Shown: positions 1-64,000 of the stretch, piece after piece
How positions within the stretch are numbered: the first letter of the stretch is position 1
Layout of the letters: each line of letters opens with the position of its first letter
Notes under the pieces: model-generated
What the model was told of the DNA's origin: nothing
The model's database searches: none
The model's input: the letters and a program-made list of their open reading frames with translations, nothing else
Made by a program: the position numbers and the translations under genes
Source: Candidatus Parcubacteria bacterium
GTDB lineage: Bacteria > Patescibacteriota > Minisyncoccia > Phycocordibacterales > CAIZLB01
Assembly (NCBI GenBank): GCA_039795775.1
Contig: JBDKLC010000005.1
Location: forward strand, 3,654-67,653
Direction of reading: 5' to 3'
Length of the DNA: 64,000 nt

Positions 1-2
1 TC

Positions 3-1517
3 TTGGTTTTTGTATTCGTTTTATTTTTTCTTCCCGTTTCAGTACAGGCAGCAAATATCAAAGTTCAACTTGATGTTTTTGTATGTAATAACAACCTCAT
101 TTGTGAAGATGTCATTGGTGAAAACTATGGCTCATGTCCGTCTGACTGTGAAGCTCCAACATCTACTCCGACAACCACTCCGTCTTCAACTCCTCCTGCA
201 ACGACAAATACATCAACAAACTTCGGGCAGTATGCATATTCTTCTGGAGGCATCACTGGTCAGAACCAAAAGCCCAACAGCACCTCAACAATCACAAACG
301 ATATTGTTGGGGCTATCGCTGTTTCACCTCTGACAGATTCTGCTGTGGTATCTTGGAATTCAAAACTCCCGTCACTCATGACGTTTTCTTGGGGAAAAAC
401 AGCTCAATACGAGATTGGTAGTATTGCTGAATCTTGGTATCACACAGCGTTCAAGGTGAATCTCGATTCTCTCGACCCTGGACGGCAGTATTATTACAAA
501 ATTACTCTTAAAGATACGCTTGGAGTAGAGAAGACCGTTGAAGGGACATTTATGACACTGCCTATTGAAAATAAGGCACCAGTTCCACCAGATAGTTTTA
601 AGGCAACAATTAACGGGTCAGGTATTGTATTCGAATGGAATAATCCAGACGATGCTAATTTTTCATATGTACGCCTCGTACGATCTACAAACGGATATCC
701 AAAAGACACGCTTGATGGAAAGGTTGTGTATGAAGGTAGGGGAACATACTCGCGAGATATCAATATTGAAAATAAAAAAGGCTACTACTACTCGTTGTTT
801 GCCGTAGATAAAAATGATCGAGCATCTTCACCTGCTATTTTGTATATCGATTACGATAAATTTGCTTTTGAGCGAAGAACTGCAACTACAACGGGCACCT
901 ATGATCCGCTTCTTCGAAACGACGATCCGTATATCTCGACTGTGTATCCTTTGACCAACGATACATACAAACTTTGCGGTTCAATGAGTGGTGTTATTAA
1001 AAATCGATTGGCTGGAGGTGCAGTTAGTGATCCGTTACCACTTGGTGATGTCGCTTTTTTCCAAAATGGATCAAAAATAGATAGAAATCCTGATGAAAAA
1101 GTAGCAATTTTAAATGGACCTGTACTTATTCGAATAAAAAGTACTTTAGTGCCGTTTAATGAGCGTTCGGCAATGGCATTTTGTGTGTCTGGAGGGGTAG
1201 AAGAAGTGCAAAAAGCATACTTATTTTCTTACAACACAAAAAGTGGCTATTTTGAAGTAATTATCCCCGCTTTTAGCCATTTTATTGATTACGATTTCTA
1301 CGTAGGAATGCTAAAATATGGAGTAGAAGAACAGATTCTTTCGCGCGGAGAATTTGCTCTTCAAAACGGTGTTTCTCCATCCATCCAATTTGCTGCTTTG
1401 ACTGTTATAAAAACACTGATTCACAACGTACTTTCCGATGAACGATTCGTTTTCTTACTTCTTCTCCTTTCTTTCATAATTGCCACACGAATTCTGATCA
1501 ACGTGTTTAAAACCTGA
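3..1517 (+). CDS. Secreted/surface protein, 5'-partial. Signal-peptide-like N-terminus, Thr/Pro-rich linker, two FN3-like beta-sandwich domains and a C-terminal hydrophobic anchor.
   Basis: The ORF runs off the 5' edge; the track start is a TTG at nt 3. Residues VLFFLPVSVQAAN look like the end of a signal peptide, and the PTSTPTTTPSSTPPATT linker follows. Motifs AVSPLTDSAVVSWNS...PGRQYYYKITL and FEWNNPDD...YYYSLFAVD resemble FN3/PKD domains, and the last ~25 aa are hydrophobic. The stop overlaps the start of the giant gene (TGATG). Confidence 0.6.
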   Translation: MVFVFVLFFLPVSVQAANIKVQLDVFVCNNNLICEDVIGENYGSCPSDCEAPTSTPTTTPSSTPPATTNTSTNFGQYAYSSGGITGQNQKPNSTSTITNDIVGAIAVSPLTDSAVVSWNSKLPSLMTFSWGKTAQYEIGSIAESWYHTAFKVNLDSLDPGRQYYYKITLKDTLGVEKTVEGTFMTLPIENKAPVPPDSFKATINGSGIVFEWNNPDDANFSYVRLVRSTNGYPKDTLDGKVVYEGRGTYSRDINIENKKGYYYSLFAVDKNDRASSPAILYIDYDKFAFERRTATTTGTYDPLLRNDDPYISTVYPLTNDTYKLCGSMSGVIKNRLAGGAVSDPLPLGDVAFFQNGSKIDRNPDEKVAILNGPVLIRIKSTLVPFNERSAMAFCVSGGVEEVQKAYLFSYNTKSGYFEVIIPAFSHFIDYDFYVGMLKYGVEEQILSRGEFALQNGVSPSIQFAALTVIKTLIHNVLSDERFVFLLLLLSFIIATRILINVFKT

Positions 1518-4500
1518 TGAACCTGTTCTACACACAATGGAATAAACAAGTAGCCACTGCGACAAAAAAAATAGTTGCAGGACTTTTTGTATTTGCACAG
1601 ATCATTTCTCCGTTTGCTTTTTTGGTTCCTCAGGTTGCTGAAGCGGCAGTAAACCGACAAATGAACTATCAGGGTAAGCTCATGACAGCATCAAACGTTG
1701 CTGTACCAGATGGAACATACAACATGGAATTTAAGTTGTACGCTACTGCGGGAACAACAACACCACTTTGGACAGAAACACGAACAAGTGGAGACAAGGT
1801 GACAGTCACAAACGGACTTTTCTCAGTAATGCTTGGAGAAGTGACAGCCCTCACCGGAGTAGATTTTAATCAGACATTGTACTTGGGTGTAAACATCGGA
1901 GGTACAAGTTCACCATCTTGGGATGGAGAAATGTCTCCACGAAAAAAACTTGGTTCAGTTCCTTCTGCACTCGTTGCAGAAACTTTGGATGGAAAATACG
2001 CTGGACAGTTTTTGCGAAGTGATGCGGTAAATGCTACAAACACTTCTTCAACATTTCTTTCATTAACACAAAATGGTACAGGAGATATTGCACAGTTTAT
2101 CGGAACAAGTTCAGTATCAGCTCTTATCATAAAATCAAACGGAAATGTTGGAATTGGAACAACAACACCAGCCGGAGCATTTCAAGTTCATCGAACAAGT
2201 GGATCTTCAGATATTTACGTTACAACTGATGTAAACGTTGGCTCTGCAAATACTGCGTCACTTCAGTTCATCAGTGACAACGACGGAACTCCAAATCCTG
2301 CAGGCCTTGGACAATTCAACGACGGCAGTCTTCGACTCAGTGGTGCAGGCAACTTGGTGACACCAGATATGGTGATTACTGATGCTGGATTTATTGGTAT
2401 TGGCACTACAACTCCTGGATACAGACTTACAGTTGCTGGTATTTTAAATCCAACAACAATTTACGCATCAAGTGGAAGTGCTGCAGCTCCATCAATTGCC
2501 TTCGAAGCTGATGCTGCTCACAACACTGGTTTGTACTACGCTGGAGGAGGTTCATTCTCAGCTGTAGCAGTTGGTACTCGAGTATTCTCAGTTCAAACAA
2601 ATGGTTTGTATTTTAATACTGGATCTGTGTACAACAGTACAGGTACAGCAGCGTTTCCATCTGTAACAGAAAAAAACTTAGGAACAACAGGTCTTTTCTG
2701 GCCAACATCTGGAATGCTTGGTATTAGTACTGGAGGAGTAGAAAGACTTCGAGTAGATGGAAATGGAAATCTTGGTATTGGAACGTCTTCACCAGTCGCG
2801 TCTCTCGCCCTCACCGGAACAGCTGGATTTTCTCCACTTCTCATTGCTTCATCTACAAACGCACGATTGTTTGAAATCAACCAATCAGGCGCAATGCTCG
2901 TAGGTAACTCTGCCGGAACAGCTGGGTTTGTATTGCAATCAAATGGAGCAACAGGAGTTCCAATCTGGGTTGCAACTTCTTCACTTGGAATTTCAGGTGG
3001 TTCTGGAAACTCTGCATTTACAATCGGTAACGGATTTATATTTAATGCTACTTCTACTGACAACGTTGGTATTGGTACTACTACACCGATAGCAACACTT
3101 TCTGTAAAAGGAAGTGGTTCTTCAAATCCGTTTGTTATTTCGTCATCTTCTAACGCACAACTTGTAGTAGTTACAACTGCGGGCAACTTTGGTATTGGTT
3201 CATCAAGTCCACAATCAAAACTTTCAATATTGGGTGATTCAACTTCGGTTGGAAGTGCTTCAACTACAATCGCTGCGTACGGAGGAGCTGGTGGTTCAGG
3301 TAATGGAGTTGGAGGTGGATTTATATTCCAGGGTGGACAAGGTGGTACTGGTGGAGTTGGAGGTTCATTCATTGCTGTTGGAGGTTTTGGAGGAGCTTCA
3401 GGTGGTGGTGGTGGTGCAATCAGTCTTACTGGAGGAACAGCTGGAACAAGTGGAGTTGGAGGTTCTGTAACAATTGCCGGAGGAACAACGGGTGGTAGTG
3501 GTACTGGAGGATCAGTATATATATATGGATCAACTGCCCCAGGTGGATCAACTGGCGCAACAGTACTTGGTATGACAGCTGCATCAGTACAGTCAGGCAA
3601 CGTAGGTGTTGGTTCGTCATCACCAATTGCTAAATTCTCTATTATGGGTGTTGGAGGCACAACACCTCTCGCTATCGCTTCATCAACAGGAGCGAATCTT
3701 CTCAGTATTGACCAAGCTGGTCGACTCCTTGTAGGAACTACATCATCACAGTCAGGTATCCTTCATCTCGCTGCTCAATTGGGTAACAACACAATGCTTA
3801 CTCTCGAAAGTCCTACAGCAAACGAAGCATCAATGTATTTCAAGAATACAGCGTCTTCATGGTCTGTTGGTAACAACAGTGCTGGTGCATATGTTATCGC
3901 CAACTATCCAGGCAGTGTAGGTACAGGACAGATGGTAACAATCTTGCCATCATCAGGTAACTTTGGTATTGGCTCTACAACACCTGGAGCAAAATTAGTA
4001 GTTGCTGGACAAACAATTGGTGAATACTTTACAGCAACAAGTACTACAGTTGCATCTCGATTTACGCTTGCATCTACAACAGCTGTTACTGTCACAACTG
4101 ATTATTATTTAAGTAGTGGATATATTCATGATTCAGGATCTGGAGGAGTTACATTTAATTATGCTGGTGTACAAGTTGGACGATTTGGTCAAACAGGTAA
4201 CGGCATAGGTTTAGAAGGTACAAACAATAACGCATCAGGAAAAGCACTTGTAGCTATTCAATCAAACGCTGCAGGATTTGCCCTTCACTCAACAGGAGGT
4301 ATCAACTATATAGAAAAGAATCTCGGTCTTGGTACAACAACACCACGATCTACATTGTCTGTTTTTGGAGATGCACTTCTTGAAGGAGCAAGCAGATATC
4401 TTAACTTTGGCACATCTTCAGCTACAGGTACATCAGGATACGGATTTAGAGACAACGCTGGAACAATGGAATTTAAAAATTTAGGAGGGTCATGGGCTGC

Positions 4501-7500
4501 TGTTGGTTCGGGTGGTGGAGGATCGGGAAATGCTGCATTTACAATTGGTAACGGCTTTATCTATAACGCTACATCTACAGATAGTGTAGGTATTGGAACA
4601 TCGACACCTTTAGCTAAGCTAAATATATTGAGCACAACAGAGCAATTGAGACTCTCTTATAGTAGTGCTGTCAGCTCTAAGTTTACTGTTAATTCAACTG
4701 GTGGGCTTGATATTGTCCCTTCAGCAAATAGTGATGCTGCATTTACAGTCTCTAACGCTGCTGGAGCTGATCAGTTTAAAGTTGATACCTCAAATGGATC
4801 GGTTTATTTACCAAATTATAACATTCAGTTAGGGGATTCTAGCTTAGGAATGGCTCTTACTGTAGGACAATCTTCTTTAACAGCTAGTGATTCAGGCATT
4901 GGCTATAGCGCATGGAGTATTAACAGAGGATCTTCTGGAGGTGTGATATTTGGTGATAGTACTTACGAAGGATCTGACCTCAGTGTTAATGGATTAAGTT
5001 TTCCAAATACTTTGAAAGTTAAGGGAAGTAGTGGAAGTGTTGGTATTGGTACTTCAAGTCCAATGGCCAAGTTTTCAGTATATGGTAACGCTCTTCTTGA
5101 AGGAACTTCACGATACTTAAACTTTGGCACCGCAACAAGTTCAGCAGGCTACGGATTCAGAGACAACGCTGGAACAATTGAATTTAAGAATTTAGCTGGT
5201 TCATGGGCTGCGGTGAGTTCTGGTGGTGGAGGTGGTGGATCTGGAAATGCTGCATTTACAATCGGAAACGGCTTTATTTACAATGCAACATCAACAGACA
5301 AAGTAGGTATAGGCACAACTACTCCTGGAAGTAGACTTACTGTTGTAGGAACAACAACAACAGATTTCTTGGTAGTAGGATCAAGTACAGCATCAAGCTT
5401 TGCAAATATGCTTGCGTATTTTGCAGGTAACTCAAACAACTATGTTCAAGTAAATGCACAAAACAAGTCATCAGGAAACAATGCCTCAACAGACTTCGTA
5501 GCAACAGCTGACAACGGTGATGATACTCAGTATTACGTAGACCTCGGTATTAACAGTTCTGGATATTCAGATCCGTCATATACAATCGTAGGCGCAAATG
5601 ATGCGTACTTGTATTCACAATCAAGTGCGCTCGTTATTGGTACAGCGAGTACAACAAATCCAAATGCTGTTATTAAATTCCATACAGGGGGAACACTCGC
5701 AGCCGATGAAGCTATGCGAATTGATACTAACGGAAATGTCGGTATTGGTACAACAGCACCAGTTGAGAGATTGCAGGTTGCTGGAAACGTACTTGTAGGT
5801 GCTCGATCAAGTACAGCAAGAACATGGTCTCGAATTTCAAGTTCAACAGCCGGAACAATTGCAGAAGATGCCGGTTCATCAGGATCTATTGCATCTACAA
5901 CAGCTATGGCAGTGTATAATGGATCGCTCTACATTGGTACTGGAAAAGTTGGAGCTGCAGAAGTGTATCGATATGACGGTGGTTCAAACTGGACTCGAGT
6001 ATCAAGTAGTACACCGGGAACAATTGCAGAAGATGCTGGTTCAACTGGTTCTATTGATGCCGTACGATCTATGGCTGTATACAATGGATACCTTTTCGTA
6101 GGAACAAGTAAGCTTAACTCAGCCGAAATTTATCGATACGACGGTAATAGTACATGGACACGAGTATCAAGTAGTACACCGGGGTTTATTGGTGGCTTTG
6201 GTCTTGCTGCTACAACGACTACAGCTGTTACATCTCTCGTTGTAAACAATGGGTCATTGTACGCTGGTACTGCGACAACAGGTAAGGCTGGTATCTTCCG
6301 ATATGATATTGGTCCTTCAGCACTAGCTACTGGAGGAAATACATGGCAAGCTCTTACAGCTACGGCCGGTACTATCGGTGCGGATGCATCTGTCGATGAA
6401 GTTAGTGTGCTCGTGTCATGGAACAACGTACTCTATGCCGGTACAAAGAAGGCAAACGCTGCCGCATTGTATCGATATGACGGTGCATCTACATTCACTC
6501 GAACAAACACTGCTGCAGGTACATTCACAGGTACTGGTCTTGCTTCTATTGACGCCGTCGATGCTGCTGCGGTGTTTGATGGAAAATTGTATCTCGCTAT
6601 TTCGGATCCAAACGCTGCCCGAGTCGTTCGATTTGATACCAACCAAAACGGAGGTGTGGTGACTACATGGGCTACAACATCAAGTTCTACTTCAGGTGTT
6701 ATTGCTGAAGACGTAGGTGCTACTACAGGTATAGACCGAGTAAACTCATTTGCAATTTACAAAAATGACTTGTACGCCGGTACATATGAATCTAACGGTG
6801 CCGAACTTTACAAATTCGACGGTGGAACAACATGGTCAAAATTCTCTAGTACAACAGCAGGAACAATGGGTACGGGTACAACTGCAGCCATCGACGGTAT
6901 TGGTGCAATGCAGACATATAACGATAACTTGATCATTGCTACTACAGAACCAGGAGGAGCTGAAGTGTATACATTTAACTCAGTAGAAGGTGAATCATAT
7001 GCGTTGAAATTCAATGCGGCTTCTAATAATGCTGATGCGGAACAAAACGGTAACCTCAACACCGCATCTATTATCTTCATGGCTGAAGAACAGGCGTTCA
7101 ACAACGTCGGCAACACAAACACTGGTAAATTCTATTTCTCACACGGTATCAACACAGTGACAGGTGCGTACGACGTTGCGGAAGATTACTCAACACGAGA
7201 TGACCTCCTTGCTCCTGGAGATCTTGTAAGTATTGATACAACTGAACAGACAATGGTGAAGCGATCAGCGGGTAAGAATGATAAAAATATCATTGGTATC
7301 TATTCTGTAGAACCAGCCCTTCGACTTTCTCAGCAAGGTGCACTTATCAATGGTGCTAAGGCGGTGCCAATCGCGCTTGCCGGACGAGTGCCTGTGAAAG
7401 TATCTCTTGAAAATGGTCCAATCAAGATTGGAGATTATCTCGCAGCGGGTTCAGCTCCAGGGTCTGCTATGAAGGCTACACGACCAGGAAAAGTTATCGG

Positions 7501-8422
7501 TCGAGCACTCTCAGCATATAGTGGAGCTGAAGGAGAAGAAGCAAAAGTAATTACATTCATCGGTGTTGAAACAATTACTTGGAATGATATTTCTGAAGCT
7601 CAGGATACTGTCTCAGAGCTTGCTCAAGACGGTGAAGACCCACAGACACGAGACAGTGCACTCGAATTCCTTACATCAGTTGATGATGCTGTAGCTGACG
7701 TAGCTCTTGCCGTTATCAACAAAGTAGACAATCTCACACTTGTTGTAGCAAACAAGATTGTGGCTCTTACTGCAAGTATTCGAGACCTCTTTGTAACAAC
7801 ACTCGCGATTAACCCAGGAGGAAAGATTGTTCTTCCTACAGGAGAAAATCAAATTGCTGGAGTAGGAACAATTATCGCTGGTCAGACAGAAGTATTCGTT
7901 CCAAATACACAGATTACAAAGGATTCAGTTGTTTCTGTAACACCTACAACTGAAGTTGAAGTTCCTCTCTTTGTTTCAAAGAAAGAACCTGGAGTTGGAT
8001 TTACAATCCGAATGGTGCGACCAACAACAACAAACGTAGAGTTTGACTGGTTCTTCGTGAACACATACAAGGCAAACGGAAACATTACCACAACTATAGT
8101 TTCTGGTTCTACAAACACGTCTACTCCAACAAGTACAACACAGCAAACAACGATAACAATTGATGGTTCATCAGTTCCATCAAATCCAGCAGGTGAATCA
8201 ACAGATTCGACTTCTACTTCTGATACAACAGAGGAGGGGATAACCGCTACAACTTCAGAAAATACAGTAACATCTTCACCTGGATCTACGGTCACATCAG
8301 AAACTCCACCACCTTCGGTATCAGATGAACCACCGGTTGATACGAATTCTTCGAACGTAGAATCAGCACCCACACCAGCACCAGCTGATGCACCCACAGA
8401 TAGTGGAAGTACTACAGAATAA
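1517..8422 (+). CDS. Giant (2301 aa) repeat-rich cell-surface protein. It has an N-terminal signal/TM anchor, about 12 tail-fibre-like repeats, a Gly-rich solenoid segment, a 7-repeat putative beta-propeller and an S/T/P-rich C-terminal tail.
   Basis: Uninterrupted 6.9-kb ORF starting with ATG. The N-terminal hydrophobic stretch is IVAGLFVFAQIISPFAFLVPQVAEA. The motif [GD]N[VFL]GIG[TS][TS][TS]P-x-[AS][KR]L-x-[VI]-x-G recurs about 12 times. A Gly-rich block (GGAGGSGNGVGGGFIFQGGQGGTGGVGG...) lies at ~3240-3540. Seven ~55-aa repeats ending ...LY.GT....AE.YRYDG...W lie at ~5800-6960. The C-terminal ~110 aa are Ser/Thr/Pro/Glu-rich. Confidence 0.85.
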   Translation: MNLFYTQWNKQVATATKKIVAGLFVFAQIISPFAFLVPQVAEAAVNRQMNYQGKLMTASNVAVPDGTYNMEFKLYATAGTTTPLWTETRTSGDKVTVTNGLFSVMLGEVTALTGVDFNQTLYLGVNIGGTSSPSWDGEMSPRKKLGSVPSALVAETLDGKYAGQFLRSDAVNATNTSSTFLSLTQNGTGDIAQFIGTSSVSALIIKSNGNVGIGTTTPAGAFQVHRTSGSSDIYVTTDVNVGSANTASLQFISDNDGTPNPAGLGQFNDGSLRLSGAGNLVTPDMVITDAGFIGIGTTTPGYRLTVAGILNPTTIYASSGSAAAPSIAFEADAAHNTGLYYAGGGSFSAVAVGTRVFSVQTNGLYFNTGSVYNSTGTAAFPSVTEKNLGTTGLFWPTSGMLGISTGGVERLRVDGNGNLGIGTSSPVASLALTGTAGFSPLLIASSTNARLFEINQSGAMLVGNSAGTAGFVLQSNGATGVPIWVATSSLGISGGSGNSAFTIGNGFIFNATSTDNVGIGTTTPIATLSVKGSGSSNPFVISSSSNAQLVVVTTAGNFGIGSSSPQSKLSILGDSTSVGSASTTIAAYGGAGGSGNGVGGGFIFQGGQGGTGGVGGSFIAVGGFGGASGGGGGAISLTGGTAGTSGVGGSVTIAGGTTGGSGTGGSVYIYGSTAPGGSTGATVLGMTAASVQSGNVGVGSSSPIAKFSIMGVGGTTPLAIASSTGANLLSIDQAGRLLVGTTSSQSGILHLAAQLGNNTMLTLESPTANEASMYFKNTASSWSVGNNSAGAYVIANYPGSVGTGQMVTILPSSGNFGIGSTTPGAKLVVAGQTIGEYFTATSTTVASRFTLASTTAVTVTTDYYLSSGYIHDSGSGGVTFNYAGVQVGRFGQTGNGIGLEGTNNNASGKALVAIQSNAAGFALHSTGGINYIEKNLGLGTTTPRSTLSVFGDALLEGASRYLNFGTSSATGTSGYGFRDNAGTMEFKNLGGSWAAVGSGGGGSGNAAFTIGNGFIYNATSTDSVGIGTSTPLAKLNILSTTEQLRLSYSSAVSSKFTVNSTGGLDIVPSANSDAAFTVSNAAGADQFKVDTSNGSVYLPNYNIQLGDSSLGMALTVGQSSLTASDSGIGYSAWSINRGSSGGVIFGDSTYEGSDLSVNGLSFPNTLKVKGSSGSVGIGTSSPMAKFSVYGNALLEGTSRYLNFGTATSSAGYGFRDNAGTIEFKNLAGSWAAVSSGGGGGGSGNAAFTIGNGFIYNATSTDKVGIGTTTPGSRLTVVGTTTTDFLVVGSSTASSFANMLAYFAGNSNNYVQVNAQNKSSGNNASTDFVATADNGDDTQYYVDLGINSSGYSDPSYTIVGANDAYLYSQSSALVIGTASTTNPNAVIKFHTGGTLAADEAMRIDTNGNVGIGTTAPVERLQVAGNVLVGARSSTARTWSRISSSTAGTIAEDAGSSGSIASTTAMAVYNGSLYIGTGKVGAAEVYRYDGGSNWTRVSSSTPGTIAEDAGSTGSIDAVRSMAVYNGYLFVGTSKLNSAEIYRYDGNSTWTRVSSSTPGFIGGFGLAATTTTAVTSLVVNNGSLYAGTATTGKAGIFRYDIGPSALATGGNTWQALTATAGTIGADASVDEVSVLVSWNNVLYAGTKKANAAALYRYDGASTFTRTNTAAGTFTGTGLASIDAVDAAAVFDGKLYLAISDPNAARVVRFDTNQNGGVVTTWATTSSSTSGVIAEDVGATTGIDRVNSFAIYKNDLYAGTYESNGAELYKFDGGTTWSKFSSTTAGTMGTGTTAAIDGIGAMQTYNDNLIIATTEPGGAEVYTFNSVEGESYALKFNAASNNADAEQNGNLNTASIIFMAEEQAFNNVGNTNTGKFYFSHGINTVTGAYDVAEDYSTRDDLLAPGDLVSIDTTEQTMVKRSAGKNDKNIIGIYSVEPALRLSQQGALINGAKAVPIALAGRVPVKVSLENGPIKIGDYLAAGSAPGSAMKATRPGKVIGRALSAYSGAEGEEAKVITFIGVETITWNDISEAQDTVSELAQDGEDPQTRDSALEFLTSVDDAVADVALAVINKVDNLTLVVANKIVALTASIRDLFVTTLAINPGGKIVLPTGENQIAGVGTIIAGQTEVFVPNTQITKDSVVSVTPTTEVEVPLFVSKKEPGVGFTIRMVRPTTTNVEFDWFFVNTYKANGNITTTIVSGSTNTSTPTSTTQQTTITIDGSSVPSNPAGESTDSTSTSDTTEEGITATTSENTVTSSPGSTVTSETPPPSVSDEPPVDTNSSNVESAPTPAPADAPTDSGSTTE

Positions 8423-8424
8423 TA

Positions 8425-8865
8425 ATGTATAATATATATATGCAACCCGATCTATCATCAACAACTCGATTATCTTTTATGCAAAAAATAATCCGAATTA
8501 TATCAATGCTGTTTCGAAGAAAATTTCTCAAGACTATACTCGCTATTCTTATTCTTTGGATTTTCTTTAGTTTAATTTCATCTTTAAATTCATGGAAGGC
8601 TGTATTCTTGGATACAAACCAAGTGTATTTTGGTAAATCTATTTCTCTTCCATTCTCATCTACTATTACTCTCCGACATGTATACTTCCTCCGAAACGAT
8701 GCAGGGGGAGCAACATCGAGTGTCGCTGTAGTTCCTCTCGAAAGAGATATTCATGGCCCGAAAGACAAGATGACTATCTTCAAAGCTCATATACTATATA
8801 TAGAGGAGTTGAGACCTACATCTATGCTTCTCAAGGCTATCGAAGAGCAAGAAAAGCAGAAATAG
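8425..8865 (+). CDS. Hypothetical small membrane protein
   Basis: 146-aa ORF immediately after the giant gene with one predicted TM helix (ILAILILWIFFSLISSL). I recognise no family, so the call rests only on the ORF and codon composition. Confidence 0.3.
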   Translation: MYNIYMQPDLSSTTRLSFMQKIIRIISMLFRRKFLKTILAILILWIFFSLISSLNSWKAVFLDTNQVYFGKSISLPFSSTITLRHVYFLRNDAGGATSSVAVVPLERDIHGPKDKMTIFKAHILYIEELRPTSMLLKAIEEQEKQK

Positions 8866-8929
8866 GCCTAAAAGGGCCTAGGGGCTTCCTTTTTTCAGGA
8901 TTTTTTGGTATGTTAGAGCAACAAATTAT

Positions 8930-9004
8930 GCGAGTATAGCTCAGTTGGTAGAGCACATCACTGATACTGATGGGGTCGTAGGTTCGAATCCTACTACTCG
9001 CACC
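8930..9004 (+). tRNA. tRNA-Ile (anticodon GAT)
   Basis: Hand-folded cloverleaf: acceptor GCGAGTA/TACTCGC, D-arm GCTC-AGTTGGTA-GAGC, anticodon stem CATCA/TGATG with loop CTGATAC (anticodon GAT), T-arm GTAGG-TTCGAAT-CCTAC, discriminator A plus CC. The terminal A of CCA is not encoded. Confidence 0.85.
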
Positions 9005-9009
9005 GTAGA

Positions 9010-9048
9010 AAAAGCCCACTTTTGTCCGACAAAAGTGGGCTTTTTATA
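9010..9048 (+). terminator. Rho-independent terminator downstream of tRNA-Ile
   Basis: Perfect hairpin AAAAGCCCACTTTT-(GTCCGAC)-AAAAGTGGGCTTTT followed by TTTTTATAT. Confidence 0.7.
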
Positions 9049-9155
9049 TGTATATATATGAATGTAAGGCATTTATTGGCTTTTTAAGCTCTTATTGATA
9101 TCAGGTGCACCAAGGCCTAAAAATACAGTAAACCTTCCATTTTTAGCCATATTTA

Positions 9156-9164
9156 TGCTATACT
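9156..9164 (+). promoter_or_regulatory. Putative extended -10 promoter (TGcTATACT) for pyk
   Basis: TG-n-TATACT lies ~58 nt upstream of the pyk ATG. A near-identical motif (TTATGCTATAGT) sits upstream of obg. No clear -35 element. Confidence 0.3.
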
Positions 9165-9221
9165 CTGGCCCTATTGGTTAGCGCCAATTTAATTTATTTT
9201 TAAGGAAATTTCATTCGTTAT

Positions 9222-10640
9222 ATGCATTTAGGAAAGAAAACAAAGATCGTCTGCACCATCGGTCCAGCGACTCAGTCCGAAGAGCAGCTTACAAAGCTTC
9301 TCAAGGCAGGTATGAATATCGTTCGACTCAACTTCTCACACGGAGATTTTGCTGAACACCAGGTAAAAGTAGACAACCTCAAAAAAGCTATGGCTAAGAC
9401 AGGTATTCCTGCTGCAATTATGCAGGACTTGTCAGGTCCAAAGTTCCGAATTGGAGAATTCTATCAGGAACGAGTTCAACTCAAAGAAGGTCAGCTCATT
9501 ACTCTTACACCTGAAAAGATTGTAGGCGATGAAAAACGAGTTTCTATCAACTACCCAACACTTCACCTCGAACTCAAACCAGGAAACATGATCATGGTTG
9601 ATGACGGAAAGAAGCAGTTTGAAGTTGTTGAAATCAAGGGCAAAGAAATTGTTTGTAAAATTATCGTAGGTGGAGATACAAAGGGACGACGAGGAGTAAA
9701 CCTTCCTGGCGCGTACCTCAAAGTAAGTTCTCTTACAGAAAAAGACAAAAAAGATATTGCGTTTGGTATCAAGAACAAAGTAGATATCGTTGCATTCTCA
9801 TTCGTACGAACAGGTGCTGACGTTCGAGAACTCCGAGATATTTTGAACAAAGCAAAATCAAAGGCTCTCATCATGTCTAAAGTTGAAACACAGGAAGCTG
9901 TAGAAAACATCGATGAAATTATCGAACTCTCTGATGCAATCATGGTTGCACGAGGAGACATGGCGGTAGAAATTGGCGCTGAAAACGTACCGCTCGTTCA
10001 GAAAATGATTATTGAAAAGTGTAACCGAGTAGGAAAGCCTGTTGTCACAGCGACACAGATGCTTGAATCTATGATCAAATCTCCAGTTCCTACACGAGCT
10101 GAAGTATCTGACGTAGCAAACGCTATTCTCGACGGTACAGATGCAATCATGCTTTCAGAAGAAACAACTCTCGGTGATTTCCCAATTGAAGCTGTAAAAG
10201 TAATGACACGAATTGCACTTCGAGTAGAAGGCGATCTTCTTCACCAGAAGCTCCTCCTCGGAAAGAATGACGAACACGTAGGTGTTGGTCCATCTATCTG
10301 TTCATCAGCTGTAAAGACAGCTTCTCGAGTAGATGCTAAATACATTGTTGCTCTTACTGAATACGGATACGGAGCACGAATGACAGCACGACACCGAGGT
10401 CCAAAGCCAATTCTTACATTGACTCCAAACCCAGTAACAGCTGCTCAGTCAAACCTTGTGTTCGGAACATACCCAATCCTCATTCCAAAGTTCAAGTCAT
10501 TTGAAGATGCTCTTAAGACAATTAAGCCACTTCTTATCAAAATGAAGCTTGTAAAGAAGAATGACAAAATTGTAGTTGTAACTGGCGTGCCTTTTGCAAA
10601 GACAAATGAGTCAAACCTCATGATGGTAGAAACACTCTAA
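9222..10640 (+). CDS. pyk: Pyruvate kinase
   Basis: The N-terminus KIVCTIGPA...MNIVRLNFSHG, the MVARGDL/MAVE-like active-site region and the 472-aa length are classic for pyruvate kinase. Confidence 0.95.
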   Translation: MHLGKKTKIVCTIGPATQSEEQLTKLLKAGMNIVRLNFSHGDFAEHQVKVDNLKKAMAKTGIPAAIMQDLSGPKFRIGEFYQERVQLKEGQLITLTPEKIVGDEKRVSINYPTLHLELKPGNMIMVDDGKKQFEVVEIKGKEIVCKIIVGGDTKGRRGVNLPGAYLKVSSLTEKDKKDIAFGIKNKVDIVAFSFVRTGADVRELRDILNKAKSKALIMSKVETQEAVENIDEIIELSDAIMVARGDMAVEIGAENVPLVQKMIIEKCNRVGKPVVTATQMLESMIKSPVPTRAEVSDVANAILDGTDAIMLSEETTLGDFPIEAVKVMTRIALRVEGDLLHQKLLLGKNDEHVGVGPSICSSAVKTASRVDAKYIVALTEYGYGARMTARHRGPKPILTLTPNPVTAAQSNLVFGTYPILIPKFKSFEDALKTIKPLLIKMKLVKKNDKIVVVTGVPFAKTNESNLMMVETL

Positions 10641-10673
10641 GTTTCTCTCCAATATATACTTATATAAGTAACG

Positions 10674-10702
10674 AAAAACAGCCCCTTAAAGGGCTGTTTT
10701 TC
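10674..10702 (+). terminator. Rho-independent terminator after pyk
   Basis: AAAAACAGCCCC-TTAA-AGGGCTGTTTTT hairpin with a T-run. Confidence 0.7.
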
Positions 10703-10743
10703 GTTACTTGTCATATTTATCAATACTAGTATGATGATGAATC

Positions 10744-11469
10744 ATGACATCGAATACATCTAAACACATCCATATTGCGACATCAAAAGCTCCAGCAGAG
10801 GAGGCCGGAAAGTATATTAGTGACATCTTAGCCCTTTCTATCGATAAGCCAGTTCTTTTGCTCGTGGCTGGTGGCTCAGCAATGTCAGTTCTTGAATATA
10901 TCAATCCTGAATATATCGAAAATAATCTTACCGTGACAGTTACAGACGAACGATTCACAGAAGATGTTGGTGACAACAACTTTGCAACAATGCAGACATA
11001 CCCGTTCTATAATAGTCTCATTGATGTTGATGCTTTTTGTATTAACACAGAACTTTTTGCCGGTGACACAATCGAATTATTTAGAGATCGATTTGAAAAA
11101 AACATCCGAGATTGGAAAAAAGAATTTCTAAATGGAGTAATTATCGGATTGTTTGGTATGGGAGCAGATGGCCATGTTGCTGGCATTATTCCTGGTATTT
11201 ATAGTGAAGAAGAATTTGCAAAGAAATTTGACGGGGAAGCATATGCTACAGATGTAGATGCAACAGGCAAAAACGAGCACCCACTTCGAATGACAACAAC
11301 ATTCCCATTTATGAGGATGATTGATCATCCACTCTTCTATATTGTGGGGGAAAACAAACGTGATGCGTTGGTACGAGCGACAGCTACTGAAGGAACTCTC
11401 TTCGAGACTCCGGCTCGTATCATGCTCGAAATGAATAATCCTGAAATATTTACCGATTTAGCGCTATAA
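10744..11469 (+). CDS. 6-phosphogluconolactonase / glucosamine-6-phosphate deaminase family protein
   Basis: LLLVAGGSAMSVL is like the LSGGSTP motif of this family. TVTDERF carries the DER motif. GLFGMGADGHVAGIIPG is like the 6PGL motif LGMGEDGHTASLFPG. Confidence 0.55.
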   Translation: MTSNTSKHIHIATSKAPAEEAGKYISDILALSIDKPVLLLVAGGSAMSVLEYINPEYIENNLTVTVTDERFTEDVGDNNFATMQTYPFYNSLIDVDAFCINTELFAGDTIELFRDRFEKNIRDWKKEFLNGVIIGLFGMGADGHVAGIIPGIYSEEEFAKKFDGEAYATDVDATGKNEHPLRMTTTFPFMRMIDHPLFYIVGENKRDALVRATATEGTLFETPARIMLEMNNPEIFTDLAL

Positions 11470-11544
11470 ACAAGCCTCTATTCTAGATCATTTCTTTAGA
11501 ATTTTTTTAAAAACATTTAATCGACCTATAGTATACTTATCTCT

Positions 11545-12288
11545 ATGACAAAAGTAGCAACATATACTCTTAAAGATAGCGATTTGCTTATGACAACTCA
11601 GTCAACAGATCGACGATATATATTAAAACTTCGAGACTTACCCGATGCTCTTAAGCCACGAGAAAAGCTTGTTTCGTATGGAGCAGAGACATTATCTCTC
11701 CAAGAGTTGTTGGCTGTTGTACTAAACACGGGCACAAAGAAAGAAGACGTACTCGAGATGTCACGACGTATTGTTCGAGAATATGGCAACAGTGCTCTTG
11801 CCGGCCAGAAGAGCCCTCAGGCTCTTGCAAGTGATCTCGATATACCAATTCTCAAAGCTTGTCAGATTATTGCATGTGGTGAGATTGGCCGACGACTTCA
11901 CAAAAAGAACGAGAGTGGTCTTGCTGTTATTCGTACAGCAACAGATGTGTATGAATATCTCAAAGACATGCACAATCTCCCGAAAGAGCAGCTTCGTGGA
12001 ATTTATCTCGATACTCACAACCGTGTAATTCACGATGAAGTTATTTCTATTGGAACAATTAATTCAAATATTGTTCATCCACGAGAAGTTTTCAAACCAG
12101 CACTAGAGTACGGTGCAGCTGCTGTTATTCTCGCGCACAACCATCCTTCTGGTATGGCAGAACCCTCTGAAGCTGACATCCAAATCACAAAGCAGCTTAT
12201 CCAAGCAGGGAAGCTCATTGGTATTCATCTCTTAGATCACATCGTCGTAACTCGAGATTCATTTACAAGTATCGAGTTAGACTACTAA
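11545..12288 (+). CDS. radC: RadC-family (JAB/MPN domain) protein
   Basis: The C-terminal JAMM motif ILAHNHPSGMAEPSEAD and the N-terminal KPREKLVSYGAETLSLQELLAVVLNTGTK are typical of RadC. Confidence 0.85.
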   Translation: MTKVATYTLKDSDLLMTTQSTDRRYILKLRDLPDALKPREKLVSYGAETLSLQELLAVVLNTGTKKEDVLEMSRRIVREYGNSALAGQKSPQALASDLDIPILKACQIIACGEIGRRLHKKNESGLAVIRTATDVYEYLKDMHNLPKEQLRGIYLDTHNRVIHDEVISIGTINSNIVHPREVFKPALEYGAAAVILAHNHPSGMAEPSEADIQITKQLIQAGKLIGIHLLDHIVVTRDSFTSIELDY

Positions 12289-12290
12289 AT

Positions 12291-12989
12291 ATGTCTACAC
12301 TGTACGTTGTAGCTACTCCTATCGGTAACCTTGAAGATATCACTCTTCGGGCTCTTCGAATTCTCAAAGAAGTCGACCTCGTACTTTGTGAAGATACTCG
12401 AGTTACAAAGAAGCTTTTGTCTCATTTTGATATTCATACTCCGACTATGAGCTTCCACGCCAACAGTACATTGGCAAAAGTAGATCAAATTATTGCTCAA
12501 CTCCAAGAAGGAAAAAATCTCGCGCTCGTGACTGATGCCGGTACACCAGCTATTTCAGATCCAGGATCACTTCTTGTATCAAAAGTAAAAGAAGCTATGG
12601 GTGAAGAAGTAAAGATTGTTTCAGTACCGGGTGCTAGTGCTCTCACAGCGGCTTTATCTATAGCCGGACTTCCTGTTCACGAATTTACGTTCATAGGATT
12701 TTTACCACACAAAAAAGGCCGAGAAACACTTTTTAAACAGATCTTCGAATCAGAACGAGCTATCGTGTTATACGAGTCGCCACACCGAATTATGAAGACA
12801 CTCGAATCACTTGCATCTCACGCTGTGTCATCTGCTCAAACAGAACGAAAAATCACTATTGCAAGAGAGATTACAAAAATATTTGAAGAGATTGTATCAG
12901 GTACTGCAGCAGAAATGTTGCACTACTATACATCACATGAAGATAAAGTAAGGGGTGAGTTTGTTGTGATTATTGGTCCTCGTGTATAA
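12291..12989 (+). CDS. rsmI: 16S rRNA (cytidine1402-2'-O)-methyltransferase RsmI
   Basis: LYVVATPIGNLEDITLRALRIL...VLCEDTR...VTDAGTPAISDPG matches the tetrapyrrole-methylase fold of RsmI. Confidence 0.85.
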   Translation: MSTLYVVATPIGNLEDITLRALRILKEVDLVLCEDTRVTKKLLSHFDIHTPTMSFHANSTLAKVDQIIAQLQEGKNLALVTDAGTPAISDPGSLLVSKVKEAMGEEVKIVSVPGASALTAALSIAGLPVHEFTFIGFLPHKKGRETLFKQIFESERAIVLYESPHRIMKTLESLASHAVSSAQTERKITIAREITKIFEEIVSGTAAEMLHYYTSHEDKVRGEFVVIIGPRV

Positions 12990-12996
12990 TACGAAC

Positions 12997-13155
12997 ATGA
13001 CAAAACGAACGCTCGGTATCATTCTTGGTCTTTGGGTAGCGGTACTCCCGTTTCTCGGATTTCCTACTGACTGGAAGAAAGGTATTATAGTTGTTTCTGG
13101 CGTTGTACTAGCAATTCTTTCTTATCTTAATGTCAAAAAGACAAACATCATTTAA
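12997..13155 (+). CDS. Small two-TM membrane protein (hypothetical)
   Basis: ATG at 12997 within the track ORF 12973..13155. It encodes 52 aa with two hydrophobic helices (LGIILGLWVAVLPFLGF; IIVVSGVVLAILSYL). It overlaps the rsmI stop and the next gene. Confidence 0.35.
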   Translation: MTKRTLGIILGLWVAVLPFLGFPTDWKKGIIVVSGVVLAILSYLNVKKTNII

Positions 13156-14404
13156 TTCGAATCTTCGAAACGCGTTCGTTAGTGTCTCTCTTCTTATTGT
13201 TGTAGTGGCCGTTGGTGTTGTATACATGTTGCATGTATTTGAGATGAAAGGTGTAAATAAGAATCTCATAGCTTCAGTATCACAGGGTGCTACAGCCACT
13301 CCAGATGTAGAAGTTCCTTTGAAGCCAATAGTTACTCATGTTGCTACACCAGATGCTGTAAAAGGTATTTATATGTCGAGTTGGGTTGGGGGAGTTCAAA
13401 AACTTCGAAACCATATTATTGAACTCGTTGATTCAAGTGAAGTGAATAGTATTGTTATTGATATTAAAGACGCAACTGGCAAAGTGGCATTTACTACTGA
13501 CGATGCATCTCTCAATGCTGTGGGTTGTATAGAAAACCGTATTCCAGACATAAAAGACTTCATCAAAGAGCTCCATGAAAAAAATATTTATGTAATTGGC
13601 CGTGTGTCTACATTTCAAGATCCGTGTTTTGTAGCAAAGCATCCCGAGCTTGCCGTTAAAACTCAAGATGGTCTGCGTGTTTGGAAAGACAGAAAAGGAA
13701 TATCTTGGATAGATGCAGGAGCAAAAGAAGCTTGGGATTACAATGTTCAGATAGCAAAAGCTTCACACGATATTGGATTTGATGAAATTAACTTTGACTA
13801 TATTCGATTCCCATCAGATGGAAATATGAAAGATATCTCTTTTCCATATAGTGGTACAAAAAGTAAGCCTTTGGTTATTAGAGAATTCTTTCAATACTTA
13901 GATGCAGAGTTACACTCACAGCCTATTATTGCTTCTACAGTCGGTACAACCACTCCTCAAAAAGCAGATCCACGAAAAGATGATAAGGGCAACCTTATAG
14001 AAAACATAACAATCTCTGCTGATTTGTTTGGTATGGTAACAACAAACAAAGATGATCTCGGTATTGGTCAGGTCCTCGAAAATGCCCTCCCATACGTAGA
14101 CTTTGTATCACCGATGGTGTATCCATCTCATTTTCCAGCTACATGGAATGGTATTCCAAATCCAGCCGCCAAACCATATGACGTGATTCATATTTCAATG
14201 AAACGTGCTGCCGAAAGAGCTACAGCAATGGGTATCGATGTACACAAGCTCCGACCGTGGCTTCAAGAGTTCAACTTAGGCGCTGTATATACTGCAGACA
14301 TGATCCGAGCACAGATGCAGGCTACCTATGATGTAGGTCTCAACAGCTGGCTTATTTGGAATCCTTCAAATAAATATAACGCTTCAGCGTATCTCCCAAA
14401 CTAG
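13130..14404 (+). CDS. Membrane-anchored putative glycoside hydrolase (GHL/DUF4015-like TIM-barrel)
   Basis: N-terminal TM helix, then VKGIYMSSWVGG...NSIVIDIKDATGKVAF...IYVIGRVSTFQD...WIDAGAKEAWDYN...DEINFDYIRFP. This resembles glycosyl-hydrolase-like families of the YngK/DUF4015 type. Confidence 0.45.
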   Translation: MSKRQTSFNSNLRNAFVSVSLLIVVVAVGVVYMLHVFEMKGVNKNLIASVSQGATATPDVEVPLKPIVTHVATPDAVKGIYMSSWVGGVQKLRNHIIELVDSSEVNSIVIDIKDATGKVAFTTDDASLNAVGCIENRIPDIKDFIKELHEKNIYVIGRVSTFQDPCFVAKHPELAVKTQDGLRVWKDRKGISWIDAGAKEAWDYNVQIAKASHDIGFDEINFDYIRFPSDGNMKDISFPYSGTKSKPLVIREFFQYLDAELHSQPIIASTVGTTTPQKADPRKDDKGNLIENITISADLFGMVTTNKDDLGIGQVLENALPYVDFVSPMVYPSHFPATWNGIPNPAAKPYDVIHISMKRAAERATAMGIDVHKLRPWLQEFNLGAVYTADMIRAQMQATYDVGLNSWLIWNPSNKYNASAYLPN

Positions 14405-14452
14405 CTTTTTACTTAGCCCTATATCTGATATATACTACTGATATAAGGTTCT

Positions 14453-16846
14453 ATGAATGAAGAAGAAAAAGTAACATATTTCGCCGAAACAGACGCTCGA
14501 AATCAGCGACTGAAATTCGGTATCAAATCAAAAGACCGAACACGACACATGTACGTGATTGGTAAAACGGGTATGGGTAAATCTACCTTACTCGAAAACC
14601 TTGCTGTTCAAGATATTCAGAACGGTAACGGTCTCGCATTCATTGATCCGCACGGCAAAACAGCCGATCTTCTCCTCGAATACATTCCAGAGCATCGAAT
14701 CAACGATGTAGTGTATTTTGCACCGTTCGATATGGAGCACCCTGTATCTTTCAACGTAATGGAAGACGTAGGAGCAGAACGACGTCACCTCGTAGCAAGT
14801 GGTCTCATGAGTGCATTCAAAAAGATTTGGGTGGATGCATGGTCTGCGCGAATGGAATACATTTTGGGAAATATTATGCTCGCGCTTCTTGAGTACCCTG
14901 GTTCGACACTTATTGGTGTAAACAGAATGCTTGCGGACAAAAACTTCCGAAATAAAGTTGTCGACAACATTACTGATCCTTCAGTAAAATCATTTTGGGT
15001 AGATGAATATGCCAAGTACACCGAGAAATTCGCTGCCGAAGCTGCACCTGCAATTCAAAACAAGGTAGGTCAATTCGTTGCCAATCCACTTGTGCGAAAT
15101 ATTATTGGTCAGCCAAAATCTACATTTGATATTCGAAAGATTATGGATGAGAAAAAGATTCTCATTATCAACCTTTCAAAAGGGCGAGTAGGTGAATCAA
15201 ATGCCAACCTTCTTGGAAGTATGCTTATTACAAAGATTTATCTCGCGGCTATGTCACGAGCGGATCTCAACGAAAAGCAGCTCAAAGAAGCTCCACAGTT
15301 TTATCTCTACGTGGATGAATTCCAGTCATTTGCCAATGAATCGTTTGCTGACATTTTATCAGAAGCCCGAAAGTATAAACTTAACCTTACAGTTGCTCAC
15401 CAGTATATTGAACAAATGAGTGAGGAAGTGCGTGCTGCCGTGTTCGGAAACGTGGGTACTATGGTCACATTTCGAGTGGGCGCATATGATGCTGAAGTAT
15501 TGGAAAAAGAATTCTCACCACAATTTCTTGCAACAGATATTGTGAATCTTCAGCAGTACCAGATGTATCTCAAACTCATGATTGATGGTGTAAGTTCTCA
15601 GCCATTCTCAGCTACAGGTATGTCTCCGATTGCAAAGCCTGAAAAAATGTACGTACAAGAAATTATTGATGCATCTCGAAGAAACTTTGCAAAACCTCGA
15701 TATGAAGTAGAAGATGAAATTCGACGATGGCACGAAAATCCATTTACTGAAAACCCAAGTGCCAGTGGTGCAGCAAGTAGTGGGGGAAATACGAGCGGTG
15801 GAAGTCGAGAAGGACGAGATGGAAATCGCGACAATAGAGGATCTCGAGATGGAGGTGGTCAAGGAGGAGGAGAACGACGATCATCTGACAGACAAGGTGG
15901 ATCTAGTATGCAAGGAGGACGTGACAATGCACCTCGAAGCAACAGTTCTGGTCGAGACAATAGAGACAGCAGAGACAACGGAGGTCAACCTATGATCTCT
16001 GGAGGTAGTCGACCTGAGAGGCAAGGAGAGAGACAGGATAGACCTCGAGATGTCTCACGAGATAATCGAGATCGAAATGATCGAGGCGATCGGAATGAAA
16101 GAAGTGACCGTGGAGACCGGGGTGATCGGCCAACTTCTGATCGACCAGCATCAGGTTCAAAGAAAGATAAAGAAAACCGAGAAGCTGAACTTCGAAAAGC
16201 TATTTCTTTGAGTTACCTCAAGGCAGAGCCAGATAAAAAGAACGATCAAAAGTCAGGCAAACCTGAAAACATTGCGGCACTCCGTGATGCACTTATTACT
16301 GTTATGCAAGACGCAAAAGTGGATACGTCGTCTATGGAAGCAGCTATAGAGCAAGCAACATCTGAAGACACTCCGTCTACTCAGTCGGCTGCTCCTTCTT
16401 CTGTGCAGCACAACCAGCCTCAACAGATCAAGCCAAAGACTCATATCAACTTTAAGACGGCTCAACCAGTTTCTTCGAATAGACCTCAGTCACAAGTTCA
16501 GAACCAAGAGTCAAAACAGTATCAAACACAGATGTCCCAGCCCGTAGTTCAGCCTCGAGCAGAAGAGCCAGTAGTAGAAGCATCAGCTATACATACACCT
16601 ACACAAACAACACAGACTACTCAAACACAATCAACAGAACGGGATGAACAACCGATTCAGTCTCCTCGTCCAACACAACAATCTACACCTGTAGAACCTC
16701 GATTTTCTCAGACAACACAAACACAGCCAGAACCTGAATCACCAAAAAAACAGACGTATCAAGAGTCAGCGGCGCATCAGACTCGAAGAGATCCAGCTGA
16801 AGTACCTGAAGAAGTTCTAAAAAAGATTCTTAACGTACAAGAATAA
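14453..16846 (+). CDS. Type IV secretion coupling-protein-like ATPase (TraD/TrwB/VirD4 family) with a ~370-aa low-complexity disordered C-terminal tail
   Basis: Walker A VIGKTGMGKST. FIDPHGK is like the T4CP motif IDPKGE. Walker B is YLYVDEFQSF, and ARKYKLNLTVAHQYIEQM matches the T4CP C-terminal Q motif. After ~aa 430 come RDGNRDNRGSRDGGGQGGGERRSSDRQGG...RDNRDRNDRGDRNERSDRGDRGDR, then a Q/T/P-rich stretch. No virB genes are nearby. Confidence 0.6.
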   Translation: MNEEEKVTYFAETDARNQRLKFGIKSKDRTRHMYVIGKTGMGKSTLLENLAVQDIQNGNGLAFIDPHGKTADLLLEYIPEHRINDVVYFAPFDMEHPVSFNVMEDVGAERRHLVASGLMSAFKKIWVDAWSARMEYILGNIMLALLEYPGSTLIGVNRMLADKNFRNKVVDNITDPSVKSFWVDEYAKYTEKFAAEAAPAIQNKVGQFVANPLVRNIIGQPKSTFDIRKIMDEKKILIINLSKGRVGESNANLLGSMLITKIYLAAMSRADLNEKQLKEAPQFYLYVDEFQSFANESFADILSEARKYKLNLTVAHQYIEQMSEEVRAAVFGNVGTMVTFRVGAYDAEVLEKEFSPQFLATDIVNLQQYQMYLKLMIDGVSSQPFSATGMSPIAKPEKMYVQEIIDASRRNFAKPRYEVEDEIRRWHENPFTENPSASGAASSGGNTSGGSREGRDGNRDNRGSRDGGGQGGGERRSSDRQGGSSMQGGRDNAPRSNSSGRDNRDSRDNGGQPMISGGSRPERQGERQDRPRDVSRDNRDRNDRGDRNERSDRGDRGDRPTSDRPASGSKKDKENREAELRKAISLSYLKAEPDKKNDQKSGKPENIAALRDALITVMQDAKVDTSSMEAAIEQATSEDTPSTQSAAPSSVQHNQPQQIKPKTHINFKTAQPVSSNRPQSQVQNQESKQYQTQMSQPVVQPRAEEPVVEASAIHTPTQTTQTTQTQSTERDEQPIQSPRPTQQSTPVEPRFSQTTQTQPEPESPKKQTYQESAAHQTRRDPAEVPEEVLKKILNVQE

Positions 16847-17608
16847 TATTCGTGCGTACGATCTCAAAAGACCTGGAATATATCCTGGGTAATTATTTTT
16901 GTATGTCTGTATAAGGTCAAGAGTTATCTTGTTCATTTCGAGAGCTTTTGCACTACTTGCACTACTTTTTCTAATAGTATATTCAACATCACAGCCATCA
17001 AGGTTTGCGATTTTTCCTTCGATACCCATACGGAACCAGAGATCATAATCTTCGTTGAGGTACATTGGTTTGAATCCACCCACTTTCAAATATGCCTCTT
17101 TTCGAAACATAACAGATGAAGTCGTAAAACAATTTCGTTGAAGTAAGACCGCTCGAATATCTTCATCTCGAGTGGGGTTCTTGTGTGTACGAATAGGGGA
17201 GCCGTCTTCTTTGACAATATTGATTGTGCTTGAACCAACCAAGAGATGTTCGTGATGGTCATCGAGGAAATCATGCTGCTTTTGTAGTTTTTGAGGAGAA
17301 AGCCACAAATCATCGTCGTCAATAAAGGCGATATATTTGCCCGTAGCTTCTTTGATACCAATGTCTCGGGCAACTCCGGGGCCAACGTTCTTAGGAAGAT
17401 TAACGAGTCGTAATCGTGGTTCAAATGTTTTGAGTTCGTTTACTACAGTAGCTGTGCTATCAGTACTGCCATCGTTAATGATGAGAACTTCAAGCATGTG
17501 CTGGGTATGAGTATCATTTGCAAATGACTGCTCGAATACACTTTTGATTGCTCGAGAAATAAAAGCTGCACCGTTTTTTGTGGCAATAATGACGCTGATG
17601 TTACTCAT
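16817..17608 (-). CDS. Glycosyltransferase family 2
   Basis: VIIATKNGAAFISRAI...INDGSTDSTA...AFIDDDDLW carries the GT-A DxD signature. Confidence 0.85.
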   Translation of the reverse strand: MSNISVIIATKNGAAFISRAIKSVFEQSFANDTHTQHMLEVLIINDGSTDSTATVVNELKTFEPRLRLVNLPKNVGPGVARDIGIKEATGKYIAFIDDDDLWLSPQKLQKQHDFLDDHHEHLLVGSSTINIVKEDGSPIRTHKNPTRDEDIRAVLLQRNCFTTSSVMFRKEAYLKVGGFKPMYLNEDYDLWFRMGIEGKIANLDGCDVEYTIRKSSASSAKALEMNKITLDLIQTYKNNYPGYIPGLLRSYARILFLYVKNLF

Positions 17609-17639
17609 ATATGTGTCTATTATACAATATTACGGTCTA

Positions 17640-18518
17640 TTAGATTCGTATCCAGTCTGAAGGAGTGGCATTGGTCGTGTCTACGGTGTGTGATTGAATC
17701 CACTGTTTTGGACCTACAACAACCTTTGATGCTGAAGGGTTAAGCCATGCACCCCACCAACTAAATGAACTGTTGGCGATGATATGGTGTGAACAGTTGC
17801 TCATGAGTACAAGTTCCTCGTATTCTTGAATATCAGGTGATGAGACATAATTGATGGTGATGTCTTTTGTCTGTAGATGTTGCTTGGCCCAGTTTATATC
17901 ATCTGAAAATACAAAAAGCTGAATATTTTTTGATTCTTTCTTTTGAATTTCTTCGATAGCTTTGTAGTAGTAGTCGAGTTGAAGTACGCCATGATGGGCT
18001 GCTGCATGTTTGTTTGTGACATAGTCACCTCGGCGAATATGAAGTGATACTGGTGCGAAGCCGGCTTCTTTTAGTTCTTTTATTTTGAGATACAGAGACT
18101 GTGCAGATACCCCAAGTGGTTTCTTTGGTGTGAAGTCTGATCGGATTGCATCAGCGAAGTCTTTGAAATAATCGTCAGTTTGCCACCAGCCTTCGAGATA
18201 TGAACCGTCTTTTGGTGAGAGTATCGCTGTGTTTGTTTTGTACCAGTTTGTAGCAAAGATCCTGTTTTGTATAATTCTTTTTAATTTATGAAAAGGATTT
18301 TTTGTTTTTGAAATATCAGATACTGATGCTTCAGGGAGTGTAACATTAAAATTAGTGAGTCGAAGAGGACGCACTGTATCGCGGGCGGCTGTGCCGCCCG
18401 CGATATATTCAGTGAGGTCATATGCCACATCCCACCCAGTTCGCAGAGCGATAGTTTTGCCTACTGCATACTGAAACATTTGATTGCCGAGGCCACCTTT
18501 AAGCTTGACGATTATCAT
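17640..18518 (-). CDS. Glycosyltransferase family 11 (alpha-1,2-fucosyltransferase-like)
   Basis: The N-terminal GGLGNQMFQYA motif is diagnostic of GT11/FutC-like enzymes, and the ~290-aa length fits. Confidence 0.8.
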   Translation of the reverse strand: MIIVKLKGGLGNQMFQYAVGKTIALRTGWDVAYDLTEYIAGGTAARDTVRPLRLTNFNVTLPEASVSDISKTKNPFHKLKRIIQNRIFATNWYKTNTAILSPKDGSYLEGWWQTDDYFKDFADAIRSDFTPKKPLGVSAQSLYLKIKELKEAGFAPVSLHIRRGDYVTNKHAAAHHGVLQLDYYYKAIEEIQKKESKNIQLFVFSDDINWAKQHLQTKDITINYVSSPDIQEYEELVLMSNCSHHIIANSSFSWWGAWLNPSASKVVVGPKQWIQSHTVDTTNATPSDWIRI

Positions 18519-19446
18519 GTTGAATATAGTTACTCATAAGGGTGAGATACTTTTTTGTAGCAACAGTGTCTGTAAAGTGTTCGAGGCTGTATGCTCGAGG
18601 TCGTAAACGAGAGTAGTGCTCAGTGAGCTTTTGGAGCTGAGTGCCGAAGTCAGATTCATCTTTGAAGAAATATCCGCATGAGGCCATGAGATAAGGTGCG
18701 CTAATCTTTGTATCTTTCCAATAGAAATCTTCGTGTTCCCAGAACCCACGATTCCATACGAGTGTAGGAACATCTCGGATCCATGCTTCGTGAAGGGCGA
18801 GCCCCTGACTTTCAGATTCAGAGAGATAAATCATAAATGCAGAAGATTCGAGTTTTCGATAAAAATCTTCTTGTTTAAAAAAACCATAGTGAACCACTGT
18901 GAACGGAATATCTCGGGCAGACAAGTCATTCATAACTGCTTTTACTAATTCTTCAGGAGCATTCTTTTGATAAATAAGAACTTGAAGCCGTTTTGATCGT
19001 GGAATTGGAGGTACTCCGGGATCTACTACACCAGCAGCCCATACTTTTATTTTATCTTTGAGTGAAGGAATCTGATAGATATAAAAATCACGCACCCATG
19101 GTGATGGCACAATGAGCATATCGATAAGTGGATTGTCTAAGAGCTTTTTGTGGTCGAGAGGAGAGATAGTAATAGTCGGACCAGCCACAAGTGTTCGAAA
19201 TGCTCCTTTTCGTTTGAGAGCTAACGCTTCTTTGAGTGTCTGGACGCCAGAAACCACATGCACAACATCAGATGGGCTTGTTGGATATGTATCCATTCGA
19301 AATGGAACGCCTTGTTCTTGAAGACCAACAGAAAGACTTCGAACAACTGACGCGGGGCCACGTACTTTATTTTTGATATTTCGAAAATAGACTTTCCATC
19401 GACCGAGGGAAAAGAAACTTTTTGGTGAAGTCCACAGGAGTAACAT
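18499..19446 (-). CDS. Putative GT-B fold glycosyltransferase (GT4-like)
   Basis: The C-terminal motif YLSESESQGLALHEAWIRDVPTLVW resembles the GT4 E-x7-E donor-binding motif (SxxEGFGLxxLEAMAxGxPV). It overlaps the neighbouring gene and sits in the glycan operon. Confidence 0.45.
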   Translation of the reverse strand: MLLLWTSPKSFFSLGRWKVYFRNIKNKVRGPASVVRSLSVGLQEQGVPFRMDTYPTSPSDVVHVVSGVQTLKEALALKRKGAFRTLVAGPTITISPLDHKKLLDNPLIDMLIVPSPWVRDFYIYQIPSLKDKIKVWAAGVVDPGVPPIPRSKRLQVLIYQKNAPEELVKAVMNDLSARDIPFTVVHYGFFKQEDFYRKLESSAFMIYLSESESQGLALHEAWIRDVPTLVWNRGFWEHEDFYWKDTKISAPYLMASCGYFFKDESDFGTQLQKLTEHYSRLRPRAYSLEHFTDTVATKKYLTLMSNYIQHDNRQA

Positions 19447-19460
19447 GCTAGTACTTTACC

Positions 19461-20210
19461 TTATTTTTTTACAAACCAGAATAGTCCACAACCGTATGTT
19501 TCATTGTCTGATTGAGCCTCTGTGGCGTTGGTGATAATACCACCATCTTTTTCCTGTTCTGGGACGAGTGAAAACTCACGAAGTTCGAATTCAGGGAAGT
19601 AGCTGAGGACCTGCTTATAGCTATAGATTCGGTGGGCATTAAACATGATTTTAGGCTTGCCTACAGGTGTTACGAACAAGAGGGAACCCCCTTGTCGTAC
19701 AACGCGTTTAAGCTCATTTATTGCCTTTATATCGCCTTCTGGGTCGATAGGGTCACCGTATCGGCCGAGCCCAATGTGCTCTATCGTATGCATACACGAA
19801 AGTGAGGCCAATTCACTGTCCTGGAAGGGCAGTTTCATGAGGTCGCCTTCTTTGCTTTCTAGGTCTGAAAGGTAAAGAGGAGCTGGTCGATAGTCGTAAA
19901 AATGCACAGGTACAAAGGCTGATACAATGCCACAGAAATAGAGACTTGAAGAAATATCTACATGAAACGCTGGGTTTATCTCTTTTACCTTTCGAGCTGC
20001 CCACGATGTGTGATACACATAGTGCCGGTCAAATCCTGTAAGTCGAGTCTTATCGAAGATCTGTGGAAAGACGTCACTGATGTTTGTAGAAAAACGTTGT
20101 TTCGAATCTCTGTTTCTGTACACGATATAATCGAGTGCGATAAAGAGGAATAATGGAAAATAAATAACTTTTTTTATAAATCTCAGTGTTGATCGAAGTG
20201 ATGATGGCAT
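19461..20210 (-). CDS. Putative SAM-dependent methyltransferase (DUF268-like)
   Basis: LSCMHTIEHIGLGRYGD...GGSLLFVTPVG is reminiscent of the class I MT-like DUF268 family. The assignment is weak. Confidence 0.35.
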   Translation of the reverse strand: MPSSLRSTLRFIKKVIYFPLFLFIALDYIVYRNRDSKQRFSTNISDVFPQIFDKTRLTGFDRHYVYHTSWAARKVKEINPAFHVDISSSLYFCGIVSAFVPVHFYDYRPAPLYLSDLESKEGDLMKLPFQDSELASLSCMHTIEHIGLGRYGDPIDPEGDIKAINELKRVVRQGGSLLFVTPVGKPKIMFNAHRIYSYKQVLSYFPEFELREFSLVPEQEKDGGIITNATEAQSDNETYGCGLFWFVKK

Positions 20211-20220
20211 TGTGGTGAAT

Positions 20221-21165
20221 TTAACTAATAATACGTGTGGCTTTTCGTTTAAGGGAACGGACTATATTAAATGGTTTGTTCCCCAAGTATGCCATACCTA
20301 ACTTAATATATGAAAGTGCGTTAAATGGATGTATTTTGATTGATTTTTTAAGATAATGAATTGCTTGCTTTTGTTCTTTGTTATAAAGATGAAGTCCAGC
20401 AATTGAATGGAGCACATTACTATAACTCGATGGAAATTTTAAAAAAGTATTTTCATATTTTGTAATAATGTGAGTTAAATCTCTGAGACGTTCTTTTGAT
20501 GAGGTTAATATATTTGAAGTATTGTTGTTGTGTATATGATATCGGACAAGCACGTCTGGCAAGAATATATAGGGAATATCTTGATCAATCATTCTCGTAA
20601 CTAGATCAAAATCTGCGAACATCTTAAGTTGTGTATCAAGGTATCCTACTTTTTCTAGTACGGATCTTTTAATACAAAGCATACTAAAGGTATTAAAGTA
20701 TTTCCCAGCAAGCAATTCTTTTTTTGAAAGACTACCTTTTGTTATTTTAACTTTAGCCGTCGTTATTAATCCTGTTAGATCATTAATATGTTCAACATTT
20801 GAAGCAATGAATCCTATTTGTGGATTTAAAGTAAAAAAAGTATGTAGAATTTCTAGTTTGTTTGATCTCCATTCATCGTCATGGTCGAGAAATGCGATAT
20901 AGCTACCTTTCGAAACATCAATACCAACATTTGTAGGAACTGTTGGTCCACCAGAGTTAGTCGTAGTAATTACTTTTATTCGTGAATCTTCAGAACTAAG
21001 CTCAAGTAAAATAGTTGAGGTCTCGTCCTTTGAACCATCATCAATAATAATAAGTTCAAAATCTGAGTACGTTTGTTGAAGTACGCTGGTTACAGTCCTT
21101 CTGATAAATTGTTCACTATTATAAGTAGGAATAATTACACTAAAAAAAGGATTTTTCTGTGACAT
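20221..21165 (-). CDS. Glycosyltransferase family 2
   Basis: FSVIIPTYNSEQFI...IIDDGSKDET...AFLDHDDEW. Confidence 0.85.
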   Translation of the reverse strand: MSQKNPFFSVIIPTYNSEQFIRRTVTSVLQQTYSDFELIIIDDGSKDETSTILLELSSEDSRIKVITTTNSGGPTVPTNVGIDVSKGSYIAFLDHDDEWRSNKLEILHTFFTLNPQIGFIASNVEHINDLTGLITTAKVKITKGSLSKKELLAGKYFNTFSMLCIKRSVLEKVGYLDTQLKMFADFDLVTRMIDQDIPYIFLPDVLVRYHIHNNNTSNILTSSKERLRDLTHIITKYENTFLKFPSSYSNVLHSIAGLHLYNKEQKQAIHYLKKSIKIHPFNALSYIKLGMAYLGNKPFNIVRSLKRKATRIIS

Positions 21166-21169
21166 ATCG

Positions 21170-21703
21170 TTAGTTTAGGAACGGAAGAAGTTGATCTTTT
21201 TCAGAAACAACAGGTGTAGTAACACCCCAGTCTATATCGAGTGTTGGGTCATCAAATCGAATGCCACCTTCAGCAGTTTTTGTGTATTCTTTTGTACATG
21301 CATACAAAAAGTATGCTTCATCTGAGAGCACTGAGAAGCCATGAGCAAATCCAGGTGGTATGTAGATGAAGGTACTGTCTTCACCAGTCAAATCAATTGT
21401 TTGAAACTTTTTGTACGTAGGTGAATCAGATCTCATGTCTACAAAAACATCCCGAACTTTTCCAGAAATAAGATATACAAGTTTACCTTGCGCAAATTCT
21501 CCGTGCTGATAGTGAAGCCCTCGAATCACATCTTTTTTCGAATACGACATGTTGTACTGAGGAAAACTATCAGGTAGTCCGAGTTTCTTAAATTCAGAGA
21601 TTTTTGCCATCTCCATAAAATATCCACGATCATCATGGAATTTGTCAGAAGTAACAATTAATACATCTGGTAAATCTGTCAGAGCTGTAACTTTAAAAGC
21701 CAT
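21170..21703 (-). CDS. rmlC: dTDP-4-dehydrorhamnose 3,5-epimerase-like cupin (RmlC family)
   Basis: DDRGYFME...RGLHYQ...GKLVYLISGKVRDVFVDMR...IYIPPGFAHGF matches RmlC-family signature motifs. Confidence 0.8.
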   Translation of the reverse strand: MAFKVTALTDLPDVLIVTSDKFHDDRGYFMEMAKISEFKKLGLPDSFPQYNMSYSKKDVIRGLHYQHGEFAQGKLVYLISGKVRDVFVDMRSDSPTYKKFQTIDLTGEDSTFIYIPPGFAHGFSVLSDEAYFLYACTKEYTKTAEGGIRFDDPTLDIDWGVTTPVVSEKDQLLPFLN

Positions 21704-21746
21704 AATACTAGTAGTGTATACCGAGGACTAGGCTTTTGCTAGGTCT

Positions 21747-22814
21747 TTACTTGCCGAGAGCTTTGTGGGCAAACAGGGTCTGAAGACGGTTTTTGTATAT
21801 CTCTGTAGATGCAGTATCTGGGAAGGCGACATTTGTATATGGATGCAATTCGAGGGCTTTTTCTATCTGTACCCATGTAGGTTCGATGTCATAGAGGTAT
21901 TCACTCTTGAGGAATCGGAGTGTATGAGGTTTGTGTGAAAATTTGCTGAAGAGTTTGGCAAAAAATGAAGGCTTAGTTTCGTATGTCTCAAGATTGAGGG
22001 TATCGCCATTTTGTGGCAATGGTTTAGTTGGCACCAGAGCTGGGAAGGCAATATAGAATTGCTTGTAGATATCGAGTATCAGAGCGAAATCGGTATATGA
22101 TTTCATATCTTTTGAAACAAGGTGAATGTGCTGCATCGCATAGTCGTATCGAGCGAGCCACAAGTCACGGAGCTCTTTGATCTTTGCGCCTTTTGCTTTG
22201 TGTTCTTCTACAAAGTGATAGAGATGTGCTTCACTATTCATTCGTTTTTCTACAAGCTTTTCAGGATTCATTGAAAGGCAATATTCTTTGAATAAAGCAG
22301 GCTTCATGGCAAAGAGCATGTCATTGTAGTTACCTGGTGCAGCGTGGAGCATTGTGCCATCTGGCAAGATGTAGTCGGGGTTACTTATTACAATATCATC
22401 AGTAGAGTTTGTGAGGAGTTGTGTGAAGTCCGGAAGCTTGTAGAGGATGTGTCGAGATGTGTAATACACTACCCAGTCGTATTGTTTGAGTTGATCACCG
22501 AGTCGGTCGAGTACTGCCATGCACATTTGGAATTCTCCAGCTCCTTTGTTTTTACTACCGAGTGCATTGTTGTTGATGAGAAATTTATATTTCACATCGT
22601 TAGATCCAACGAGTGTTCTGCTGTGATTGTTTTCAAATGACGTGATACTTTCTGTAGTATTTTCTACAACGCAAATATCAGCAACACCTTTTGTTTGTTG
22701 AATGAGATTCCAGAGAGCTACAGCATAGAGTTCTTGTCTGTTATATCTCTGTCGAAATGATGTGTTTGCAGGTTGGTAAGAGGAAAGACAAACAAACAAA
22801 ATTTTATTATTCAT
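21747..22814 (-). CDS. Hypothetical protein in glycan operon (possible glycosyltransferase)
   Basis: 355-aa ORF with no recognisable motif. It is in an operon with glycosyltransferases and the DegT gene. Confidence 0.3.
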   Translation of the reverse strand: MNNKILFVCLSSYQPANTSFRQRYNRQELYAVALWNLIQQTKGVADICVVENTTESITSFENNHSRTLVGSNDVKYKFLINNNALGSKNKGAGEFQMCMAVLDRLGDQLKQYDWVVYYTSRHILYKLPDFTQLLTNSTDDIVISNPDYILPDGTMLHAAPGNYNDMLFAMKPALFKEYCLSMNPEKLVEKRMNSEAHLYHFVEEHKAKGAKIKELRDLWLARYDYAMQHIHLVSKDMKSYTDFALILDIYKQFYIAFPALVPTKPLPQNGDTLNLETYETKPSFFAKLFSKFSHKPHTLRFLKSEYLYDIEPTWVQIEKALELHPYTNVAFPDTASTEIYKNRLQTLFAHKALGK

Positions 22815-22850
22815 GATGATCCCTGACCGGTAATTTGGAGGCGAGTACGA

Positions 22851-23996
22851 TTACGCCTTAAAGTTTTTAACAACCTTAATTATATACGCAACCTCTTTTG
22901 GAGTTAAGCCTGGGAACATAGGAAGGAGAGTGATCTTTTTCCATACAGTGTCAGCTACAGGAAGCTTTCTCTTTTTCATGTACGGCTGGTACATCTTGTA
23001 GAGGTGGTTTGGAATGTAGTGCATGCCAGCGCCAACGCCATTTTCCATCAAATATGCGATGAATTTATCTCGAATAGAAGCATCAACTTTTACCATGAAG
23101 TTGTGAGTAGCATTCCATGCGTATGATTTTTCTACTGGAAGCTCAAGCCATGGAAGGTCTGCGAATGCTTTTTTGTATTGATCGGCGATTGCTCGTCGTC
23201 GTTCGAGGTGAGCAGGAAGCTTTTCGAGCTGAACAAGACCGAGACATGCGTTGATGTCATTCATGTGATATTTGTATCCAAGTTCTTCAACTTCATAGTA
23301 CCAGTGATATCCCTTGTCTGTGATAGTTCGATCGAATGTACTTTTGTTGATACCTAGCCATCGTCGCTTTCGAAGAATCTCATCCCATTTTTTATTGTTG
23401 AATGTGAGTGCACCACCGTCACCTGTTGCAAGGTTTTTTACAGCGTGGAAACTGAAACTTGTGATGTCAGCAACAGAACCAACAGGTTTGCCTTTGTATT
23501 TTGAACCGCATGAATGTGCAGCATCTTCAAGTACAAAAAGTTTATGTTTTTTTGCAATTTTCTTAATCTTGTCTATGTCACAAGGATGACCACCGTAGTC
23601 TACGCAAATAATACCTGCTGTCTTTGGAGTGATCAGTGCTTCAATTTTGTCAGCGTCGATATTGAGAGTGTCTGGTTCAATATCACAGAATACTGGAATA
23701 CCACCTTCGTATAAGATAGCGTGGTTTGTAGAAACGAATGTCATCGGAGTTGTGATGACTTCTTTGCCCTTAATATTAAAAAGTGAGAGAGCAAGGTGAA
23801 GAGCTGATGTTGCTGAGTTGAGAGCAACTGCATGCGGAGCACCCACAAACGCACCGAATTTGTCTTCAAATTCTTTGGTTTTTGGCCCAAGTCCAATCCA
23901 GCCTTTTTTAAAGGATTCTTTTAATGAGTTGAGTTCTCGACTGTCATATGACGGTCGGAAAAGTGGAATCATATTCATATGGGGACATAGTAGCAT
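22851..23996 (-). CDS. DegT/DnrJ/EryC1/StrS-family PLP-dependent sugar aminotransferase
   Basis: NSATSALHLAL...VITTPMTF...VDYGGHPCD...LEDAAHS...SFHAVKNL, where the Lys in HAVK is the PLP lysine. The true start is probably the internal Met (MIPLFRP). Confidence 0.85.
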   Translation of the reverse strand: MLLCPHMNMIPLFRPSYDSRELNSLKESFKKGWIGLGPKTKEFEDKFGAFVGAPHAVALNSATSALHLALSLFNIKGKEVITTPMTFVSTNHAILYEGGIPVFCDIEPDTLNIDADKIEALITPKTAGIICVDYGGHPCDIDKIKKIAKKHKLFVLEDAAHSCGSKYKGKPVGSVADITSFSFHAVKNLATGDGGALTFNNKKWDEILRKRRWLGINKSTFDRTITDKGYHWYYEVEELGYKYHMNDINACLGLVQLEKLPAHLERRRAIADQYKKAFADLPWLELPVEKSYAWNATHNFMVKVDASIRDKFIAYLMENGVGAGMHYIPNHLYKMYQPYMKKRKLPVADTVWKKITLLPMFPGLTPKEVAYIIKVVKNFKA

Positions 23997-24216
23997 GCTT
24001 TATAGGTTTTAAAAATATGGTGATTTTAAGAAAGAATGGGCATATAATTAGGTGTATATTTTATGCAAAAACCCTTCTTTTCGACATTTATACTGAGGGA
24101 ACCAGAGGGTAAACTTCTTTTGCAGTTACGTGACGATGGAAATAGTGACTATTGATGAAATAAAAAAATTAGATCTTGCGTTTGGTCACAATGATCTAAT
24201 TTTAAAAATTGAGGAT

Positions 24217-25899
24217 TTAGTCTAATTGTACAGTCTTGTAGTACGGATTATTCCACGCTGGGTTTCCCTGATCCATGAAGTCGATAGCGTCATAGTTGTA
24301 ACTCTTGAGTCGGTAGTCTGTCCATTCTGCGAAGAACGGTCGGTCCTGGCATACGATACCTGCGATAGCATCGATACCTGCACCTACGTCGATAAATACT
24401 GCGTTGCTGTACTGTCGGAGAAGTGGAAGGAGAGCAATTTTTGAACTGCCAGCTCCAACGAGGAAAATCTTTGCTTTACTGTTTGCGATCTGCGCGCCTA
24501 CTTTTTCTACAAGAGGGAGGATGTTATCGGCTGCGCCTTTTTCTGGCACGCCAATGTAGTCAGTAAATGAATCAGTGCCGAGGTAGTCCTGATATTCTTT
24601 TCGCTGCATAAGTTCCTTGATAAGAGCAACTTTGTTTTCTGATGCGATGATGCCGATTTCGTTTTTGAAATTTCGGAACACCCATTTTGTAGATACGAGA
24701 CCGTACACTGCTTCACTTGGAATAACATCATTTGAAACAATTGAAAGTGCTTTTCGGAGGTATGTGCCTTTTCGTTTGAATGAATAGATGAATGCAATGA
24801 TGCCAGGAATAATGCCAAACCATGTGAGGGGAGTAAGAGCCTTGTCTATTGCATATGCTTTCTTACCATTTTCCATAGGTTTGATACCTAGTCGCAACAG
24901 TCGAGAAATAACTTTTTCTACGAGGTCAACAATGATGAACTTTTTCCAGTTTCGATGTTCGTGTGATTCGAGGTTGAGTGTGATGAGGTCATTTTGCCAG
25001 AACATCGCTCGGAAAAGACCAATGTCGATTTTGTCGTAACCTGTTGTGAGGGCTCGGCGTCCTGGTTTTGCACTACCGATAGCAATTTGTCGGAGGAAGA
25101 AATAGTCGCCGTCACTTGCTCGGAGAATAGACGCGCCTTTACCATTTCGACTTCGTTCGAAAATATAATTTTGTAAATCGATGAATGACTTTTGAAGAGA
25201 TGTTTTTGTGAGACCTGCGTGTGTGAGAGATTTTTTGTGACTTGGATTGTCTGTTGAAATAGTTTGCAAGAGATATGATGAGTCTACTTTTGCGAATCGA
25301 TTCTTCTTGAAGACCATAATATTTTTTGCCCACCAGTTGTAGCCAATGCCCTCGAGTTTGTTTGCAAGCACAGAAGCTAGTGCATCTGATCGTTCTGCCC
25401 AGTAAGTAAAGCCCCGCTCTTCGAGCTTTTTCATAATGTAGCCTTTTGGCTGAGGATTGAGGTGCTGACCGTCATGATCTTCGTGCTGGTTTGACCATGT
25501 GAGGAGGAGAATATCTTGTGTTGCCTTTGTGAGGTTGTCGAGGAAGGCATCTTCGCATTCAGCTGGAATGTGTTCACCAACTTCTGAGCAGTTTACGATT
25601 TCATATTCTTTTTTGAAGGTAAATGGCTTTGAGAGGTCGTCGATATGTACGAAGTCTTTGATACTTGGAGCTGCATACTGTTTTGACCAATCGAAATAGT
25701 CGTAGCCAATGACTTCTGCAGTAGGATACTTATGTTTCCACGCTTCCATAAGACGGCCGTTGTTGCAGCCAAGGTCTGCGAGACTATCGATAGTGCTGAG
25801 GTCAAAGACTTCATCTATAGCTTGGAAGTACGCCATATATGGTCGCATTTCTCGTGTGTATTCAACTTCTTTGTATGTGTCTTTAACTTTTGGGTCCAT
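24217..25899 (-). CDS. Two-domain protein: N-terminal class I SAM-dependent methyltransferase plus C-terminal Rossmann-like domain of unknown function
   Basis: The N-terminus has LADLGCNNGRL...VIGYDY...NCSEVGEHI (MT motifs I and post-I). The C-terminus has KIFLVGAGSSK...AVFIDVGAGIDAIAG, a Gly-rich nucleotide-binding-like signature. It is the first gene of the downstream operon. Confidence 0.4.
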   Translation of the reverse strand: MDPKVKDTYKEVEYTREMRPYMAYFQAIDEVFDLSTIDSLADLGCNNGRLMEAWKHKYPTAEVIGYDYFDWSKQYAAPSIKDFVHIDDLSKPFTFKKEYEIVNCSEVGEHIPAECEDAFLDNLTKATQDILLLTWSNQHEDHDGQHLNPQPKGYIMKKLEERGFTYWAERSDALASVLANKLEGIGYNWWAKNIMVFKKNRFAKVDSSYLLQTISTDNPSHKKSLTHAGLTKTSLQKSFIDLQNYIFERSRNGKGASILRASDGDYFFLRQIAIGSAKPGRRALTTGYDKIDIGLFRAMFWQNDLITLNLESHEHRNWKKFIIVDLVEKVISRLLRLGIKPMENGKKAYAIDKALTPLTWFGIIPGIIAFIYSFKRKGTYLRKALSIVSNDVIPSEAVYGLVSTKWVFRNFKNEIGIIASENKVALIKELMQRKEYQDYLGTDSFTDYIGVPEKGAADNILPLVEKVGAQIANSKAKIFLVGAGSSKIALLPLLRQYSNAVFIDVGAGIDAIAGIVCQDRPFFAEWTDYRLKSYNYDAIDFMDQGNPAWNNPYYKTVQLD

Positions 25900-25954
25900 G
25901 GAATTGGTGGATTTGAAATAATTGTATGGAGTAATGATAGCAAAACTTTTAGTC

Positions 25955-26431
25955 TTAAACTATTTTTAAAATTTTGCAGATGTGATACGTCATATCGTCA
26001 AGGAAGTAGGTGAGTTTTGTATAGAAAGAGTCAGTATGTTCTTTGAGTCGTTTTACTTTTACAAACTCAGCGTCAATGTTTCGCGCGAATAGTCCGTCTG
26101 TAAGCATTTTGTCACCGATGACTACACGTTCTTTTGGATGCTTTGGGTCAATGAGGTCTACGATCTTTTTGTTAGGTTTTCGGAGGTGTGTGGTGAGAAT
26201 AGGAATATTCAATTTTTGTGAGATGGCGAGATTTCGAGCCGGGTTTGGCTTATTTGAACAAAGAAGCACTACATTGTGCTCTGCAAGATCACGAACTTTG
26301 TGCATAGCTGCTTCTTCAATGTCACTACTGTTGTCTGTAGCAATTGTACCGTCGATGTCGAGAATGACAGTTTTGCCAGAAATATTCTGGATGTCTTGGT
26401 CTTTAAAGTAATATTCAGTGTGAGATGACAT
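25955..26431 (-). CDS. HAD-superfamily phosphatase (HAD-IIIA/YqeG-like)
   Basis: VILDIDGTIA (motif I DxDGT), LLCSNK (motif II) and VVIGDKMLTD (motif III/IV). Confidence 0.65.
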   Translation of the reverse strand: MSSHTEYYFKDQDIQNISGKTVILDIDGTIATDNSSDIEEAAMHKVRDLAEHNVVLLCSNKPNPARNLAISQKLNIPILTTHLRKPNKKIVDLIDPKHPKERVVIGDKMLTDGLFARNIDAEFVKVKRLKEHTDSFYTKLTYFLDDMTYHICKILKIV

Positions 26432-26469
26432 AGTTGTATTCAGGAAAAGTTTAGGAATAATATTGATAA

Positions 26470-26832
26470 CTAATTTGTGTGCGGAGCAAAGTAGAAGATC
26501 ATTGTAATGGCCACGATGAGTAATGCATAGCCTACCATTTGCATCGTTGTGATTGTTTCTCCGAGTGATACGTATGCAAATGTGTTAATGATGAGAAGAC
26601 TCATGCCCACCATGATTGGATATGCGACGGTGATAGGGAGTGTTCGTAGAGCGAGAAAGTAGAAGAGGGCATTGAGACCAAAACAAATGAATCCAAGGAG
26701 AAATAGTGCATTTGCTGAAATTGTTTGGAGACTGAATCCATGAAGAACCAAACCTTTTTTTGCACCGAGCTTGAGAAGAACATTTGCAGTTCCATTCAAG
26801 ATGAACGCCACGATGAGGTAAATAATAGACAT
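26470..26832 (-). CDS. SMR/EamA-like 4-TM small transporter (ArnE/ArnF-like putative lipid-linked sugar flippase)
   Basis: 120 aa with four hydrophobic helices. The N-terminus IVAFILNGTANVLLKLGAKK is like ArnE/EmrE-type proteins. Its stop is 3 nt from the GT-C gene. Confidence 0.55.
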   Translation of the reverse strand: MSIIYLIVAFILNGTANVLLKLGAKKGLVLHGFSLQTISANALFLLGFICFGLNALFYFLALRTLPITVAYPIMVGMSLLIINTFAYVSLGETITTMQMVGYALLIVAITMIFYFAPHTN

Positions 26833-26834
26833 GA

Positions 26835-28538
26835 TTATTTTGATTTTATTTTTGTTGAAGTTGCAGATGTCGATGAGGCTCTTGTATCAATGTACTGATC
26901 AGATGTGATTTTTGAGTAGAGCACAAATGGTGATCCTTTTTTCAACAATAACTTTGTACCTTTATATTCTACGAGATTGTAGTTTGCTTTGCACCAGTCT
27001 TCGAGATTTTGTGATGCCCAACTACAGAAATGATTGTTGAACGCAAGATACACAATTACATCAGGTGATTTTTCTTTGAATGTATAGTTGAGGTCGTATT
27101 TGTTATGACCAGGAATACTATACATACCTCGTGGATTTGAAAGCGCTCCAGAAAGGTCAGGGGCAAGCTTTGCGATATGAGGATCCATTTTTCCCAAAGG
27201 GTCGAGAGAATATCGCTGCGAAATATAAGGAACAGTTCCAGCCCAGAATGTAGCTACAGATGCTTTGTCGGTGGTGAGCTCTTTGATAACAAGAGCAGAG
27301 TTTATATTTTCTTTATTGTTTCTTGATTGATATGGTTCGAGTCGTGTGAAGTCGTAGTGATAATCGAATGGAACAAATACGAGAAGAGAACACACAATAG
27401 CACTCATGAAAGCCATGAAGTGATCTGTGCGCATGTTGAATGAATCTTTGAGTCTCGCTGCTGTGACAACGAATGCAATAAAGAAAAGCACAGTATAGGG
27501 AACAGTCATTCGCCAAAATGGTGGCCATGGATCTCCACCAACCCATACTTGGTAGGCACTATAGGCTGCAAAAGATCCAACGAAGAGAGTTATATATGAA
27601 AGTGGACCTCGAAGCAGATTACTTATTTTTTCCTTGAGAGATGAACCAGCTTCGAAAAGATATACAAAGAAGAAGAGAATAATAGGAAGAATGAAGAGTT
27701 GAATTCGATTAAGGAAGGGCTGATAGAATCCAAGGCCATTTTTTACACGGTCGAGAAGTGGCATACCTGTCGCTTTGAGGAGGTATGTGTTTGGAACAGA
27801 GAGACCATAGTAAGAAAGTCGGAACATTTGGTAGCCGATAATAGGGAGTGCAGTAATTGTTGCTTCAATACCAACCATAAGCCAGCCTCTTTTTTCTGAA
27901 AGTTTTTGAAAGAACCGGATGATGTAGAAGAGGGCAATGAAGATTGCTCCTTCAGGACGTGCGAGATACACGAGAGAAAGAAGAACTGAAATCCAAACGT
28001 TTGGTCGCCCTGCTGTGTCCTTATAAAGAGAAAGGTAGATAACACTAAGAATGAGAGTTGTGAGATAGCCTGTTTCCATTCCAAAGACTGACCAATACAT
28101 CACTGGATACCATGCCATTGTGAGAATGACACCGAGAAATACGAGAAAATCATTTCGACGTTCTGCAAGAAGTTTTTCGAGTACTCTTCGAACGAGAAAT
28201 ATATTTGCGATGAGACAAAGAAGTCCCATGATTTGTATTGCGAGTGATGCGTAGTTTTGTCCAAAGAGTTTGATTGCTCCAGCCATCACAAACACCGTGA
28301 GAGGATTTGTGAAGCCTTCAACTTTTTCTCCAATATTCCACACGAGACCATGTCCGTGTGCAAGATTGTCTGCATATCTCATCGAAATCATTGCGTCATC
28401 GAAAAGTACAAAGTGTCGCACGCCGTCGAGTGCAACAAATGATGATCGGTAGATGAGAGTGACTGCAAACAAAACAAAAAGTGTAAAACAGATTTTGAAA
28501 ATTCTGTTATGGGCTGGAGCTGAAAAAAAGTTAAACAT
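26835..28538 (-). CDS. GT-C fold membrane glycosyltransferase (ArnT/PMT-like)
   Basis: 567 aa with more than 10 predicted TM helices. The first periplasmic-loop motif FDDAMISMRYADNLAHGHGLVW...EK...NPL resembles the D-[DE]-x-RYA motif of ArnT (GT83) and PMT (GT39) enzymes. It is adjacent to the ArnE-like and UbiA-family genes. Confidence 0.5.
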   Translation of the reverse strand: MFNFFSAPAHNRIFKICFTLFVLFAVTLIYRSSFVALDGVRHFVLFDDAMISMRYADNLAHGHGLVWNIGEKVEGFTNPLTVFVMAGAIKLFGQNYASLAIQIMGLLCLIANIFLVRRVLEKLLAERRNDFLVFLGVILTMAWYPVMYWSVFGMETGYLTTLILSVIYLSLYKDTAGRPNVWISVLLSLVYLARPEGAIFIALFYIIRFFQKLSEKRGWLMVGIEATITALPIIGYQMFRLSYYGLSVPNTYLLKATGMPLLDRVKNGLGFYQPFLNRIQLFILPIILFFFVYLFEAGSSLKEKISNLLRGPLSYITLFVGSFAAYSAYQVWVGGDPWPPFWRMTVPYTVLFFIAFVVTAARLKDSFNMRTDHFMAFMSAIVCSLLVFVPFDYHYDFTRLEPYQSRNNKENINSALVIKELTTDKASVATFWAGTVPYISQRYSLDPLGKMDPHIAKLAPDLSGALSNPRGMYSIPGHNKYDLNYTFKEKSPDVIVYLAFNNHFCSWASQNLEDWCKANYNLVEYKGTKLLLKKGSPFVLYSKITSDQYIDTRASSTSATSTKIKSK

Positions 28539-28547
28539 ACGGGAGGG

Positions 28548-29582
28548 TTAGAAGAATAATTTGGCCACCTTGAGGATACCTTGTTTCCAAGGTACTCGGT
28601 GAGTTACGCCTGACTGACCTTCAAATTTATGAAGATTGGCGAGGTACCAGTCATAGTTTTTTACAAGAGCTTGTTTGTTTGAGAACTGAGGTTTGTAGCC
28701 AAGTTGTAGTTCTGCTTTTTCGATAGATACAAATGAGTCTTTTGACGCTGTTTCGTACACCCACTTGTAAAGAGGGGAAAGTTTGAGAGCTTCGAGAACT
28801 CGGAGTGTCCAAATAACAGGAGCAGCAGGAAGGCCAATAATCTTTTTTCCAAAGCCTGCTTTGTCGAGCACTGCCTGATAATCTTCTTTCATTGTAGTGA
28901 ATTCTTTTGCACCAATATTGAATGTGTCGTTTGCTTTTTCTTTTTCGAGAGTAGAAGCAAGATAAATAGCATCACAGAGATCATCTACGTCGAGGAGCTG
29001 GTAGCGGTTGTGTCCACTTCCGATCATTGGGAAATTTTTTCCATCTTTTGCCCAATCATAAAAGAGAGCGAATACACCAAGTCGTTCTGGACCAACAAAT
29101 GATTTTGGTCGAATGATAGGAACAATGAGACCTTTATTTCGATATTCGAGACAAGCTTCTTCAGCAAGAATCTTTGCTTTACCGTAAGGACCTACACCAT
29201 CGAGTTTGTCATCTTCTTTGAGAGGATGATGATCTGGAATACCGTACACCGCTGTTGAAGAAATATGTACCACTCGAGGCACATTGTTTGCGAGAGCTTT
29301 TTCTAAAATATTTTTTGTACCGTCTACATCAGTCGTCATGATTTCTTGTTCAGTATAGAGGGGAAGTGCTGCAGCTGTATGAACGACAACATCTACACCT
29401 TTCATGTAGGCATCTATAGTTGCTGCATCTCGAATATCGCCTATCACCGCAGTAATTTTTTCTTTTTCAGGATAGTCGAAAGCTTCTTTGTCGATTGAAA
29501 TAATAGTGTGACCTTTTGCAAGAGCATGTCGAATAAAGTTGATACCGAGGAACCCTGAACCGCCTGTAATTAAGAATTTCAT
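28548..29582 (-). CDS. NAD-dependent epimerase/dehydratase (extended SDR)
   Basis: The N-terminal Rossmann motif is KFLITGGSGFLGINFIRHAL. YGKAK (YxxxK) forms the catalytic dyad. Length is ~344 aa. Confidence 0.8.
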   Translation of the reverse strand: MKFLITGGSGFLGINFIRHALAKGHTIISIDKEAFDYPEKEKITAVIGDIRDAATIDAYMKGVDVVVHTAAALPLYTEQEIMTTDVDGTKNILEKALANNVPRVVHISSTAVYGIPDHHPLKEDDKLDGVGPYGKAKILAEEACLEYRNKGLIVPIIRPKSFVGPERLGVFALFYDWAKDGKNFPMIGSGHNRYQLLDVDDLCDAIYLASTLEKEKANDTFNIGAKEFTTMKEDYQAVLDKAGFGKKIIGLPAAPVIWTLRVLEALKLSPLYKWVYETASKDSFVSIEKAELQLGYKPQFSNKQALVKNYDWYLANLHKFEGQSGVTHRVPWKQGILKVAKLFF

Positions 29583-29603
29583 AATGATGTAGCTAGTTAC
29601 AAA

Positions 29604-30467
29604 TTAATAAAAAATCATACACATAAATATAATCCATCCCAGAGTGGCAACAAGAACAATCGGATCAGAAACAACAGCACGCTCTGGATATTCACTCTTT
29701 GCAGATGTGAATACGATAAATACGTATCGAAGTACACCCAGGAGGACGAAGAATATAGAATATACCGCGATATAAGAGTTGAGAACAAGTACAGAATAAA
29801 GACTATATGAAATTATAGAAAGTGTAGCTGCAATAATAAGAAGTGCTGTGAGAAATTCTGATGTGTAGACATTGAGTACCGCACGTTTTGATTTTCCATT
29901 GAATTCAGCAATACGTTTTCCGACGATAAGAAAGAGTGAAATGAAAATAGTACAAAGAAGAAGCCAGAGAGAAATATGAACACCAGCTGCTTCACCACCA
30001 ATGAGGATTCGAATCAAGAAAAATCCTGAGATGAGGAGTATGTCGATGGTAGCAATGTGCTTGAGATAAAAAGAGTAGGCGATGTTGAGGAGGAAATACG
30101 CAGCAAGATAGTAGGTGATAGCTGGAACTACGTAATGTGTGAGAGCAATAGTAGTGATAAGAAGTACGGCAAACACTTGTAGAGCACGACGTACAGAGAC
30201 GGCTCCAGATGCAATTGGTCGAAACTTTTTCTTGTCATGGAGTTTGTCTTGCTCACGATCTGCGATGTCATTGAGAATATATACGCAGCTTGCAGTAAGT
30301 GAAAAACAAATGAATGCGACAATAACGGATTCTAGTTTTTGAATAAAAAGAAATTCTCTTGCGAAAAAGAGGGGAACAAAGATGAAGAAATTCTTTATCC
30401 AGCTAGTGGGTCGTAGCAGTCGGAGAACGTTGTTCATAGGGATTTGTGATGGAAATAAGTATAACAA
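29604..30467 (-). CDS. UbiA-family prenyltransferase resembling decaprenyl-phosphate phosphoribosyltransferase (DPPR synthase)
   Basis: LRLLRPTSWIKNFFIFVPLFFA and NDIADREQDKLHDKKKFRPIASGAVS match the N-terminal and first Asp-rich motifs I recall for the DPPR-synthase branch (RPxQWxKN...NDxxDxExDxxHxxKxxRPIAxG). It has 8-9 TM helices. Confidence 0.65.
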   Translation of the reverse strand: MLYLFPSQIPMNNVLRLLRPTSWIKNFFIFVPLFFAREFLFIQKLESVIVAFICFSLTASCVYILNDIADREQDKLHDKKKFRPIASGAVSVRRALQVFAVLLITTIALTHYVVPAITYYLAAYFLLNIAYSFYLKHIATIDILLISGFFLIRILIGGEAAGVHISLWLLLCTIFISLFLIVGKRIAEFNGKSKRAVLNVYTSEFLTALLIIAATLSIISYSLYSVLVLNSYIAVYSIFFVLLGVLRYVFIVFTSAKSEYPERAVVSDPIVLVATLGWIIFMCMIFY

Positions 30468-30696
30468 AAACTAGATTCTTAGCCTCTAGATGATTTGTAG
30501 AATGTATTGTCAAAACAGGCTTTTTATATTATAAGAGTGGCAGTACATCCGCTCTATTTTGGCAAAGAAAGGCTCTCTGTGTTTGAATTTGTAGGTACAA
30601 AAGGGCCTCTGTTTGCCGAAATTGAGCATCTGCTCCTTATCGACATAACGCAACGCAAGTTGCACAACCCATATCGTAAATACTGATCTACTGTCC

Positions 30697-31092
30697 ATGA
30701 TAAATCCTGATAACCTTATATTCCTTATGGCCGGCCCATTCCAAGGTGCCCGCTATGTCGTAACATCTGTCTGCCCGGCCGGTGTTGAAGTCAACACTGG
30801 TGAGCCTGAGCCCGCTGAGGGTGGCATGCAGCCAGAACTGGGGTTTGGCACTGCGGTGCCTGCCGGTGGTCTTGCTGTGACTGTGCCAACCTTGGCAGCT
30901 TCACAACCTCCCGTGAAGACGGAGCCACTGCCTGTCGGGCACTGGCGTGACGCCAAACTCGTTGGTCTCGTTTACGGGATTGGCACGGGCCACACACCGT
31001 TCACCGACTACGAACGCCTCATCGGCGTCTTTGACCGGACGAACGACGCACATCTCGCCCAAATGGCGATTCTCGCAGCAGCCCTGGTGTAA
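30697..31092 (+). other. GC-rich (~60%) ~0.43-kb segment. It carries a 131-aa ORF of unknown function; coding status is uncertain.
   Basis: Composition shifts abruptly at ~30727 (GGCCGGCCC...) and returns to AT-rich after ~31155. ORFs are open on both strands, as expected for high GC. I recognise no protein family or structured-RNA motif. Confidence 0.25.
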
Positions 31093-31120
31093 ACCAAAAA
31101 GCAGCTGCAAACAACTAATA

Positions 31121-31153
31121 ACGGCGGGGGGTCTCGAAGAGACCCCCCGCCGT
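31121..31153 (+). terminator. GC-rich hairpin terminator at the 3' end of the GC-rich segment
   Basis: ACGGCGGGGGGTCTC-GAA-GAGACCCCCCGCCGT (15-bp perfect stem) followed by AACCATTTT. Confidence 0.55.
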
Positions 31154-31216
31154 AACCATTTTATGCGCTTCAATTTATACATTTCAATTTACCGACAAGC
31201 TTCATTTCATTAATGT

Positions 31217-31271
31217 AAGACGTACAAAGTAAAAAGTCGGAATATTTCCGACTTTTTACTTTGTACGTCTT
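31217..31271. repeat. Long perfect inverted repeat (26-nt arms, 3-nt spacer) between convergent genes; likely bidirectional terminator
   Basis: AAGACGTACAAAGTAAAAAGTCGGAA-TAT-TTCCGACTTTTTACTTTGTACGTCTT, read directly from the sequence. Confidence 0.6.
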
Positions 31272-31327
31272 GGTATTACTTATGCAGTAAAACCTAAACA
31301 CCTAAAGTTCCGCATCCTTTTATTTCT

Positions 31328-32215
31328 TTATTTTTTCTCTAAGATTCCGTAAATGAAGTTACACGGAATTTGTAATTTTTTGAGGAAATCTTCAGCGAGT
31401 TTAAAGTCTTTGTTTTCTGAAAGGAATCGTTCAACCGCGAGCATTGGAGATGTTTCGTGTCCGTACAAACTCTGGTCCCATGTATCCTGCATCATGATGA
31501 TGTCACCTGATTGAAGAAGAGGACCGTAGGTAGTGAGCTCTTTGTATGTGTGTTCGTATGAGTGATCGTTATCAAATGAGAAGAGTACTTTTTTGCCAGG
31601 TGTTCGTGATGCAATAAAGGCTTTCACTTCGTCTACACAATCAAGACTACTTTTCCCATAGAGTGACTGAATTTTTTCAGTTGTCTTGTATGCATCATGA
31701 AATTCTTTTGCTGAAACAACATCAGCATCAGTGATATCGATAGTGAGAATTTTTGGCTGACAATATTTTGAAAGAAGTTCGTAAGTGAAAATTGCTGAAC
31801 CTCCTGATGCTGTTCCAAAATCAACAACGATTTCAGGTTTGAATGTTTCGAATACGTGAGGAATGTTTTTTTCTACATCTGTTCGTACTTGAAGGAAGGG
31901 GAGTTTCTTACCGTTTCGTTCGAGAACGGCATCAGACCATCCGATGTGCTTGCCATCTTTTGTAATAAAGCAAAGCGCAGGATATCCAATAATATTTTTT
32001 CCAATAAAAAACTGTTCTTTGTTTTCGATACCCTTTACTTGAGCATTGTGGATTCGTCGTACGTTCGCTTTGAGAGAAGTAAGGAGGGCAAAGTCATTTC
32101 TCTTAAAAAGATACATATATATAGTACGGAAGTCGTTCCGGAATATGTTTCTTATATAGAGGGCAAGGTGATACGCTTTTCTTACAAACGGTATATTCTT
32201 CAGTTTTGTTTTCAC
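31328..32215 (-). CDS. CmcI/cephalosporin-hydroxylase-family class I SAM-dependent O-methyltransferase (sugar O-methyltransferase-like)
   Basis: IVVDFGTASGGSAIF...ILTIDITD...VLFSFDNDHSYEHT resembles the macrocin/rhamnosyl O-MT family (PF04989-like). Confidence 0.55.
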   Translation of the reverse strand: MKTKLKNIPFVRKAYHLALYIRNIFRNDFRTIYMYLFKRNDFALLTSLKANVRRIHNAQVKGIENKEQFFIGKNIIGYPALCFITKDGKHIGWSDAVLERNGKKLPFLQVRTDVEKNIPHVFETFKPEIVVDFGTASGGSAIFTYELLSKYCQPKILTIDITDADVVSAKEFHDAYKTTEKIQSLYGKSSLDCVDEVKAFIASRTPGKKVLFSFDNDHSYEHTYKELTTYGPLLQSGDIIMMQDTWDQSLYGHETSPMLAVERFLSENKDFKLAEDFLKKLQIPCNFIYGILEKK

Positions 32216-32218
32216 GGG

Positions 32219-33514
32219 TTATGAATTAAATATTATTTTCAAGAGTTTACCTCGAGTATCCTTAAATAGGAAGAGGGAGAGGAAGTTACAGAAATATGAG
32301 ATAAATGTTGCCCAAGCAGCACCAGCGATGCCGTACTTGGGAATGAAGATGAAGTTGAGCACAACGTTCATTGCCATAGCTGAGAATGAAGCAATGAATA
32401 CAGCCTTCTGGTTGTTTTCAGCAAGCAAAAAGTTTTGTGTGAGGTAGGCGAGTGATGTTCCGATACCGGCCCAGATATAAATTTGGAGAATAGGTACTGC
32501 CCCTAGAAACTCCACGCCATATAAGAGCATGATAATTTGTTTTCCAAGAAGCGCCACAGGAAGTGCCACTCCAACAGAAATAAGAACCATAAACAGTCCC
32601 AATCGTTTGAGACGAGCATAGTAAATGTATTCTGATGTTTGTCGCGCATTTACGAGAGCGGGGAACAATGAACCAACAACAAGTCCAGGAATAAAGTACC
32701 ATGCTTCTGCGATTCGAGCAGCAGCGTCGTAAATACCAACTGACTTAGTATCAATAAAGTTTTTGATCATTACTTGATCGATTCGACTATAGATCACCGC
32801 AAATGCACTCGAGAAAAGAAGTGGTAAAGAATTGTAGAGAAGACTTTTTGCGATTTTGTAGTTGAATCTCCAATTGAGGACAGAATCGTAGTATTTGTTT
32901 CGATAGAAAATATAGAAGACTGCATATATAACAGGTTCGAGCATGAATATGATTGTCAAGTAGATGACACCTTTGTTCATGAATACCACGACTAGTTTTA
33001 AAATGTTGAGAAGAACAGATACGTACAGATTGATGAGAGAAGGATACTTTGCCAAAACACTCGCTTGAAACTCATAGGCAACAATATTCCAACCATTGAA
33101 AAGAAACGTCAGAGAAAGAATTGAAATCAACAAGAACGAAATGTCTTGGTGTGATGTATGCCATGCACTTCCAACTGCAATACCGATCATAATGATCCCC
33201 GCAACCATTTTTAAAATAATTGATGTACCGAGGTATTCATTCTTTTTGTCTGGATATTGAATGAGCTCTCTATATAAAATCTGATCTAATCCAAGACTTG
33301 TAAATACAGAGAAGATACCAATATAGCTAATAGAGTAACTAAGGAAGCCATAATTTTCTGGTCCAAGGTAACGCACTACATATGTAGTAACAAAGAAGGA
33401 GATAATAAGACTGAAAATACGAGAAAAGAACATCCAGCCTGCGTTTTTGAGGTATTTCTGAAATCCAGGATTATTGAGCCAAAGTAGGACTTTTTGATAA
33501 AAACTATTGTTCAT
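32219..33514 (-). CDS. wzx: Wzx-like oligosaccharide flippase (MOP superfamily polysaccharide biosynthesis protein)
   Basis: 431 aa with ~12 TM helices. The N-terminus ...KNAGWMFFSRIFSLIISFFVTTYVVRYLGPENYG is typical of Wzx/RfbX. Confidence 0.75.
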   Translation of the reverse strand: MNNSFYQKVLLWLNNPGFQKYLKNAGWMFFSRIFSLIISFFVTTYVVRYLGPENYGFLSYSISYIGIFSVFTSLGLDQILYRELIQYPDKKNEYLGTSIILKMVAGIIMIGIAVGSAWHTSHQDISFLLISILSLTFLFNGWNIVAYEFQASVLAKYPSLINLYVSVLLNILKLVVVFMNKGVIYLTIIFMLEPVIYAVFYIFYRNKYYDSVLNWRFNYKIAKSLLYNSLPLLFSSAFAVIYSRIDQVMIKNFIDTKSVGIYDAAARIAEAWYFIPGLVVGSLFPALVNARQTSEYIYYARLKRLGLFMVLISVGVALPVALLGKQIIMLLYGVEFLGAVPILQIYIWAGIGTSLAYLTQNFLLAENNQKAVFIASFSAMAMNVVLNFIFIPKYGIAGAAWATFISYFCNFLSLFLFKDTRGKLLKIIFNS

Positions 33515-33582
33515 ACTGTATTATATTGTCCACTAGTATAGCAGGTTTATCATACAAAATAATATGCTAGAATAGCACCACT

Positions 33583-35847
33583 ATGAATTCGAACACAGCA
33601 TTACGATACAGTATTATTAGTCTTTTATTCGTTATCCCGTTTGTTCCGCTTATTGTTCTCGGGTCAATGTACTTCCCATATATCACAGGGAAGGCCTTTG
33701 TTTTTAGAACTCTCGTAGAGCTCGCACTCATCTTATATGCTTTTTTAGCTATTCGAGATAAGTCATATTTACCAAAGAAGTCTGCACTCCTTTGGGCTAT
33801 TCTTGGCTTCACTGCTATTCTTGGTCTCGCAACAATCTTCTCAGAAAATCCTTTCCGAAGTTTCTGGAGTAATTACGAACGAATGGAAGGCTATGTAACT
33901 GTTCTTCATTTGCTTGGATACTTTGTACTCCTTGCTGGTGTGTTCACTCGAAAGACATGGTACTGGTTTGCTCATACATCTCTTGCTGCAAGCATCATCA
34001 TTGGCCTTCGAGGTTTGGCTGATGGTCAGACTCGTATTTCAGGAACTCTTGGTAACTCTACATATCTCGGCGTGTATGCAATGCTTCACATCTTTATCGC
34101 TGGTCAATTTATGCTTCGAACTCTTTTCAAAAAAGTATTTTCTGAAGCATGGCCATGGGTTACAGGCTATCTCGTATTCATTGCTTTCAACGCGTTTATT
34201 CTTTACCGAACTGGTACACGAGGTTCATTCCTCGGACTTGTAGCCGGTACAATTGTTACTGCGCTTCTTCTCGCAATCTTTGAACGAACAAATAAAGTAA
34301 TTCGATATACAGGTATCAGTATCCTCGCACTTGTTGTTATCGTTGTCGGATCACTCGGTCTTGCTCGAAACACACAGTTTGTACAACAGTCACAACTTCT
34401 TGCTCGATTCAGTTCACTCATCACTACAGATGTAGGTTCTGTTCTCAAAAATCAGGGATATGCTCGAAGTGTTATTTGGTCAATGGCATACAATGGTTTT
34501 AAAGAACGACCAGTTCTCGGTTGGGGTCAGGACAACTTCAACTATGTATTCGCAAAGTACTATGATCCACGAATGTACAATCAGGAACAGTGGTTCGATC
34601 GAAGTCACAACGTATTCTTTGATTGGCTCATTGCTGGTGGTATCTTAGGTCTTCTTTCATACCTCTCACTCTTTGCAGCATTGCTGTATCTTCTCTGGAG
34701 AAAACAAAATCCAAACGTACAAGAACCATGGCTCTTTACTGAAAAGGCTGTGCTTACTGGACTTCTCGTCGCATATTTTATTCACAATCTCTTTGTGTTT
34801 GATCACCTTGTAAGTTACCTTATCTTCTTTGCTCTCTTGGCATATGTACACAACCGAAGTACAACATTAGCGACTGACAGCAGAAATGCTGGCGCTCTTA
34901 TTGAAAATGAAGGTACACAATATGCAGTAGCAGGACTTATTGGTGTTCTTCTTCTCGGAGCAATGTATGTAATTGTTATTAAGCCGTATTCAGTTTCAGC
35001 GAGTCTCATCCGAGCACTTCAAGCGCAGGTAGGAGGTACAGATTCAAGAGGAAATCGAATTCCTGCAGATTATAAAAAAGCTCTCGCAGAATTTAAAAAT
35101 GTATTTTCGATGAAAACATTTGGAAGTATTGAAGCTCGAGAACGATTGTCTGAAGTTGCTGGTGCTGCCGTAGCTGCAACAACTCTCGATACAGATACTA
35201 AAGTTGGATTCGTACAACTTACTCAGGATGAGTACAAGAAGCAGTTTGCAGAAACAGGAGCAGATCCTCGACCTCCACTCTTCTATGGATTGTTCTTGTC
35301 TCGAATAGGACAGACAGATGCTGCGTTGGTACAGATTCAGCGAGCTCTCGAACTTTCTCCAAAAAAACAATCATTCATCTTCCAAACAGCACTCTTGCAC
35401 TATCAGAAAGGAGAATTTGCAAAGGCCGTTGAATATGCAAAGAAAGGATATGAAGAAGAACCAGCATATAATGAAGCACTTGTCATTTATGCAGCTACAT
35501 TGATTTATAACAACCAGAGTGACATTGCAGAAAAAGAAATCGAAGCTGCGAAAGCTCGAGGTGTTGATGTAACAACTGACGAACGAATTCTCCAGGCGTA
35601 TGTTGAGAAAAAACAATTTGGAAGAATTCTCTCTCTGGTGAAGAAACAAGTAGAAGCAGATCCAAAAAATCCGCAGCTTCATGTTTCTCTCGCTGCAGCA
35701 TATTTAAAAGTGAATGATCGAAAGAACGCTATCAAAGAAATTCAGGAAGCAATCAAAATTGAGCCAGCATTCAAAGCTCAAGGAGAATCATTCATCAAAG
35801 AAATTCAAGCGGGAAGAGATCCATCACAAGCCGTACCAGCAAAATAA
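33583..35847 (+). CDS. O-antigen ligase/polymerase-like (Wzy_C) membrane protein fused to C-terminal TPR repeats
   Basis: The N-terminal ~430 aa are polytopic with an O-antigen-ligase-like core. The C-terminal ~300 aa contain TPR-like helical repeats (ALELSPKKQSFIFQTALLHYQKGEFAKAVEYAKKGYEEEP...). Confidence 0.65.
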   Translation: MNSNTALRYSIISLLFVIPFVPLIVLGSMYFPYITGKAFVFRTLVELALILYAFLAIRDKSYLPKKSALLWAILGFTAILGLATIFSENPFRSFWSNYERMEGYVTVLHLLGYFVLLAGVFTRKTWYWFAHTSLAASIIIGLRGLADGQTRISGTLGNSTYLGVYAMLHIFIAGQFMLRTLFKKVFSEAWPWVTGYLVFIAFNAFILYRTGTRGSFLGLVAGTIVTALLLAIFERTNKVIRYTGISILALVVIVVGSLGLARNTQFVQQSQLLARFSSLITTDVGSVLKNQGYARSVIWSMAYNGFKERPVLGWGQDNFNYVFAKYYDPRMYNQEQWFDRSHNVFFDWLIAGGILGLLSYLSLFAALLYLLWRKQNPNVQEPWLFTEKAVLTGLLVAYFIHNLFVFDHLVSYLIFFALLAYVHNRSTTLATDSRNAGALIENEGTQYAVAGLIGVLLLGAMYVIVIKPYSVSASLIRALQAQVGGTDSRGNRIPADYKKALAEFKNVFSMKTFGSIEARERLSEVAGAAVAATTLDTDTKVGFVQLTQDEYKKQFAETGADPRPPLFYGLFLSRIGQTDAALVQIQRALELSPKKQSFIFQTALLHYQKGEFAKAVEYAKKGYEEEPAYNEALVIYAATLIYNNQSDIAEKEIEAAKARGVDVTTDERILQAYVEKKQFGRILSLVKKQVEADPKNPQLHVSLAAAYLKVNDRKNAIKEIQEAIKIEPAFKAQGESFIKEIQAGRDPSQAVPAK

Positions 35848-35908
35848 TTACAATTAATAACAGCTCCATCCGGAGCTGTTATTAATTTTCACATGTATAT
35901 ACATATAT

Positions 35909-37015
35909 TTGATATACTTATATGCATTACTGGTATTTAATTTGTACATGAAGAAAATTCATATTTTTGCTGTGTTGGCTGTGGTTGTACTAGTTGCTGC
36001 ATTTGCCTATGCATTCTGGTTCAATCCAAATCCCAACATGTTCCTTCAGTCTTCTGCGGCGCGGAAGATTCAGGAATCGTTTAATCGTGGTGACATAGAT
36101 GGTTCAATCCGTCTTGCTGAAGAAGCAACTGCAAAGAATTCAAATGATTCTATGGCATATACGCTTCTTTCACTCTCATATTCTCAGAAGGGAACACTCG
36201 AGTTCAAAGAACAAGAATATGGAGCGAAAGCCGTAGAGGCAGCTAACAAGGCAATTAGTTTCTCTCCAAAAAATAGTGAAGCATATCGAGCTCTTGGATA
36301 TGCGTATGAAATTCAGCAAAAATATAATGATGCTTTTAGTGCATACAACCAAGCTATAGTCTTGGACTCATCTAACTATCAAGCAATTGCGGCTCGAGCA
36401 CATGCATATGATCTCTTTGGTGATATCGGAAATGCAAAAATTGGATACGAGCAAGCTCTCAAACTCGAACCATCACTTGATCTTACTCGACTTAACTTGG
36501 CTCGAGTATATGTTCGAGAACAGACATACGATAAAGCAACTGCCGAATTAAAACGACTTACTCAATCAGCAAAAAACGTAACTACTAAAGCTGATGCATA
36601 TCAGGTACTAGGTACTATTAGTCTCATTCAATCTCAGTCAGCGCAGGCAGTTTCACTTTTTGAACAATCAGTGCAACTCTTTGCATCGTCTTCAAGTGCA
36701 CAGGCCGGTCTAGCCCAAGCACATCTCTTGTACCTTGCTCAAACACTTTCAACATCTTCATCAATGGAAGTATTTTTGAAGCACATCGAGCAAGTGTTTG
36801 ATCACGCTCAGTTGTCTCTTGATATCAACCCCGCACAAGCTACTGGATATCTCGCATTAGCTGACGCTACACTACTCATCGGAGAAAAAGCAGAAGCAAA
36901 GAAGATCTATCAATTCATGCTTGATACAGCTGTTGATAACGACATTACATTAGGTGCTCAAGAAAAAGTAGGTATGAAGGCATATGTTAAAGATCAATTA
37001 TCAAAAATAAAGTAA
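35909..37015 (+). CDS. TPR-repeat protein with N-terminal TM anchor
   Basis: Signal anchor IHIFAVLAVVVLVAAFAYAF, then multiple 34-aa TPR units (SEAYRALGYAYEIQQKYNDAFSAYNQAIVLDSSN...). Confidence 0.65.
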   Translation: MIYLYALLVFNLYMKKIHIFAVLAVVVLVAAFAYAFWFNPNPNMFLQSSAARKIQESFNRGDIDGSIRLAEEATAKNSNDSMAYTLLSLSYSQKGTLEFKEQEYGAKAVEAANKAISFSPKNSEAYRALGYAYEIQQKYNDAFSAYNQAIVLDSSNYQAIAARAHAYDLFGDIGNAKIGYEQALKLEPSLDLTRLNLARVYVREQTYDKATAELKRLTQSAKNVTTKADAYQVLGTISLIQSQSAQAVSLFEQSVQLFASSSSAQAGLAQAHLLYLAQTLSTSSSMEVFLKHIEQVFDHAQLSLDINPAQATGYLALADATLLIGEKAEAKKIYQFMLDTAVDNDITLGAQEKVGMKAYVKDQLSKIK

Positions 37016-37019
37016 CAAT

Positions 37020-38057
37020 ATGAATACTTCAATTTCACACATGAAAAAGATATCGATTCTCCTCGTTGCTTTTGTATTTATGTTTGTAGCATTTGCTTTA
37101 CCGAAAAAAGCTGAAGCCTCATTCGAGATCAACATTAAAACTAATGTTGGTACATATAAAGTAACAATTAAACATTGGAACGATTGGGGAGAATGTAATG
37201 AATGTTATGATCGATATCGATCAGGATTCGTTACGACAGCAAAAGCATATGCACAAAAAGGGGCAGGAGTGTATCATTTCACACAAGCTTGTGGTAACCA
37301 CAATGATATTACAGTTCGATTGATTAAGAAGAATCCGCCTAAACCACCTATCATACCTCCGGTAATTCCAGTCACAACATGTTCTGCTGGATCAGGACAG
37401 ATTGTTGTTGGGGGAGTTTGTACGTGTCCTCTTGGACAGAATCTTGTCGGCGGTGTTTGTACAGGAATAGATAGTTGTCCTGCACAAAGTCTCATATATC
37501 CGACAGGATTCGTTGGACCACTTCCTACTGGAGGCGTGTACGAAACAGCTGCTTGTCCAAAATACACATGTAATAGCAACAACATTTGTGAAGCAAAAGA
37601 AAATAATTCAAGTTGTCCTGCTGATTGTAGTGTAACTCCGCCTCCACCTACATCTTGTACAAGTGATCCACTTGTTGGAACAACTTGCTCAACAGGAAGA
37701 TGTGGAGCAGAAGGAGATGGCACAATGATTTGTACACCATCTGGTCTTCAGTGTCAGACAGGTCCAGCTTATAAATGTGTTGGTGCAGCTATTGATACAT
37801 TCAAAGCACTTCCAGGTGATGTAAACAAAGGTCAGTCATGTACATTGTCTTGGGAAGTTGCAGACGCTGTAAGTTGTAAGATCACACGACCAAATGGAAC
37901 AACACTTCTCAGTGCTCCAGCGATTCCAAGAGGATCTTCTCCGTCAGATCCAATTCAAGAAACAACGATATATACACTTACATGTAAGGGAACAAATGAT
38001 GTTCCAGTTTCATCTCAGGTGAAATGTAAGTTGAATGCAGGAGTCACACAGTTCTAA
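37020..38057 (+). CDS. Secreted cysteine-rich protein (hypothetical)
   Basis: Signal peptide MKKISILLVAFVFMFVAFALPKKAEA. About 30 Cys in 345 aa, with patterns GVCTCPLGQNLVGGVCTG and CSAG..C. Contains a PPKPPIIPPVIP linker. Confidence 0.55.
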   Translation: MNTSISHMKKISILLVAFVFMFVAFALPKKAEASFEINIKTNVGTYKVTIKHWNDWGECNECYDRYRSGFVTTAKAYAQKGAGVYHFTQACGNHNDITVRLIKKNPPKPPIIPPVIPVTTCSAGSGQIVVGGVCTCPLGQNLVGGVCTGIDSCPAQSLIYPTGFVGPLPTGGVYETAACPKYTCNSNNICEAKENNSSCPADCSVTPPPPTSCTSDPLVGTTCSTGRCGAEGDGTMICTPSGLQCQTGPAYKCVGAAIDTFKALPGDVNKGQSCTLSWEVADAVSCKITRPNGTTLLSAPAIPRGSSPSDPIQETTIYTLTCKGTNDVPVSSQVKCKLNAGVTQF

Positions 38058-38083
38058 TAAAACTAAAAAAGTTTTCTCAAAAA

Positions 38084-38110
38084 GTTCAGACAATGTCTGA
38101 ACTTTTTTTG
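38084..38110 (+). terminator. Rho-independent terminator after the Cys-rich protein gene
   Basis: GTTCAGAC-AAT-GTCTGAAC followed by TTTTTTTG. Confidence 0.65.
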
Positions 38111-38381
38111 TTATATACATACAAAAACTTTTCATTAAATAAAAATAAAAAAATATAAAGAAAATAAAATATTTTTCTTAAAAAATAATTTTTATACTTA
38201 TCCACAATTATCTTAAAAAAAATATTGCAGTTGTTGTCAGTGTGACGGATAATTAAGAAGTATTTAGAGTGTGCAAGAAAATTTTTTGGAAATTATTTAT
38301 TAATGCTTCAAAAATATTTTCTCGACGTCGGCATTCTAAAAAAAAGTTTAAAAAGTAATTAGCTCTTTGAGCGCACCCAAC

Positions 38382-38483
38382 ATGGCTGCTAAAAAAGCAA
38401 AAAAGGCAACAAAGAAGAAAGTTGTTGCTAAAAAGTCTAAAGCTAAGAAGACTACAAAGAAAAAGACTGCAAAGCGAAAATAA
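38382..38483 (+). CDS. 33-aa Lys/Ala-rich basic peptide (histone-H1/Hc1-tail-like)
   Basis: ATG...TAA encodes MAAKKAKKATKKKVVAKKSKAKKTTKKKTAKRK. It lies in a 320-bp very AT-rich intergenic region and is followed by its own terminator. It is below the 60-aa cutoff of the ORF track. Confidence 0.4.
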   Translation: MAAKKAKKATKKKVVAKKSKAKKTTKKKTAKRK

Positions 38484-38502
38484 TCGCTTAGTCTCACTTA
38501 AC

Positions 38503-38528
38503 AAAAAACCCTCATTTGAGGGTTTTTT
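38503..38528 (+). terminator. Rho-independent terminator after the K-rich peptide gene
   Basis: AAAAAACCCTCA-TT-TGAGGGTTTTTT. Confidence 0.6.
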
Positions 38529-38574
38529 GTTTGGTTACATTTGGATAAATGGAGGCTAATAGTATAATGAAATT

Positions 38575-39348
38575 ATGGATACACAGAATTTTTCATTATA
38601 CAAAGTTATCGCCTTCGATCTCGATAACACGCTTGCTCCAAGCAAGCTCATTATAGACAAAGAGATGGAGGAGTTGCTTGCAGCACTTCTTGCAAAAACA
38701 AAAGTGGCAGTAATATCAGGAGGTAGCTTTGCACAATTTGAAAAAGAACTCTTAGACCCACTCTCATGTTTTGATCTTTTCAAAAATCTACACATTTTTC
38801 CAACTGATGGTACTGCATACTACACATATGCAAAACACGAATGGACTCCTGTATATCAAGAATCACTGACGCAACAGCAAAAAGAAAAAATTATGAATGC
38901 ATTTCAAGAGGTACTTGGTAAGCTGCCATCTCTCTATGTATCATCACAAATGTTGTACGGAGCTCTTGTTGAAGATCGTGACTCTCAGATTACTTTTTCA
39001 GGGCTTGGGCAGCAGGCACCTCTCGAAATTAAGCGATCTTGGGATCCAGATGGAAAAGTTCGATCTGCGATGAAGCAACTTCTTCAACCTATGCTCCCAG
39101 AATTCAGTATTACTATTGCAGGTACTACATCAATTGATGTCACTCCAAAAGATCACGACAAAGCATATGCTATTTCAAAGATCTGCTCATATCTCAATGT
39201 GACAAAAGAAGAAATATTATTTATTGGGGATGCTCTTTTTCTTGGAGGGAATGATGCGCCTGTTATAAGTACGGGGGTACAGACAATGGCAGTACGAGGA
39301 CCAAACGAAACAAAACTTATTATCAAAAAGATGTTGAGTACACTATAA
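38575..39348 (+). CDS. HAD-IIB (Cof-type) sugar-phosphate phosphatase / phosphomannomutase-like hydrolase
   Basis: VIAFDLDNTLAPS (DxDxT motif I), VAVISGGS (motif II) and FIGDALFLGGNDAPV (motif IV-like). Confidence 0.55.
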   Translation: MDTQNFSLYKVIAFDLDNTLAPSKLIIDKEMEELLAALLAKTKVAVISGGSFAQFEKELLDPLSCFDLFKNLHIFPTDGTAYYTYAKHEWTPVYQESLTQQQKEKIMNAFQEVLGKLPSLYVSSQMLYGALVEDRDSQITFSGLGQQAPLEIKRSWDPDGKVRSAMKQLLQPMLPEFSITIAGTTSIDVTPKDHDKAYAISKICSYLNVTKEEILFIGDALFLGGNDAPVISTGVQTMAVRGPNETKLIIKKMLSTL

Positions 39349-39355
39349 TATACGT

Positions 39356-39958
39356 ATGATTCAACCATTTGCAGAACGTACACATGAGAAAATGAAAGAC
39401 GTCCTCATGCATCCAGATGCTTCGGGACCGACTATTCACTACTATATGATCCGAGGAGGCAGTGATAAGAAAAATATTACTGTGTGGGAACCTGGTACTG
39501 TTGGAGGCGAATATATAAAAGCATATGGACACTACCATGTTGGAGATCTCGATGAGACATACTGGATTTTAAGTGGAAAGGGAATTCTTCTTCTTCAGAT
39601 ATGTCGCAAGAATTCGCAAGGACAAGATATAAAAGATGAAATCGAAAAGACTGTAGCTGTTACACTCAGTGCTGGTGAAAGTGCATATATCCCATCTGGA
39701 GTAGGTCATCTTATGGTCAATACAGGCGATACATGGCTTGTTGCACGAGACGATAGTCCTGTAAATTTTAATGATGTAGACCCTGTGAGTCTTCCTGGCC
39801 ATGCAGACTATGAATCAGTTCACCATATGAAAGGTTTTGCGTACTATGTAGTAGAAGAAGAAGGTAGGCCAACGTTTGTAAAGAATCCAACCTACAAATA
39901 TGTACCACCGATCGTACTTATGTCTGCAGATGAGTATAAACAGAAAGGTTTGGTATAA
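39356..39958 (+). CDS. Cupin-domain protein, possibly cupin-type glucose-6-phosphate isomerase
   Basis: GHYHVGDLDETYWILSGKGILL...ESAYIPSGVGHLMVNTG is a metal-binding cupin signature (H-x-H...E...H). Its position directly upstream of glgA/GH57/glgP suggests a sugar-phosphate isomerase. The function is inferred. Confidence 0.4.
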   Translation: MIQPFAERTHEKMKDVLMHPDASGPTIHYYMIRGGSDKKNITVWEPGTVGGEYIKAYGHYHVGDLDETYWILSGKGILLLQICRKNSQGQDIKDEIEKTVAVTLSAGESAYIPSGVGHLMVNTGDTWLVARDDSPVNFNDVDPVSLPGHADYESVHHMKGFAYYVVEEEGRPTFVKNPTYKYVPPIVLMSADEYKQKGLV

Positions 39959-39988
39959 TGTAACCGTTTGCAGTCAATAACCTTTCCT

Positions 39989-41488
39989 ATGAAATTTCTA
40001 AAAAAAGATACGCCTCTTAAAATACTGTTTGTTGGTCCTGAAGCCGCTCCATACGTAAAAATTGGAGGCCTTGGAGAAGTACTCCGATCTCTCCCATGTG
40101 CTCTTCGAGATATCGGTCATGATGCACGAGTGATTATCCCAAAGTATGCGGCTATTCCTGCTGATCAATTTGATATTGCTCTACATGCAGAAAATGTTCA
40201 GATTTCAAATGGCCCTGATAAAGTGATTGTTTGCAATGTAAAAGTGGGCATTCAAGCCGGCTCATCCAACATTACAAATTACTTTTTAGAAAATCAGGAA
40301 TTTTTTGAACAGCGGGGAAGTGTATATGGGTATGATGATGATGCTGCCCGATGGGCAGTTCTTTGTCGAGGCACATTAGAATTTATCCGATCACACTCTG
40401 ATTGGATCCCAGATATTATTGTCGGTGCTGATTGGCAGAGTGGTCTTATTCCTAACCTTCTCAAGACAGAATTTGCAGAAGATCCTGTGCTTTCAAAGAT
40501 TGCCTCTGTGTTTTCAATTCACAATTTGCATTTCCAGGGAATGTTCGACCCACACTATATAAATGAACTTGAGTATGATGATGGACAGTCAGCTGTGCCA
40601 CTTATTGGTGACCCAGCACTTCTCAAGAAAAATTTCATGCGACGAGGTATTCGTTTTGCTGACGTCGTAAATACTGTATCGCCTACATATGCACAAGAAA
40701 TTACTACATCTGAGTTTGGTGAGCTTCTCAATCCGCTTTTGCAAGAACGAAGATCACGACTCTTCGGTATATTGAATGGTATCGACTATGAGTCAAATAG
40801 TCCTGAGCTCAATCCGTATGTTGAGGTGAAATATTCATCAAAAAACTTTAAAGACAGAAAAAGAAATAAACTATTACTTCAGAAAAAGTTTAATCTTGAA
40901 GAAGAAGAGGATGTACCTATCTTTGCTATTGTGTCACGACTCAGTGAGCAAAAAGGTCTCGACCTTCTTATTGATACAATGGAGCCTCTTCTCAATAACT
41001 ATAAATTTCAGCTTATTGTCCTAGGCTCAGGAGATTCACGATATTTGTCGCTCTTCAGTGATTTAGAAAAAAGATTCCCACAAGTTGCAACGCATCTTTC
41101 ATTCGACCGAGCACTTCCACACATGATTTACTCAGGGTGTGACGTGGTTCTCGTACCATCACGATTTGAACCTTGTGGTCTCACACAAATGGAAGCAATG
41201 CGATACGGTGCAGTGCCACTTGTACGAAAGACAGGCGGTCTTGCCGATAGTGTTCAGAAGTATTCTGTCGAAAAAGACACAGGCACAGGGTTCATGTTTG
41301 AAAATTACGACAAGTATGCCTTCTTTGGTGCATTTGTTCAGGCTATCGAAACATACAAATACCAAGACCGATGGAAGGGAATTCAGAAGCGAGCAATGGA
41401 ATCAAATTTCTCATGGAGTAAGTCAGCCATAGAATATATAGAGCTTTTCAAAAAGGCGATTGCTTTTAAGAATGAGCAAAAAGATTAA
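39989..41488 (+). CDS. glgA: Glycogen/starch synthase (GT5)
   Basis: LKILFVGPEAAPYVKIGGLGEV is the KxGGL motif. The C-terminal RFEPCGLTQMEAMRYGAVP matches the GT-B E-x7-E motif. The start is taken at the ATG at 39989; the track's TTG is at 39968. A TGGTATAAT extended -10 lies at ~39951. Confidence 0.9.
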   Translation: MKFLKKDTPLKILFVGPEAAPYVKIGGLGEVLRSLPCALRDIGHDARVIIPKYAAIPADQFDIALHAENVQISNGPDKVIVCNVKVGIQAGSSNITNYFLENQEFFEQRGSVYGYDDDAARWAVLCRGTLEFIRSHSDWIPDIIVGADWQSGLIPNLLKTEFAEDPVLSKIASVFSIHNLHFQGMFDPHYINELEYDDGQSAVPLIGDPALLKKNFMRRGIRFADVVNTVSPTYAQEITTSEFGELLNPLLQERRSRLFGILNGIDYESNSPELNPYVEVKYSSKNFKDRKRNKLLLQKKFNLEEEEDVPIFAIVSRLSEQKGLDLLIDTMEPLLNNYKFQLIVLGSGDSRYLSLFSDLEKRFPQVATHLSFDRALPHMIYSGCDVVLVPSRFEPCGLTQMEAMRYGAVPLVRKTGGLADSVQKYSVEKDTGTGFMFENYDKYAFFGAFVQAIETYKYQDRWKGIQKRAMESNFSWSKSAIEYIELFKKAIAFKNEQKD

Positions 41489-41497
41489 TTTATCTCT

Positions 41498-42991
41498 ATG
41501 AAATGGGCAAACTTTTTACACATCTATCAACCTCTGGGACAGCAACCAGATATTCTTGAAGCTGTAACTCACCAGAGCTACCGACCACTTTTCCAAGGAA
41601 TGCTCGCACACCCAAATGTACATCTTACGTTTAACATCAGTGGAGCATTATTTGAAGTATTTGATAAATATGGATATACAGATGTCATCGATATGATACG
41701 TGAACTTGTAAAACAAGGACGACTTGAGATTATAGGTTCTGCAAAATATCACGCGCTTCTGCCATTTCTTGAAGAAGAAGAAATAACTCGCCAGATTCAG
41801 GCCAATACTGAAACACTTCGAAAATATTTAGGATCAGACTTTACACCAAGAGGGTTTTTTCCTCCAGAAATGGCATACAGTGAACGAGTCGGGAAAGTAG
41901 TATCTGATCTTGGATTCGAGTGGATTATCCTTGATGAAATAAGTTGTACGGGAAAAACAGAGCAACTTACATATAATGGTGTACATGCTATCAAGAATAC
42001 CAATCTCAAAGCAGTATTTCGAGAGAGACGACCAAGTAACCTCATTATGAGTTCAATGGTTCGCTCTACAGATTCGCTTATTGAAGCACTTGGAGAAGAG
42101 ATGAGTGAAGATAGATACTTACTTACTGCTATGGATGGAGAAACGTTCGGTCATCATCGACCGGGACTCGAACAGTTGTTGTTTAGTATTTTTGATTCTC
42201 CAAAATTTCAGTTGGTGACTATTACTGAACTTGTTCAGCAATCTACTGTGCTCGATACAATTGAGCCACATGAATCTACATGGGCCTCAAGTGAAGCTGA
42301 TATCGAACGAGGTGTTCAGTTTCTTTCATGGTCAGATCCTGACAATCAGATTCATACATGGCAGTGGGAACTCGTGCATCTTGCAGAAGAAGCTGTTCAC
42401 AAGATGGACAAGTCTTTATCAAATTATCCTGAATTTAGAACAAAGCTTGATGAGGCACTTGCGAGCGATCACTTTTGGTGGGCGTCTGCAAAGCCTTGGT
42501 GGAGTGTTGAGGAAATTGAGCGAGGTGCGTATCTCAATCTCAACCTAGTACGAACTGTACCGAGTAGCACTGATGAAATGAAATGGAAAGCTTCTGATCT
42601 TTACGAAAAAATTGTTTCGACAGCTTTTCAGTGGAAACGAAGTGGAAAGATTTTTGACATGATGAGAGGACAGGCAGAAAGTGTGAAAATTCCTTTTAAG
42701 GAAAGAACGTTCGAGAAAGGAGGTGTGGAAAAGGGAATTTACGATGCCTTTATGGCGATGTTTAAATCACTTGAACAAAAATCGGTAGAAGCAGGAGAAT
42801 ATGAAAAGGCTATCTTGTGGCGAGACGCAATCTACAAAATAGAAACAAAGAATGACATCTATGATGCAGTACATGCTATAGAGCTTCTTCGCCTCGAAAT
42901 ACCAAACTATGAAGTTGAGCAAACGCTCGATAAATACACTGAGCAGTACAAACACATGAGAGGTGGCCAACCAGAACAGCGCGGGGCATAA
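41498..42991 (+). CDS. GH57-family alpha-glucan enzyme (branching enzyme / 4-alpha-glucanotransferase-like)
   Basis: GH57 signatures HIYQP, EIIGSAKYHALLPF, FFPPEMAYSE, EWIILDE and DGETFGHH. Confidence 0.8.
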   Translation: MKWANFLHIYQPLGQQPDILEAVTHQSYRPLFQGMLAHPNVHLTFNISGALFEVFDKYGYTDVIDMIRELVKQGRLEIIGSAKYHALLPFLEEEEITRQIQANTETLRKYLGSDFTPRGFFPPEMAYSERVGKVVSDLGFEWIILDEISCTGKTEQLTYNGVHAIKNTNLKAVFRERRPSNLIMSSMVRSTDSLIEALGEEMSEDRYLLTAMDGETFGHHRPGLEQLLFSIFDSPKFQLVTITELVQQSTVLDTIEPHESTWASSEADIERGVQFLSWSDPDNQIHTWQWELVHLAEEAVHKMDKSLSNYPEFRTKLDEALASDHFWWASAKPWWSVEEIERGAYLNLNLVRTVPSSTDEMKWKASDLYEKIVSTAFQWKRSGKIFDMMRGQAESVKIPFKERTFEKGGVEKGIYDAFMAMFKSLEQKSVEAGEYEKAILWRDAIYKIETKNDIYDAVHAIELLRLEIPNYEVEQTLDKYTEQYKHMRGGQPEQRGA

Positions 42992-43031
42992 TACATATAA
43001 ATATAAAGAATATATAAAGACACAGCACAAT

Positions 43032-44747
43032 ATGAACGAACACGAAACAACAGTATTTGATGGATGGTTTGATGAATTTAGTCGGAAGAAAGAGTATAAA
43101 GAATTTCTTGCTGAGCCTGTTGCATATTTTTGTGCTGAATATGCGTTGTTCAACCATTCTCCGCTGTATGCAGGTGGTTTGGGAATTCTCTCGGGTGACT
43201 ATATAAATGAAATGATTGATCAAAAACTGCCGTGTGTTGCACTCGGTCTTTTTTACTATCATGAACACGTCTATGGAAAAGCAAACTCATCTGCAATTGT
43301 TACACCAGATAAACTTGGTCTCGAACTTATTCGAAACGAAGCAGAAGAACCACGAATTGTGACAGTGCCTATCGGTGAACGAGAAGTAAAAATTCAAGCA
43401 TGGCAGTGGAAGCAGGGCGCTGTGACACTTATTCTTCTCGATACACATGTTGAGGGAAATCATATTGATGACATGACAATCACGGATACGTTGTATGTAG
43501 AAAATCGTGATATGCGTCTCAAGCAAGAAATGGTGCTTGGTATTGGGGGTATGCGATTTTTGAAAGCGCTCGGTATTCATCCATCGGTGTATCATCTCAA
43601 TGAGGGTCACTCTGCATTTTTGGCATTTGAGCTTATTCGTCATGAAATGAAGCACAGACAAGTTGATTTCCTCAAAGCGTGTCAGTATGCACGTCAGCAC
43701 ATTGTGTTTACCAATCATACTTTGGTGGCAGCAGGGCATGAACTATTTTCGCTTGAAGCAGTAAAATCAATGGCTCACAATTTTGCCCAGGAGCTTGGTA
43801 TAAACGTGGAGCAGCTCATCGCTCTTGGTGTTGAGGCAAATTCAACACTTTTTTCAATGACAGTACTGGCTCTCAATCTTTCATACAAAGTGAATGCTGT
43901 AAGTAAACTACACGGACAAAAGGCTGCAGAACTTTGGAAAAATTATTCAGTGGAAGAAGTGACAAACGGTGTGTATCTCAGTCGATGGGATATTACTCAC
44001 GATGGTTCACCAGAAGCTTTTTGGAAAGCACACCAAGAAAACAAACGAAATCTTCTTAAGACTATAAAAGAAAAAACTGGACAGATGTTTGACGAAAACA
44101 CATTGCTTCTCGGATGGGGAAGACGACTTGTAGAATATAAACAGCCACTCGCAATTCTCGGAGATGTTGCTCGATTTAAACAGCTTGCAGAAGCAGAAGG
44201 CCGACAACTCAAGCTGGTATTTTCTGGACCACTCAACGAGAGTTATGCCGGAGAGAATAAATTTATTCAACAGCTTCAGACGCTTATTCATGGTGAACTC
44301 AAAGGTTCAGTAGTATTTTTGCCAAACTACGATATGGAACTCTCGCACCTTCTAGTAGCTGGATGTGATATTTGGCTCAACACTCCTATTGTCGGAACTG
44401 AAGCCTGCGGTACAAGTGGAATGAAAGCATGTCTCAACGGAACACTTCCAGTAACAACAAATGACGGCTGGATTGCAGAAACAAATCTCGATGAGATAGG
44501 TTGGGTGGTGAATGATCAAGACATCACTAAGAATCTTCTTGATGTTATCGAAACAGAAGTGGTGCCGATGTATTACCAGAATGTTGAAAGTCAGAAGAAT
44601 GGTCAATTTGAAACATCGTGGACAATACGAATGGAAAAGTCTCGAACTATGATTTTGAATAATTTCACTACGGCTCGAGCACTCAAGGAGTATATTGAAA
44701 AGTTTTATGTACCAACTCTTGTACATAAGAAGCATGCGCAGATGTAG
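43032..44747 (+). CDS. glgP: Alpha-glucan phosphorylase (GT35, short archaeal/bacterial-type GlgP)
   Basis: AGGLGILSGD near the N-terminus and the PLP-lysine motif GTEACGTSGMKACLNG. The start is taken at the ATG at 43032; the track's GTG is at 42963. Confidence 0.85.
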   Translation: MNEHETTVFDGWFDEFSRKKEYKEFLAEPVAYFCAEYALFNHSPLYAGGLGILSGDYINEMIDQKLPCVALGLFYYHEHVYGKANSSAIVTPDKLGLELIRNEAEEPRIVTVPIGEREVKIQAWQWKQGAVTLILLDTHVEGNHIDDMTITDTLYVENRDMRLKQEMVLGIGGMRFLKALGIHPSVYHLNEGHSAFLAFELIRHEMKHRQVDFLKACQYARQHIVFTNHTLVAAGHELFSLEAVKSMAHNFAQELGINVEQLIALGVEANSTLFSMTVLALNLSYKVNAVSKLHGQKAAELWKNYSVEEVTNGVYLSRWDITHDGSPEAFWKAHQENKRNLLKTIKEKTGQMFDENTLLLGWGRRLVEYKQPLAILGDVARFKQLAEAEGRQLKLVFSGPLNESYAGENKFIQQLQTLIHGELKGSVVFLPNYDMELSHLLVAGCDIWLNTPIVGTEACGTSGMKACLNGTLPVTTNDGWIAETNLDEIGWVVNDQDITKNLLDVIETEVVPMYYQNVESQKNGQFETSWTIRMEKSRTMILNNFTTARALKEYIEKFYVPTLVHKKHAQM

Positions 44748-44897
44748 GTTGATATAATTGACGAAATTATACGAAAAGGTAGTCTTAGTGCGGGGAATAA
44801 CGTGACTCGGCGAAGTCACACAACAAGCACAAACCTCTCATTTCGTATGGGATTACCAAAAAAGAAAAAAAAGCTAAAACAACCACGTGGGTCTGAA

Positions 44898-45992
44898 ATG
44901 ACCTACAAGGATAGTGGTGTCGACTACGGCGCTCTCGATCCTCTCAAAATCGTTTGCCAAAACTTGGCGGCGCAAACACGAAACAATATCGGCGACACGG
45001 ATGTCTTTGAGTTAGCTTCAACGCGAGGCGAAAGCTACTACGCGTTGGAACTACCTGATCGTTACCTCGTGACTGTCACCGAAGGACTCGGGACACGCAA
45101 TCGCGTGGCCGAGATCGCCGGTGAGCTCACGGGAAATGCTCAGTATTACTTCAACATGGGATACTCAAATGCGGCGACGGCGTTTAATGATCTGACAACC
45201 TCTGGTGGTCGGATCCTGACGTTTTCGCTTCATATCGCGACGGGCAGTGCAGCGTGGATGAAAAATCCGCGCTTCATGGAAGCATTTGCGCAAGGCACAA
45301 AAAAAGCCTGCGACGATGCACGATGCACTTGGGGAGGTGGGGAGACATCCACCCTTCGAGACATCGTTCTTCCGAACACTGCGGTGCTCGGTGGATCTGC
45401 CTTTGGCCAAGTGGTAGACAAGTCTTCACTCGTAGACTCTTCGCGAGTCAGTGCTGGAGACGCTATCATTTTGGTGGCGAGCTCGGGCATTCACGACAAC
45501 GGCATCACGCTCACGCGCGATCTGCCTACTCGTTTGCGTCATGGGTATAATACGAGGGTCAAAGGTGGAGGGCGGTTCTTCGAGGAACTTCTCATTCCTA
45601 CGACCATCTATGCCAAGATGATCTACGCTCTTCGGAAAGGCAATATTCCGCTTCACTACGTCATGAATATCACCGGCCACGGCTGGCGCAAACTCATGCG
45701 GGCTCCTCAGCCCTTTACGTATCGGATCAAAAAGCTACTGCCTGTTCCGCCTATCTTCCCGTTCATTCAACATCACGGGAATATCGCGGCCCCGGAAATG
45801 TGGGGCAATTACAACATGGGCGCAGGGTATGCCGTGGTCGTGCCACACAAAAAGCTCACTGCTGCCTTGTCCATCATCAAAAAGGCAGGATACCAGGCAA
45901 TCCATGCCGGCGACGTCGAAGAAGGCAAAAAACAAGTCCTTCTCGAACCTATCGGGGTTGAATATGAGGCGGGTTCACTCAGCATCCGCTAA
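44898..45992 (+). CDS. PurM-like (AIR-synthase-related) protein encoded in a GC-rich (~57%) segment
   Basis: MTYKDSGVDY, VTVTEGLGTRNRVAEIAG, WGGGETSTL and DAIILVASSGIHDNGITL parallel the PurM motifs YKDAGVDI, VSGTDGVGTKLRLA, GGETAEMPG and DVLIALGSSGPHSNGYSL. The start is taken at the ATG at 44898. GC-rich composition produces spurious overlapping ORFs on both strands. Confidence 0.7.
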   Translation: MTYKDSGVDYGALDPLKIVCQNLAAQTRNNIGDTDVFELASTRGESYYALELPDRYLVTVTEGLGTRNRVAEIAGELTGNAQYYFNMGYSNAATAFNDLTTSGGRILTFSLHIATGSAAWMKNPRFMEAFAQGTKKACDDARCTWGGGETSTLRDIVLPNTAVLGGSAFGQVVDKSSLVDSSRVSAGDAIILVASSGIHDNGITLTRDLPTRLRHGYNTRVKGGGRFFEELLIPTTIYAKMIYALRKGNIPLHYVMNITGHGWRKLMRAPQPFTYRIKKLLPVPPIFPFIQHHGNIAAPEMWGNYNMGAGYAVVVPHKKLTAALSIIKKAGYQAIHAGDVEEGKKQVLLEPIGVEYEAGSLSIR

Positions 45993-46009
45993 ATATCAAC
46001 CATTCACAA

Positions 46010-46048
46010 TAATCTCATCAGGGGCCGCACGACGAAGTCGCGCGGCCC
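46010..46048 (+). terminator. GC-rich hairpin terminator after the PurM-like gene
   Basis: AGGGGCCGC-(ACGACGAAGTCGC)-GCGGCCCCT followed by TTACCTTTGTTG. Confidence 0.5.
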
Positions 46049-46094
46049 CTTTACCTTTGTTGCAGAGCCACATAATGTGCTACAGTTATCCCGT

Positions 46095-48644
46095 ATGTCA
46101 TTACTTTCATCAATTTTCCCAAGTCATTCAGCTCGCCAGATCAAGCGATATCGCCAGACCGTGGCTGTTATTAACGATTTAGAAGAATCAATCAAAGCGC
46201 TTTCAGACGATGCTTTGAAAGCCAAAACACTCGAGTTTAAAACAAAGATAACAGAAGGTGCATCACTCGATGCTTTGTTACCTGAAGCTTTTGCGGTAGT
46301 TCGTGAGGCTACTCGACGAACACTCAACCAGCGACATTACGATGTACAGCTTATTGGAGGTATGATTTTGCATGAAGGCAAAATTGCTGAAATGAAAACT
46401 GGAGAAGGTAAAACTCAGATGGCCACATTGCCAGCGTATCTCAATGCCATTTCAGGAAAAGGAGTACACATTGTTACAGTGAATGATTACCTTTCACGAC
46501 GAGATGCTGTATGGATGGGAAAGATTTATAGCACACTTGGACTTAGTGTTGCTGTGATCAATCACGACTCTTCATTTATATATGATCCATCACACGTATC
46601 ACAAGAAGAAAATACAGAAGAAGAATCAGTAGGTTCTTATAAAGTGATTTACGACTTTTTGCGTCCATGCACAAGACAAGAAGCATACAACGCTGACATC
46701 ACATACGGTACAAACAACGAATTCGGCTTCGACTATCTTCGAGACAATATTGAACATTCTCCAAAAGGAATCCGACAGCGAGATTTCAATTATGCGATCG
46801 TAGACGAAATTGACTCAATCTTGATCGACGAATCACGAACACCACTTATTATTTCTATGCCAGTGTCAGATGCCGAAAGTCTGTATCCAAAGTTTGCAGA
46901 CATTGCTCGAAACATGCAGCTCGATAAGCACTACACAGTAGATGAAAAGTTCCACTCTATTGCTATTACACAAGAAGGTATCGACTTTGCTGAACAAGCG
47001 CTTGGCGTAGCAAACATTTATGCGGAAGGTGGCATCAAGTTTGTGCATCATCTTGAAATTGCTATCAAAGCAAAAGCTCTCTACAAAAATAACGACCAGT
47101 ACCTTGTAAAAGATGGTGAAGTTATAATTGTTGATACATCAACTGGACGACTCCAGCCAGGACGACGATGGTCAGAAGGTATCCACCAGGCTATCGAAGC
47201 AAAAGAAGGCGTTCGAATTCAGCAAGAATCTCGAGCGTATGCTTCTATTACATTCCAAAACTATTTCCGACTCTATCCAAAGCTCGGTGGTATGACTGGT
47301 ACAGCGAAGACATCTTCAGAAGAATTCCTGAAGGTATACGGACTCGATGTTATCGAAGTACCAACACACCGACCAATCGCTCGACTCGATAAAAATGATC
47401 TTATTTTCCAAACAGAAAAAGGAAAGTTCAAAGCGATTGCAAACAAGATTAAAGAACTCAATCAAAAAGGTACACCAGTACTCGTTGGTACAGTTTCAAT
47501 CGAAAAGAACCAACTTCTCTCTGAATACCTCAAACGAGAAGGTATTCCTCATACACTCCTCAACGCCAAGCCAGAATTCGCGGAAAAAGAAGGTGAAATT
47601 ATTGCACAAGCGGGACGAAAGGGTGCTGTTACAATTTCTACAAACATGGCAGGACGAGGTGTAGACATCAAACTTGGTGGCGCACCAATGACACAAGATG
47701 CATACGAAGAAATCAAAGCACTTGGTGGTCTCTACGTACTTGGTACAGAACGACACGAAGCACGACGAATCGACAACCAGCTTCGAGGACGATCTGGACG
47801 ACAAGGTGATCCGGGAGAAACTCAGTTCTTCGTATCTCTCGAAGACAACCTTATGCGAGTATTCGGAACAGACCTCATCAAAAACATGATGGGTCGATTC
47901 GGTATTCCTGAAGATGAGCCAATTCAAAATGGCTTTGTATCACGAGCACTCGAAAACGCTCAAACAAAGATTGAAGGCTTCCATTTCGATAGTCGAAAAC
48001 ATGTACTTGAATACGATGATGTACTCAACCAGCAGCGACGAAAGATTTATGAACGACGACGAAAGATTCTCGTAGGTGATCACGATGACGTTCAGAATGT
48101 ACTTCTCGATATTCTGTCTCGAGCTACTCCTGAAGAGCAGACTGCCATCCAAAAGAAACAACAAGAATTTACAGATGGTGCAATTGCAGCTGGAATGCCA
48201 GCTGAAGAAGCAGCACGAGTATTCTTGCTTACTGCAAAGGGTGTCATGCTCCAGACATTCGACCTCTTCTGGGTTGATCATCTCGAAATGATGGACTACC
48301 TACGTTCAAGTGTGAATCTCCGAGCATACGGTCAACGAGATCCTCTCGTAGAATATAAGAAAGAAGGTTTGCAATTGTTCAAACAAATGGAAGCATCAAT
48401 AGAAGGAGAAATTGTACGAATTCTTTCTCACGTAAGTGGGGAAGTGAGTATGGGATCAAACATTCAAACAATCGAACTTCGACCTAGTGCTCCAGCAGCT
48501 CTTCAATCGACTCCTACAAATGTATCAGCTGCTCCACAAGTCGTAGGTTCAAACGGTGGTGCGAGTGCAGAAGAAAAAGTGGGACGAAACGACCTCTGCC
48601 CATGTGGTTCAGGAAAAAAATATAAAAAGTGTCATGGTGCATAA
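46095..48644 (+). CDS. secA: Preprotein translocase ATPase SecA
   Basis: DEAD-like motor motifs (KTGEGKTQMATLPAYLNA, VDEIDSILIDE), the PPXD/HWD/HSD regions and the C-terminal zinc finger CPCGSGKKYKKCHG. The start is taken at the ATG at 46095. Confidence 0.95.
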   Translation: MSLLSSIFPSHSARQIKRYRQTVAVINDLEESIKALSDDALKAKTLEFKTKITEGASLDALLPEAFAVVREATRRTLNQRHYDVQLIGGMILHEGKIAEMKTGEGKTQMATLPAYLNAISGKGVHIVTVNDYLSRRDAVWMGKIYSTLGLSVAVINHDSSFIYDPSHVSQEENTEEESVGSYKVIYDFLRPCTRQEAYNADITYGTNNEFGFDYLRDNIEHSPKGIRQRDFNYAIVDEIDSILIDESRTPLIISMPVSDAESLYPKFADIARNMQLDKHYTVDEKFHSIAITQEGIDFAEQALGVANIYAEGGIKFVHHLEIAIKAKALYKNNDQYLVKDGEVIIVDTSTGRLQPGRRWSEGIHQAIEAKEGVRIQQESRAYASITFQNYFRLYPKLGGMTGTAKTSSEEFLKVYGLDVIEVPTHRPIARLDKNDLIFQTEKGKFKAIANKIKELNQKGTPVLVGTVSIEKNQLLSEYLKREGIPHTLLNAKPEFAEKEGEIIAQAGRKGAVTISTNMAGRGVDIKLGGAPMTQDAYEEIKALGGLYVLGTERHEARRIDNQLRGRSGRQGDPGETQFFVSLEDNLMRVFGTDLIKNMMGRFGIPEDEPIQNGFVSRALENAQTKIEGFHFDSRKHVLEYDDVLNQQRRKIYERRRKILVGDHDDVQNVLLDILSRATPEEQTAIQKKQQEFTDGAIAAGMPAEEAARVFLLTAKGVMLQTFDLFWVDHLEMMDYLRSSVNLRAYGQRDPLVEYKKEGLQLFKQMEASIEGEIVRILSHVSGEVSMGSNIQTIELRPSAPAALQSTPTNVSAAPQVVGSNGGASAEEKVGRNDLCPCGSGKKYKKCHGA

Positions 48645-48684
48645 TAATTCGATAGACAGTAGTCCATCAGGAGATTTTCCAAAA

Positions 48685-48840
48685 ATGTCCCCAGGACAGA
48701 AGTCTATTGAACATCTTTCACACTTTTGGTGCCCGGCATGTAAGAAGTGGTGGAGTATCGGTGACGCGCCAGCAGACAAACAAGACTGGTTTTGCCCCTG
48801 GTGCGGTACAAAGCATACATTCAACAACGTCCTATGCTAA
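48685..48840 (+). CDS. Small zinc-ribbon protein (two CxxC pairs)
   Basis: MSPGQKSIEHLSHFWCPACKKWW...DWFCPWCGTKHTFNNVLC. A GGAG lies ~12 nt upstream. It overlaps the secA 3' end in another frame and the start of the GNAT gene. Confidence 0.4.
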   Translation: MSPGQKSIEHLSHFWCPACKKWWSIGDAPADKQDWFCPWCGTKHTFNNVLC

Positions 48841-49343
48841 AAGCCATCAAATCTGCCAACAAAGAGGATGTCGTAAAAATTGAAAAGATTATTCTCCAGG
48901 TGATTTCTGATGCACACAAAAAAGTTGATTCAAAGATTGTAAAAAAATATAAAGAAAGCGTTCTTCGAGTAGTAGAAAAAAAAGAACCTGATACGTCACA
49001 GCACTACGTTGTTACCCGAAATGATGACAAAGAAGTCATAGGCTATTTAGGACACAGAAAATGCACCAAAGCATTGCTGTCATTTACGTATACGGCTCAA
49101 CCACTTGAAATCAATGCTCTGTATGTTGAAAAAGAAGAACAAAATAAAGGTATTGGAAATCAAATGATTCAGTATATTCGCGTTCAAGCCGGAGAAAAAC
49201 GATACACGGAAATCATCCTCAGAAGTGGTATTGAGTTTAAAGAATCAAGCTGGGGTTTTTATGAACACCTCGGATTTGAATATCTCGATATGGTAACTGA
49301 TGAAGATGAACACGAGTATGCCGTATTTAGATATAGACTTTAA
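48834..49343 (+). CDS. GNAT-family N-acetyltransferase
   Basis: LYVEKEEQNKGIGNQMIQYI is the acetyl-CoA-binding motif A (Q/RxxGxG/A). The start is taken at the ATG at 48834. Confidence 0.65.
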   Translation: MLKAIKSANKEDVVKIEKIILQVISDAHKKVDSKIVKKYKESVLRVVEKKEPDTSQHYVVTRNDDKEVIGYLGHRKCTKALLSFTYTAQPLEINALYVEKEEQNKGIGNQMIQYIRVQAGEKRYTEIILRSGIEFKESSWGFYEHLGFEYLDMVTDEDEHEYAVFRYRL

Positions 49344-49369
49344 AGAGTACTGTAAGGTAAAATAACACT

Positions 49370-50404
49370 ATGACTCAAACACGAACACAAGTCCTCACAT
49401 ATACAATAGCTTTCATTATTGTATTTGTTTTATCAGTACTTATCTTTTGGCCATTCCTCACTGTTCTTGCCATGGCAGCCGTAATGGCAGTTGTTGTTGG
49501 TCCAGTAAATAAATGGATTTATAAAAAAGTGGGGCACAGAGAAAATATTTCAGCACTCCTCTCACTTATTTTTGTGCTTATCGTAATTCTCCTTCCTCTT
49601 GCACTTCTTGGAAGCAAGCTCATTTCTGAAGCGCAGGCTATGTATGTAAATATTGTTACAAATCCAGATGTGTCTATAGATAAGATCAGTTCAATTATCC
49701 AAGAAAATGGTCAGAAGATTTATAAAGGATTCAACTTTAATATTCAGGAATATGTTGCATTCTTCTCTGCGTGGATTGTGGATCATCTCGGTGGAATATT
49801 TTCAGGAACAATTGATTTTATTTTGAAACTTGTATTAGGTTTCGTTGCTCTCTTTTATTTCCTTCGTGATGGTATTACATTCAAACGACAGTTAGTGGCA
49901 TTTAGTCCATTGTCAGATGACGACGATCGAAGCATCATTTCGTCAGTACGAAGCTCTGTGCGATCAGTAGTTCTTGGTTCGTTTATTATTGCGATCATTC
50001 AGGGCCTTCTCGCTGGTATAGGTTTTGCTATCTTTGGTGTACCAAACTCAACACTCTGGGGAACAACAGCTGCCGTTGCGGCTCTCATTCCAGGTGTTGG
50101 TACTGCCGTGGTATGGGTTCCAAGTGTTATTTATCTTTTCTTTGCAAAAGCTAGTTTTGCCTGGGTGGGACTTCTTATTTGGTCAGTATTCTTAGTTGGA
50201 CTCATCGACAATTATCTCGGACCAAAGATTATCGAAAAGGGTGTAAACATTCATCCACTTCTTATTCTCTTTTCTATCTTGGGCGGACTTAGTTTCTTTG
50301 GTGCAGAAGGGTTCCTACTTGGGCCGCTTGTTCTCAGTCTTTTGTTCGCACTTGTGCGAGTCTATCAGCAGGGTAATAAGTCGGGTACTCATTCAGCAGA
50401 ATAG
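49370..50404 (+). CDS. AI-2E family transporter (PerM/YhhT-like, UPF0118)
   Basis: Eight TM helices. The characteristic conserved block is ALIPGVGTAVVWVPSVIYLF...IDNYLGPKIIEKGVNIHPLLILFSILGG. Confidence 0.8.
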   Translation: MTQTRTQVLTYTIAFIIVFVLSVLIFWPFLTVLAMAAVMAVVVGPVNKWIYKKVGHRENISALLSLIFVLIVILLPLALLGSKLISEAQAMYVNIVTNPDVSIDKISSIIQENGQKIYKGFNFNIQEYVAFFSAWIVDHLGGIFSGTIDFILKLVLGFVALFYFLRDGITFKRQLVAFSPLSDDDDRSIISSVRSSVRSVVLGSFIIAIIQGLLAGIGFAIFGVPNSTLWGTTAAVAALIPGVGTAVVWVPSVIYLFFAKASFAWVGLLIWSVFLVGLIDNYLGPKIIEKGVNIHPLLILFSILGGLSFFGAEGFLLGPLVLSLLFALVRVYQQGNKSGTHSAE

Positions 50405-50406
50405 AT

Positions 50407-51333
50407 ATGAAAACTATTGTTACGCATGGTGCTAATTTTCACACTGATGATGTGTTTGCTACAGCAACCGTACTTTTGTATTTAGAAAAGAATGGAGAAA
50501 CTGCTCAAGTGATTCGTTCGTTTGATGAGTCGGTATGGAAGACAGCAGATTATGTTCTCGATATTGGACGTGTATCAGATCCGGACACAAATAGATTTGA
50601 TCATCATCAAGGTGATGCGGGTGCTCGTACAAATGGAATTCCATATGCTTCATTTGGTTTGGTATGGAAAAAATTTGGTGTTGAACTCTGTGATGGTTCT
50701 GAACGTGCCGCACAGTCTATAGATGATGGAATGATTGCACATATCGATGCTGACGATAACGGTGTTTCAACATATACATCTCTGTTTCCAGATATCAAAG
50801 TATTTACGATTGATGAATATGTAGGAATGGAAGCAGATGCAATAAAATCTCTCGATTACACAGCTGACAATAAAGAGCAGGTCATGGCTGCTTTTGATAA
50901 AAAGTTTGCAGAGCTTGTACAGTGGGCAAAAGGTGTTATCACATCAGCCATAAGTAAAGCTCAAGAAAAGTTAAAATTTGAAAAAGAAGCTATAGAAGCA
51001 TACGAGCAGTCAGAAGATAAACGAATTATTATTTTGAAGAGATTTTTGCCGTACACATTTGCGAATTTCCCTGAACCTCTCATCATCATTTATCCGGATC
51101 TTCGGGTAGAAGGATGCTGGTGTGCGAAGACCGTAAAACTCAAAAATGAATCATTGAAGGCTCGAATTGATTATCCAGAAGCCTGGCGTGGAAAATTTGA
51201 CGCTGATCTCGAACAAGTTACAGGAGTAAAAGGTGCAAAATTTTCTCATGCGAGTGGATTCCTCATGTCAGCATATTCAAAAGAGGCTGTTATTGAATTA
51301 GCCCAAAAAGCTCTCCGTATTCTAGGTAAATAG
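50407..51333 (+). CDS. MYG1-family metal-dependent hydrolase (UPF0160)
   Basis: IVTHGANFHTDDVFATATV...DIGRVSDPDTNRFDHHQ...YASFGLVWKKFG matches the MYG1/GAMM1 signature. Confidence 0.8.
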   Translation: MKTIVTHGANFHTDDVFATATVLLYLEKNGETAQVIRSFDESVWKTADYVLDIGRVSDPDTNRFDHHQGDAGARTNGIPYASFGLVWKKFGVELCDGSERAAQSIDDGMIAHIDADDNGVSTYTSLFPDIKVFTIDEYVGMEADAIKSLDYTADNKEQVMAAFDKKFAELVQWAKGVITSAISKAQEKLKFEKEAIEAYEQSEDKRIIILKRFLPYTFANFPEPLIIIYPDLRVEGCWCAKTVKLKNESLKARIDYPEAWRGKFDADLEQVTGVKGAKFSHASGFLMSAYSKEAVIELAQKALRILGK

Positions 51334-51389
51334 TAGCCTTTCCCTCAAATACTTATATATAGTGCGGTTTTATGCTATAGTCCTTCCAT

Positions 51390-52358
51390 ATGGCATTTGT
51401 AGACGAACTTAGTTTTCACATGAAGGCTGGTCGCGGAGGCGACGGCGTAGTGCGATGGCTTCACGAAAAATTTAAAGAATGGGGTGGCCCAGCAGGAGGA
51501 AACGGCGGTAACGGCGGCGATATTTACGCACGGGCTGTTCGAGATACATGGCTTCTCGCCAAGTATCGACACGTCACAGAATTCTCTGCAGAAAACGGAG
51601 CTCCAGGCGAAGGCCGAAGTAAGCACGGCAAAAACGGCGAAGATTTATATATCGATATGCCTGTTGGGAGTATCATCAAAAACCGACAAACGGGCGATGT
51701 ATATCGACTCGACGAACCTGGTCAGGAGATCCTTCTTTTAAAAGGCGGACGAGGTGGTCTTGGTAACGAACATTTCAAAGCGTCTACAAACGTTTCTCCA
51801 AAACAATCAACAAAAGGTAAACCACCAGAAGAAGCAGATTTTGATATCGAAGTAGAAATTATTGCTTCTGCTGGACTCATTGGCTTGCCAAACGCAGGGA
51901 AGTCTTCACTTCTCAACGCTCTTACACGAGCTGAAGCAAAAGTAGGTAACTATCAGTTCACTACACTCGAACCAAACCTTGGCGATTTATACGGACATAT
52001 TCTTGCCGACATTCCAGGTCTTATTGAAGGTGCATCAGAAGGAAAAGGTCTTGGTCACAAATTCCTCCGACATATTCGACGAACAAAAATGCTCCTCCAC
52101 TGTATTTCTCTCGAAAACGAAAGTCTCGAAGATACTTACAACGTAGTACGATCAGAACTCGAAGCGTTTGACCCAGAACTCGCAAAGAAAGAAGAAGTCC
52201 TTATCATCACAAAGAGTGATATCGCAGGTCTTCCAGATGCTGAAAAGCGAGTGAAGGCTATCAAAGCTTGGAAAGATAGAAAAGTATTTATTGTATCTGT
52301 CTACGACCTCGATGCTATGAAAAAGTTTTCTACCAGCTTGGTAAAAATGCTAGAATAA
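51390..52358 (+). CDS. obg: GTPase Obg/CgtA
   Basis: The Obg fold has Gly-rich repeats (GRGGDGVVRW...GGNGGNGGDIY). G motifs: GLPNAGKSSLLNAL, DIPGLIEGA and ITKSD. Confidence 0.95.
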   Translation: MAFVDELSFHMKAGRGGDGVVRWLHEKFKEWGGPAGGNGGNGGDIYARAVRDTWLLAKYRHVTEFSAENGAPGEGRSKHGKNGEDLYIDMPVGSIIKNRQTGDVYRLDEPGQEILLLKGGRGGLGNEHFKASTNVSPKQSTKGKPPEEADFDIEVEIIASAGLIGLPNAGKSSLLNALTRAEAKVGNYQFTTLEPNLGDLYGHILADIPGLIEGASEGKGLGHKFLRHIRRTKMLLHCISLENESLEDTYNVVRSELEAFDPELAKKEEVLIITKSDIAGLPDAEKRVKAIKAWKDRKVFIVSVYDLDAMKKFSTSLVKMLE

Positions 52359-52374
52359 AAACATTCAACTTTTT

Positions 52375-53850
52375 ATGTCAGATACTGCAACTCCAACAAA
52401 AAAATACTATCCTGTGATTGGTCTCGAAATTCATGCTGAGCTCAAGACAAACTCAAAAATGTTTTGTCCGTGCAAAAATGATACAAACGAAGAACGACCA
52501 AACGTAAACGTCTGTCCAATTTGTCTTGGTCATCCCGGAACACTTCCTACAATCAACAAACAAGCTGTAAAGCACGTGATCAAAGTGGGCACAGCGGCAG
52601 GAGGTCAGATTGCAGATTTCACAGAGTGGGACCGAAAAAACTATTTCTATCCTGACATTCCAAAGAGTTATCAGATCAGTCAGTATGCATTTCCACTTAT
52701 CAAAGGAGGGGAGATCGCTGGTGTGAAGCTTACACGAATCCACCTCGAAGAAGATACAGCCAAGTCATCTCATGACAAAGGCGATTTCAGTCTTGTCGAT
52801 TTCAATCGATCAAGTCTTCCACTTATGGAGCTTGTTACAGAACCAGTGATTCATGATGCAAAAACTGCTGCCAACTTTGCTAAAGAGTTGCAGCTCCTTT
52901 TGCGATATCTTGGAGCCGGTGATGCGAACATGGAGAAAGGAGAAATGCGAGTAGAAGCAAACATTTCTGTAGCAACAGAAGATCCACAGGGTGATTTTAA
53001 AAAGATGGGTACAAAAGTAGAAGTAAAAAACCTCAACTCATTCCGATCGGTAGAACGAGCTATTGAATACGAAATAAAACGTCACATCGACATGATTGAA
53101 GCTGGAGAAAAGCTCGTACAAGAAACACGAGGCTTTGACGAAACAACAGGCAAAACATTCTCACAGCGAGTAAAAGAAAACTCAAATGATTACCGATATT
53201 TTCCAGACCCTGATCTACCAAAGTTGTTTGTATCAGAAATTCCTGAATTTAGTCATGACATAGTTAAAAAAGAGCTCCCTGAACTTCCATGGGAGAAGAG
53301 AGATAAGTTTAAAACTGCATTTGGCATGAAGGACGAAGATGCTGAAATGTTTGTACAGAATGAGTCACTCCGAACATTCTTCGAAGATGTTGCTGCAAAA
53401 CTTCAGGCTGCTGGTAAAATAGACGCTATAAAGCTTGCCATAAACTATATTACGTCAGACATCGCCGGACTTATCAAAAAGTCAGATTCAGATGCTCTCG
53501 CTATTTCAGCAGATCATCTTGTTGAGCTTTTATTGATGATTTCTTCATCAGAGCTTTCTTCTCGATCTGCAAAAGATATCCTCGCAATGAAGTGGACTGA
53601 TGCAGATGCAAAAGATGCTTCACCAAAGGCACTCGCTGAAAAACATAACCTCATCCAGAAGAATGACCCAGAGGCACTCAAGAAAATGATTGAAGAAAGT
53701 ATCGCAGCTAACCCGAACGTAGTCGCTGACTACAAAGCAGGGAAGCAAGCAGCACTCATGTTCTTTGTTGGACAAATCATGAAACAGTCAAAAGGTTCGG
53801 TGAATCCAGAGACTGCAAAAGCAACCATTATCGAACTCCTTAGTAAGTAA
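52375..53850 (+). CDS. gatB: Asp-tRNA(Asn)/Glu-tRNA(Gln) amidotransferase subunit B
   Basis: YYPVIGLEIHAELKTNSKMFCPC...CPICLGHPGTLP and the C-terminal YqeY/GatB domain. Confidence 0.95.
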   Translation: MSDTATPTKKYYPVIGLEIHAELKTNSKMFCPCKNDTNEERPNVNVCPICLGHPGTLPTINKQAVKHVIKVGTAAGGQIADFTEWDRKNYFYPDIPKSYQISQYAFPLIKGGEIAGVKLTRIHLEEDTAKSSHDKGDFSLVDFNRSSLPLMELVTEPVIHDAKTAANFAKELQLLLRYLGAGDANMEKGEMRVEANISVATEDPQGDFKKMGTKVEVKNLNSFRSVERAIEYEIKRHIDMIEAGEKLVQETRGFDETTGKTFSQRVKENSNDYRYFPDPDLPKLFVSEIPEFSHDIVKKELPELPWEKRDKFKTAFGMKDEDAEMFVQNESLRTFFEDVAAKLQAAGKIDAIKLAINYITSDIAGLIKKSDSDALAISADHLVELLLMISSSELSSRSAKDILAMKWTDADAKDASPKALAEKHNLIQKNDPEALKKMIEESIAANPNVVADYKAGKQAALMFFVGQIMKQSKGSVNPETAKATIIELLSK

Positions 53851-53854
53851 TTCA

Positions 53855-54013
53855 ATGAAAGTAATATTCCTCAACGTATACGGCGGACGATTTCATGAAA
53901 ATCTGCTGAAGTTTTTTGCTGCACATCAAGATGTAGATGTTATATGTCTTCAAGAGGTGTATCACAATGCTATTGAATTTGATAGTATGCTTTTGGGCAG
54001 GGGTGTATATTGA
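53855..54013 (+). pseudogene. Truncated remnant (52 codons) of an endonuclease/exonuclease/phosphatase (EEP)-family gene
   Basis: MKVIFLNVYGGRFHENLLKFFAAHQDVDVICLQEVYHNAIEF... matches EEP N-termini (MKxxTxNVxGG...DIVCLQEV) but terminates after 52 aa. Coordinates are approximate. Confidence 0.4.
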
Positions 54014-54079
54014 TTTTATATAAATGTGTGATATAATCACGACTAATTGGTTCATTACAATTTTCTCAGATAGCTCAAT

Positions 54080-54128
54080 AGTCATAGCCAAAAGGGATCG
54101 AACAAGTCGATATCTTTTGGCTATGACT
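54080..54128. repeat. 15-bp perfect inverted repeat with 19-nt spacer
   Basis: AGTCATAGCCAAAAG-(GGATCGAACAAGTCGATAT)-CTTTTGGCTATGACT. It lies between the EEP remnant and the following ORF. Confidence 0.5.
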
Positions 54129-54242
54129 ATCACCTATGTGAACATCCTCTGGCGAACCCAAATCACATTTCAAACATAAAGTTCATTAGAGGTGTTGGCG
54201 AGTGTCGATACTTCTGATGTACTGAACTAGATAAGCATTCGT

Positions 54243-54782
54243 ATGAACTACGTTCAAATCAGCGATGACCGTATCGCAGAAATCACCGAAAAAGCAGCAG
54301 CAGTCGGAGCACGTATCTACGTGATCAGGAAAGTTTGCATCCAGCAAGACCGTGACTGGAAAGATTCAATTACCCAAGGGGCGCCTGATACACCCCCGAA
54401 ATATAGTATCTTCACCCGCCAAGTCAGCGATAGCTATGTGCCGGTATCAACAGAGACAGTGGAAAAAGACATTATTTTGTTTCTTGACCCAAATGAGGTC
54501 AGACTTGAGAATGTCACTGTCTTTGCAGAACGGAGTTCTCTCAAGGTTGCAAACCCACGAGAGGTATTCGCTCTCTGCGAACACCAAGCAGAACTGGCTT
54601 CAGTTATTGAGTGGTCTGGAGTCCAACAACGCTATATACGCCTAGTTGCTCCGGTTCCATTTCAGGCAGAAGCAGGCACATTCATGTGTGCTGTTGGTGT
54701 CACACCCAGAAGCCGCATTGCAACTGTTGATTGGGCGGTCAACTTCAATCTTGAGGGGGATATATACGCCCTCTGCGAGTGA
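54243..54782 (+). CDS. Hypothetical protein (179 aa) with moderately elevated GC relative to flanks
   Basis: Clean ATG-TGA ORF of ~48-50% GC, followed by a strong GC-rich terminator. I recognise no motifs. Confidence 0.4.
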   Translation: MNYVQISDDRIAEITEKAAAVGARIYVIRKVCIQQDRDWKDSITQGAPDTPPKYSIFTRQVSDSYVPVSTETVEKDIILFLDPNEVRLENVTVFAERSSLKVANPREVFALCEHQAELASVIEWSGVQQRYIRLVAPVPFQAEAGTFMCAVGVTPRSRIATVDWAVNFNLEGDIYALCE

Positions 54783-54815
54783 CCTGGCATCTGTAGCATC
54801 TGAGAAATTCTCCCC

Positions 54816-54846
54816 CCCCGAACACGAAGTGTTCGGGGTTTTCTTG
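54816..54846 (+). terminator. Rho-independent terminator
   Basis: CCCCGAACAC-GAA-GTGTTCGGGG followed by TTTTCTTG. Confidence 0.7.
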
Positions 54847-54926
54847 TATAAATTTTGTATAACGTCTGTACATGACACAAATTTGTGTGGTAGTAGGGAA
54901 ATGAGGGCTGTCAGATGCTTAACGTC

Positions 54927-54935
54927 TGGTATAAT
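54927..54935 (+). promoter_or_regulatory. Putative extended -10 promoter (TGgTATAAT) for gap
   Basis: TGGTATAAT lies ~28 nt upstream of the gap ATG. The same motif occurs upstream of glgA. Confidence 0.35.
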
Positions 54936-54962
54936 ACGTGCATTATATTTAAGTAGAGAATC

Positions 54963-55991
54963 ATGAGTACAACAAAAGTAGCAATCAACGGTGCTGGCCG
55001 AATCGGACGAGCATTTCTCAAATTAGCAGTTAAAGAACCTACGCTTCAGGTAGTTGCAATCAACGACCTCGCGGACATTGAAAACATTGCATACCTTATG
55101 AAGTATGACAGTGCATACGGACGATCAGACCTCGACATCAAGGCTGACAAAGAACGAAGTGTGCTCATCATCAATGGCAACGAAGTGAAATACGTAAGTC
55201 AGAAAGATCCAGCAATGCTCCCATGGAAAGATCTCGGAGTAGATATTGTACTCGAGTCTACAGGTCTTTTTACAAGTCGAGAAAAAGCTACAGCACACAT
55301 TACAGCTGGTGCTAAGCGAGTAGTGATCTCAGCTCCATCAAAAGATGCAGCAGGAGCTCCACAGGCAGCTACAATCCTTCTCGGTATCAACGATGACCGA
55401 TTCAAGGATAGTCCTGTTACTTCAAACGCGTCTTGTACTACAAACGCCGCAAGTCCACTCATGGCCATTCTCGATGAAGCTATTGGTATTGAAAAAGCTC
55501 TCCTCAACACAACTCATGGATACACTGCAAGTCAGTCTATTGTAGACGGTCCTGCAAAGAAAGATTGGAAAGAAGGACGAGCTGCAGCTCACAACATTGT
55601 GCCAACATCTACAGGTGCGGCCATTGCTGTTACATTGGCGCTTCCACAGCTCACAGGAAAGTTTGACGGTATTTCACTTCGAGTACCAGTTATCGCTGGC
55701 TCAATTGTAGATGTTACATTTATCGCTAAACGACCTACAACAGTAGAAGAAGTAAACGCAGCACTCAAGAAAGCAGCCGGTGAAGAACGATGGAGTAAAG
55801 TATTTTCTGTTACAGAAGAACAACTCGTATCTACAGACATCATGGGTTCAAAGTATGCATCTATTGCAGACCTTGGCCTCACTCGAGTAGTAGACGGTAA
55901 CTTGGTAAAAGTGCTTGCGTGGTACGACAACGAAATGGGGTACACACACGCGCTTCTTCAGCACGTAGTGGAGGCAAGTAAAATGCTCTAA
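54963..55991 (+). CDS. gap: Glyceraldehyde-3-phosphate dehydrogenase
   Basis: VAINGAGRIGR is the NAD-binding motif. ASCTTNA contains the catalytic Cys. Length 342 aa. Confidence 0.95.
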   Translation: MSTTKVAINGAGRIGRAFLKLAVKEPTLQVVAINDLADIENIAYLMKYDSAYGRSDLDIKADKERSVLIINGNEVKYVSQKDPAMLPWKDLGVDIVLESTGLFTSREKATAHITAGAKRVVISAPSKDAAGAPQAATILLGINDDRFKDSPVTSNASCTTNAASPLMAILDEAIGIEKALLNTTHGYTASQSIVDGPAKKDWKEGRAAAHNIVPTSTGAAIAVTLALPQLTGKFDGISLRVPVIAGSIVDVTFIAKRPTTVEEVNAALKKAAGEERWSKVFSVTEEQLVSTDIMGSKYASIADLGLTRVVDGNLVKVLAWYDNEMGYTHALLQHVVEASKML

Positions 55992-56005
55992 ACGCATTAA
56001 GCCTC

Positions 56006-56485
56006 ATGAAATTTATAAAAACATTTTTCTTAGCAGGTATTTCTTTTGGTCTTCTCTTTGGGGTTGTTATGAGTCTCGTATTTGCTGATGCTAACGCTGG
56101 AATGTATTCGGGTGTACTCGGAGGGATATTATTTGGTTTTATAATAAGCTTTTTTGTACACATTCAATCAAAAGCCTTTAGAAAAGTAGACTCCCAGATT
56201 TCGGATCTCGTGTATAGCGGAAGTGCAAATCATTTCGTGAATGCTGAAGCCGTTGGCGGCTGGTTACAACTCACAAAGACCCAGCTTATCTTTACTCCTC
56301 ACGCGATAAATATTCAGAAAGAAGAATTCAGGGTGGATTTAAAGGATGTACTTTCAGTAGAAATTAACAATGCGCTTGGAATAATTCCAAATGGATTAGT
56401 CCTTACTATTGGAGATAAAAAAGAAAAGTTTGTAGTGTTCGGACGGACAACATGGAAGAATAAGATTCTTGAAATGAAAGGATAG
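56006..56485 (+). CDS. Membrane protein with C-terminal bacterial PH/GRAM-like domain (hypothetical)
   Basis: Two N-terminal TM helices. The C-terminal ~90 aa (WLQLTKTQLIFTPH...VLTIGDKKEKFVVFG) is like bPH/YdbT-type domains. Confidence 0.4.
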   Translation: MKFIKTFFLAGISFGLLFGVVMSLVFADANAGMYSGVLGGILFGFIISFFVHIQSKAFRKVDSQISDLVYSGSANHFVNAEAVGGWLQLTKTQLIFTPHAINIQKEEFRVDLKDVLSVEINNALGIIPNGLVLTIGDKKEKFVVFGRTTWKNKILEMKG

Positions 56486-56572
56486 TGAGCGTGGTACAAT
56501 AATAATGAAAGTATGGTGTGTTAATGCACTTTCAGGTAGCTTAAAAATAAATTACTCTCTAAAAATTAATAT

Positions 56573-56980
56573 ATGGAACAAAAAAAATTATATTCAGCAA
56601 AAGAAATTTTGTGGTCAACACTTTTCTTTGGAGTGTTCGCAGGATTATATTTGTTGATGAAAAATTTTCAAGTTTTAGACAACACAAAAAGTGCCACATC
56701 GGTACGAACACTGATTATTGTTGTTGCAGTTCTATTCGGTGTTTATCTAATAGCTCCATTTGAGTTATCTCAATCTATAAGTTCGATAGTTGGAATCGTA
56801 ATTGCATTTAGTCTTTACCAATACACAGTGAAAAATCAAGGTGCGGATATTGCAGCGTATAAAGAAAAACAGCAGATTCACTCAGGTTGGAAAACATTAC
56901 GTGTATCTGTTGTAGCACTAGTATGTACAGTTGTGTATGTATTAGCGCTTGGCTTTGTTCTTTTCCCTCTACTTAGCTAA
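56573..56980 (+). CDS. Hypothetical membrane protein
   Basis: 135 aa with four hydrophobic segments and no motif recognised. Confidence 0.35.
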   Translation: MEQKKLYSAKEILWSTLFFGVFAGLYLLMKNFQVLDNTKSATSVRTLIIVVAVLFGVYLIAPFELSQSISSIVGIVIAFSLYQYTVKNQGADIAAYKEKQQIHSGWKTLRVSVVALVCTVVYVLALGFVLFPLLS

Positions 56981-56986
56981 TTGACC

Positions 56987-57493
56987 ATGAAAATATTTAT
57001 CGCGGCTGACCACGCTGGTTTTGAACTCAAAAAATTCCTTATCCAACATCTCACAAGTGCTGGACATGAACTCATTGACTGCGGGGCACACGAACTCAAA
57101 GACGGGGATGATTATCCGCTTTATATTTCGAAAGCTGCAAAAGACGTATCTCTTGCTGAAGAAGCCTACATTGCGGGAGGTCTTGATGCGCGACATGCAC
57201 ACGATGTTCGAGGAATTGTCATTGGAGGTTCAGGTCAGGGCGAAGCTATTGTTGCAAATAAATTCCCACATGTACGAGCCGCTCTTTACTACGGTGGTCC
57301 AAAAGAAATTATCACACTCTCACGTGAGCACAACGATGCTAACATTCTTTCTCTCGGAGCAAGATTCCTTTCTTCTGAAGAAGCATTTGAAGCTGTTACA
57401 GTATGGCTCGAGACTTCTTTTTCACATGGAGCACGACACGAACGTCGAATCGGTGAAATAGACCAGTATCCAGACGCAGGGCTTTTTAACTAA
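56987..57493 (+). CDS. rpiB: Ribose-5-phosphate isomerase B (RpiB/LacAB family)
   Basis: MKIFIAADHAGFELK...GIVIGGSGQGEAIVANK...ARF. The start is taken at the ATG at 56987. Confidence 0.9.
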   Translation: MKIFIAADHAGFELKKFLIQHLTSAGHELIDCGAHELKDGDDYPLYISKAAKDVSLAEEAYIAGGLDARHAHDVRGIVIGGSGQGEAIVANKFPHVRAALYYGGPKEIITLSREHNDANILSLGARFLSSEEAFEAVTVWLETSFSHGARHERRIGEIDQYPDAGLFN

Positions 57494-57502
57494 AACACAT
57501 AT

Positions 57503-58228
57503 ATGAAAGAAATTATTCCAGCTCTCATGCCAAAGAACTTCTCGAATCTCAAGGAGCTTCTTGAACGTGTAAAACAGCACGTATCAACAGTACAGATAGA
57601 TGTCATGGACGGAAAGTTTGTACAAGCAAAGAGTTGGCCGATGATTCGTGAGAACGATGAAGATTTTATTCGAATTGTAAAACAGGACGAAGGATTTCCG
57701 TATTGGGAAGATGTAAACTTTGAGGCTGACCTTATGGTGACAAATCCTCAGGTAGAGGCTGATCGATGGGCAGCAGCCGGTGCACTTCGAATCATTGTTC
57801 ATTTCCTTTCTGCTCCTCGTGACACTATTATCGCAACACTCAAAGATCTCAAGTCCAAAGGTGTAGAGGCAGGAATTGCGTTTACATACAAAACAACAAT
57901 TGAAGATGTTGTAGCGTTTGTAACTGAGCAACGGGACTCTATCGATTTTGTTCAGCTCATGGGTATCAAAAATATCGGTCACCAAGGTGAACCATTTGAT
58001 GAAACGGTTATAGATCGAGTGAAAACACTTAAAGAAAAATTTTCAGATCTGACAATTACAATTGATGGGGGAGTCAACTACGATACAGCACAAGATCTTC
58101 TTGCGGCTGGAGTAGATCGGCTCGTGTCAGGATCTGCAATTCTTCAGGCAGACTCTCTTGAAGATGCCATTCTTGATTTCAAAGATTTAGTTGAAGGAAA
58201 AGTTGAACATACTGATTCTGCAGAATAA
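57503..58228 (+). CDS. rpe: Ribulose-phosphate 3-epimerase-like (divergent RPE)
   Basis: QIDVMDGKFV is like HVDVMDGHFV. DLMVTNP, TIDGGVN and SGSAI correspond to the RPE TIM-barrel catalytic motifs. Confidence 0.65.
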   Translation: MKEIIPALMPKNFSNLKELLERVKQHVSTVQIDVMDGKFVQAKSWPMIRENDEDFIRIVKQDEGFPYWEDVNFEADLMVTNPQVEADRWAAAGALRIIVHFLSAPRDTIIATLKDLKSKGVEAGIAFTYKTTIEDVVAFVTEQRDSIDFVQLMGIKNIGHQGEPFDETVIDRVKTLKEKFSDLTITIDGGVNYDTAQDLLAAGVDRLVSGSAILQADSLEDAILDFKDLVEGKVEHTDSAE

Positions 58229-58273
58229 AAATAATACAAACAGTGGAATACTTGTTGGTCAAAAAAAACAAAA

Positions 58274-59170
58274 GTGAGTTATAATACGAACGTAATGTCT
58301 CTTACAGAACAAAAAATCTCAGAACTTCAAAAGAAAGCTGCAGAAATTCGTATCTCAATTATAGAGATGCTTGCTGAAGCAAAATCAGGTCACTCTGCCG
58401 GTCCACTCGGTATGGCAGATATTTTTACGTATTTGTATTTTCATGCAATGAAGCATGATCCAAAAAATCCAAGTTGGATTCATCGAGATCGACTTGTTCT
58501 TTCAAATGGACACATCTGTCCTGTGCTCTATGCGGCAATGGCTCATGCTGGATATTTTCCTGTAGAAGAACTCAAAACTCTCCGACAATTTGGTTCACGT
58601 CTTCAGGGTCATCCTCATCGAGAATTTTTGCCTATGCTTGAAACAAGTTCAGGTCCTCTAGGTTCTGGTCTTTCACAGGCTGTTGGAATGGCCCTTTCAG
58701 ACAAGATCGACTATGGTCGCGCAATTCCACGACATGTGTATGCACTCCTTTCTGATGGTGAACACAACGAAGGTCAGATTTGGGAAGCCGGCCTTTTGGC
58801 TTCAAAAGAGAAGCTCGGAAACCTCATTGCTATCATCGACAGAAACAACATCCAGATAGATGGCTATACCGAAGATATCATGCCTCTAGCGCCTTTGTAC
58901 GACAAATGGCGGGCATTTGGATGGCATGTTGTTGAGATAGACGGGCATGATTTTAGAGCTATAGACGAGGCTATTAGTCACGCGCAGGTTATCTTCGGAC
59001 GACCATCTATGATCATTGCCCATACGGTTCCAGGCAAGGGTGTCTCATATATGGAAAATAGATATGAATGGCATGGAGCGCCACCAGGCATTTCAGAAAT
59101 AGCAGGAGCTCCAAAGAAAGAAGAACAAGTGAAGGTCGCCCTCGAAGAGCTTAAGAAAGGTTTAGAATAA
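58274..59170 (+). CDS. tktA: Transketolase, N-terminal (thiamine-diphosphate-binding) subunit
   Basis: SGHSAGPLGMADI...RDRLVLSNGH...LSDGEHNEG is the TPP-binding motif (GDG...NE). Confidence 0.9.
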   Translation: MSYNTNVMSLTEQKISELQKKAAEIRISIIEMLAEAKSGHSAGPLGMADIFTYLYFHAMKHDPKNPSWIHRDRLVLSNGHICPVLYAAMAHAGYFPVEELKTLRQFGSRLQGHPHREFLPMLETSSGPLGSGLSQAVGMALSDKIDYGRAIPRHVYALLSDGEHNEGQIWEAGLLASKEKLGNLIAIIDRNNIQIDGYTEDIMPLAPLYDKWRAFGWHVVEIDGHDFRAIDEAISHAQVIFGRPSMIIAHTVPGKGVSYMENRYEWHGAPPGISEIAGAPKKEEQVKVALEELKKGLE

Positions 59171-59195
59171 TTTTATAAATACTTTAGAACTGATA

Positions 59196-59359
59196 TGGTA
59201 GCCAACTTTAAAGAAATAGTTTTGAACGCTCTTGGTCTCGCACTCATCAATATTGAGATGGATGCTGAACTTTCAGATTCAATCATGGATAAAACTGAAA
59301 AGTGGTTTTGGGCGATTACACTGTTCGTCTTTCTCGGCACAATTTCGTATCTGATATAA
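59196..59359 (+). CDS. Small (54-aa) hypothetical membrane peptide between the split transketolase genes
   Basis: Encodes MVANFKEIVLNALGLALINIEMDAELSDSIMDKTEKWFWAITLFVFLGTISYLI, with a C-terminal TM helix. Supported by the ORF only; coordinates are approximate. Confidence 0.25.
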
Positions 59360-59366
59360 TCAATCT

Positions 59367-60377
59367 ATGTTTAGCACTCATATAAATCCCAATATTTTTG
59401 ATAAAGATGTAAAACAAACTGCAATCCGAGAAGGATTCGGTGAAGGTCTTCTTATTGCAGGAGAACACAATCAGAATGTTGTTGGTTTGTGTGCTGATCT
59501 TACGGAGTCTACAAAGATGCTCCAATTTAAAAATAAATTTCCAAATCGATTTATTGAAATTGGTGTTGCAGAACAAAATCTCGCATCAGTTGCATCAGGT
59601 ATGGCATCAATGGGGAAGCTTCCATTTATTACTTCATACGCTATGTTTAGTCCAGGAAGAAATTGGGAACAGATCCGAACAACTATTTGTTATAACGACC
59701 AGAAAGTTATTATTGCAGGTTCACATGCTGGTATTTCTGTCGGTCCAGATGGCGGTACACACCAAGCAATAGAAGATATAGCAATTACACGTGTCATTCC
59801 GAATATGACCGTCATTTCTCCATGTGATGCAATCGAAGCTCGAAAGGCGACAGTCATGGCTTCAACTGATGCTATCAAGACACCTACATATATTCGACTT
59901 GCTCGAGAAAAAACTCCTAGTATCACGTCGGAAGAAACTCCACTCGAATATGGCAAAGCACAAATTTTCTTTTCATCTGATCTCGCTAAGCTTGGAAAAT
60001 CAAAAGCAGATGTAGCTCTCATCGCAACAGGATCACTTGTATATAAAGCATTGAAGGTTGCACATGAGCTCGATGCAGCAGGTACAGCTGTGATTGTTGT
60101 AAATGTAGCGTTTATCAAACCTCTCGATGAAGAAACTATTGTTGCTGTAGCAAAAGAAGCGGGTGCCGTAGTTACAATAGAAGAACATCAAATTGCTGGT
60201 GGTATGGGAAGTGCAGTAGCAGAATGTCTTGCACAACATCAACCAACTCCTATCGAATTTGTTGGTGTAAAGAATTTGTTTGGACAGTCTGGAACACCAG
60301 ATCAACTCATCGAACACTATGGTATGGGTGAAAAAGATATTACAGCAGCAGTAGAGACAGTGATGAAAAGAAAATAA
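59367..60377 (+). CDS. tktB: Transketolase, C-terminal (pyrimidine-binding plus C-terminal domain) subunit
   Basis: FIEIGVAEQNLASVASGMA...IAGSHAGISVGPDGGTHQ is the transketolase Pyr-domain signature. Confidence 0.9.
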   Translation: MFSTHINPNIFDKDVKQTAIREGFGEGLLIAGEHNQNVVGLCADLTESTKMLQFKNKFPNRFIEIGVAEQNLASVASGMASMGKLPFITSYAMFSPGRNWEQIRTTICYNDQKVIIAGSHAGISVGPDGGTHQAIEDIAITRVIPNMTVISPCDAIEARKATVMASTDAIKTPTYIRLAREKTPSITSEETPLEYGKAQIFFSSDLAKLGKSKADVALIATGSLVYKALKVAHELDAAGTAVIVVNVAFIKPLDEETIVAVAKEAGAVVTIEEHQIAGGMGSAVAECLAQHQPTPIEFVGVKNLFGQSGTPDQLIEHYGMGEKDITAAVETVMKRK

Positions 60378-60446
60378 ATTTTTTCTGAATACAATTTAAA
60401 TGGGTTGTGTCAAACAGAGAAGAGTAGTAGAACTAACAATAAACAT

Positions 60447-60701
60447 ATGACTTCACAAGCATCAGAACAAGAAATACAGCAGGAAATAAAAGTAGGTGGG
60501 ATTTATCAAAGTTCAAAAAACAAAAACTTGTATAAAGTTCTTGCTCTGGCAAAACACAGCGAGACACTCGAAGATCTTGTAATATACGAAGCTCAGTATG
60601 AAAACACACTTTCAAAAGTGTGGGCAAGACCACGGAGTATGTTTTTAGAAATTGTAGAACGTGATGGTGTGAAGCAACCCCGATTCATTCTTGTAGAATA
60701 A
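60447..60701 (+). CDS. DUF1653-domain protein
   Basis: GGIYQSSKNKNLYKVLALAKHSETLEDLVIYEAQYEN...WARPRSMFLE matches the DUF1653 consensus (G.Y.HYKG..Y.V...A.HSET.E..VVY...Y......WVRP..MF). The start is taken at the internal ATG. Confidence 0.6.
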   Translation: MTSQASEQEIQQEIKVGGIYQSSKNKNLYKVLALAKHSETLEDLVIYEAQYENTLSKVWARPRSMFLEIVERDGVKQPRFILVE

Positions 60702-60709
60702 AAAAGTCC

Positions 60710-61201
60710 TCAATTTTGGTCATTTGTCTGAGGAGTTTTCCAAGAATACTCAAGACGTTGTTTGTCTTCTACAAATTGATGATATCGCTCTTCTTCTGTT
60801 TCAAGCATTGTTGAGAGAAGCTCTCTGAGTATGTATTCTTCATTCCAGAGTTCGTCTTCTTTGTCTTCAAGATTTTGGCAGGCTAGTTCAGCTTCAGTGT
60901 GAGCTTCGTATGCTTCATTAATAAGGTGCATTTCTTCTTCTGTATATGTTGGTCCTGGATACTTTATACGAATTCGTTCCACATTTCGCCAACTCGCTCG
61001 TCGTGCTGCTTTCAGTTCTTGTAATGCTGGATGAATCTCATCAAACTCAAAAGAAATTTCAGTGAGTCTCTTGTTTGCTTCAGCAAACTCTTTTATATCG
61101 GGATAGTCAGTTTCAATAAGCGTACCTACTTTTTCACGTAATACATCCTTGAATGCCTGTTCTATATTTGGTGATCGTTCGCTCATGGTATAGAGATACA
61201 A
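60710..61201 (-). CDS. Hypothetical acidic protein
   Basis: 163-aa ORF, Glu-rich, no motif recognised. It is convergent with the DUF1653 gene. Confidence 0.4.
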   Translation of the reverse strand: MYLYTMSERSPNIEQAFKDVLREKVGTLIETDYPDIKEFAEANKRLTEISFEFDEIHPALQELKAARRASWRNVERIRIKYPGPTYTEEEMHLINEAYEAHTEAELACQNLEDKEDELWNEEYILRELLSTMLETEEERYHQFVEDKQRLEYSWKTPQTNDQN

Positions 61202-61210
61202 AATAGGAGA

Positions 61211-62206
61211 TTAGAGAATAGTTACATTCCAATTTTGAGGCGCAGTCTGAAGATAGTGCAGGAGCTGTTCTTTTGTAAGAAGACCCTTTTGAGCACCAAC
61301 TTCTTGGCACACTGACATTGAGTTAATAGAACCCCATTTCATAGCTTCCTCGATAGAGTGGCCAAGAGCTATAGCTGTAGTAAATGTTGATGCGAAAGCA
61401 TCGCCGGCGCCTGTTCGTTCGTAGGGCGGTTTTGGGTCAGGATATGCTGGGAGGAAGAGTACTCGGTCACCATCGAGTGCATATGAGCCTGCAGGTCCGT
61501 CAGTAATAACTGGAATCTGGGGTCCGAGAGCTTTGAGACCAGCGAGCAACACTTTTACATCTCGACTTTTAATTTCGAGAATTCGTTCTGCTTCCTCGAG
61601 GTTACAGAAAAATATTTTTGTTCGTTTGTAGAGTCTGTGAAGAGCTTGTACACCAAATTTGATCTGGAATGTACCTGGTTGGAATACAAGGTTGATATCA
61701 GGATGTGCATCGAAATAGTCTGCAAGGTCTTGATGGAATGAAAGGGTGTGTTCGCCCAAAGAACTCAAATAAAACCATCGTGTAGAACTTATATCTGGAA
61801 TAACATATGGAAATTTTTCGTGTTTGATAAGGATTGTTCGTTCTTGTCCGTACCACAATACAAAGTGATAGTTTGTTGCGAGACCTGGATACTGCTGTAC
61901 AAACTGTGTGTCTACTTTGTTTTTTACGAGTGCATCAATACATTCAGTACCGTGCGCATCTTTCCCAATACTTGTGATGAGGGCAGAATGAAGGCCCAAA
62001 CGAGCAGCCGATACTGCTGCGTTCGCACTGTTTCCTACACCTGCGATTTCTTCAGCAAATTCAAAAGGGATTTTGTCACCAAACGGCATACAAATTTCTC
62101 GTGTGCCAGTAGCTGGGTCATTCACTTCGTGTGCAACTTGCAGTCTGATAAATGCGTCTATGAGTGTGTCGCCGATAGCGACAAATTCTGGTTTATTTGG
62201 ATTCAT
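61211..62206 (-). CDS. PfkB-family carbohydrate/nucleoside kinase (ribokinase-like)
   Basis: The N-terminal GG motif is EIAGVGNSANAAVSAARLG. The C-terminal motif ERTGAGDAF is the PfkB signature (DTxGAGD). Confidence 0.8.
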   Translation of the reverse strand: MNPNKPEFVAIGDTLIDAFIRLQVAHEVNDPATGTREICMPFGDKIPFEFAEEIAGVGNSANAAVSAARLGLHSALITSIGKDAHGTECIDALVKNKVDTQFVQQYPGLATNYHFVLWYGQERTILIKHEKFPYVIPDISSTRWFYLSSLGEHTLSFHQDLADYFDAHPDINLVFQPGTFQIKFGVQALHRLYKRTKIFFCNLEEAERILEIKSRDVKVLLAGLKALGPQIPVITDGPAGSYALDGDRVLFLPAYPDPKPPYERTGAGDAFASTFTTAIALGHSIEEAMKWGSINSMSVCQEVGAQKGLLTKEQLLHYLQTAPQNWNVTIL

Positions 62207-62313
62207 GCTTATTGAGTTTATGGCTAGAATTATATCATTGAATAGCCTCTACCGAAGATATGACATATGAGATGTGTTGGGGACAGTACCGGGAACGTTA
62301 ATATGCTATTATT

Positions 62314-63201
62314 TTGAGTATGAATATGACTTTACGAGAATGTATTGCACAAGCAGTACACAAAAAACGAGCAGTAGGACATTTTAATATTTCAAACCTT
62401 GAGGGTCTTCATGCAATTTTCAATGCTGCAAAGAAACTCAATGTGCCAGTCATTGTCGGAGTATCAGAAGGTGAGCGAGATTTCGTCGGTGTAGAAGAAG
62501 CACGAGCTCTTGTTACAGCTCTTCGTGAAAAACATAAGTTTCCAATTTATCTTAACGCCGATCATACCTATTCATTCGAACGAGTGAAGGAGGCAATTGA
62601 CGCAGGATATGACGCTGTTATTATCGACGGTGCAAAATTACCTTTTGATCAGAATGTCATGATGGCGCAAAAAGCTGTTGCGTATGCAGCAGAAGTAAAG
62701 AAAGCTACAGGACGAGACATTATTGTAGAAGGTGAGCTCGGATATATTGGTACATCTTCAAAAGTTCTCGATAAAATTCCTGAAGGTGTAGGGACTGACC
62801 CTGCGTCACTTACGTCAGCTGAAGATGCAAAGAACTTTGTCCAAAAAACTGGTGTTGATCTCCTCGCACCAGCTGTTGGAAATATTCACGGTATGATCAA
62901 AGATTCACCAAATCCACGACTCAACATCGAACGAATCCGAGAACTCGCACGAAAGTCTGGTGTACCACTTGTACTGCATGGTGCTTCAGGAATTCTCCTT
63001 GATGATCTCAAGCAGGCTGTAGAGGCCGGTGTAGGTATAGTTCACTATAATACCGAGTTACGAGTTGCCTTTAGAGATGGTCTAAAGAAAGCTCTTGCTG
63101 AACACCCAGACGAAGTAGCGCCATACCGAATTCTTCAAGGAAGTATTGATGCGATGCAGGCGGTGATCGAAGAGAAGTTAAAAATTATGAATAATTTATA
63201 G
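62314..63201 (+). CDS. fba: Class II fructose-1,6-bisphosphate aldolase
   Basis: VGHFNISNLEG...YLNADHT...VLHGASG...YNTE are the class II FBA/TBP aldolase metal-binding motifs (DH, HGxSG). Confidence 0.9.
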   Translation: MSMNMTLRECIAQAVHKKRAVGHFNISNLEGLHAIFNAAKKLNVPVIVGVSEGERDFVGVEEARALVTALREKHKFPIYLNADHTYSFERVKEAIDAGYDAVIIDGAKLPFDQNVMMAQKAVAYAAEVKKATGRDIIVEGELGYIGTSSKVLDKIPEGVGTDPASLTSAEDAKNFVQKTGVDLLAPAVGNIHGMIKDSPNPRLNIERIRELARKSGVPLVLHGASGILLDDLKQAVEAGVGIVHYNTELRVAFRDGLKKALAEHPDEVAPYRILQGSIDAMQAVIEEKLKIMNNL

Positions 63202-63230
63202 ATAAGACCAATGTCAACGTTACGAGAGAA

Positions 63231-64000
63231 ATTACAGTCAGTTATAAAAGGGGAAGTAAAGGATGACAAAGCTACGCTTGTTCAATACAGTCGTGATGCC
63301 AGTGTCGTTGAAATCGTTCCTAAGGTAGTTGTATATCCGAAAGATTCGGCGGATATTCAAGCTCTCGTAAAATGGGTTGCTGCGAATAAAGCTGAAGATA
63401 CTGAGCTTTCTCTTACACCTCGATCTGCGGGTACGGACATGTCTGGTGGACCTCTTAACGAATCAATCATCATTGATATCAATAAGTATATGCAGGGGAC
63501 ATTAGAAGTTGGAGAATCTCAAGCTACTGTACTTCCGGGTACATTTTATCGAGACTTCGAAAAAGAAACGATGGCTAAAGGTCTCTTTTTCCCAAGTTAT
63601 CCAGCTTCAAAAAATATTTGTACAGTAGGTGGTATTGTTGCGAACAACTCTGCTGGAGAGAAAACACTGACATACGGTCAGACAAAACAATATGTACGAA
63701 AATTGAAAGTTGTTTTTGCTGATGGTAATGAATATACAGTACAGCCACTTTCATATGATGAGCTTGTTCTCAAAATTGCTCAGCATGATTTCGAAGGAAG
63801 TATTTATGCAAAGGTTTGGAAACTTATTTCAGATAATGCTGCGGAAATTACAGCTGCAAAACCAAAGACTGCAAAAAACAGCGCCGGATATTTCTTGTGG
63901 GATGTTTGGAATCCTGAGACAAAGATTTTTGACCTTACAAAGCTTATTGTTGGCTCACAGGGGACACTTGGTATTGTGACTGAGATCACATTTGATCTTG
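63231..64000 (+). CDS. FAD-binding oxidoreductase (FAD_binding_4/PCMH-type, GlcD/D-lactate dehydrogenase-like), 3'-partial
   Basis: The ORF starts at an ATG at ~63231 and runs off the window end, so it is absent from the ORF track. PRSAGTDMSGGPL...CTVGGIVANNSAG...LIVGSQGTLGIVTEITF is the PCMH-type FAD-binding signature. Confidence 0.75.

Follow-up and report, generated by a model that had tools for sequence, protein, structure and literature searches.

A surface-glycan locus with a predicted pentofuranose module in a Candidatus Parcubacteria bacterium

The locus described here spans 21 kb (positions 16817-38057; G+C content 0.40) of the window, by which we mean the whole 64,000-nucleotide stretch of DNA that was analysed. 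An earlier sequence-only reading had placed a surface-glycan locus here, and its extent is borne out exactly at both ends: the first GT2 gene has its 3' end at position 16817, and the gene for a Cys-rich protein has its stop at position 38057. The minus-strand genes were thought to form two operons; however, they fall into three transcription units. A 220-bp gap at 23997-24216 divides the operon running from the DegT to the GT2 gene from the rest, and two strong terminator-like hairpins (31121-31267, minus strand) that follow the CmcI gene set the UbiA operon apart from the Wzx-CmcI unit; the hairpin at 31121-31153 has a 15-bp stem, 12 pairs of which are GC, and the one at 31221-31267 is a 20-bp palindrome. 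The genes listed previously are present, and most of the calls (two GT2, GT11, DUF268, RmlC, DegT, CmcI, Wzx and Wzy_C-TPR) lie above curated profile cut-offs; however, five genes at 25955-30467 and a 355-amino acid gene at 21747-22814 had been omitted.

The region from 16817 to 25899 contains glycan-building genes, all on the minus strand. The first GT2 glycosyltransferase (16817-17608; PF00535, E 4.2e-31) matches the EpsD and TuaG equivalogs below cut-off only; its gene is the last of the operon, and the 3' end overlaps a convergent TrwB-like gene by 30 nt. The adjacent GT11 glycosyltransferase of the alpha-1,2-fucosyltransferase family (17640-18518; PF01531, 107.1 bits against a cut-off of 23.9) carries the motifs GGLGNQ at residue 8 and HIRRGD at residue 160. 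This assignment, which had been put forward as open to refutation, holds in the profile search, and PF01531 is present in 120 of the 120 best homologues, many of which are from Patescibacteria. The product of the next gene (18499-19446), previously called GT4-like, is probably a GT-B-fold glycosyltransferase, but every profile match is below cut-off: no Pfam match was found at E <= 0.01, Glycos_transf_1 is matched weakly (E 0.2), and the best GT-B score comes from the orthologue in the related genome L006 (Glyco_transf_4, 27.6 bits against a cut-off of 28.5). Its orthologues in L006 and in a second relative, L003, are 37-41% identical. Further genes encode a DUF268-type SAM-dependent methyltransferase (19461-20210; PF03269, E 5.2e-17, 62.7 bits against 25), a second GT2 glycosyltransferase (20221-21165; PF00535, E 6.5e-34) and an RmlC-type dTDP-4-dehydrorhamnose 3,5-epimerase (21170-21703; TIGR01221, 191.9 bits against a cut-off of 155.75; PF00908, E 1.8e-59). 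The G+C content of the second GT2 gene is unusually low (0.313, i.e., 31%, versus 0.40 for the locus). The 355-amino acid protein (21747-22814) has no assigned function and no Pfam, NCBIfam or PHROG match; its homologues in L003 and L006 (32-46% identity over ~235 amino acids) are encoded next to DegT or CmcI. The DegT/PseC/ArnB-type PLP-dependent sugar aminotransferase (22851-23996; PF01041, E 1e-113) has its PLP lysine in the motif SFHAVK and scores 326.7 bits against PseC and 310 bits against ArnB, both under the equivalog cut-offs. A 560-amino acid protein (24217-25899) had been described as a methyltransferase fusion; the N-terminal SAM-methyltransferase signature is seen (Methyltransf_23, E 1.8e-4), but that half scores 21.7 bits, under the gathering cut-off of 27, and the unassigned C-terminal domain shows faint similarity to WecG/TagA (Glyco_tran_WecG, E ~0.01). 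Its orthologues adjoin DegT in L003 (55% identity) and L006 (39%).

The operon at 25955-30467, also on the minus strand, encodes a UbiA-type polyprenyl-phosphate 5-phosphoribosyltransferase (PPPRS), an extended SDR, an AftB-like GT-C glycosyltransferase, an SMR-type membrane protein and a HAD phosphatase, which are predicted to make a lipid-linked pentofuranose and to attach the pentose extracytoplasmically. The UbiA-family protein (29604-30467) is a homologue of M. tuberculosis Rv3806c (PDB 8j8j, E 1.4e-41) with intact catalytic motifs: NDIADREQD, RPIASG and GKRIAE conserve the patterns NDxxDxxxD, RPIAxG and GKRxxE, the residues of which were shown to be important in ORF15 and DPPRS (PMC11127046). 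Against NF008977 it scores 201.8 bits, slightly short of the equivalog cut-off of 234. The SDR (28548-29582; PF01370, E 4.9e-40) is of the GalE-like epimerase/oxidoreductase type, with the motifs GGSGFLG and YGKAK and with ISSTAVYG lacking the dehydratase TDE, and is predicted to be a polyprenyl-phospho-ribofuranose epimerase. The family profile of the GT-C protein (26835-28538), a predicted extracytoplasmic pentofuranosyltransferase, matches AftB (PDB 9dlf) with E 4.4e-18; the invariant D47-D48 align with the catalytic DD motif of AftB (D62), and the invariant R194 and R343 align with the essential phosphate-binding R221 and R372 of McAftB. Its AlphaFold2 model (pLDDT 93.5) retrieved AftB as the top Foldseek match (E 2.7e-10, TM 0.58), followed by ArnT, AglB and OST. 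The SMR/ArnE/ArnF-like protein of 120 amino acids and four TM segments (26470-26832), a putative flippase for the lipid-linked pentose, matches EamA, SMR, ArnF (E 5.4e-6) and ArnE, always below cut-off. The HAD-IIIA phosphatase (25955-26431; PF09419, 34.2 bits against 20.4) contains the nucleophile motif DIDGT (DxDGT) and is the predicted polyprenyl-phospho-ribose-5-phosphate 5'-phosphatase (PRP); it shares 35-38% identity with the HAD domain at the N-terminus of HAD-UbiA fusions found elsewhere (L103, L110, L125 and L159). These fusions have the ORF15-type PRP-PPPRS architecture.

The third minus-strand unit encodes a CmcI/rhamnosyl O-methyltransferase-family protein (31328-32215; PF04989, 83.1 bits against 23.2) and a Wzx-type lipid-linked glycan flippase of the MOP superfamily (32219-33514; PF01943, 90.1 bits against 28.2; PF13440), the L003 orthologue of which is fused in frame to the HAD phosphatase of the module. 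On the plus strand, the first gene (33583-35847) encodes a membrane domain of the Wzy_C family, which comprises O-antigen ligases, O-oligosaccharyltransferases and polymerases (PF04932, 68.1 bits against 31.7), followed by C-terminal TPR repeats that match TPR families. The invariant loop QEQWFDRxHN is conserved, the AlphaFold2 model (pLDDT 89.5) gave TPR matches only in Foldseek, and a profile of the membrane domain found nothing in the PDB. This fusion had been regarded as architecturally unusual; however, it is widespread in Patescibacteria. PF04932 and TPR occur together in all of the best 120 of 2710 homologues with E <= 1e-5 (40-71% identity, at least 90% query coverage), the named ones belonging to Patescibacteria, Paceibacterota or Parcubacteria, and the O-oligosaccharyltransferases WsfB and PglL have the same architecture with a C-terminal TPR (PMC2943079). 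The second gene (35909-37015) encodes a membrane-anchored TPR protein, which has an N-terminal hydrophobic anchor and matches several of the Pfam TPR families with E-values as low as 2.8e-14; it may be an analogue of WsaA, the TPR protein beside the O-oligosaccharyltransferase WsaB (PMC2943079). The third gene (37020-38057) encodes a secreted protein with a signal peptide ending in AEA and many Cys residues, which has no Pfam or PHROG match and is not conserved beside Wzy_C-TPR in L003.

Comparison with three related Patescibacteria genomes (L003, L004 and L006), as the sequence-only reading had proposed, revealed that the periphery of the locus is variable and that the five-gene module is its conserved core in mosaic surroundings. 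The genes for UbiA, SDR, GT-C, SMR and HAD are collinear in all three, the SMR-like gene always lying beside the GT-C gene, whereas the flanking genes differ. The SDR is 74-79% identical in the relatives. GT11 belongs to the fast-changing periphery: it is 32% identical to its positional counterpart in L003, compared to 66.5% for SecA, and there is no GT11 in the part of L006 that was covered. In L006, the UbiA orthologue is directly preceded by a PRPP synthetase gene. L004 has the core without immediate glycan genes, the nearest of which (GT4, Bac_transf) are located ~8-9 kb downstream. Among 80 metagenomic loci with close SDR homologues (69-79% identity), PPPRS is the commonest neighbour (20/80); 59 or 60 of these loci show no PPPRS gene within the available surrounding sequence, which extends up to 10 kb on each side and is often much shorter. 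HAD-UbiA fusion genes are found directly upstream of an SDR homologue, and on a plasmid of the haloarchaeon Halostagnicola, the same SDR family adjoins an annotated decaprenyl-phosphate phosphoribosyltransferase gene and a GT-C gene. On pNGR234a, an SDR homologue directly precedes an annotated SMR family transporter gene, and a UbiA gene follows ~5.4 kb further on. The wider GT-C family has an adjacent UbiA gene in only four of 80 loci from GTDB species representatives and no consistent neighbour in the others; therefore, the donor cannot be generalised from the GT-C family.

Kelly et al. (2024) described "three-component" pentofuranose glycosylation systems, in which a PPPRS with a HAD phosphatase, a flippase, a GT-C and an auxiliary SDR epimerase are encoded inside an O-antigen cluster, and the glycan modified by the prototype is that of the same cluster. 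The five-gene module fits these systems and also the mycobacterial decaprenyl-phospho-arabinose pathway. From the family memberships, catalytic motifs, GT-C fold and cross-genome gene linkage observed here, we infer substrates, pentose identity, acceptor and the role of Wzy_C-TPR, and we propose with moderate confidence that the locus is a composite surface-glycan assembly island of three blocks. The variable, cytoplasmic block 1 (both GT2 enzymes, GT11, the probable GT-B enzyme, RmlC, DegT and up to three methyltransferases) would assemble, on a polyprenyl carrier, a methylated oligosaccharide that contains amino and deoxy sugars; the chain would be started by an initiating transferase encoded elsewhere, and the product would be flipped by Wzx. 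In block 2 (25955-30467), a lipid-linked pentofuranose donor would be made and then used outside the membrane: the UbiA-type enzyme would use PRPP to place ribose-5-phosphate on polyprenyl phosphate, the HAD phosphatase would strip the 5-phosphate, and the cytoplasmic GalE-like SDR would convert the lipid-linked ribofuranose to xylo- or arabinofuranose, between which the sequence cannot tell. The 4-TM SMR-like protein would flip this donor, and the AftB-like GT-C would attach the pentofuranose to an acceptor on the outer side, most probably the block 1 glycan; since the L004 core has no immediate glycan genes, however, the acceptor need not be the block 1 product. Block 3, consisting of Wzy_C-TPR, the TPR protein and the secreted Cys-rich protein, would perform the last extracytoplasmic step, for which en-bloc ligation to a surface protein or another acceptor (O-oligosaccharyltransferase/ligase type) is favoured over repeat-unit polymerisation.

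On the model of the sequence-only reading, the locus would specify a Wzx/Wzy-dependent repeat-unit polymer resembling a capsule or O-antigen, with Wzy_C-TPR as the polymerase and the alpha-1,2-fucose added by GT11 as an H-antigen-like host mimic, which we consider unlikely. In its favour, the locus encodes both Wzx and a Wzy_C-domain protein in divergent arrangement, GT11 passes its profile with the HxRRxD motif, and the genes just downstream include those for a PMM-like HAD and a cupin-type sugar-phosphate isomerase. However, the Wzy_C domain is common to ligases and O-oligosaccharyltransferases and does not establish a polymerase, WsfB and PglL share the C-terminal TPR, neither an initiating phosphoglycosyltransferase nor a Wzz-type chain-length regulator was found within the window, and GT11 is peripheral. 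The search for precursor genes that had been suggested yielded no rmlA/B/D, gmd, fcl or manC in the ~80 kb of contig examined, nor PRPP synthetase, initiating transferase or Wzz/PCP genes. Groundwater Patescibacteria, Wolfebacteria among them, commonly carry GT11 genes; therefore, the presence of GT11 is no pointer to an animal host, and host-glycan mimicry is unsupported because of this distribution and the lack of GDP-fucose genes (gmd, fcl, manC) in this ~80 kb.

Somewhat less probable still is that the pentofuranose module is independent of the Leloir genes and glycosylates a protein such as a type IV pilin or an S-layer protein directly, its adjacency reflecting only the clustering of envelope functions. 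TfpW, a GT-C with a PPPRS-derived donor, puts D-arabinofuranose on Pseudomonas aeruginosa pilin; the L004 core, apart from glycan genes, lies ~8 kb from a prepilin-type (N_methyl) gene, the L006 cluster abuts pilB, pilC and pilM, and for Saccharibacteria, O-glycosylation of pilins has been predicted although it is uncharacterised (10.1101/2024.11.25.624915). However, the GT-C of the window lacks a TPR domain and is not adjoined by a pilin gene, glycan genes surround the module in the window, L003 and L006 with the gene order conserved, and the published prototype acts on the glycan of its own cluster. An Arn-like aminopentose route appears very improbable. Here, the SDR would act on nucleotide sugars, either as a 4,6-dehydratase that supplies RmlC and DegT or as a UDP-glucuronate decarboxylase that supplies an ArnB-like DegT; undecaprenyl phosphate would receive the sugar from a GT2, the SMR protein would flip like ArnE/F, the GT-C would be ArnT-like, and UbiA and HAD would be unrelated. 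The ArnB score of DegT, the weak ArnF and ArnE matches of the SMR protein, ArnT as third-best structural match of the GT-C, the dTDP-glucose 4,6-dehydratases that head the PDB sequence matches of the SDR (E 3e-24), and a UDP-glucose dehydrogenase gene beside DegT in L006 are consistent with this route. However, RmlB-type 4,6-dehydratases carry TDE, and decarboxylases such as UXS and ArnA carry SE, at the site where the SDR has ISSTAVYG, and the SDR reaches only 91.9 bits against the TIGR01181 cut-off of 365. Moreover, ArnA formyltransferase and ArnD were not found, the GT-C aligns with AftB including the catalytic residues and has no sequence-level match to ArnT, and the SDR-UbiA linkage persists without nearby DegT or GT2 in L004, on the Halostagnicola plasmid and where HAD-UbiA fusions precede the SDR.

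The surface-glycan and GT11 parts of the sequence-only reading thus stand, whereas the unusual fusion, the Wzy polymerase role and host mimicry are not supported. Leloir glycosyltransferases, amino- and deoxy-sugar enzymes, methyltransferases and the Wzx flippase support a surface glycan, and the TuaG and TuaB matches, far under the equivalog cut-offs, do not point to a known peptidoglycan or teichoic-acid pathway. The locus is a genuine, fairly ordinary cell-surface glycan cluster of an ultrasmall Patescibacteria bacterium, with a core that would add a pentofuranose in a manner resembling mycobacterial arabinan building.

The locus at 16817-38057 is a Wzx-dependent surface glycan cluster, which holds a predicted pentofuranose module dependent on a polyprenyl-phosphate 5-phosphoribosyltransferase (PPPRS). 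The sequence-only reading had described a surface glycan locus with these boundaries, and both the locus and its limits were confirmed: genes were called from an ORF map and translations, followed by Pfam and NCBIfam scans, and most of the genes named earlier scored above the curated cut-offs. On the minus strand, these are a GT2 glycosyltransferase (16817-17608), a GT11 protein (17640-18518), a DUF268 methyltransferase (19461-20210), a second GT2 (20221-21165), RmlC (21170-21703; TIGR01221, 191.9 bits against a cut-off of 155.75), a DegT aminotransferase with its PLP lysine (22851-23996), a CmcI-type methyltransferase (31328-32215) and the flippase Wzx (32219-33514; PF01943, 90.1 bits against 28.2). 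The plus strand encodes a protein which combines Wzy_C (PF04932) with TPR families (33583-35847), a TPR protein above its curated cut-off (35909-37015) and a Cys-rich protein (37020-38057), which carries a signal peptide and matches no family. Two further calls proved weaker than described: the "GT4-like" gene (18499-19446, minus strand) has GT-B similarity, but only below threshold, and the methyltransferase half of the 560-amino acid "MT-fusion" protein gives a match, yet one under the gathering cut-offs. Five consecutive genes at 25955-30467, which form the module, were absent from the earlier description.

Instead of the two minus-strand operons proposed before, intergenic spacing and two strong hairpins delimit three units: Wzx-CmcI, UbiA through the 560-amino acid gene, and DegT through GT2. 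The hairpins lie 3' of the CmcI gene at 31121-31153 (15 bp, 12 GC pairs) and 31221-31267 (a perfect palindrome of 20 bp) and are probably bidirectional terminators between transcription units. Between these terminators and the UbiA operon, the 860-bp gap at 30468-31327 contains a 131-amino acid ORF (30697-31092, plus strand) with a G+C content of 58.6% compared to around 39% in the flanks. Among 1.84 billion representative proteins, the single hit to this ORF apart from itself was borderline, at E 7.3e-4 across 22 residues; Pfam and PHROG gave no match, and an Rfam scan of the gap returned hairpin noise only. The second GT2 gene has a G+C content of 31.3%, compared to 40% locus-wide, which suggests that it was newly acquired or replaced. 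The GT2 gene at 16817-17608 shares 30 nt with the 3' end of a convergent gene (14453-16846, plus strand) for a TrwB/VirD4-like coupling-protein homologue, which has a low-complexity C-terminal tail of around 400 amino acids enriched in Ser, Arg, Asp, Gln and Thr. Further upstream, several unassigned genes precede a 2301-amino acid protein (1517-8422, plus strand), which has no Pfam family in the source annotation and may be a giant surface protein.

The UbiA-family protein of the module (29604-30467, minus strand) aligns with the decaprenyl-phosphate phosphoribosyltransferase Rv3806c of M. tuberculosis (PDB 8j8j) over residues 12-280 with an E-value of 1.4e-41. The motifs NDxxDxxxD, RPIAxG and GKRxxE are all aligned, the first as NDIADREQD at residue 66 and the last as GKRIAE at residue 183. 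NCBIfam NF008977, which carries the same enzyme name, matches with 201.8 bits, just under the equivalog cut-off of 234. The NDxxDxxxD motif of loop II and the R/E pair of loop IV are the equivalents of N247/D248/D251/D255 and R366/E369 of ORF15 from C. youngae, for which the residue roles have been described (PMC11127046). The UbiA gene product is predicted to be a PRPP-dependent transferase of ribose-5-phosphate to polyprenyl phosphate; circumstantial evidence for this comes from L006, one of three related Patescibacteria assemblies, where a PRPP synthetase gene is located directly upstream of UbiA. A UbiA/PPPRS homologue (36% identity, 97% of the query covered) was also found at 4874-5746 of the phage record MT837543.1, an unannotated phage contig of 6.6 kb from a human faecal sample; phages are said to be able to carry pentofuranose modification genes, and this gene is consistent with that.

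The HAD-IIIA phosphatase (25955-26431, minus strand) carries a DIDGT nucleophile motif and is encoded by a separate gene, but is homologous to HAD domains fused to UbiA; in four such fusions (L103, L110, L125 and L159), the HAD part shares 35-38% identity with the HAD protein of the window. In L003 (GCA_038230075.1), HAD and Wzx are fused in frame in one 565-amino acid ORF (12010-13707), which would physically tie the phosphoribose phosphatase to a flippase of the MOP superfamily, to which the MATE flippase of the C. youngae prototype also belongs. A 585-amino acid protein of comparison locus L092 (7395-9152), which consists of a domain with nine transmembrane helices and a C-terminal HAD domain (PGP_phosphatase), is encoded directly upstream of UbiA-SDR and is a further fusion variant of the module. 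The candidate P0089 is weak evidence for a GT-C-UbiA fusion, since its UbiA segment is truncated (residues 21-155 only).

The extended SDR (28548-29582, minus strand) possesses TGxxGxxG- and YxxxK-type motifs (GGSGFLG and YGKAK), a GalE-like active-site strand (ISSTAVYG) and no signal peptide. The acid/base active-site residues of RmlB, UXS and ArnA are wanting in this strand. A function as 4,6-dehydratase or decarboxylase was therefore rejected, and the gene context also speaks against it; the score against TIGR01181 is 91.9 bits, with a cut-off of 365. We infer that the SDR epimerises a lipid-linked sugar, either to Xylf, as ORF13 of C. youngae does, or to Araf; the predicted likeness to ORF13 lies in the motifs and in the linkage to PPPRS. 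The SMR-like protein (26470-26832, minus strand; 120 amino acids) has four transmembrane helices and weak similarity to SMR, ArnE and ArnF, and it is kept within the operon of the relatives. The cluster contains no MATE gene, and the nearby Wzx belongs to the MOP superfamily and is the protein fused to HAD in L003. The SMR-like protein would be the candidate for flipping the lipid-linked pentose donor, and an SMR-type flippase has been proposed for M. tuberculosis (PMC11127046).

The GT-C protein (26835-28538, minus strand) is a polytopic membrane protein, for which the arabinofuranosyltransferase AftB was the sole PDB sequence match in a single-sequence search. With a family profile of 37 sequences, this match improves to an E-value of 4.4e-18. 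The invariant residues D47-D48 open helix 47-60, which follows TM1 in the AlphaFold2 model (pLDDT 93.5), and are aligned with the McAftB DD motif, to which the catalytic D62 belongs. R194 and R343, invariant across the 37 family members, align with R221 and R372 of McAftB, both of them essential and involved in stabilising the leaving phosphate (PMC12041299). Foldseek likewise places AftB first (E 2.7e-10, TM 0.58), followed by ArnT, AglB, PglB and OST subunits, and all matches at E <= 0.001 are GT-C enzymes. The sequence alignment ends at AftB residue 391, and the invariant motif PGHNKYDL is particular to the C-terminal domain. The protein is predicted to be an extracytoplasmic pentofuranosyltransferase. 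Members of the AftB-like family, which is found in at least 556 GTDB species representatives, chiefly Anaerolineae and Myxococcota, usually stand alone: unbiased clustering of the neighbouring genes in 80 loci of such representatives revealed no consistent partner, and a UbiA gene adjoins the AftB-like gene in only four of these 80 (L007, L013, L022 and L068). The donor could thus not be generalised from the family, and its assignment for the GT-C of the window rests on its own operon and the conservation of the active site.

UbiA, SDR, GT-C, SMR and HAD genes are present in the same order in all three related Patescibacteria assemblies (L003, L004 and L006), with identities to the window of 74-79% for SDR, 55-58% for UbiA, 53-65% for GT-C, 55-66% for SMR and 38-44% for HAD. 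L003 is almost collinear with the window but has no CmcI gene, and its GT11 is only 32% identical to that of the window, whereas SecA, used as a yardstick, is 66.5% identical between the two; by this measure, GT11, the probable GT-B, the Wzy_C-TPR protein and HAD evolve fast. In L004, the five genes stand by themselves downstream of rplJ and rplL, and in L006, a Bac_transf initiating transferase gene and pilB, pilC and pilM are located at the end of the cluster. The comparison across genomes suggested by the sequence-only reading thus revealed variability, with a conserved core and a mosaic periphery.

The linkage extends beyond these assemblies. Searching metagenome contigs with the SDR yielded at least 562 loci, the best 80 of which are 69-79% identical. 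Unbiased clustering showed that the commonest SDR neighbour is UbiA/PPPRS, which occurs in 20 of these best 80 loci, in each case no more than 3.5 kb away and encoded on the strand of the SDR gene. In four of the 20, it is a HAD-UbiA fusion, the architecture of the characterised C. youngae enzyme ORF15. The GT-C partner is exchangeable: among the best 80 loci, AftB-like proteins are found in only two, and other loci encode PMT_2-type or unassigned polytopic membrane proteins. Haloarchaeal homologues of the SDR are 48-51% identical, and the one examined, from a plasmid of Halostagnicola larsenii (49% identity), is flanked by a gene annotated as decaprenyl-phosphate phosphoribosyltransferase and by a GT-C gene ("DolP-mannose mannosyltransferase"); this cluster also encodes a PHP-domain protein. 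On pNGR234a, the symbiosis plasmid of Sinorhizobium fredii NGR234 (299.6-307.7 kb), the SDR gene (33% identity) directly precedes an SMR transporter gene, with UbiA around 5.4 kb further on, and a GMC oxidoreductase and a large hypothetical protein are encoded in the same cluster. Both plasmid clusters appear to be uncharacterised pentofuranose systems.

According to the scheme of Kelly et al. (PMC11127046), a PPPRS and a HAD phosphatase make undecaprenyl-phospho-ribofuranose from PRPP, which is optionally epimerised by the cytoplasmic SDR ORF13 and exported by a flippase; after export, a GT-C enzyme attaches the pentose to a glycan. Since the module matches this scheme and parallels the mycobacterial decaprenyl-phospho-arabinose (DPA) pathway, five steps can be proposed: UbiA would transfer the ribose-5-phosphate of PRPP to polyprenyl phosphate, HAD would strip the 5-phosphate from the lipid-linked phosphoribose, the SDR would epimerise the lipid-linked sugar, the SMR-like protein would flip the donor across the membrane, and GT-C would add the pentofuranose outside the membrane. 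The C. youngae O1/O2 system (ORF15, ORF14 and ORF12 with ORF13; Kelly et al., PNAS 2024, PMC11127046) shares a UbiA-type PPPRS, a HAD phosphoribose phosphatase, a GT-C enzyme and the location in a Wzx-containing glycan cluster, and its dedicated flippase and its cytoplasmic GalE-like SDR, which sets the pentose, would have their putative counterparts in the SMR-like protein and the SDR of the window. However, its flippase is a MATE protein, its HAD is fused to PPPRS, and its GT136 is closest to ArnT, whereas the GT-C of the window is AftB-like. As the window comes from a monoderm-type Patescibacterium without LPS, the acceptor, unlike that in C. youngae, cannot be an O antigen.

The mycobacterial DPA pathway (Rv3806c, Rv3807c, DprE1/DprE2, Rv3789 and AftB) shares the homologous first enzyme, a homologous GT-C whose DD nucleophile and both essential arginines are kept here, a small SMR-type putative flippase and the logic of leading from PRPP via a lipid-linked pentose to extracytoplasmic transfer. 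In contrast, its phosphatase is a PAP2 protein, and in sequence-profile comparison the C-terminal extracytoplasmic domain of AftB did not align with that of the window protein. An arabinan polymer is not predicted, as no Emb or AftA/C/D enzymes are present. DprE1 and DprE2 have no homologues here, where a single extended SDR stands in their place, and the product may therefore be Xylf rather than Araf. The bolder idea that this SDR replaces DprE1/DprE2 by C2 epimerisation of polyprenyl-phospho-ribofuranose, and that Patescibacteria display Araf on a surface glycan or glycoprotein through the AftB-like enzyme, seems unlikely to us. If true, this pathway would be the first for pentofuranosylation in the candidate phyla radiation and at the same time a cofactor-recycling route to lipid-linked arabinose, which should be insensitive to DprE1-targeting drugs; many Patescibacteria live on Actinobacteria.

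With regard to the glycan itself, the set of Leloir enzymes, methyltransferases, RmlC and DegT points to a methylated product with amino and deoxy sugars. A search for precursor genes in the window and in flanks of around 8.5 kb before its start and 8.2 kb past its end found neither rmlA/B/D nor gmd/fcl, and neither an initiating transferase, manC nor PRPP synthetase gene; a 367-amino acid SDR with a GDP_Man_Dehyd Pfam match is encoded around 8.5 kb upstream. Just downstream of the locus (38575-44747), the window encodes a PMM-like HAD protein and a sugar-phosphate isomerase of the cupin type, as well as a glycogen synthase/GH57/phosphorylase cluster. RpiB, Rpe and a split transketolase, encoded at 56981-60377, could supply ribose-5-phosphate. 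A teichoic- or teichuronic-acid pathway was rejected, because the TuaG and TuaB matches are far below the cut-offs.

The sequence-only reading had proposed a Wzy-made polymer and a possible fucose-based mimicry of host glycans, and this interpretation is partly supported. Its polymer part is possible, and the presence of Wzx speaks for it; its mimicry part is without support. The GT11 assignment itself is sound: PF01531 matches with 107.1 bits against a gathering cut-off of 23.9, and the protein shares HxRRxD (HIRRGD at residue 160) and the N-terminal GGLGNQ with bacterial enzymes of the FutC/WbgL/WbsJ type. Unlike these enzymes, however, it has no GDP-fucose synthesis genes nearby, its closest named relatives are environmental Patescibacteria, and GT11 is widespread in groundwater Patescibacteria. 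The named relatives of GT11 and the Wzy_C-TPR protein are assigned to the Patescibacteria group, Paceibacterota, Parcubacteria or Wolfebacteria, and for the GT-C gene, the nearest GTDB species representative bears the label uncultured Candidatus Saccharibacteria; the earlier guess of an ultrasmall bacterium was therefore reasonable. The window belongs to a contig of 186,827 bp of the JGI metagenome 3300043397.

Direct pentosylation of a protein such as pilin by a TfpW-like enzyme is suggested by L004 and L006. The pilin Araf system of P. aeruginosa Pa5196/PA7 (PPPRS, DprE1/E2 homologues and TfpW) likewise uses a PPPRS-derived donor and a GT-C enzyme outside the membrane and is tied to type IV pili, beside whose genes the module lies in L006. 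The window itself, however, gives no such pointer. TfpW has its own TPR domain and adjoins pilA, whereas here two proteins carry TPRs, the Wzy_C protein and a separate one, and the locus contains no pilin gene. An Arn-like aminopentose route, to which the DegT gene and the ArnE/ArnF similarity of the SMR-like protein might be referred, is contradicted, as the SDR lacks the Ser-Glu motif of the decarboxylase, no formyltransferase or deformylase was found (ArnA and ArnD are missing), ArnB, ArnC, ArnE and ArnF all score far below the equivalog cut-offs, and the linkage of SDR and UbiA persists in the absence of DegT.

The final step of glycan assembly would involve the Wzy_C-TPR protein, whose architecture had been called unusual. 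It belongs to a very large family of Patescibacteria, with 2710 proteins at E <= 1e-5, and since the best 120 of them all share Wzy_C and TPR, the fusion is not unusual. Wzy_C with C-terminal TPRs has been described for the O-oligosaccharyltransferases WsfB and PglL, and WsaB is adjoined by the TPR protein WsaA (PMC2943079), as the Wzy_C-TPR gene is by the TPR gene of the window. The clusters for S-layer protein O-glycosylation (slg) in Paenibacillus alvei and Geobacillus stearothermophilus, from which WsfB and the WsaA/WsaB pair are known, also contain rml-type genes, glycosyltransferases and methyltransferases; their initiating WsaP/WsfP-type enzyme has no counterpart in the window, whereas a Bac_transf gene adjoins the cluster in L006. 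Bac_transf, WecA and Wzz genes are all lacking in the window. The Wzy_C domain is also that of ligases and O-oligosaccharyltransferases. Among characterised O-oligosaccharyltransferases, none matched at the sequence level. A Foldseek search of the model against the PDB returned TPR proteins only, and a profile of the Wzy_C membrane domain matched no PDB sequence even at E <= 10. Based on the predicted helix order, the TPR region is most likely extracytoplasmic. The architecture and the lack of a gene for a chain-length regulator lead us to favour, with modest confidence, a function as ligase or O-oligosaccharyltransferase over that of a polymerase.

For each part of the module there is a precedent: C. 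youngae has HAD and SDR, and mycobacteria have AftB and an SMR-type flippase. The novelty lies in their combination and in the lineage. To our knowledge, the surface glycans of Patescibacteria are essentially uncharacterised. These bacteria depend on surface contact with host cells. A study on the pili of Saccharibacteria calls their glycosylation unexplored (10.1101/2024.11.25.624915). The locus leads to the testable prediction of a methylated glycan with amino and deoxy sugars, which would be flipped by Wzx and to which a PRPP-derived pentofuranose would be added outside the membrane. The PPPRS-SDR-GT-C linkage known from enterobacterial O antigens reaches Patescibacteria, rhizobial symbiosis plasmids and haloarchaeal plasmids, and this wide distribution makes the SDR family a good target for studying the epimerisation of lipid-linked ribose without DprE1/DprE2. 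In this conserved family, a single enzyme may suffice to turn lipid-linked ribose into arabinose or xylose, and Patescibacteria may display pentofuranoses on their surface; both points can be tested.

Follow-up and report, generated by a model that had tools for sequence, protein, structure and literature searches.

We report that the 64-kb stretch of DNA analysed here (referred to as the window) carries at positions 14453..16846 on the plus strand a gene for a headless ATPase of the type found in T4SS coupling proteins (T4CPs), with a long C-terminal extension. The reading frame has an ATG start and comprises 797 amino acids plus a stop codon, and the gene was also called on the source contig (JGI 3300043397 Ga0451679_0000002, 186.8 kb). 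More than 8000 homologues were detected in the sequence search, the gene is present in at least 592 species genomes, and a tblastn search of the window gave no paralogue. Upstream on the same strand are the gene for a small protein of 52 residues with two transmembrane (TM) segments, here termed sTM (12998..13155, +), which was identified by its sequence (it begins with MTKRT and carries an LPFLGFPxxWK motif) and by synteny, and the gene for a membrane-anchored, glycoside hydrolase-like DUF4015 protein (13130..14404, +; synteny and PF13200 at 311.8 bits).

The ATPase core (aa 1-430; 14453..15742, +) consists of a P-loop nucleotide-binding domain (NBD) and an inserted all-helical domain, as delineated by PF10412, AF2, Foldseek and conservation, and its AF2 model (pTM 0.81) has a RecA-like fold. 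Direct reading of the translation bore out the open reading frame and the motifs named in the preliminary description, i.e. GKTGMGKST (aa 37-45), FIDPHGK (63-69), YVDEFQSF (286-293) and AHQ (315-317). Specifically, residues G37, K38, T39, G40, G42, K43 and S44 of the Walker A motif or P-loop (aa 37-45; 14561..14587, +) are invariant in alignment A1, and the DPHG motif (aa 65-68; 14645..14656, +), which phmmer aligns to DPNG of TrwB (1e9r), is invariant in both alignments A1 and A2. The Walker B motif YVDEFQ (aa 286-291; 15308..15325, +) is aligned to Walker B of TrwB and its residues V287, D288, E289, F290 and Q291 are invariant, as are A315, H316 and Q317 of the AHQ motif (aa 315-317; 15395..15403, +), placed after a strand at 310-316. 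Over the core the column consensus is 0.64-0.95 (121 sequences aligned). The all-alpha, AAD-like insertion (aa ~108-232; 14774..15148, +) comprises, according to DSSP of the AF2 models, eight helices between strands 86-89 and 236-240 (pLDDT 82-97). By Kyte-Doolittle hydropathy there is no TM segment in the ATPase (best 19-residue mean 1.24), and Walker A begins at residue 37.

The first ~430 residues had been described as T4CP-like, and both profile and fold comparisons agree. TrwB_AAD_bind (PF10412) reaches 30.4 bits (gathering score 20.5) in a contiguous match over residues 26-342, the top NCBIfam matches are all of the TraD/VirD4 type, and a family profile run against the PDB sequences has TrwB as its sole match (E about 9e-4). 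The top Foldseek ranks are DotL (E=1e-9, TM-score 0.54), TrwB (about 0.5; 0.48-0.55 across T4CPs) and Cag-beta (0.55). The other profiles of the proposed HMM check gave a mixed picture: TraG-D_C was missed by the window ATPase (20.5 vs. a threshold of 22), but the TraG-D_C and T4SS-DNA_transf thresholds are passed by more distant members of the family. Two observations speak against a T4CP assignment: the NCBIfam T4CP equivalog/subfamily cut-offs were all missed widely (53.9 vs. 366; 43.2 vs. 250), and the Foldseek E-value for HerA (about 6e-9, TM-score about 0.43) is close to the T4CP ones. VirB4, like HerA, is placed below the T4CPs. DUF87 (HerA) passes its Pfam threshold marginally (25.0 vs. 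23.2) and HerA translocases share the ASCE/FtsK-HerA superfamily fold with the window ATPase; however, they have an N-terminal HAS-barrel, for which the 36 residues before Walker A leave no room, and a NurA, Sir2 or DUF4297 partner, none of which is encoded in the ATPase neighbourhood. T4CP profiles dominate at the family level, and the resemblance to HerA is at the superfamily level only. For FtsK there is no PF01580 match at E<=1, no representative among the best 50 folds and no gamma (KOPS-binding) domain, the C-terminus of the ATPase being predicted as disordered. The profiles did not place the ATPase in HerA or FtsK apart from the T4CPs, and the gene is very probably a T4CP derivative.

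With the VirD4/TrwB-type T4CPs (TrwB of R388, 1e9r/1gki; DotL, 6sz9; Cag-beta, 8dol), to which its identity is about 16-18%, the window ATPase shares the order of the Walker A, DPxG and Walker B motifs, a helical domain between Walker A and B, and a variable C-terminal extension, a known feature of these proteins. The P-loop NBD is the T4CP-defining domain, and both T4CPs with acidic/variable C-terminal domains and T4CPs without a transmembrane domain (TMD) are recognised subtypes (T4CP review). The differences are that VirD4/TrwB-type T4CPs have an N-terminal TMD, which is essential for classical T4CPs (T4CP review), whereas the window ATPase has none; that the latter is not encoded together with a T4SS or relaxase; and that its tail is Arg/Gly/Ser- and Gln/Thr/Pro-rich while those of T4CPs are Glu/Asp-rich. 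Moreover, T4CPs are notably divergent, described as unexpectedly so (T4CP review), whereas the window ATPase is encoded by a core gene at a single chromosomal locus and is about 74% identical between species. The median core identity is 73.9%, compared with 60.8% for pyruvate kinase (PK), 58.3% for RsmI and 45.9% for the DUF4015 protein in the same genomes; the core is above these three in every paired comparison and is also more conserved than RadC. Conservation above pyruvate kinase and RsmI is not reported for this protein in the literature searched. The missing TMD, and a conservation above glycolytic enzymes that is atypical for T4CPs, likewise count against the T4CP reading.

Relatives from other CPR classes that bear a head have an N-terminal hydrophobic segment and a DUF8128 module of ~350 aa before the ATPase, and the window core is 46-56% identical to these forms. 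As judged from full-length alignment of the sequences, the window family and the DUF8128-headed forms are one and the same family. In a tree rooted with the head-bearing forms, the window protein falls within an all-headless clade of 40. The DUF8128 module was not detected in the window protein, in the window ORFs or in 83 loci, and a head split off as a neighbouring gene was therefore rejected; the idea that sTM arose by gene fission from the TM segment of the head was also rejected, since there is no similarity (best E=0.086). The Paceibacteria form is thus "headless", a form not described in the literature searched, which held essentially nothing on DUF8128. Like the window gene, the headed CPR genes are orphans among housekeeping genes (topA, an ftsW/murG/PBP block, ftsH and murJ) and many have low-complexity tails; however, the two conserved tail motifs of the window protein, A and C (see below), are present in 0/47 DUF8128-headed forms. 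On the B. subtilis plasmid NZ_OX419581.1, a 913-aa relative with a core about 29% identical to that of the window protein is encoded at the T4CP position, immediately ahead of a replication-relaxation gene and TcpD/TcpE-family and VirB4-like genes; this member, unlike the window gene, sits in a real conjugation locus. It aligns with a head-bearing CPR form over 746 columns (E=4e-42), and its N-terminus matches the HMM of the CPR head module (E=1.6e-26; all controls E>1). It has an acidic tail and, unlike the headed CPR forms, no N-terminal hydrophobic segment. The locus is a Tcp-type cluster; a pLS20-like assignment was rejected because the pLS20 T4CP (gene 48) is not beside the relaxase (gene 58).

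Neither in the window nor in the 10 kb before it (about 74 kb in all) does any gene have a T4SS, Tra or relaxase Pfam family on record, in keeping with the earlier statement that the ATPase is an orphan without adjacent VirB/Tra genes, and no T4SS or relaxase genes are present within ±10 kb of the ATPase gene at loci L002 and L003. In Paceibacteria the gene is surrounded by housekeeping genes. In 65 loci the upstream flank spans 2.5 kb or more, and among these sTM is located upstream of the ATPase gene on the same strand in 51 (78%), although within 100 nt of it in four only; in most loci the DUF4015 gene lies in between. The usual order sTM, DUF4015, ATPase gene does not appear in the literature searched, in which there was essentially nothing on DUF4015. 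As sTM is absent from 14/65 loci it was rejected as an obligate neighbour. It has no gene call on the source contig and matches the SPW repeat weakly, below threshold, and DUF4015 orthologues have a TM segment at the N-terminus. Promoter and terminator predictions at the locus are at chance level, so that the evidence for an operon is the tight spacing only. For TMD-less T4CPs a small membrane protein has been postulated as the membrane partner (T4CP review), as exemplified by TraJ of pIP501 and its partner TraI. The window ATPase likewise has no TMD and sTM is nearby; however, TraJ is encoded in a conjugation operon and the window ATPase is not, and the DUF4015 gene usually separates the ATPase gene from sTM. 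Functional links of the ATPase to sTM and to the DUF4015 protein are putative.

The C-terminal tail consists of two linkers and two motifs. Linker 1 (aa 436-569; 15758..16159, +), defined by composition, kappa, pLDDT and family statistics, is Arg/Gly/Ser/Asp-rich and Lys-free (R 21%, G 21%, S 16%, D 13%, K 0%); compared with the window proteome (R 3.7%, K 6.5%) Arg is enriched 5.7-fold and Lys is excluded, and its GC content is 0.52 vs. 0.41 in the core. Motif A (aa 570-622; 16160..16318, +), a predicted helix-loop-helix (helices 570-589 and 604-622 in the AF2 model), stands out as an island of conservation, with the consensus ...RExELRKAISLSYLK...KNDQK..KPENxAALRDALxxVM. Linker 2 (aa 623-780; 16319..16792, +) is predicted to be disordered, is poorly conserved and contains Q 19%, T 14%, S 12% and P 11%, in accordance with the Gln/Thr/Pro-rich segment noted before. 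Motif C (aa 781-797; 16793..16843, +; conservation, helix prediction and HMM) is an acidic amphipathic helix, EVPEEVLKKIL, predicted at 786-792. The pLDDT of the tail is <50 except for the helices at motifs A and C. Hence, of the extreme low complexity ascribed to the whole tail, the biased linkers remain, but the tail is not simply low-complexity since two conserved, predicted-helical motifs (~570-622 and 781-797) lie between fast-evolving linkers.

Comparison among homologues, as had been suggested, showed that all close homologues have a tail, of 138-373 aa, and that the Arg/Gly/Ser-rich linker is family-wide. The motif A HMM detects 116/119 close homologues and 40/77 GTDB loci, and that of motif C 103/119 and 47/77, nearly always at the extreme C-terminus. 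In P0001, whose core is 91% identical and which is the closest relative taken from an independent assembly, the two motifs hardly differ, whereas the linkers have diverged and are gapped (36% identity in linker 1). The tail of P0001 is collinear and shares both conserved islands, and the tail DNA of the window holds a single repeat (9 bp x 3.3) and no tandem array; given this, and the tails in all close homologues, an assembly artefact or collapsed repeats was ruled out.

The tail had also been likened to eukaryotic RS/RD nucleic-acid-binding tails, a likeness that was not supported, as it is not strongly cationic. The dipeptides are indeed frequent (RD x10, DR x9, NR x5, SR x5, RG x4), yet the net charge of linker 1 is +5 over 134 aa and kappa is 0.019 vs. 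0.183 for shuffled sequence. Linker 1 is a charge-alternating polyampholyte, fast-evolving and predicted to be disordered, and its charge pattern points to an expanded spacer and not to a polycation. Across the family the medians for linker 1 are R 12%, K 2.6% and a net charge per residue of +0.05 (minimum -0.01), and the window tail ranks 84 of 85 in R+D; in composition, its RD-richness is an extreme case of the near-neutral, Arg/Gly/Ser-rich linker present throughout the family. This organisation (linker 1, motif A, linker 2, motif C) is absent from the literature searched, as is the overall architecture of a headless core with a two-motif disordered tail.

The C-terminal tail of TraD binds TraM, and that of DotL binds adaptors. 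The C-terminal linker and peptide of FtsZ, the SSB tail and the TraD tail have an analogous layout, in which a core is followed by a disordered linker and a conserved C-terminal peptide; likewise, the window linkers keep composition but not sequence, vary in length and end in a short conserved helix. There is no homology, and the window protein has in addition the internal helix-loop-helix motif. By this analogy motifs A and C on their tether are rather likely to be docking sites for partner proteins. As an observation against a docking tail, the HMMs detect neither motif in most relatives with less than ~70% core identity. The window protein provides a clear bacterial case of short conserved motifs within a disordered region that evolves fast and is constrained in composition.

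Patescibacteria account for a large part of bacterial diversity and are host-dependent. Their T4SS is the first T4SS shown to be essential for growth. A 2025 survey counted 5,713 T4CP homologues, distributed over 2,918 Patescibacteria genomes and hardly ever linked to virB4, and found VirB4 in 2,417/3,035 genomes (PMC12102498); the class of orphan T4CPs is therefore already known as widespread in the phylum and is not new. Our literature search found no other papers on CPR coupling proteins. What the present data add is that in Paceibacteria, the largest class, the T4CP homologue is a soluble headless ATPase under a constraint above that of central glycolytic enzymes.

Our preferred reading, to which we assign a probability of about 0.5 as a whole, is that of a soluble T4CP-type ATPase that lost its head and is recruited to a T4SS by docking through the tethered tail motifs. 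The gene would have come down on the chromosome, by vertical inheritance, from conjugative T4CPs of monoderms, keeping the ATPase core while the membrane anchor and the DUF8128 head disappeared. As a homologue of TrwB, DotL and HerA, the ATPase would be expected to form a ring. The 370-aa extension would be a flexible tether of two disordered linkers presenting motifs A and C, which may recruit the soluble ATPase to a membrane-bound partner, and the chief role of the Arg-rich alternating linker would be that of an extended spacer whose affinity for nucleic acid is no more than weak and non-specific. The partner would most likely be the chromosomal VirB4/VirB6-type T4SS encoded elsewhere in most Patescibacteria, where the ATPase might serve as substrate receptor and energiser. 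That the ATPase works with a T4SS rather than in an exapted role is the most tentative part, with chances somewhat short of even. Several observations run against such a partnership, i.e. the lack of any T4SS gene or relaxase within about 74 kb, the genome share of T4CP homologues, which exceeds that of VirB4 (96% vs. 80%; PMC12102498), and the absence of a coupling protein from the Patescibacteria T4SS cluster of Wang et al. In Ca. Southlakia epibionticum, moreover, the T4SS is essential while the unlinked t4cp homologue is not (PMC12102498), although that is a different class, and the homologue there is probably the head-bearing form.

The last finding and the wider spread of T4CP homologues than of VirB4 also favour exaptation, which the survey authors themselves raise (PMC12102498). 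The ATPase would then be a housekeeping translocase, analogous to the soluble, FtsK-like SftA or to HerA, with a core task in the cytoplasm such as translocating or segregating DNA when the cell divides, or repair and recombination; the tail motifs would bring it to partners in the divisome or nucleoid. Its solubility, the core conservation beyond PK, RsmI and RadC, the housekeeping context shared with the head-bearing forms and the marginal DUF87/HerA score fit this alternative. However, the ATPase has neither FtsK-specific nor HerA-specific features, its neighbours give no coherent functional signal, and one would not expect the Southlakia homologue to be dispensable if the protein had an essential housekeeping function. 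On balance we regard exaptation, including recruitment to divisome or nucleoid, as the less likely explanation, though a serious one. Motifs A and C are ready baits for a partner search, and their binders would tell T4SS service from exaptation of orphan T4CPs.

It is improbable that the ATPase is a nucleic-acid import motor that pulls host RNA or DNA from a T4SS/pilus conduit or from ComEC into the nucleotide-auxotrophic cell, with the Arg-rich linker capturing the polyanion. T4CPs are established as nucleic-acid-dependent motors, linker 1 is Arg-enriched and Lys-excluded against genome composition throughout the family, and a 2026 preprint describes a cultivated patescibacterium that uses host RNA as food and may have T4SS pili at the interface. 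The phylum has hardly any relaxases (PMC12102498), so the substrate would not be classical conjugative DNA. However, the near-perfect charge alternation and low net charge of linker 1 suggest a spacer more than a polycation, the linker sequence is not conserved, import has not been tied to any T4CP by experiment, the viability of Southlakia is unaffected when comEC is deleted, and the ATPase is not mentioned in the 2026 preprint. Slightly more improbable still is the combined version, in which a headless T4CP docked by its tail motifs to the essential T4SS/pilus would import host RNA or DNA, on which these nucleotide-auxotrophic epibionts would live, "in reverse" as a feeding device.

A HerA/mad8-like component of anti-phage defence is highly improbable. 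PADLOC gave mad8 at 53 bits and HerA models at 19-36 bits, and the fold matches include HerA-Sir2 and HerA-DUF4297 complexes, but these weak matches come without partner genes (no Sir2, DUF4297, nuclease or methylase effector in the conserved neighbourhood), T4CP profiles are better at the family level, and a gene that is near-universal, syntenic and hyper-conserved shows the reverse of the patchy pattern of defence islands. The least probable alternative, an artefact, a pseudogene or a T4CP borne on a plasmid, ICE or phage, could draw on the facts that misassembly can produce low-complexity tails, that T4CPs are normally carried by mobile elements and that 4 of 2.9 million IMG/VR viral contigs carry a relative; against it stand the intact frame of 797 codons, the tail evidence given above, the closest of these contigs (the one examined in detail), which is host flank beside a recombinase, a GC content without anomaly, and a chromosomal synteny that is kept on contigs of 187-772 kb.

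The ATPase gene (14453..16846, + strand; ATG start, 797 codons), which is also a called gene on its source contig (186.8-kb, JGI metagenome), encodes a homologue of the T4SS coupling proteins (T4CPs). Its position and the four motifs quoted in the preliminary description proved exact, and all four are found in the translation on the + strand: GKTGMGKST (Walker A) at aa 37-45, FIDPHGK at aa 63-69, YVDEFQSF (Walker B) at aa 286-293 and AHQ at aa 315-317. The proposed T4CP-likeness of the N-terminal part was borne out by both profiles and folds. Among the Pfam profiles suggested, TrwB_AAD_bind passed (residues 26-342; 30.4 bits vs a gathering score of 20.5) and TraG-D_C scored slightly under threshold; the top NCBIfam matches were all TraD/VirD4-type, each far under its curated cut-off, and TrwB was the sole match of the family profile among PDB sequences. 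In the core-only AlphaFold model (pTM 0.81) eight helices (aa ~108-232) are inserted into a RecA-like domain, separating Walker A from Walker B; this predicted layout is that of the nucleotide-binding and all-alpha domains of T4CPs. Foldseek ranked DotL (E=1e-9, TM 0.54), TrwB (TM about 0.5) and Cag-beta (TM 0.55) first for this model, with HerA near the T4CPs (TM about 0.43) and VirB4 lower, and the full-length model gave the same order. Placement in HerA/FtsK with no T4CP relationship is not supported: DUF87/HerA scored marginally above threshold (25.0 vs 23.2), the Pfam scan gave no FtsK_SpoIIIE match, and FtsK is absent from the top 50 fold matches of the core model. We also note that aa 332-389 (15446..15619) have a column consensus of about 0.87, yet pLDDT <50 in both AlphaFold models; this segment may fold only within an oligomer or upon partner binding.

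A word-indexed search gave at least 8000 homologues, the best 120 of which have core identities of 77-91%, lengths of 563-769 aa and source names of Patescibacteria, Parcubacteria or Paceibacteria. An exhaustive search of 50%-identity representatives retrieved 22,661 clusters with a cut-off of E<=1e-3 (6,196 with E<=1e-30), and relatives are present in no fewer than 592 GTDB species genomes; the existing annotation of homologues is 'type IV secretion system DNA-binding domain-containing protein'. Relatives with about 53% identity or more resemble the window protein, with a long tail and no N-terminal extension, and from about 56% downward many have a ~400-aa extension before the ATPase (the head), consisting of a hydrophobic segment and Pfam DUF8128. 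These head-bearing forms, found in Saccharimonadia, Microgenomates, Berkelbacteria and Dojkabacteria, likewise lie among housekeeping genes (topA, an ftsW/murG/PBP block, ftsH, murJ, lepA), with no T4SS genes beside them in these neighbourhoods.

A tblastn search of plasmids gave 743 records. The B. subtilis plasmid NZ_OX419581.1 encodes a 913-aa relative whose gene occupies the T4CP position of a monoderm conjugation locus, with replication-relaxation, TcpD/TcpE-family and VirB4-like genes directly downstream; the relative aligns with a Patescibacteria family member over 746 columns (E=4e-42), and the relatives, this protein included, are the strongest argument for T4CP ancestry of the window protein. 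A pLS20-like nature of this plasmid is contradicted by the pLS20 papers. Since the N-terminus of the plasmid protein, taken alone, matches the head-module HMM (E=1.6e-26; every control ORF E>1), the ancestral conjugative architecture was head plus ATPase. The window protein lacks these membrane-proximal modules: it has neither head nor TM segment (maximum 19-residue hydropathy 1.24), and no separate head gene was found in the window or in 83 related loci. In a rough NJ tree, rooted on the plasmid protein and computed without support values, it falls within a clade of 40 headless forms, which only suggests head loss.

Several relatives deserve mention on their own account. The best plasmid match (other listed plasmid matches, 27-34%) is a 395-aa headless and tail-less homologue, 42% identical to the window core (locus L092, 8980..10167), on the alphaproteobacterial Sulfitobacter mediterraneus plasmid NZ_CP081110.1; its neighbours are recombinase and transposase genes, and it hints at cross-phylum transfer. 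In two long-read Saccharimonadia-type assemblies (L086, 10001..12636; L087, 10001..12587) the head-bearing homologue appears as two adjacent ORFs, DUF8128+DUF87 followed by TraG-D_C; the split may be real or due to a frameshift error. Three relatives of ~1,200 aa (P0251, P0253 and P0255) have two tandem ATPase cores after a head-like N-terminus; P0253 and P0255 lie near the root of the rough tree, from which P0251 was left out, and the composition of P0251 (Ala/Arg/Pro-rich; the one sequence of the three inspected) suggests a high-GC, non-CPR organism. The title 'uncultured Candidatus Saccharibacteria bacterium' is attached to many MAGs in which both the headless gene and its synteny are of Paceibacteria type, and one such MAG is titled Flavobacteriaceae. 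Automatic labelling has probably erred here, as the relatives labelled Saccharimonadia have the head-bearing form.

The core is under strong constraint. When the window was compared with related loci in pairs, median identity of the ATPase core was 73.9% (n=77), a figure biased upward by the choice of these loci for similarity to the ATPase, as against 60.8% for pyruvate kinase (PK), 63.2% for RadC, 58.3% for RsmI, 45.9% for the glycoside-hydrolase-like DUF4015 protein and 35-40% for glycosyltransferases; the core was the more conserved partner in every pair. This is unusual for a T4CP, since the review literature finds T4CPs unexpectedly divergent, and it points to an important role in the cell. 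The T4SS is absent locally: no VirB/Tra/relaxase family was found across the 64-kb window and 10 kb upstream, extending the earlier remark that such genes are not adjacent. This region holds central-carbon, translation, Sec and surface-polysaccharide genes, and the window contains no paralogue of the ATPase gene.

The tail consists of two linkers and two conserved helices, all encoded on the + strand, so that the view of it as low-complexity throughout holds for the linkers and fails for the helices. Linker 1 (aa 436-569), predicted to be disordered, is Arg/Gly/Ser-rich (R 21%, G 21%, S 16%, D 13%, no Lys; mean R 3.7% and K 6.5% in 45 other window ORFs), linker 2 (aa 623-780) is unconserved and Gln/Thr/Ser/Pro-rich (Q 19%, T 14%, S 12%, P 11%), and the tail dipeptides RD, DR, NR, SR and RG number 10, 9, 5, 5 and 4; the odd composition reported at the outset is thus confirmed. 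Motif A (aa 570-622; ...ELRKAISLSYLK...KPENxAALRDAL...), a conserved helix-loop-helix, is present in 116/119 close homologues and 40/77 GTDB loci, and the acidic amphipathic helix that ends the protein, motif C (aa 781-797; EVPEEVLKKIL), in 103/119 and 47/77, respectively. Head-bearing relatives are also tailed (median 100 aa), with motifs A and C in 0/47. An assembly artefact is ruled out: the only repeat in the tail DNA is 9-bp x 3.3 (Tandem Repeats Finder), tails of 138-373 aa occur in all close homologues, and the nearest relative, P0001 from an unrelated assembly, has a collinear tail. Where P0001 is compared with the window protein, the core is 91% identical, both motifs are nearly the same and the linkers have diverged, with gaps; this pattern is the signature of short linear motifs in a fast-evolving spacer. 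Comparison of 85 homologues indicates a family-wide Arg/Gly/Ser bias in linker 1 (medians R 12%, G 14%, S 13%, K 2.6%) and a slightly basic charge (median +0.05 per residue, minimum not below -0.01), the window copy being close to the R+D extreme (rank 84/85). GC is 0.52 in linker 1 vs 0.41 in the core, and the preference for Arg over Lys, which opposes genome composition, suggests selection for Arg-specific contacts.

We propose that the window protein, from family knowledge presumably a ring ATPase, would be a soluble T4CP-type ATPase, recruited to the place where it works by docking motifs on a tether, with TraD-TraM and the DotL adaptors as a model for docking by motifs A and C. The likeliest partner would be a chromosomal MPF-FATA-like T4SS; 80% of Patescibacteria genomes have this system, and of 5,713 T4CP homologues only 148 are not encoded apart from it (PMC12102498). 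This partnership is put tentatively, at a probability of only about 0.45, because the Southlakia t4cp homologue is dispensable and the T4SS itself essential, VirB4 is less widespread than T4CP homologues (PMC12102498), and the window protein has no TMD. That it is an exapted housekeeping translocase seems to us rather unlikely. Nucleic-acid import by the ATPase, which would fit the Arg-rich linker, the lack of relaxases and the RNA feeding of a 2026 preprint, is improbable; linker 1 has a charged fraction of 0.38, a net charge of +5 only and near-perfectly alternating charges (kappa 0.019 vs 0.18 in shuffles), predicting an expanded non-collapsing chain and not a polycationic nucleic-acid clamp. 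Orphan T4CP homologues in Patescibacteria are already published (PMC12102498); not found in the searchable literature are the lack of a head in the Paceibacteria clade, the relation of this architecture to forms with a DUF8128 head and to the plasmid T4CP, the exceptional conservation of the headless ATPase, and the organised tail with its two conserved motifs, whose main value is as a direct experimental handle on the role of orphan T4CPs in Patescibacteria.

The ATPase gene is the last of a co-directional block (PK - 6PGL-like - RadC - RsmI - sTM - DUF4015 - ATPase), an order also seen on 772-kb and 720-kb contigs and across GTDB loci; promoter and terminator scans of the locus were at chance level. 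The conserved sTM ORF (12998..13155, +; 52 aa, two TM segments, not called on the JGI contig; consensus MSKRSLIILLGILVALLPFLGFPSSWK...) is detectable in >50 related genomes and weakly resembles the SPW repeat domain, at a score below threshold. Of the 65 loci whose upstream flank spans 2.5 kb or more, 51 have sTM before the ATPase gene in the same orientation, at a median gap of 1,571 nt and usually with DUF4015 between, and in four the two are directly adjacent; the other 14 loci lack sTM and have different neighbours. By analogy with TraI/TraJ of pIP501 (review literature) it could be the membrane partner of the ATPase, only a weak hypothesis because it is separated or absent in loci and unrelated in sequence to the TM segment of head-bearing forms. 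The DUF4015 gene (13130..14404, +) probably starts at 13130, sharing 26 nt with the end of sTM; the JGI call from 13226 (392 aa) therefore loses the N-terminal TM anchor kept by orthologues. All four IMG/VR matches lack the chromosomal synteny, and the closest, the one examined closely, is host flank beside a recombinase; PADLOC gave weak mad8 and HerA matches with no partner genes.

Further upstream, five unannotated ORFs (74-513 aa) are followed by a 2,301-aa ORF (1517..8422, +; cf. 5446..10001 of related locus L094) with Gly-rich and Thr/Ser-rich low-complexity stretches and no Pfam match. This block, between SecDF/DUF7847 and PK, looks like a lineage-specific insertion of surface-protein genes, because related loci L002 and L003 have only about 2.5-3 kb there. 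Downstream, the ATPase gene is convergent with a glycosyltransferase cluster, its 3' end overlapping that of a GT2 gene (16817..17608, minus) by 30 nt (16817..16846). The large surface-polysaccharide cluster (16817..35847) encodes GT2, GT11, DUF268, a dTDP-sugar isomerase, a DegT aminotransferase, UbiA, a Wzx-like flippase and a Wzy_C/TPR protein; its content differs among related contigs and its position beside the ATPase gene is kept.

Follow-up and report, generated by a model that had tools for sequence, protein, structure and literature searches.

A candidate module for making, flipping and transferring a lipid-linked pentofuranose in a Parcubacteria surface-glycan locus

The question raised by this locus is whether five adjacent genes of a Candidatus Parcubacteria bacterium make a polyprenyl-phosphate-linked pentose, turn it outward and use it outside the cytoplasm, as the original prediction from the DNA letters had proposed. 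We think it likely that the module serves donor synthesis, flipping and transfer of a polyprenyl-phosphate-linked pentofuranose within a surface-glycan locus. Every step of this pathway is proposed from homology and gene context, and the support for it is computational.

Gene layout and neighborhood

Five co-oriented ORFs lie between 25955 and 30467 on the minus strand of the 64-kb window (the whole stretch of DNA that was analysed), and all five were confirmed. They encode a UbiA-family protein, an extended SDR, a GT-C membrane protein, an SMR/EamA-like four-helix membrane protein and a HAD-IIIA phosphatase. The five genes are separated by 21, 9, 2 and 38 nt, with 55 nt to the next gene in the same orientation, so the originally given spacing of 3-56 nt was essentially right; the strings quoted with it, LRLLRPTSWIKNFFIFVPLFFA, NDIADREQDKLHDKKKFRPIASG and FDDAMISMRYADN, were all found in the sequence. 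A consensus scan returned 8 terminator-like sites against 6.4 expected from shuffled sequence, which is no excess, and the 3 sites that fall within the module are weak hairpins inside coding sequence. On this footing we infer that the five genes form one operon, and no transcript boundary of the kind that could split them was evident in the scan.

The identical five-gene order is found in three more species-level CPR genomes (L002-L004). Four of the five genes, UbiA-SDR-SMR-HAD, recur in Peregrinibacteria and other Patescibacteria loci, where the large membrane protein beside the cassette varies among unrelated kinds (DUF6798, PMT_2 or one of 393 aa). Given this recurrence in CPR loci, the five-gene arrangement is no chance adjacency. 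The surrounding genes provide context and are not part of the core. A Wzx-type polysaccharide flippase lies at 32219..33514 on the minus strand, assigned by a Pfam Polysacc_synt match on the identical gene of locus L001. On the plus strand at 33583..35847 is a Wzy_C membrane protein (O-antigen ligase/PglL-like) with TPR repeats at its C-terminus, assigned by Pfam Wzy_C and TPR matches on L001; a comparable gene stands beside the cassette in L082 and L090. Downstream, at 16817..25899 on the minus strand, are co-oriented glycan-synthesis genes: one for a 560-aa protein whose N-terminus is methyltransferase-like, one each for a DegT aminotransferase, a dTDP-sugar isomerase/epimerase, a DUF268 protein and a GT11, and two for GT2 enzymes.

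Enzymes of the proposed pathway

The UbiA-family protein (29604..30437) has 277 aa from the ATG at 30437, the start also used in database protein P0001; an in-frame TTG upstream at 30467 would give 287 aa (30467..29604). We predict it to be a PRPP-dependent polyprenyl-phosphate 5-phosphoribosyltransferase of the DPPRS/PPPRS clade, an assignment supported by the comparisons below, and at the cytoplasmic face it would move 5-phosphoribosyl from PRPP to polyprenyl phosphate. It matches Pfam UbiA at 79.8 bits and the NCBIfam DPPRS models NF008977 and NF008978 at 201.8 and 197.5 bits, slightly under their equivalog cut-offs of 234 and 207, whereas all other NCBIfam UbiA subfamilies (quinone, heme, chlorophyll and ether-lipid) score at most 41 bits. 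The top PDB match is M. tuberculosis Rv3806c (8j8j) with an E-value of 1.4e-41, and the next has 4e-6. These results agree with the initial call of a DPPRS-type enzyme over MenA, UbiA, CtaB or DGGGPS. When 15 motif and substrate-binding residues of Rv3806c were checked, 12 were identical (R22, K28, Y70, N73, D74, D77, D81, K87, R90, Y138, K143 and K191 in Rv3806c numbering), the substitutions being Q135 to N, Y157 to F and K208 to A. The Mg/PRPP motif residues N73, D74, D77 and D81 and the K/R pyrophosphate cluster are thus retained, as are K28 and Y70 of the 5-phosphate/ribose residues, where Q135 is N; according to the Rv3806c structure paper, the phosphoribose-binding sites are not conserved among ordinary UbiA enzymes. 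A UbiA::GT-C fusion (P0209) was also found. A PRPP synthase signature was not found within the window, which says nothing on the rest of the genome.

The 158-aa HAD-IIIA protein (25955..26431), of the YqeG/PGP-phosphatase type, is a candidate polyprenyl-P-ribose-5-phosphate 5'-phosphatase, which would strip the 5'-phosphate to give polyprenyl-P-ribofuranose. It carries DxDGT and GDxxxTD motifs and matches Pfam PGP_phosphatase (PF09419) at 34.2 bits, over the 20.4 cut-off, and it is under most curated family cut-offs, including that of TIGR01668 YqeG (43.7 bits against 89.1). The family is small, with 339 cluster representatives among 1.84 billion proteins. The best 150 of these representatives include 20 natural HAD::UbiA fusions and a single HAD::Wzx fusion; the natural HAD::UbiA fusions P0063 and P0100 are 37-38% identical to the window protein. 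Such fusions indicate that the HAD is coupled to UbiA, and they back the earlier suggestion that it replaces a PAP2 enzyme.

The extended, NAD(P)-dependent SDR of 344 aa (28548..29582) is a candidate epimerase on polyprenyl-P-ribofuranose. Probably with bound NAD+, it would epimerise the ribose through a keto intermediate. It matches Pfam Epimerase at 137.9 bits and has the motifs GGSGFLG, SST and YGKAK, with 'SSTAVYG' where dehydratases have 'TDE'. Its best NCBIfam matches are the lipid-substrate SDRs HpnA and OleD, and among solved structures it is closest to nucleotide-sugar enzymes (dTDP-glucose 4,6-dehydratases and GalE). The gene lies directly downstream of UbiA in CPR loci L001-L004, L082-L085, L090 and L091. 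Between CPR loci the SDRs are 72-79% identical, and more than 120 cluster representatives, Chloroflexota among them, show 73-85% identity to the window protein. A full-length alignment with SDR2 of the candidate pentofuranose locus of Rhizobium CCGE531 gives 35% identity, and both proteins have the C-terminal tail HRxPxKQxIL. DprE1/E2 homologues are absent from the window and from the CPR loci compared, and the SDR fills the slot that DprE1/E2 hold beside related GT-Cs elsewhere, which is consistent with the proposal that a single SDR stands in for DprE1/DprE2.

For the flipping step we propose the 120-aa SMR/EamA-like protein (26470..26832) as the candidate polyprenyl-P-pentose flippase; presumably as a dimer, this four-helix protein would turn the lipid-linked sugar outward. 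Its matches to Pfam EamA, Multi_Drug_Res and TMEM234 are weak and all under gathering scores, and those to NCBIfam QacE, ArnF and ArnE reach 23-28 bits, all far under cut-offs. The protein can be described as SMR-like, but its resemblance to ArnE/ArnF does not establish membership, as it is under every curated SMR/ArnE/ArnF cut-off. CPR cassettes retain it with 48-66% identity, and its identity to the SMR gene product of the Rhizobium CCGE531 locus is 29%.

The 567-aa protein (26835..28538) is an AftB-like GT-C and a predicted extracytoplasmic pentofuranosyltransferase using a lipid-linked donor. It has no Pfam match, and it matches the NCBIfam terminal beta-(1->2)-arabinofuranosyltransferase model with an E-value of 2.5e-10. 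AftB (9dlf) is its sole credible PDB sequence match, at 6e-8 with the single sequence and 6e-18 with the family profile; the remaining matches listed have 1.5. The AF2 model shows a confident GT-C fold (pLDDT 93.3), and Foldseek ranks AftB best (E 1.3e-10) and ArnT second, followed by ALG and OST enzymes. All 6 catalytic and donor-binding residues of AftB that were compared are conserved, D62, T91, E172, R221, T274 and R372 corresponding to D48, T77, E155, R194, T251 and R343. The original prediction required ArnT/PMT/Aft homology of this protein, and specific AftB homology is present by sequence, fold and residues. Since none of the nucleophile and donor-binding residues of AftB is lost, the enzyme could plausibly work by retention and form a beta linkage, as AftB does. 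The enzyme would pass the pentofuranose to an extracytoplasmic acceptor, most plausibly the glycan made by the neighboring Wzx, Wzy_C-TPR and Leloir glycosyltransferase genes, and attachment of that glycan may fall to the Wzy_C-TPR protein. Looking at the tests named by the original prediction together, neither the UbiA clade, the GT-C homology nor the transcript boundary overturned the functional reading.

Identity of the pentose

The sugar on the final donor depends on what the SDR does. Arabinofuranose by C2 epimerisation is the candidate to which we give most weight, at somewhat less than even odds; xylofuranose by C3 epimerisation seems rather unlikely, and we give about the same weight to ribofuranose left unaltered or to other chemistry. 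Of the 80 GTDB loci with a homologue of the GT-C that were compared, 74 have no UbiA within 10 kb (2 of the 74 have SDR matches, weak and 3 kb away), therefore membership of the GT-C family alone is no proof of the donor. Outside CPR, DPPRS-DprE1-DprE2 adjoins family members in L010 and L068 and a distant member of the family in L089, an arrangement that favors arabinofuranose. The same pathway could run with the SDR as a C3 epimerase like ORF13 of Citrobacter youngae O2, giving polyprenyl-P-xylofuranose, a reading we hold to be possible though doubtful. The sole characterised single-SDR epimerase of such systems makes Xylf, and ORF13 homologues go with Xylf systems and DprE1/E2 with Araf systems (Kelly et al., PMC11127046); in the window, one SDR stands without DprE1/E2. 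Against this, the AftB-like partner keeps the residues that contact an Araf analogue, and its relatives outside CPR adjoin the Araf route. ORF12 is promiscuous for Ribf and Xylf (PMC11127046), so the identity of the GT-C constrains the sugar weakly.

It is also conceivable, but improbable, that the SDR is a housekeeping or nucleotide-sugar enzyme that sits beside UbiA in CPR, and that the module delivers unmodified ribofuranose. Orthologues of about 75% identity stand alone, far from UbiA and GT-C, on three contigs (L093, named Anaerolineaceae as a MAG, L095, and L096, named 'Spirillospora'). The conservation of the SDR across phyla is far above that of its operon partners, its closest solved relatives act on nucleotide sugars, and further nucleotide-sugar genes lie in the surrounding locus. 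Yet the SDR directly follows UbiA in all CPR cassettes examined, despite differing gene order and GT-C, it is without the dehydratase acid/base pair, its best NCBIfam matches use lipid substrates, and the Rhizobium homologue with the same tail adjoins an SMR gene in a pentofuranose-type locus. In a more radical reading, the UbiA protein would be one of the ordinary prenyltransferases of quinone, heme O, chlorophyll or ether-lipid synthesis, and lipid-linked pentoses would play no part in the cluster. The Pfam match is only at the level of the general UbiA family, and JGI automatic annotation calls many homologues '4-hydroxybenzoate polyprenyltransferase'. We regard this as very improbable in view of the gap between the UbiA, CtaB, ChlG and DGGGPS profiles and the roughly 200 bits for DPPRS, the conserved PRPP-specific residues, and the fusion or clustering of the gene with phosphatase, flippase-like and GT-C genes.

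Relation to known systems

Our preferred reading of a lipid-linked pentofuranose module has its closest mycobacterial and corynebacterial counterpart in the decaprenyl-phospho-arabinose pathway, where the first enzyme (Rv3806c) and transferase (AftB) are homologous with functional residues conserved. In M. tuberculosis, too, AftB (Rv3805c) and DPPRS (Rv3806c) are encoded by neighboring genes. The window differs in having a HAD for the PAP2 phosphatase (Rv3807c), a single extended SDR for DprE1 (an FAD oxidase) and DprE2, and an SMR-like flippase candidate, and its acceptor is certainly neither arabinogalactan nor LAM. In Pseudomonas aeruginosa, D-arabinofuranosylation of group IV pilin (PPPRS, DprE1/E2 homologues and TfpW) likewise puts a DPPRS homologue to use outside Actinobacteria, making polyprenyl-P-pentofuranose for a GT-C-type enzyme of the periplasm; unlike the window, that system has, per its papers, its own DprE1/DprE2 homologues and a non-HAD phosphatase. 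The ArnT/ArnE-ArnF system for lipid A aminoarabinose also carries its pentose on undecaprenyl-P, with flippase subunits that are small four-helix proteins and a transferase of the GT-C type; ArnT is the second-best fold match, and there are weak matches to the ArnE/ArnF profiles. Its donor comes from UDP-Ara4N by a GT2, and that of the window would come from PRPP by a UbiA enzyme; unlike ArnE-ArnF, the window four-helix protein is one gene.

The original remark, that its author knew of no described pathway of this kind for this organism group, overstated the novelty, as Kelly et al. (PNAS 2024, PMC11127046) describe such pathways outside Actinobacteria, with a widespread logic of UbiA-type synthase, HAD phosphatase, single SDR epimerase, 4-TM flippase and GT-C. 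Their biochemistry shows Ribf addition by PPPRS, HAD phosphatase and GT-C together, and conversion of the donor to Xylf by a single SDR, ORF13. The three-component pentofuranose glycosylation systems of C. youngae O1/O2 (ORF12-ORF15) agree in logic and protein classes with what is proposed for the window. They too have a UbiA-type polyprenyl-P phosphoribosyltransferase that uses PRPP, and the 5'-phosphate is removed by a member of the HAD superfamily. One SDR epimerase, where present, determines which pentose is made. The candidate flippase is a small EmrE/ArnE-like protein of four helices, and outside the cytoplasm a GT-C places the pentofuranose on finished glycan. The Rhizobium CCGE531 locus, with its SDR and SMR homologues, is a candidate locus of the same paper, and the HAD::UbiA fusions of the window HAD family parallel ORF15, its characterised PRP::PPPRS fusion. 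There are differences from the C. youngae systems. The window phosphatase has its own gene and is of the HAD-IIIA YqeG/PGP type (PF09419), matching neither the N-terminal portion of fusion model NF006088 nor the PF12710-type HAD of gut contig L087. The C. youngae GT-C is ORF12 (GT136); the window GT-C is AftB-like and, when compared with the Rhizobium candidate GT-C and with DUF6044 and DUF6798 proteins, showed no detectable similarity to any of these. The linkage may be beta (retaining) where theirs is alpha, and the host is a CPR bacterium, which the paper does not name. The kind of pathway is thus already known, first in mycobacteria and since 2024 in other bacteria as well, and what is new here is the CPR host, the YqeG/PGP-type HAD-IIIA phosphatase, the AftB-like GT-C and an SDR 73-85% identical across phyla.

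A five-gene module and its conserved candidate donor cassette

The reading best supported by our analysis is that the module encodes a pathway for a polyprenyl-phosphate-linked pentofuranose donor. As originally predicted, five co-oriented ORFs occupy 25955-30467 of the window, all on the minus strand, and every peptide string that had been quoted from them is found in the window. They encode a UbiA homologue (30467/30437..29604, with alternative starts; an identical protein on record, from a 509-kb contig of a 'Candidatus Parcubacteria bacterium' MAG, begins at ATG 30437), an extended SDR (29582..28548), a polytopic membrane protein of 567 aa (28538..26835), a four-helix protein of 120 aa (26832..26470) and a HAD protein of 158 aa (26431..25955), with 21, 9, 2 and 38 nt between successive genes. 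The locus recurs on an independent Logan assembly. In the proposed pathway the UbiA enzyme would join PRPP and polyprenyl phosphate, the HAD protein would remove the 5'-phosphate, the SDR would epimerise the sugar, the four-helix protein would flip the lipid-linked sugar, and an AftB-like GT-C protein would transfer the pentofuranose. The acceptor glycan would come from the surrounding locus, which holds Wzx (32219-33514), Wzy_C-TPR (33583-35847) and downstream DegT, GT2 and GT11 genes. The interpretation of these genes as a polyprenyl-phosphate-pentose donor module is one that the in silico evidence described below supports.

The five-gene order of the window is repeated in three other species representatives of the candidate phyla radiation (CPR, Patescibacteria), and with it the grouping that marks the three-component pentofuranose side-chain systems of Kelly et al. 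(PNAS 2024, PMC11127046), in which a polyprenyl-phosphate phosphoribosyltransferase (PPPRS) is encoded together with a GT-C and a small candidate flippase; in the window the genes predicted for these three form one co-oriented cluster. Across the CPR loci identity is 48-60% for UbiA, 53-65% for the GT-C, 48-66% for the SMR-like four-helix protein, 37-45% for the HAD and 72-79% for the SDR, whose conservation is well above that of every other protein in the module. Other Patescibacteria loci are more varied. In the Peregrinibacteria locus L082 the cassette reads UbiA-SDR-SMR-HAD; GT2, Bac_transf and Wzy_C/TPR genes come after it, and upstream of it are genes for a PMT_2 protein and for large uncharacterised membrane proteins. 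L084 reads UbiA-SDR-HAD-SMR followed by a 393-aa protein. L090 has the order SMR-HAD::UbiA-SDR-DUF6798, and L091 has UbiA-SDR-HAD with PMT_2 GT-Cs on its flanks. Since the loci vary in this way and the window GT-C has no similarity to the DUF6798 and DUF6044 proteins, the conserved unit is a four-gene donor cassette of UbiA, SDR, SMR-like and HAD genes, and the large membrane protein is interchangeable.

A complete analogous module is also present on a 6.6-kb contig from the gut that carries no annotation and was deposited as phage (MT837543.1, 'Bacteriophage sp.', human faeces). Its genes at 898-5419 encode a DPPRS-like UbiA with 48% identity to a Bacteroidota DPPRS, a separate HAD of the PF12710 type, a 118-aa SMR/EamA-like protein, an SDR epimerase and a 565-aa DUF6044 protein. 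This suggests that DUF6044 is a GT-C-type pentofuranosyltransferase.

Several other features of the window were also observed. An isolated GC-rich island (30650-31160, 58-63% GC in a host of about 40% GC) lies between a CmcI-like gene and UbiA. It carries an ORF of 131 aa on the opposite strand (30697-31092, plus strand), with GC of 0.70/0.48/0.58 by codon position, and a 15-bp GC-rich hairpin comes next at 31121-31153. Pfam does not recognise the ORF, the related CPR loci have no equivalent of it, and an Rfam search of the island gave sub-threshold hairpin and miRNA-like noise only. Because the island is identical in two independent assemblies it is not an assembly artefact, and it may represent a small gene of foreign origin. 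A short way downstream of the CmcI-like gene is a perfect 20-bp inverted repeat with a 7-nt loop (31221-31267, CGTACAAAGTAAAAAGTCGG...CCGACTTTTTACTTTGTACG), for which Rfam gave sub-threshold miRNA-like hairpin matches only and which is probably a bidirectional terminator. The gene directly after that for the HAD encodes a 560-aa protein (24217-25899, minus strand) with a weak signature of SAM-methyltransferases at its N-terminus and, towards the C-terminus, a very weak stretch resembling WecG/TagA; this protein is not kept with the cassette in the other loci. A very large ORF of 2301 aa (1517-8422, plus strand) stands at the start of the window.

Candidate phosphoribosyltransferase, phosphatase and flippase

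Assignment of the UbiA homologue to the DPPR synthase type, rather than to MenA, UbiA or CtaB, had been proposed from its motifs and is supported by profile scores. Pfam places the protein in the generic UbiA family only. Among the NCBIfam models, the DPPRS models NF008977 and NF008978 score 201.8 bits (cut-off 234) and 197.5 bits (cut-off 207), and the UbiA part of the HAD-UbiA fusion model NF006088 matches at 181.6 bits. The models for heme O synthase, 4-hydroxybenzoate prenyltransferase, chlorophyll synthase and GGGP-type enzymes reach at most 41 bits. With scores just below the equivalog thresholds, the protein is clearly predicted to fall within the DPPRS/PPPRS clade, and an ordinary UbiA, MenA, CtaB or DGGGPS function is rejected on the gap between about 200 bits and 41 bits or less. 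In a search of the PDB the sole strong match was M. tuberculosis Rv3806c (8j8j, E 1.4e-41), followed by chlorophyll synthase at 4e-6. The NCBI pipeline itself labels a Peregrinibacteria homologue 'decaprenyl-phosphate phosphoribosyltransferase'.

A more specific test is offered by the structure of Rv3806c, for which the residues binding Mg2+, ribose, 5-phosphate, pyrophosphate and decaprenyl phosphate have been listed (PMC10994848). These residues, together with D74 and D81 of the Asp-rich motif, gave a set of 15 that we mapped through the HMMER alignment. Twelve are identical in the window protein (R22, K28, Y70, N73, D74, D77, D81, K87, R90, Y138, K143 and K191), and the NDxxDxxxD Mg/PRPP motif is retained. 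The three changes are Q135 to N, Y157 to F, which occurs naturally in some mycobacteria (PMC10994848), and K208 to A, at a site in a K/R-rich loop. Since the phosphoribose-binding sites of Rv3806c are absent from ordinary UbiA prenyltransferases (PMC10994848), the mapping is specific for this type of enzyme, and the window protein passes it.

No PRPP synthase was found in a motif search of the 64-kb window and Pfam scans of ten other ORFs, which returned glycolysis and transketolase genes. These include a cluster at 54963-63201 with GAPDH, two transketolase halves, a PfkB-family sugar kinase and a class II FBP aldolase. The Pfam scans place the N-terminal half of the split transketolase at 58274-59170 and the C-terminal half at 59367-60377, and this enzyme could supply ribose-5-phosphate for PRPP.

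The motifs DIDGT, a Ser/Thr, a Lys and GDKMLTD all occur in the HAD protein. With Pfam PGP_phosphatase (PF09419) it scores 34.2 bits against a cut-off of 20.4, and it falls under the cut-offs of TIGR01668 (YqeG; 43.7 against 89.1) and TIGR01662 (HAD-IIIA; 35.2 against 44.6). Solved structures gave no match better than E 0.24. A HMMER search of 1.84 billion cluster representatives found only 339 relatives at E <= 1e-3, so the family is small and apparently dedicated. Among the best 150 of the 339, 20 carry the HAD N-terminal to a window-type UbiA domain and one is a HAD::Wzx fusion; two of the natural HAD::UbiA fusions, P0063 and P0100, share 37-38% identity with the window HAD. As Rosetta-stone evidence these fusions argue strongly that the HAD would work together with the phosphoribosyltransferase. 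The same coupling is seen in the Citrobacter youngae O1/O2 pentofuranose system (Kelly et al. PNAS 2024, PMC11127046), where ORF15 joins a HAD phosphatase and a UbiA-type polyprenyl-phosphate phosphoribosyltransferase in one protein and the HAD domain takes off the ribose 5-phosphate. The window HAD differs from the phosphatase of that fusion in being a separate gene of the PF09419/TIGR01668 type, and it gave no match to the N-terminal part of NF006088. Judged by sequence, it would be a functional analogue, from a different HAD subfamily, of the Kelly-type phosphatase, which is usually fused to the PPPRS. Fusion to a Wzx-type polysaccharide flippase was also observed, as one 571-aa ORF in a Paceibacteria genome (L002, 11992-13707) and in an independent representative of 565 aa (P0369).

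The four-helix protein has the size and the four hydrophobic segments of SMR and ArnE/ArnF proteins (~110-120 aa). Its family scores are all sub-threshold: EamA 24.9 (cut-off 28.2) and Multi_Drug_Res 20.8 (cut-off 23.7) in Pfam, ArnF 26.9 (cut-off 99) and ArnE 23.2 (cut-off 92) in NCBIfam. In EmrE the TM1 glutamate E14 is of significance, and by inspection the window protein has no equivalent of it. Despite these scores the protein is kept in the cassette across CPR.

An AftB-like GT-C protein

The 567-aa protein has no match in Pfam, and its single NCBIfam match is to the terminal beta-(1->2)-arabinofuranosyltransferase model NF041481 (E 2.5e-10). Because this match scores 39.1 bits against a cut-off of 1050, we take the protein to be a distant relative of AftB and not an orthologue. 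AftB is also its sole credible sequence match in the PDB (9dlf, E 6e-8; the remaining listed matches have E 1.5), and a profile built from 31 homologues improves this to E 6e-18 and finds no other GT-C. An AlphaFold (AF2) model on the 31-homologue alignment (pLDDT 93.3, pTM 0.92) predicts a GT-C_A fold with D47-D48 at the start of a helix (47-60) just past TM1. When this model is compared to the PDB with Foldseek, AftB again comes first (E 1.3e-10, TM 0.58/0.54), followed by ArnT, ALG12/ALG9, OST/PglB/AglB and AftA. In AftB, D62 of the DD motif is the essential catalytic residue and proposed nucleophile of a retaining mechanism, and T91, E172, R221, T274 and R372 contact the donor analogue (PMC12041299). 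All six align with identical residues of the window protein (D48, T77, E155, R194, T251 and R343). D47, D48, R194 and R343 are invariant in the 31 homologues and E155 is nearly so. The proposed GT-C reading is thus upheld by sequence, by fold and by these 6/6 residues, which make the protein AftB-like.

The AftB-like GT-C family is large, with more than 1500 homologues and 571 loci in GTDB species representatives of Chloroflexota, Myxococcota, Acidobacteriota, Proteobacteria and others, and its members are solitary in most of these genomes. A survey of neighbours at 80 GTDB loci found no recurrent one beyond the three CPR loci and the UbiA-adjacent L010, L019 and L068, and the commonest neighbour family (10/81 loci) is unrelated. 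Guilt by association therefore holds only inside CPR and for these three other loci. At L010 (Poriferihabitaceae) and L068 (Kiloniellales) the GT-C is followed directly by DPPRS, DprE1 and DprE2 homologues, and on a Chondrinema plasmid a distant member of the family stands beside DPPRS-DprE1-DprE2. A fusion of a UbiA fragment to a GT-C is also on record (P0209).

At L010 (8825-14693) the GT-C reads as part of a single 717-aa ORF that begins with a partial UbiA domain. Ahead of this ORF is one of 204 aa, in a region with a match to the Rhizobium CCGE531 HAD-UbiA fusion protein, and DPPRS, DprE1 and DprE2 come after it. Taken together these genes would form a canonical, compact Araf locus in a non-actinobacterial genome.

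The lone SDR, the pentose and earlier systems

The SDR scores 137.9 bits with Pfam Epimerase, and GGSGFLG, SST and YGKAK are kept in all aligned homologues. Its best NCBIfam matches are to lipid-acting SDRs, HpnA and OleD, and its nearest solved relatives are nucleotide-sugar enzymes, with dehydratases as the top PDB matches. Dehydratases are marked by an acid/base pair (DEVYG) after the catalytic Ser/Thr. The window protein has AVYG instead, and a 4,6-dehydratase role is rejected on this motif despite the PDB matches.

Which pentose the module would make is a question on which the evidence divides. The AftB-like donor site of the window GT-C favours arabinofuranose, as does the occurrence of related GT-Cs next to DprE1/E2. 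In CPR the SDR gene directly follows the phosphoribosyltransferase gene, in the slot held elsewhere by DprE1/DprE2, and the window differs from the mycobacterial decaprenyl-phosphate-arabinose pathway in the absence of this 2'-epimerase pair of an FAD oxidase (DprE1) and a reductase (DprE2). A tblastn search with the Chondrinema proteins found no credible DprE1 or DprE2 in the 64-kb window, the three CPR loci of the same gene order, L082, L084 or L086; the sole match, at 63520-63747 of the window, had 37 bits over 76 residues. DprE1 requires an external electron acceptor, for example menaquinone or O2, so a one-protein 2'-epimerase would suit fermentative, quinone-less bacteria. That the SDR is such a single-protein, redox-neutral polyprenyl-phosphate-ribose 2'-epimerase in place of the DprE1/DprE2 pair, and that with AftB-type retaining GT-Cs it makes FAD-independent D-arabinofuranose envelope glycans widespread in CPR and probably in Chloroflexota, is a tentative proposal that we ourselves consider rather doubtful.

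Xylofuranose, for its part, is the product of the only characterised single-SDR epimerase, the lone SDR ORF13 of C. youngae serotype O2, which converts side-chain Ribf to Xylf (PMC11127046), and the promiscuity of ORF12 shows that a GT-C limits the sugar only weakly. ORF12 is the GT-C that founded CAZy family GT136 (PMC11127046). For comparison with ORF12 and ORF13 we used as a proxy the locus of Rhizobium sp. CCGE531, listed by Kelly et al. as a candidate pentofuranose system (PMC11127046). Its 'SDR2', whose gene overlaps an SMR gene, is 35% identical to the window SDR over the full length and has the same C-terminal tail, HRxPxKQxIL. Its candidate GT-C, which stood in for ORF12 in our comparison, has no similarity to the window GT-C (E 0.11). 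It is also a possibility that the SDR has a role separate from the pentose pathway. More than 120 cluster representatives are 73-85% identical to it, including names from Anaerolineae, Roseiflexaceae and Gracilibacteria, and its ultra-conserved orthologues stand alone, with no UbiA or GT-C nearby, on three other contigs (L093, L095 and L096) with protein names that include Anaerolineaceae and 'Spirillospora' MAGs.

The polyprenyl-phosphate-pentofuranose donor pathway is less novel than the original prediction supposed. The module is not unprecedented outside Actinobacteria, because the system of Kelly et al., with ORF14 as a four-helix EmrE/ArnE-like putative flippase, has already been characterised, and arabinosylation of P. 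aeruginosa pilin is noted in the same work (PMC11127046). The use of a HAD phosphatase instead of PAP2 and of one SDR as the epimerase likewise have published precedents in ORF15 and ORF13 (PMC11127046). Our literature search found nothing relevant on a lipid-linked pentose pathway in Patescibacteria, and the supplement of Kelly et al. makes no mention of this group (PMC11127046). What is new in the window is the CPR host, the putative HAD-IIIA phosphatase and the AftB-like GT-C.

Members of CPR are for the most part uncultured episymbionts, which attach to their hosts by way of their surfaces, and their envelope glycans are almost wholly uncharted. The locus predicts a CPR surface glycan decorated with pentofuranose from a lipid carrier, and the compact, highly conserved four-gene donor cassette could serve as a sequence marker for such glycans. 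If the SDR is a 3-epimerase of the ORF13 type, the three-component paradigm of 2024 is simply extended to a new phylum. If it is a one-enzyme 2'-epimerase, the arabinofuranose donor, the two-enzyme synthesis of which is a leading tuberculosis drug target, would also be reached by a biochemical route that is new, and AftB-type retaining GT-C chemistry would reach well beyond mycobacteria.
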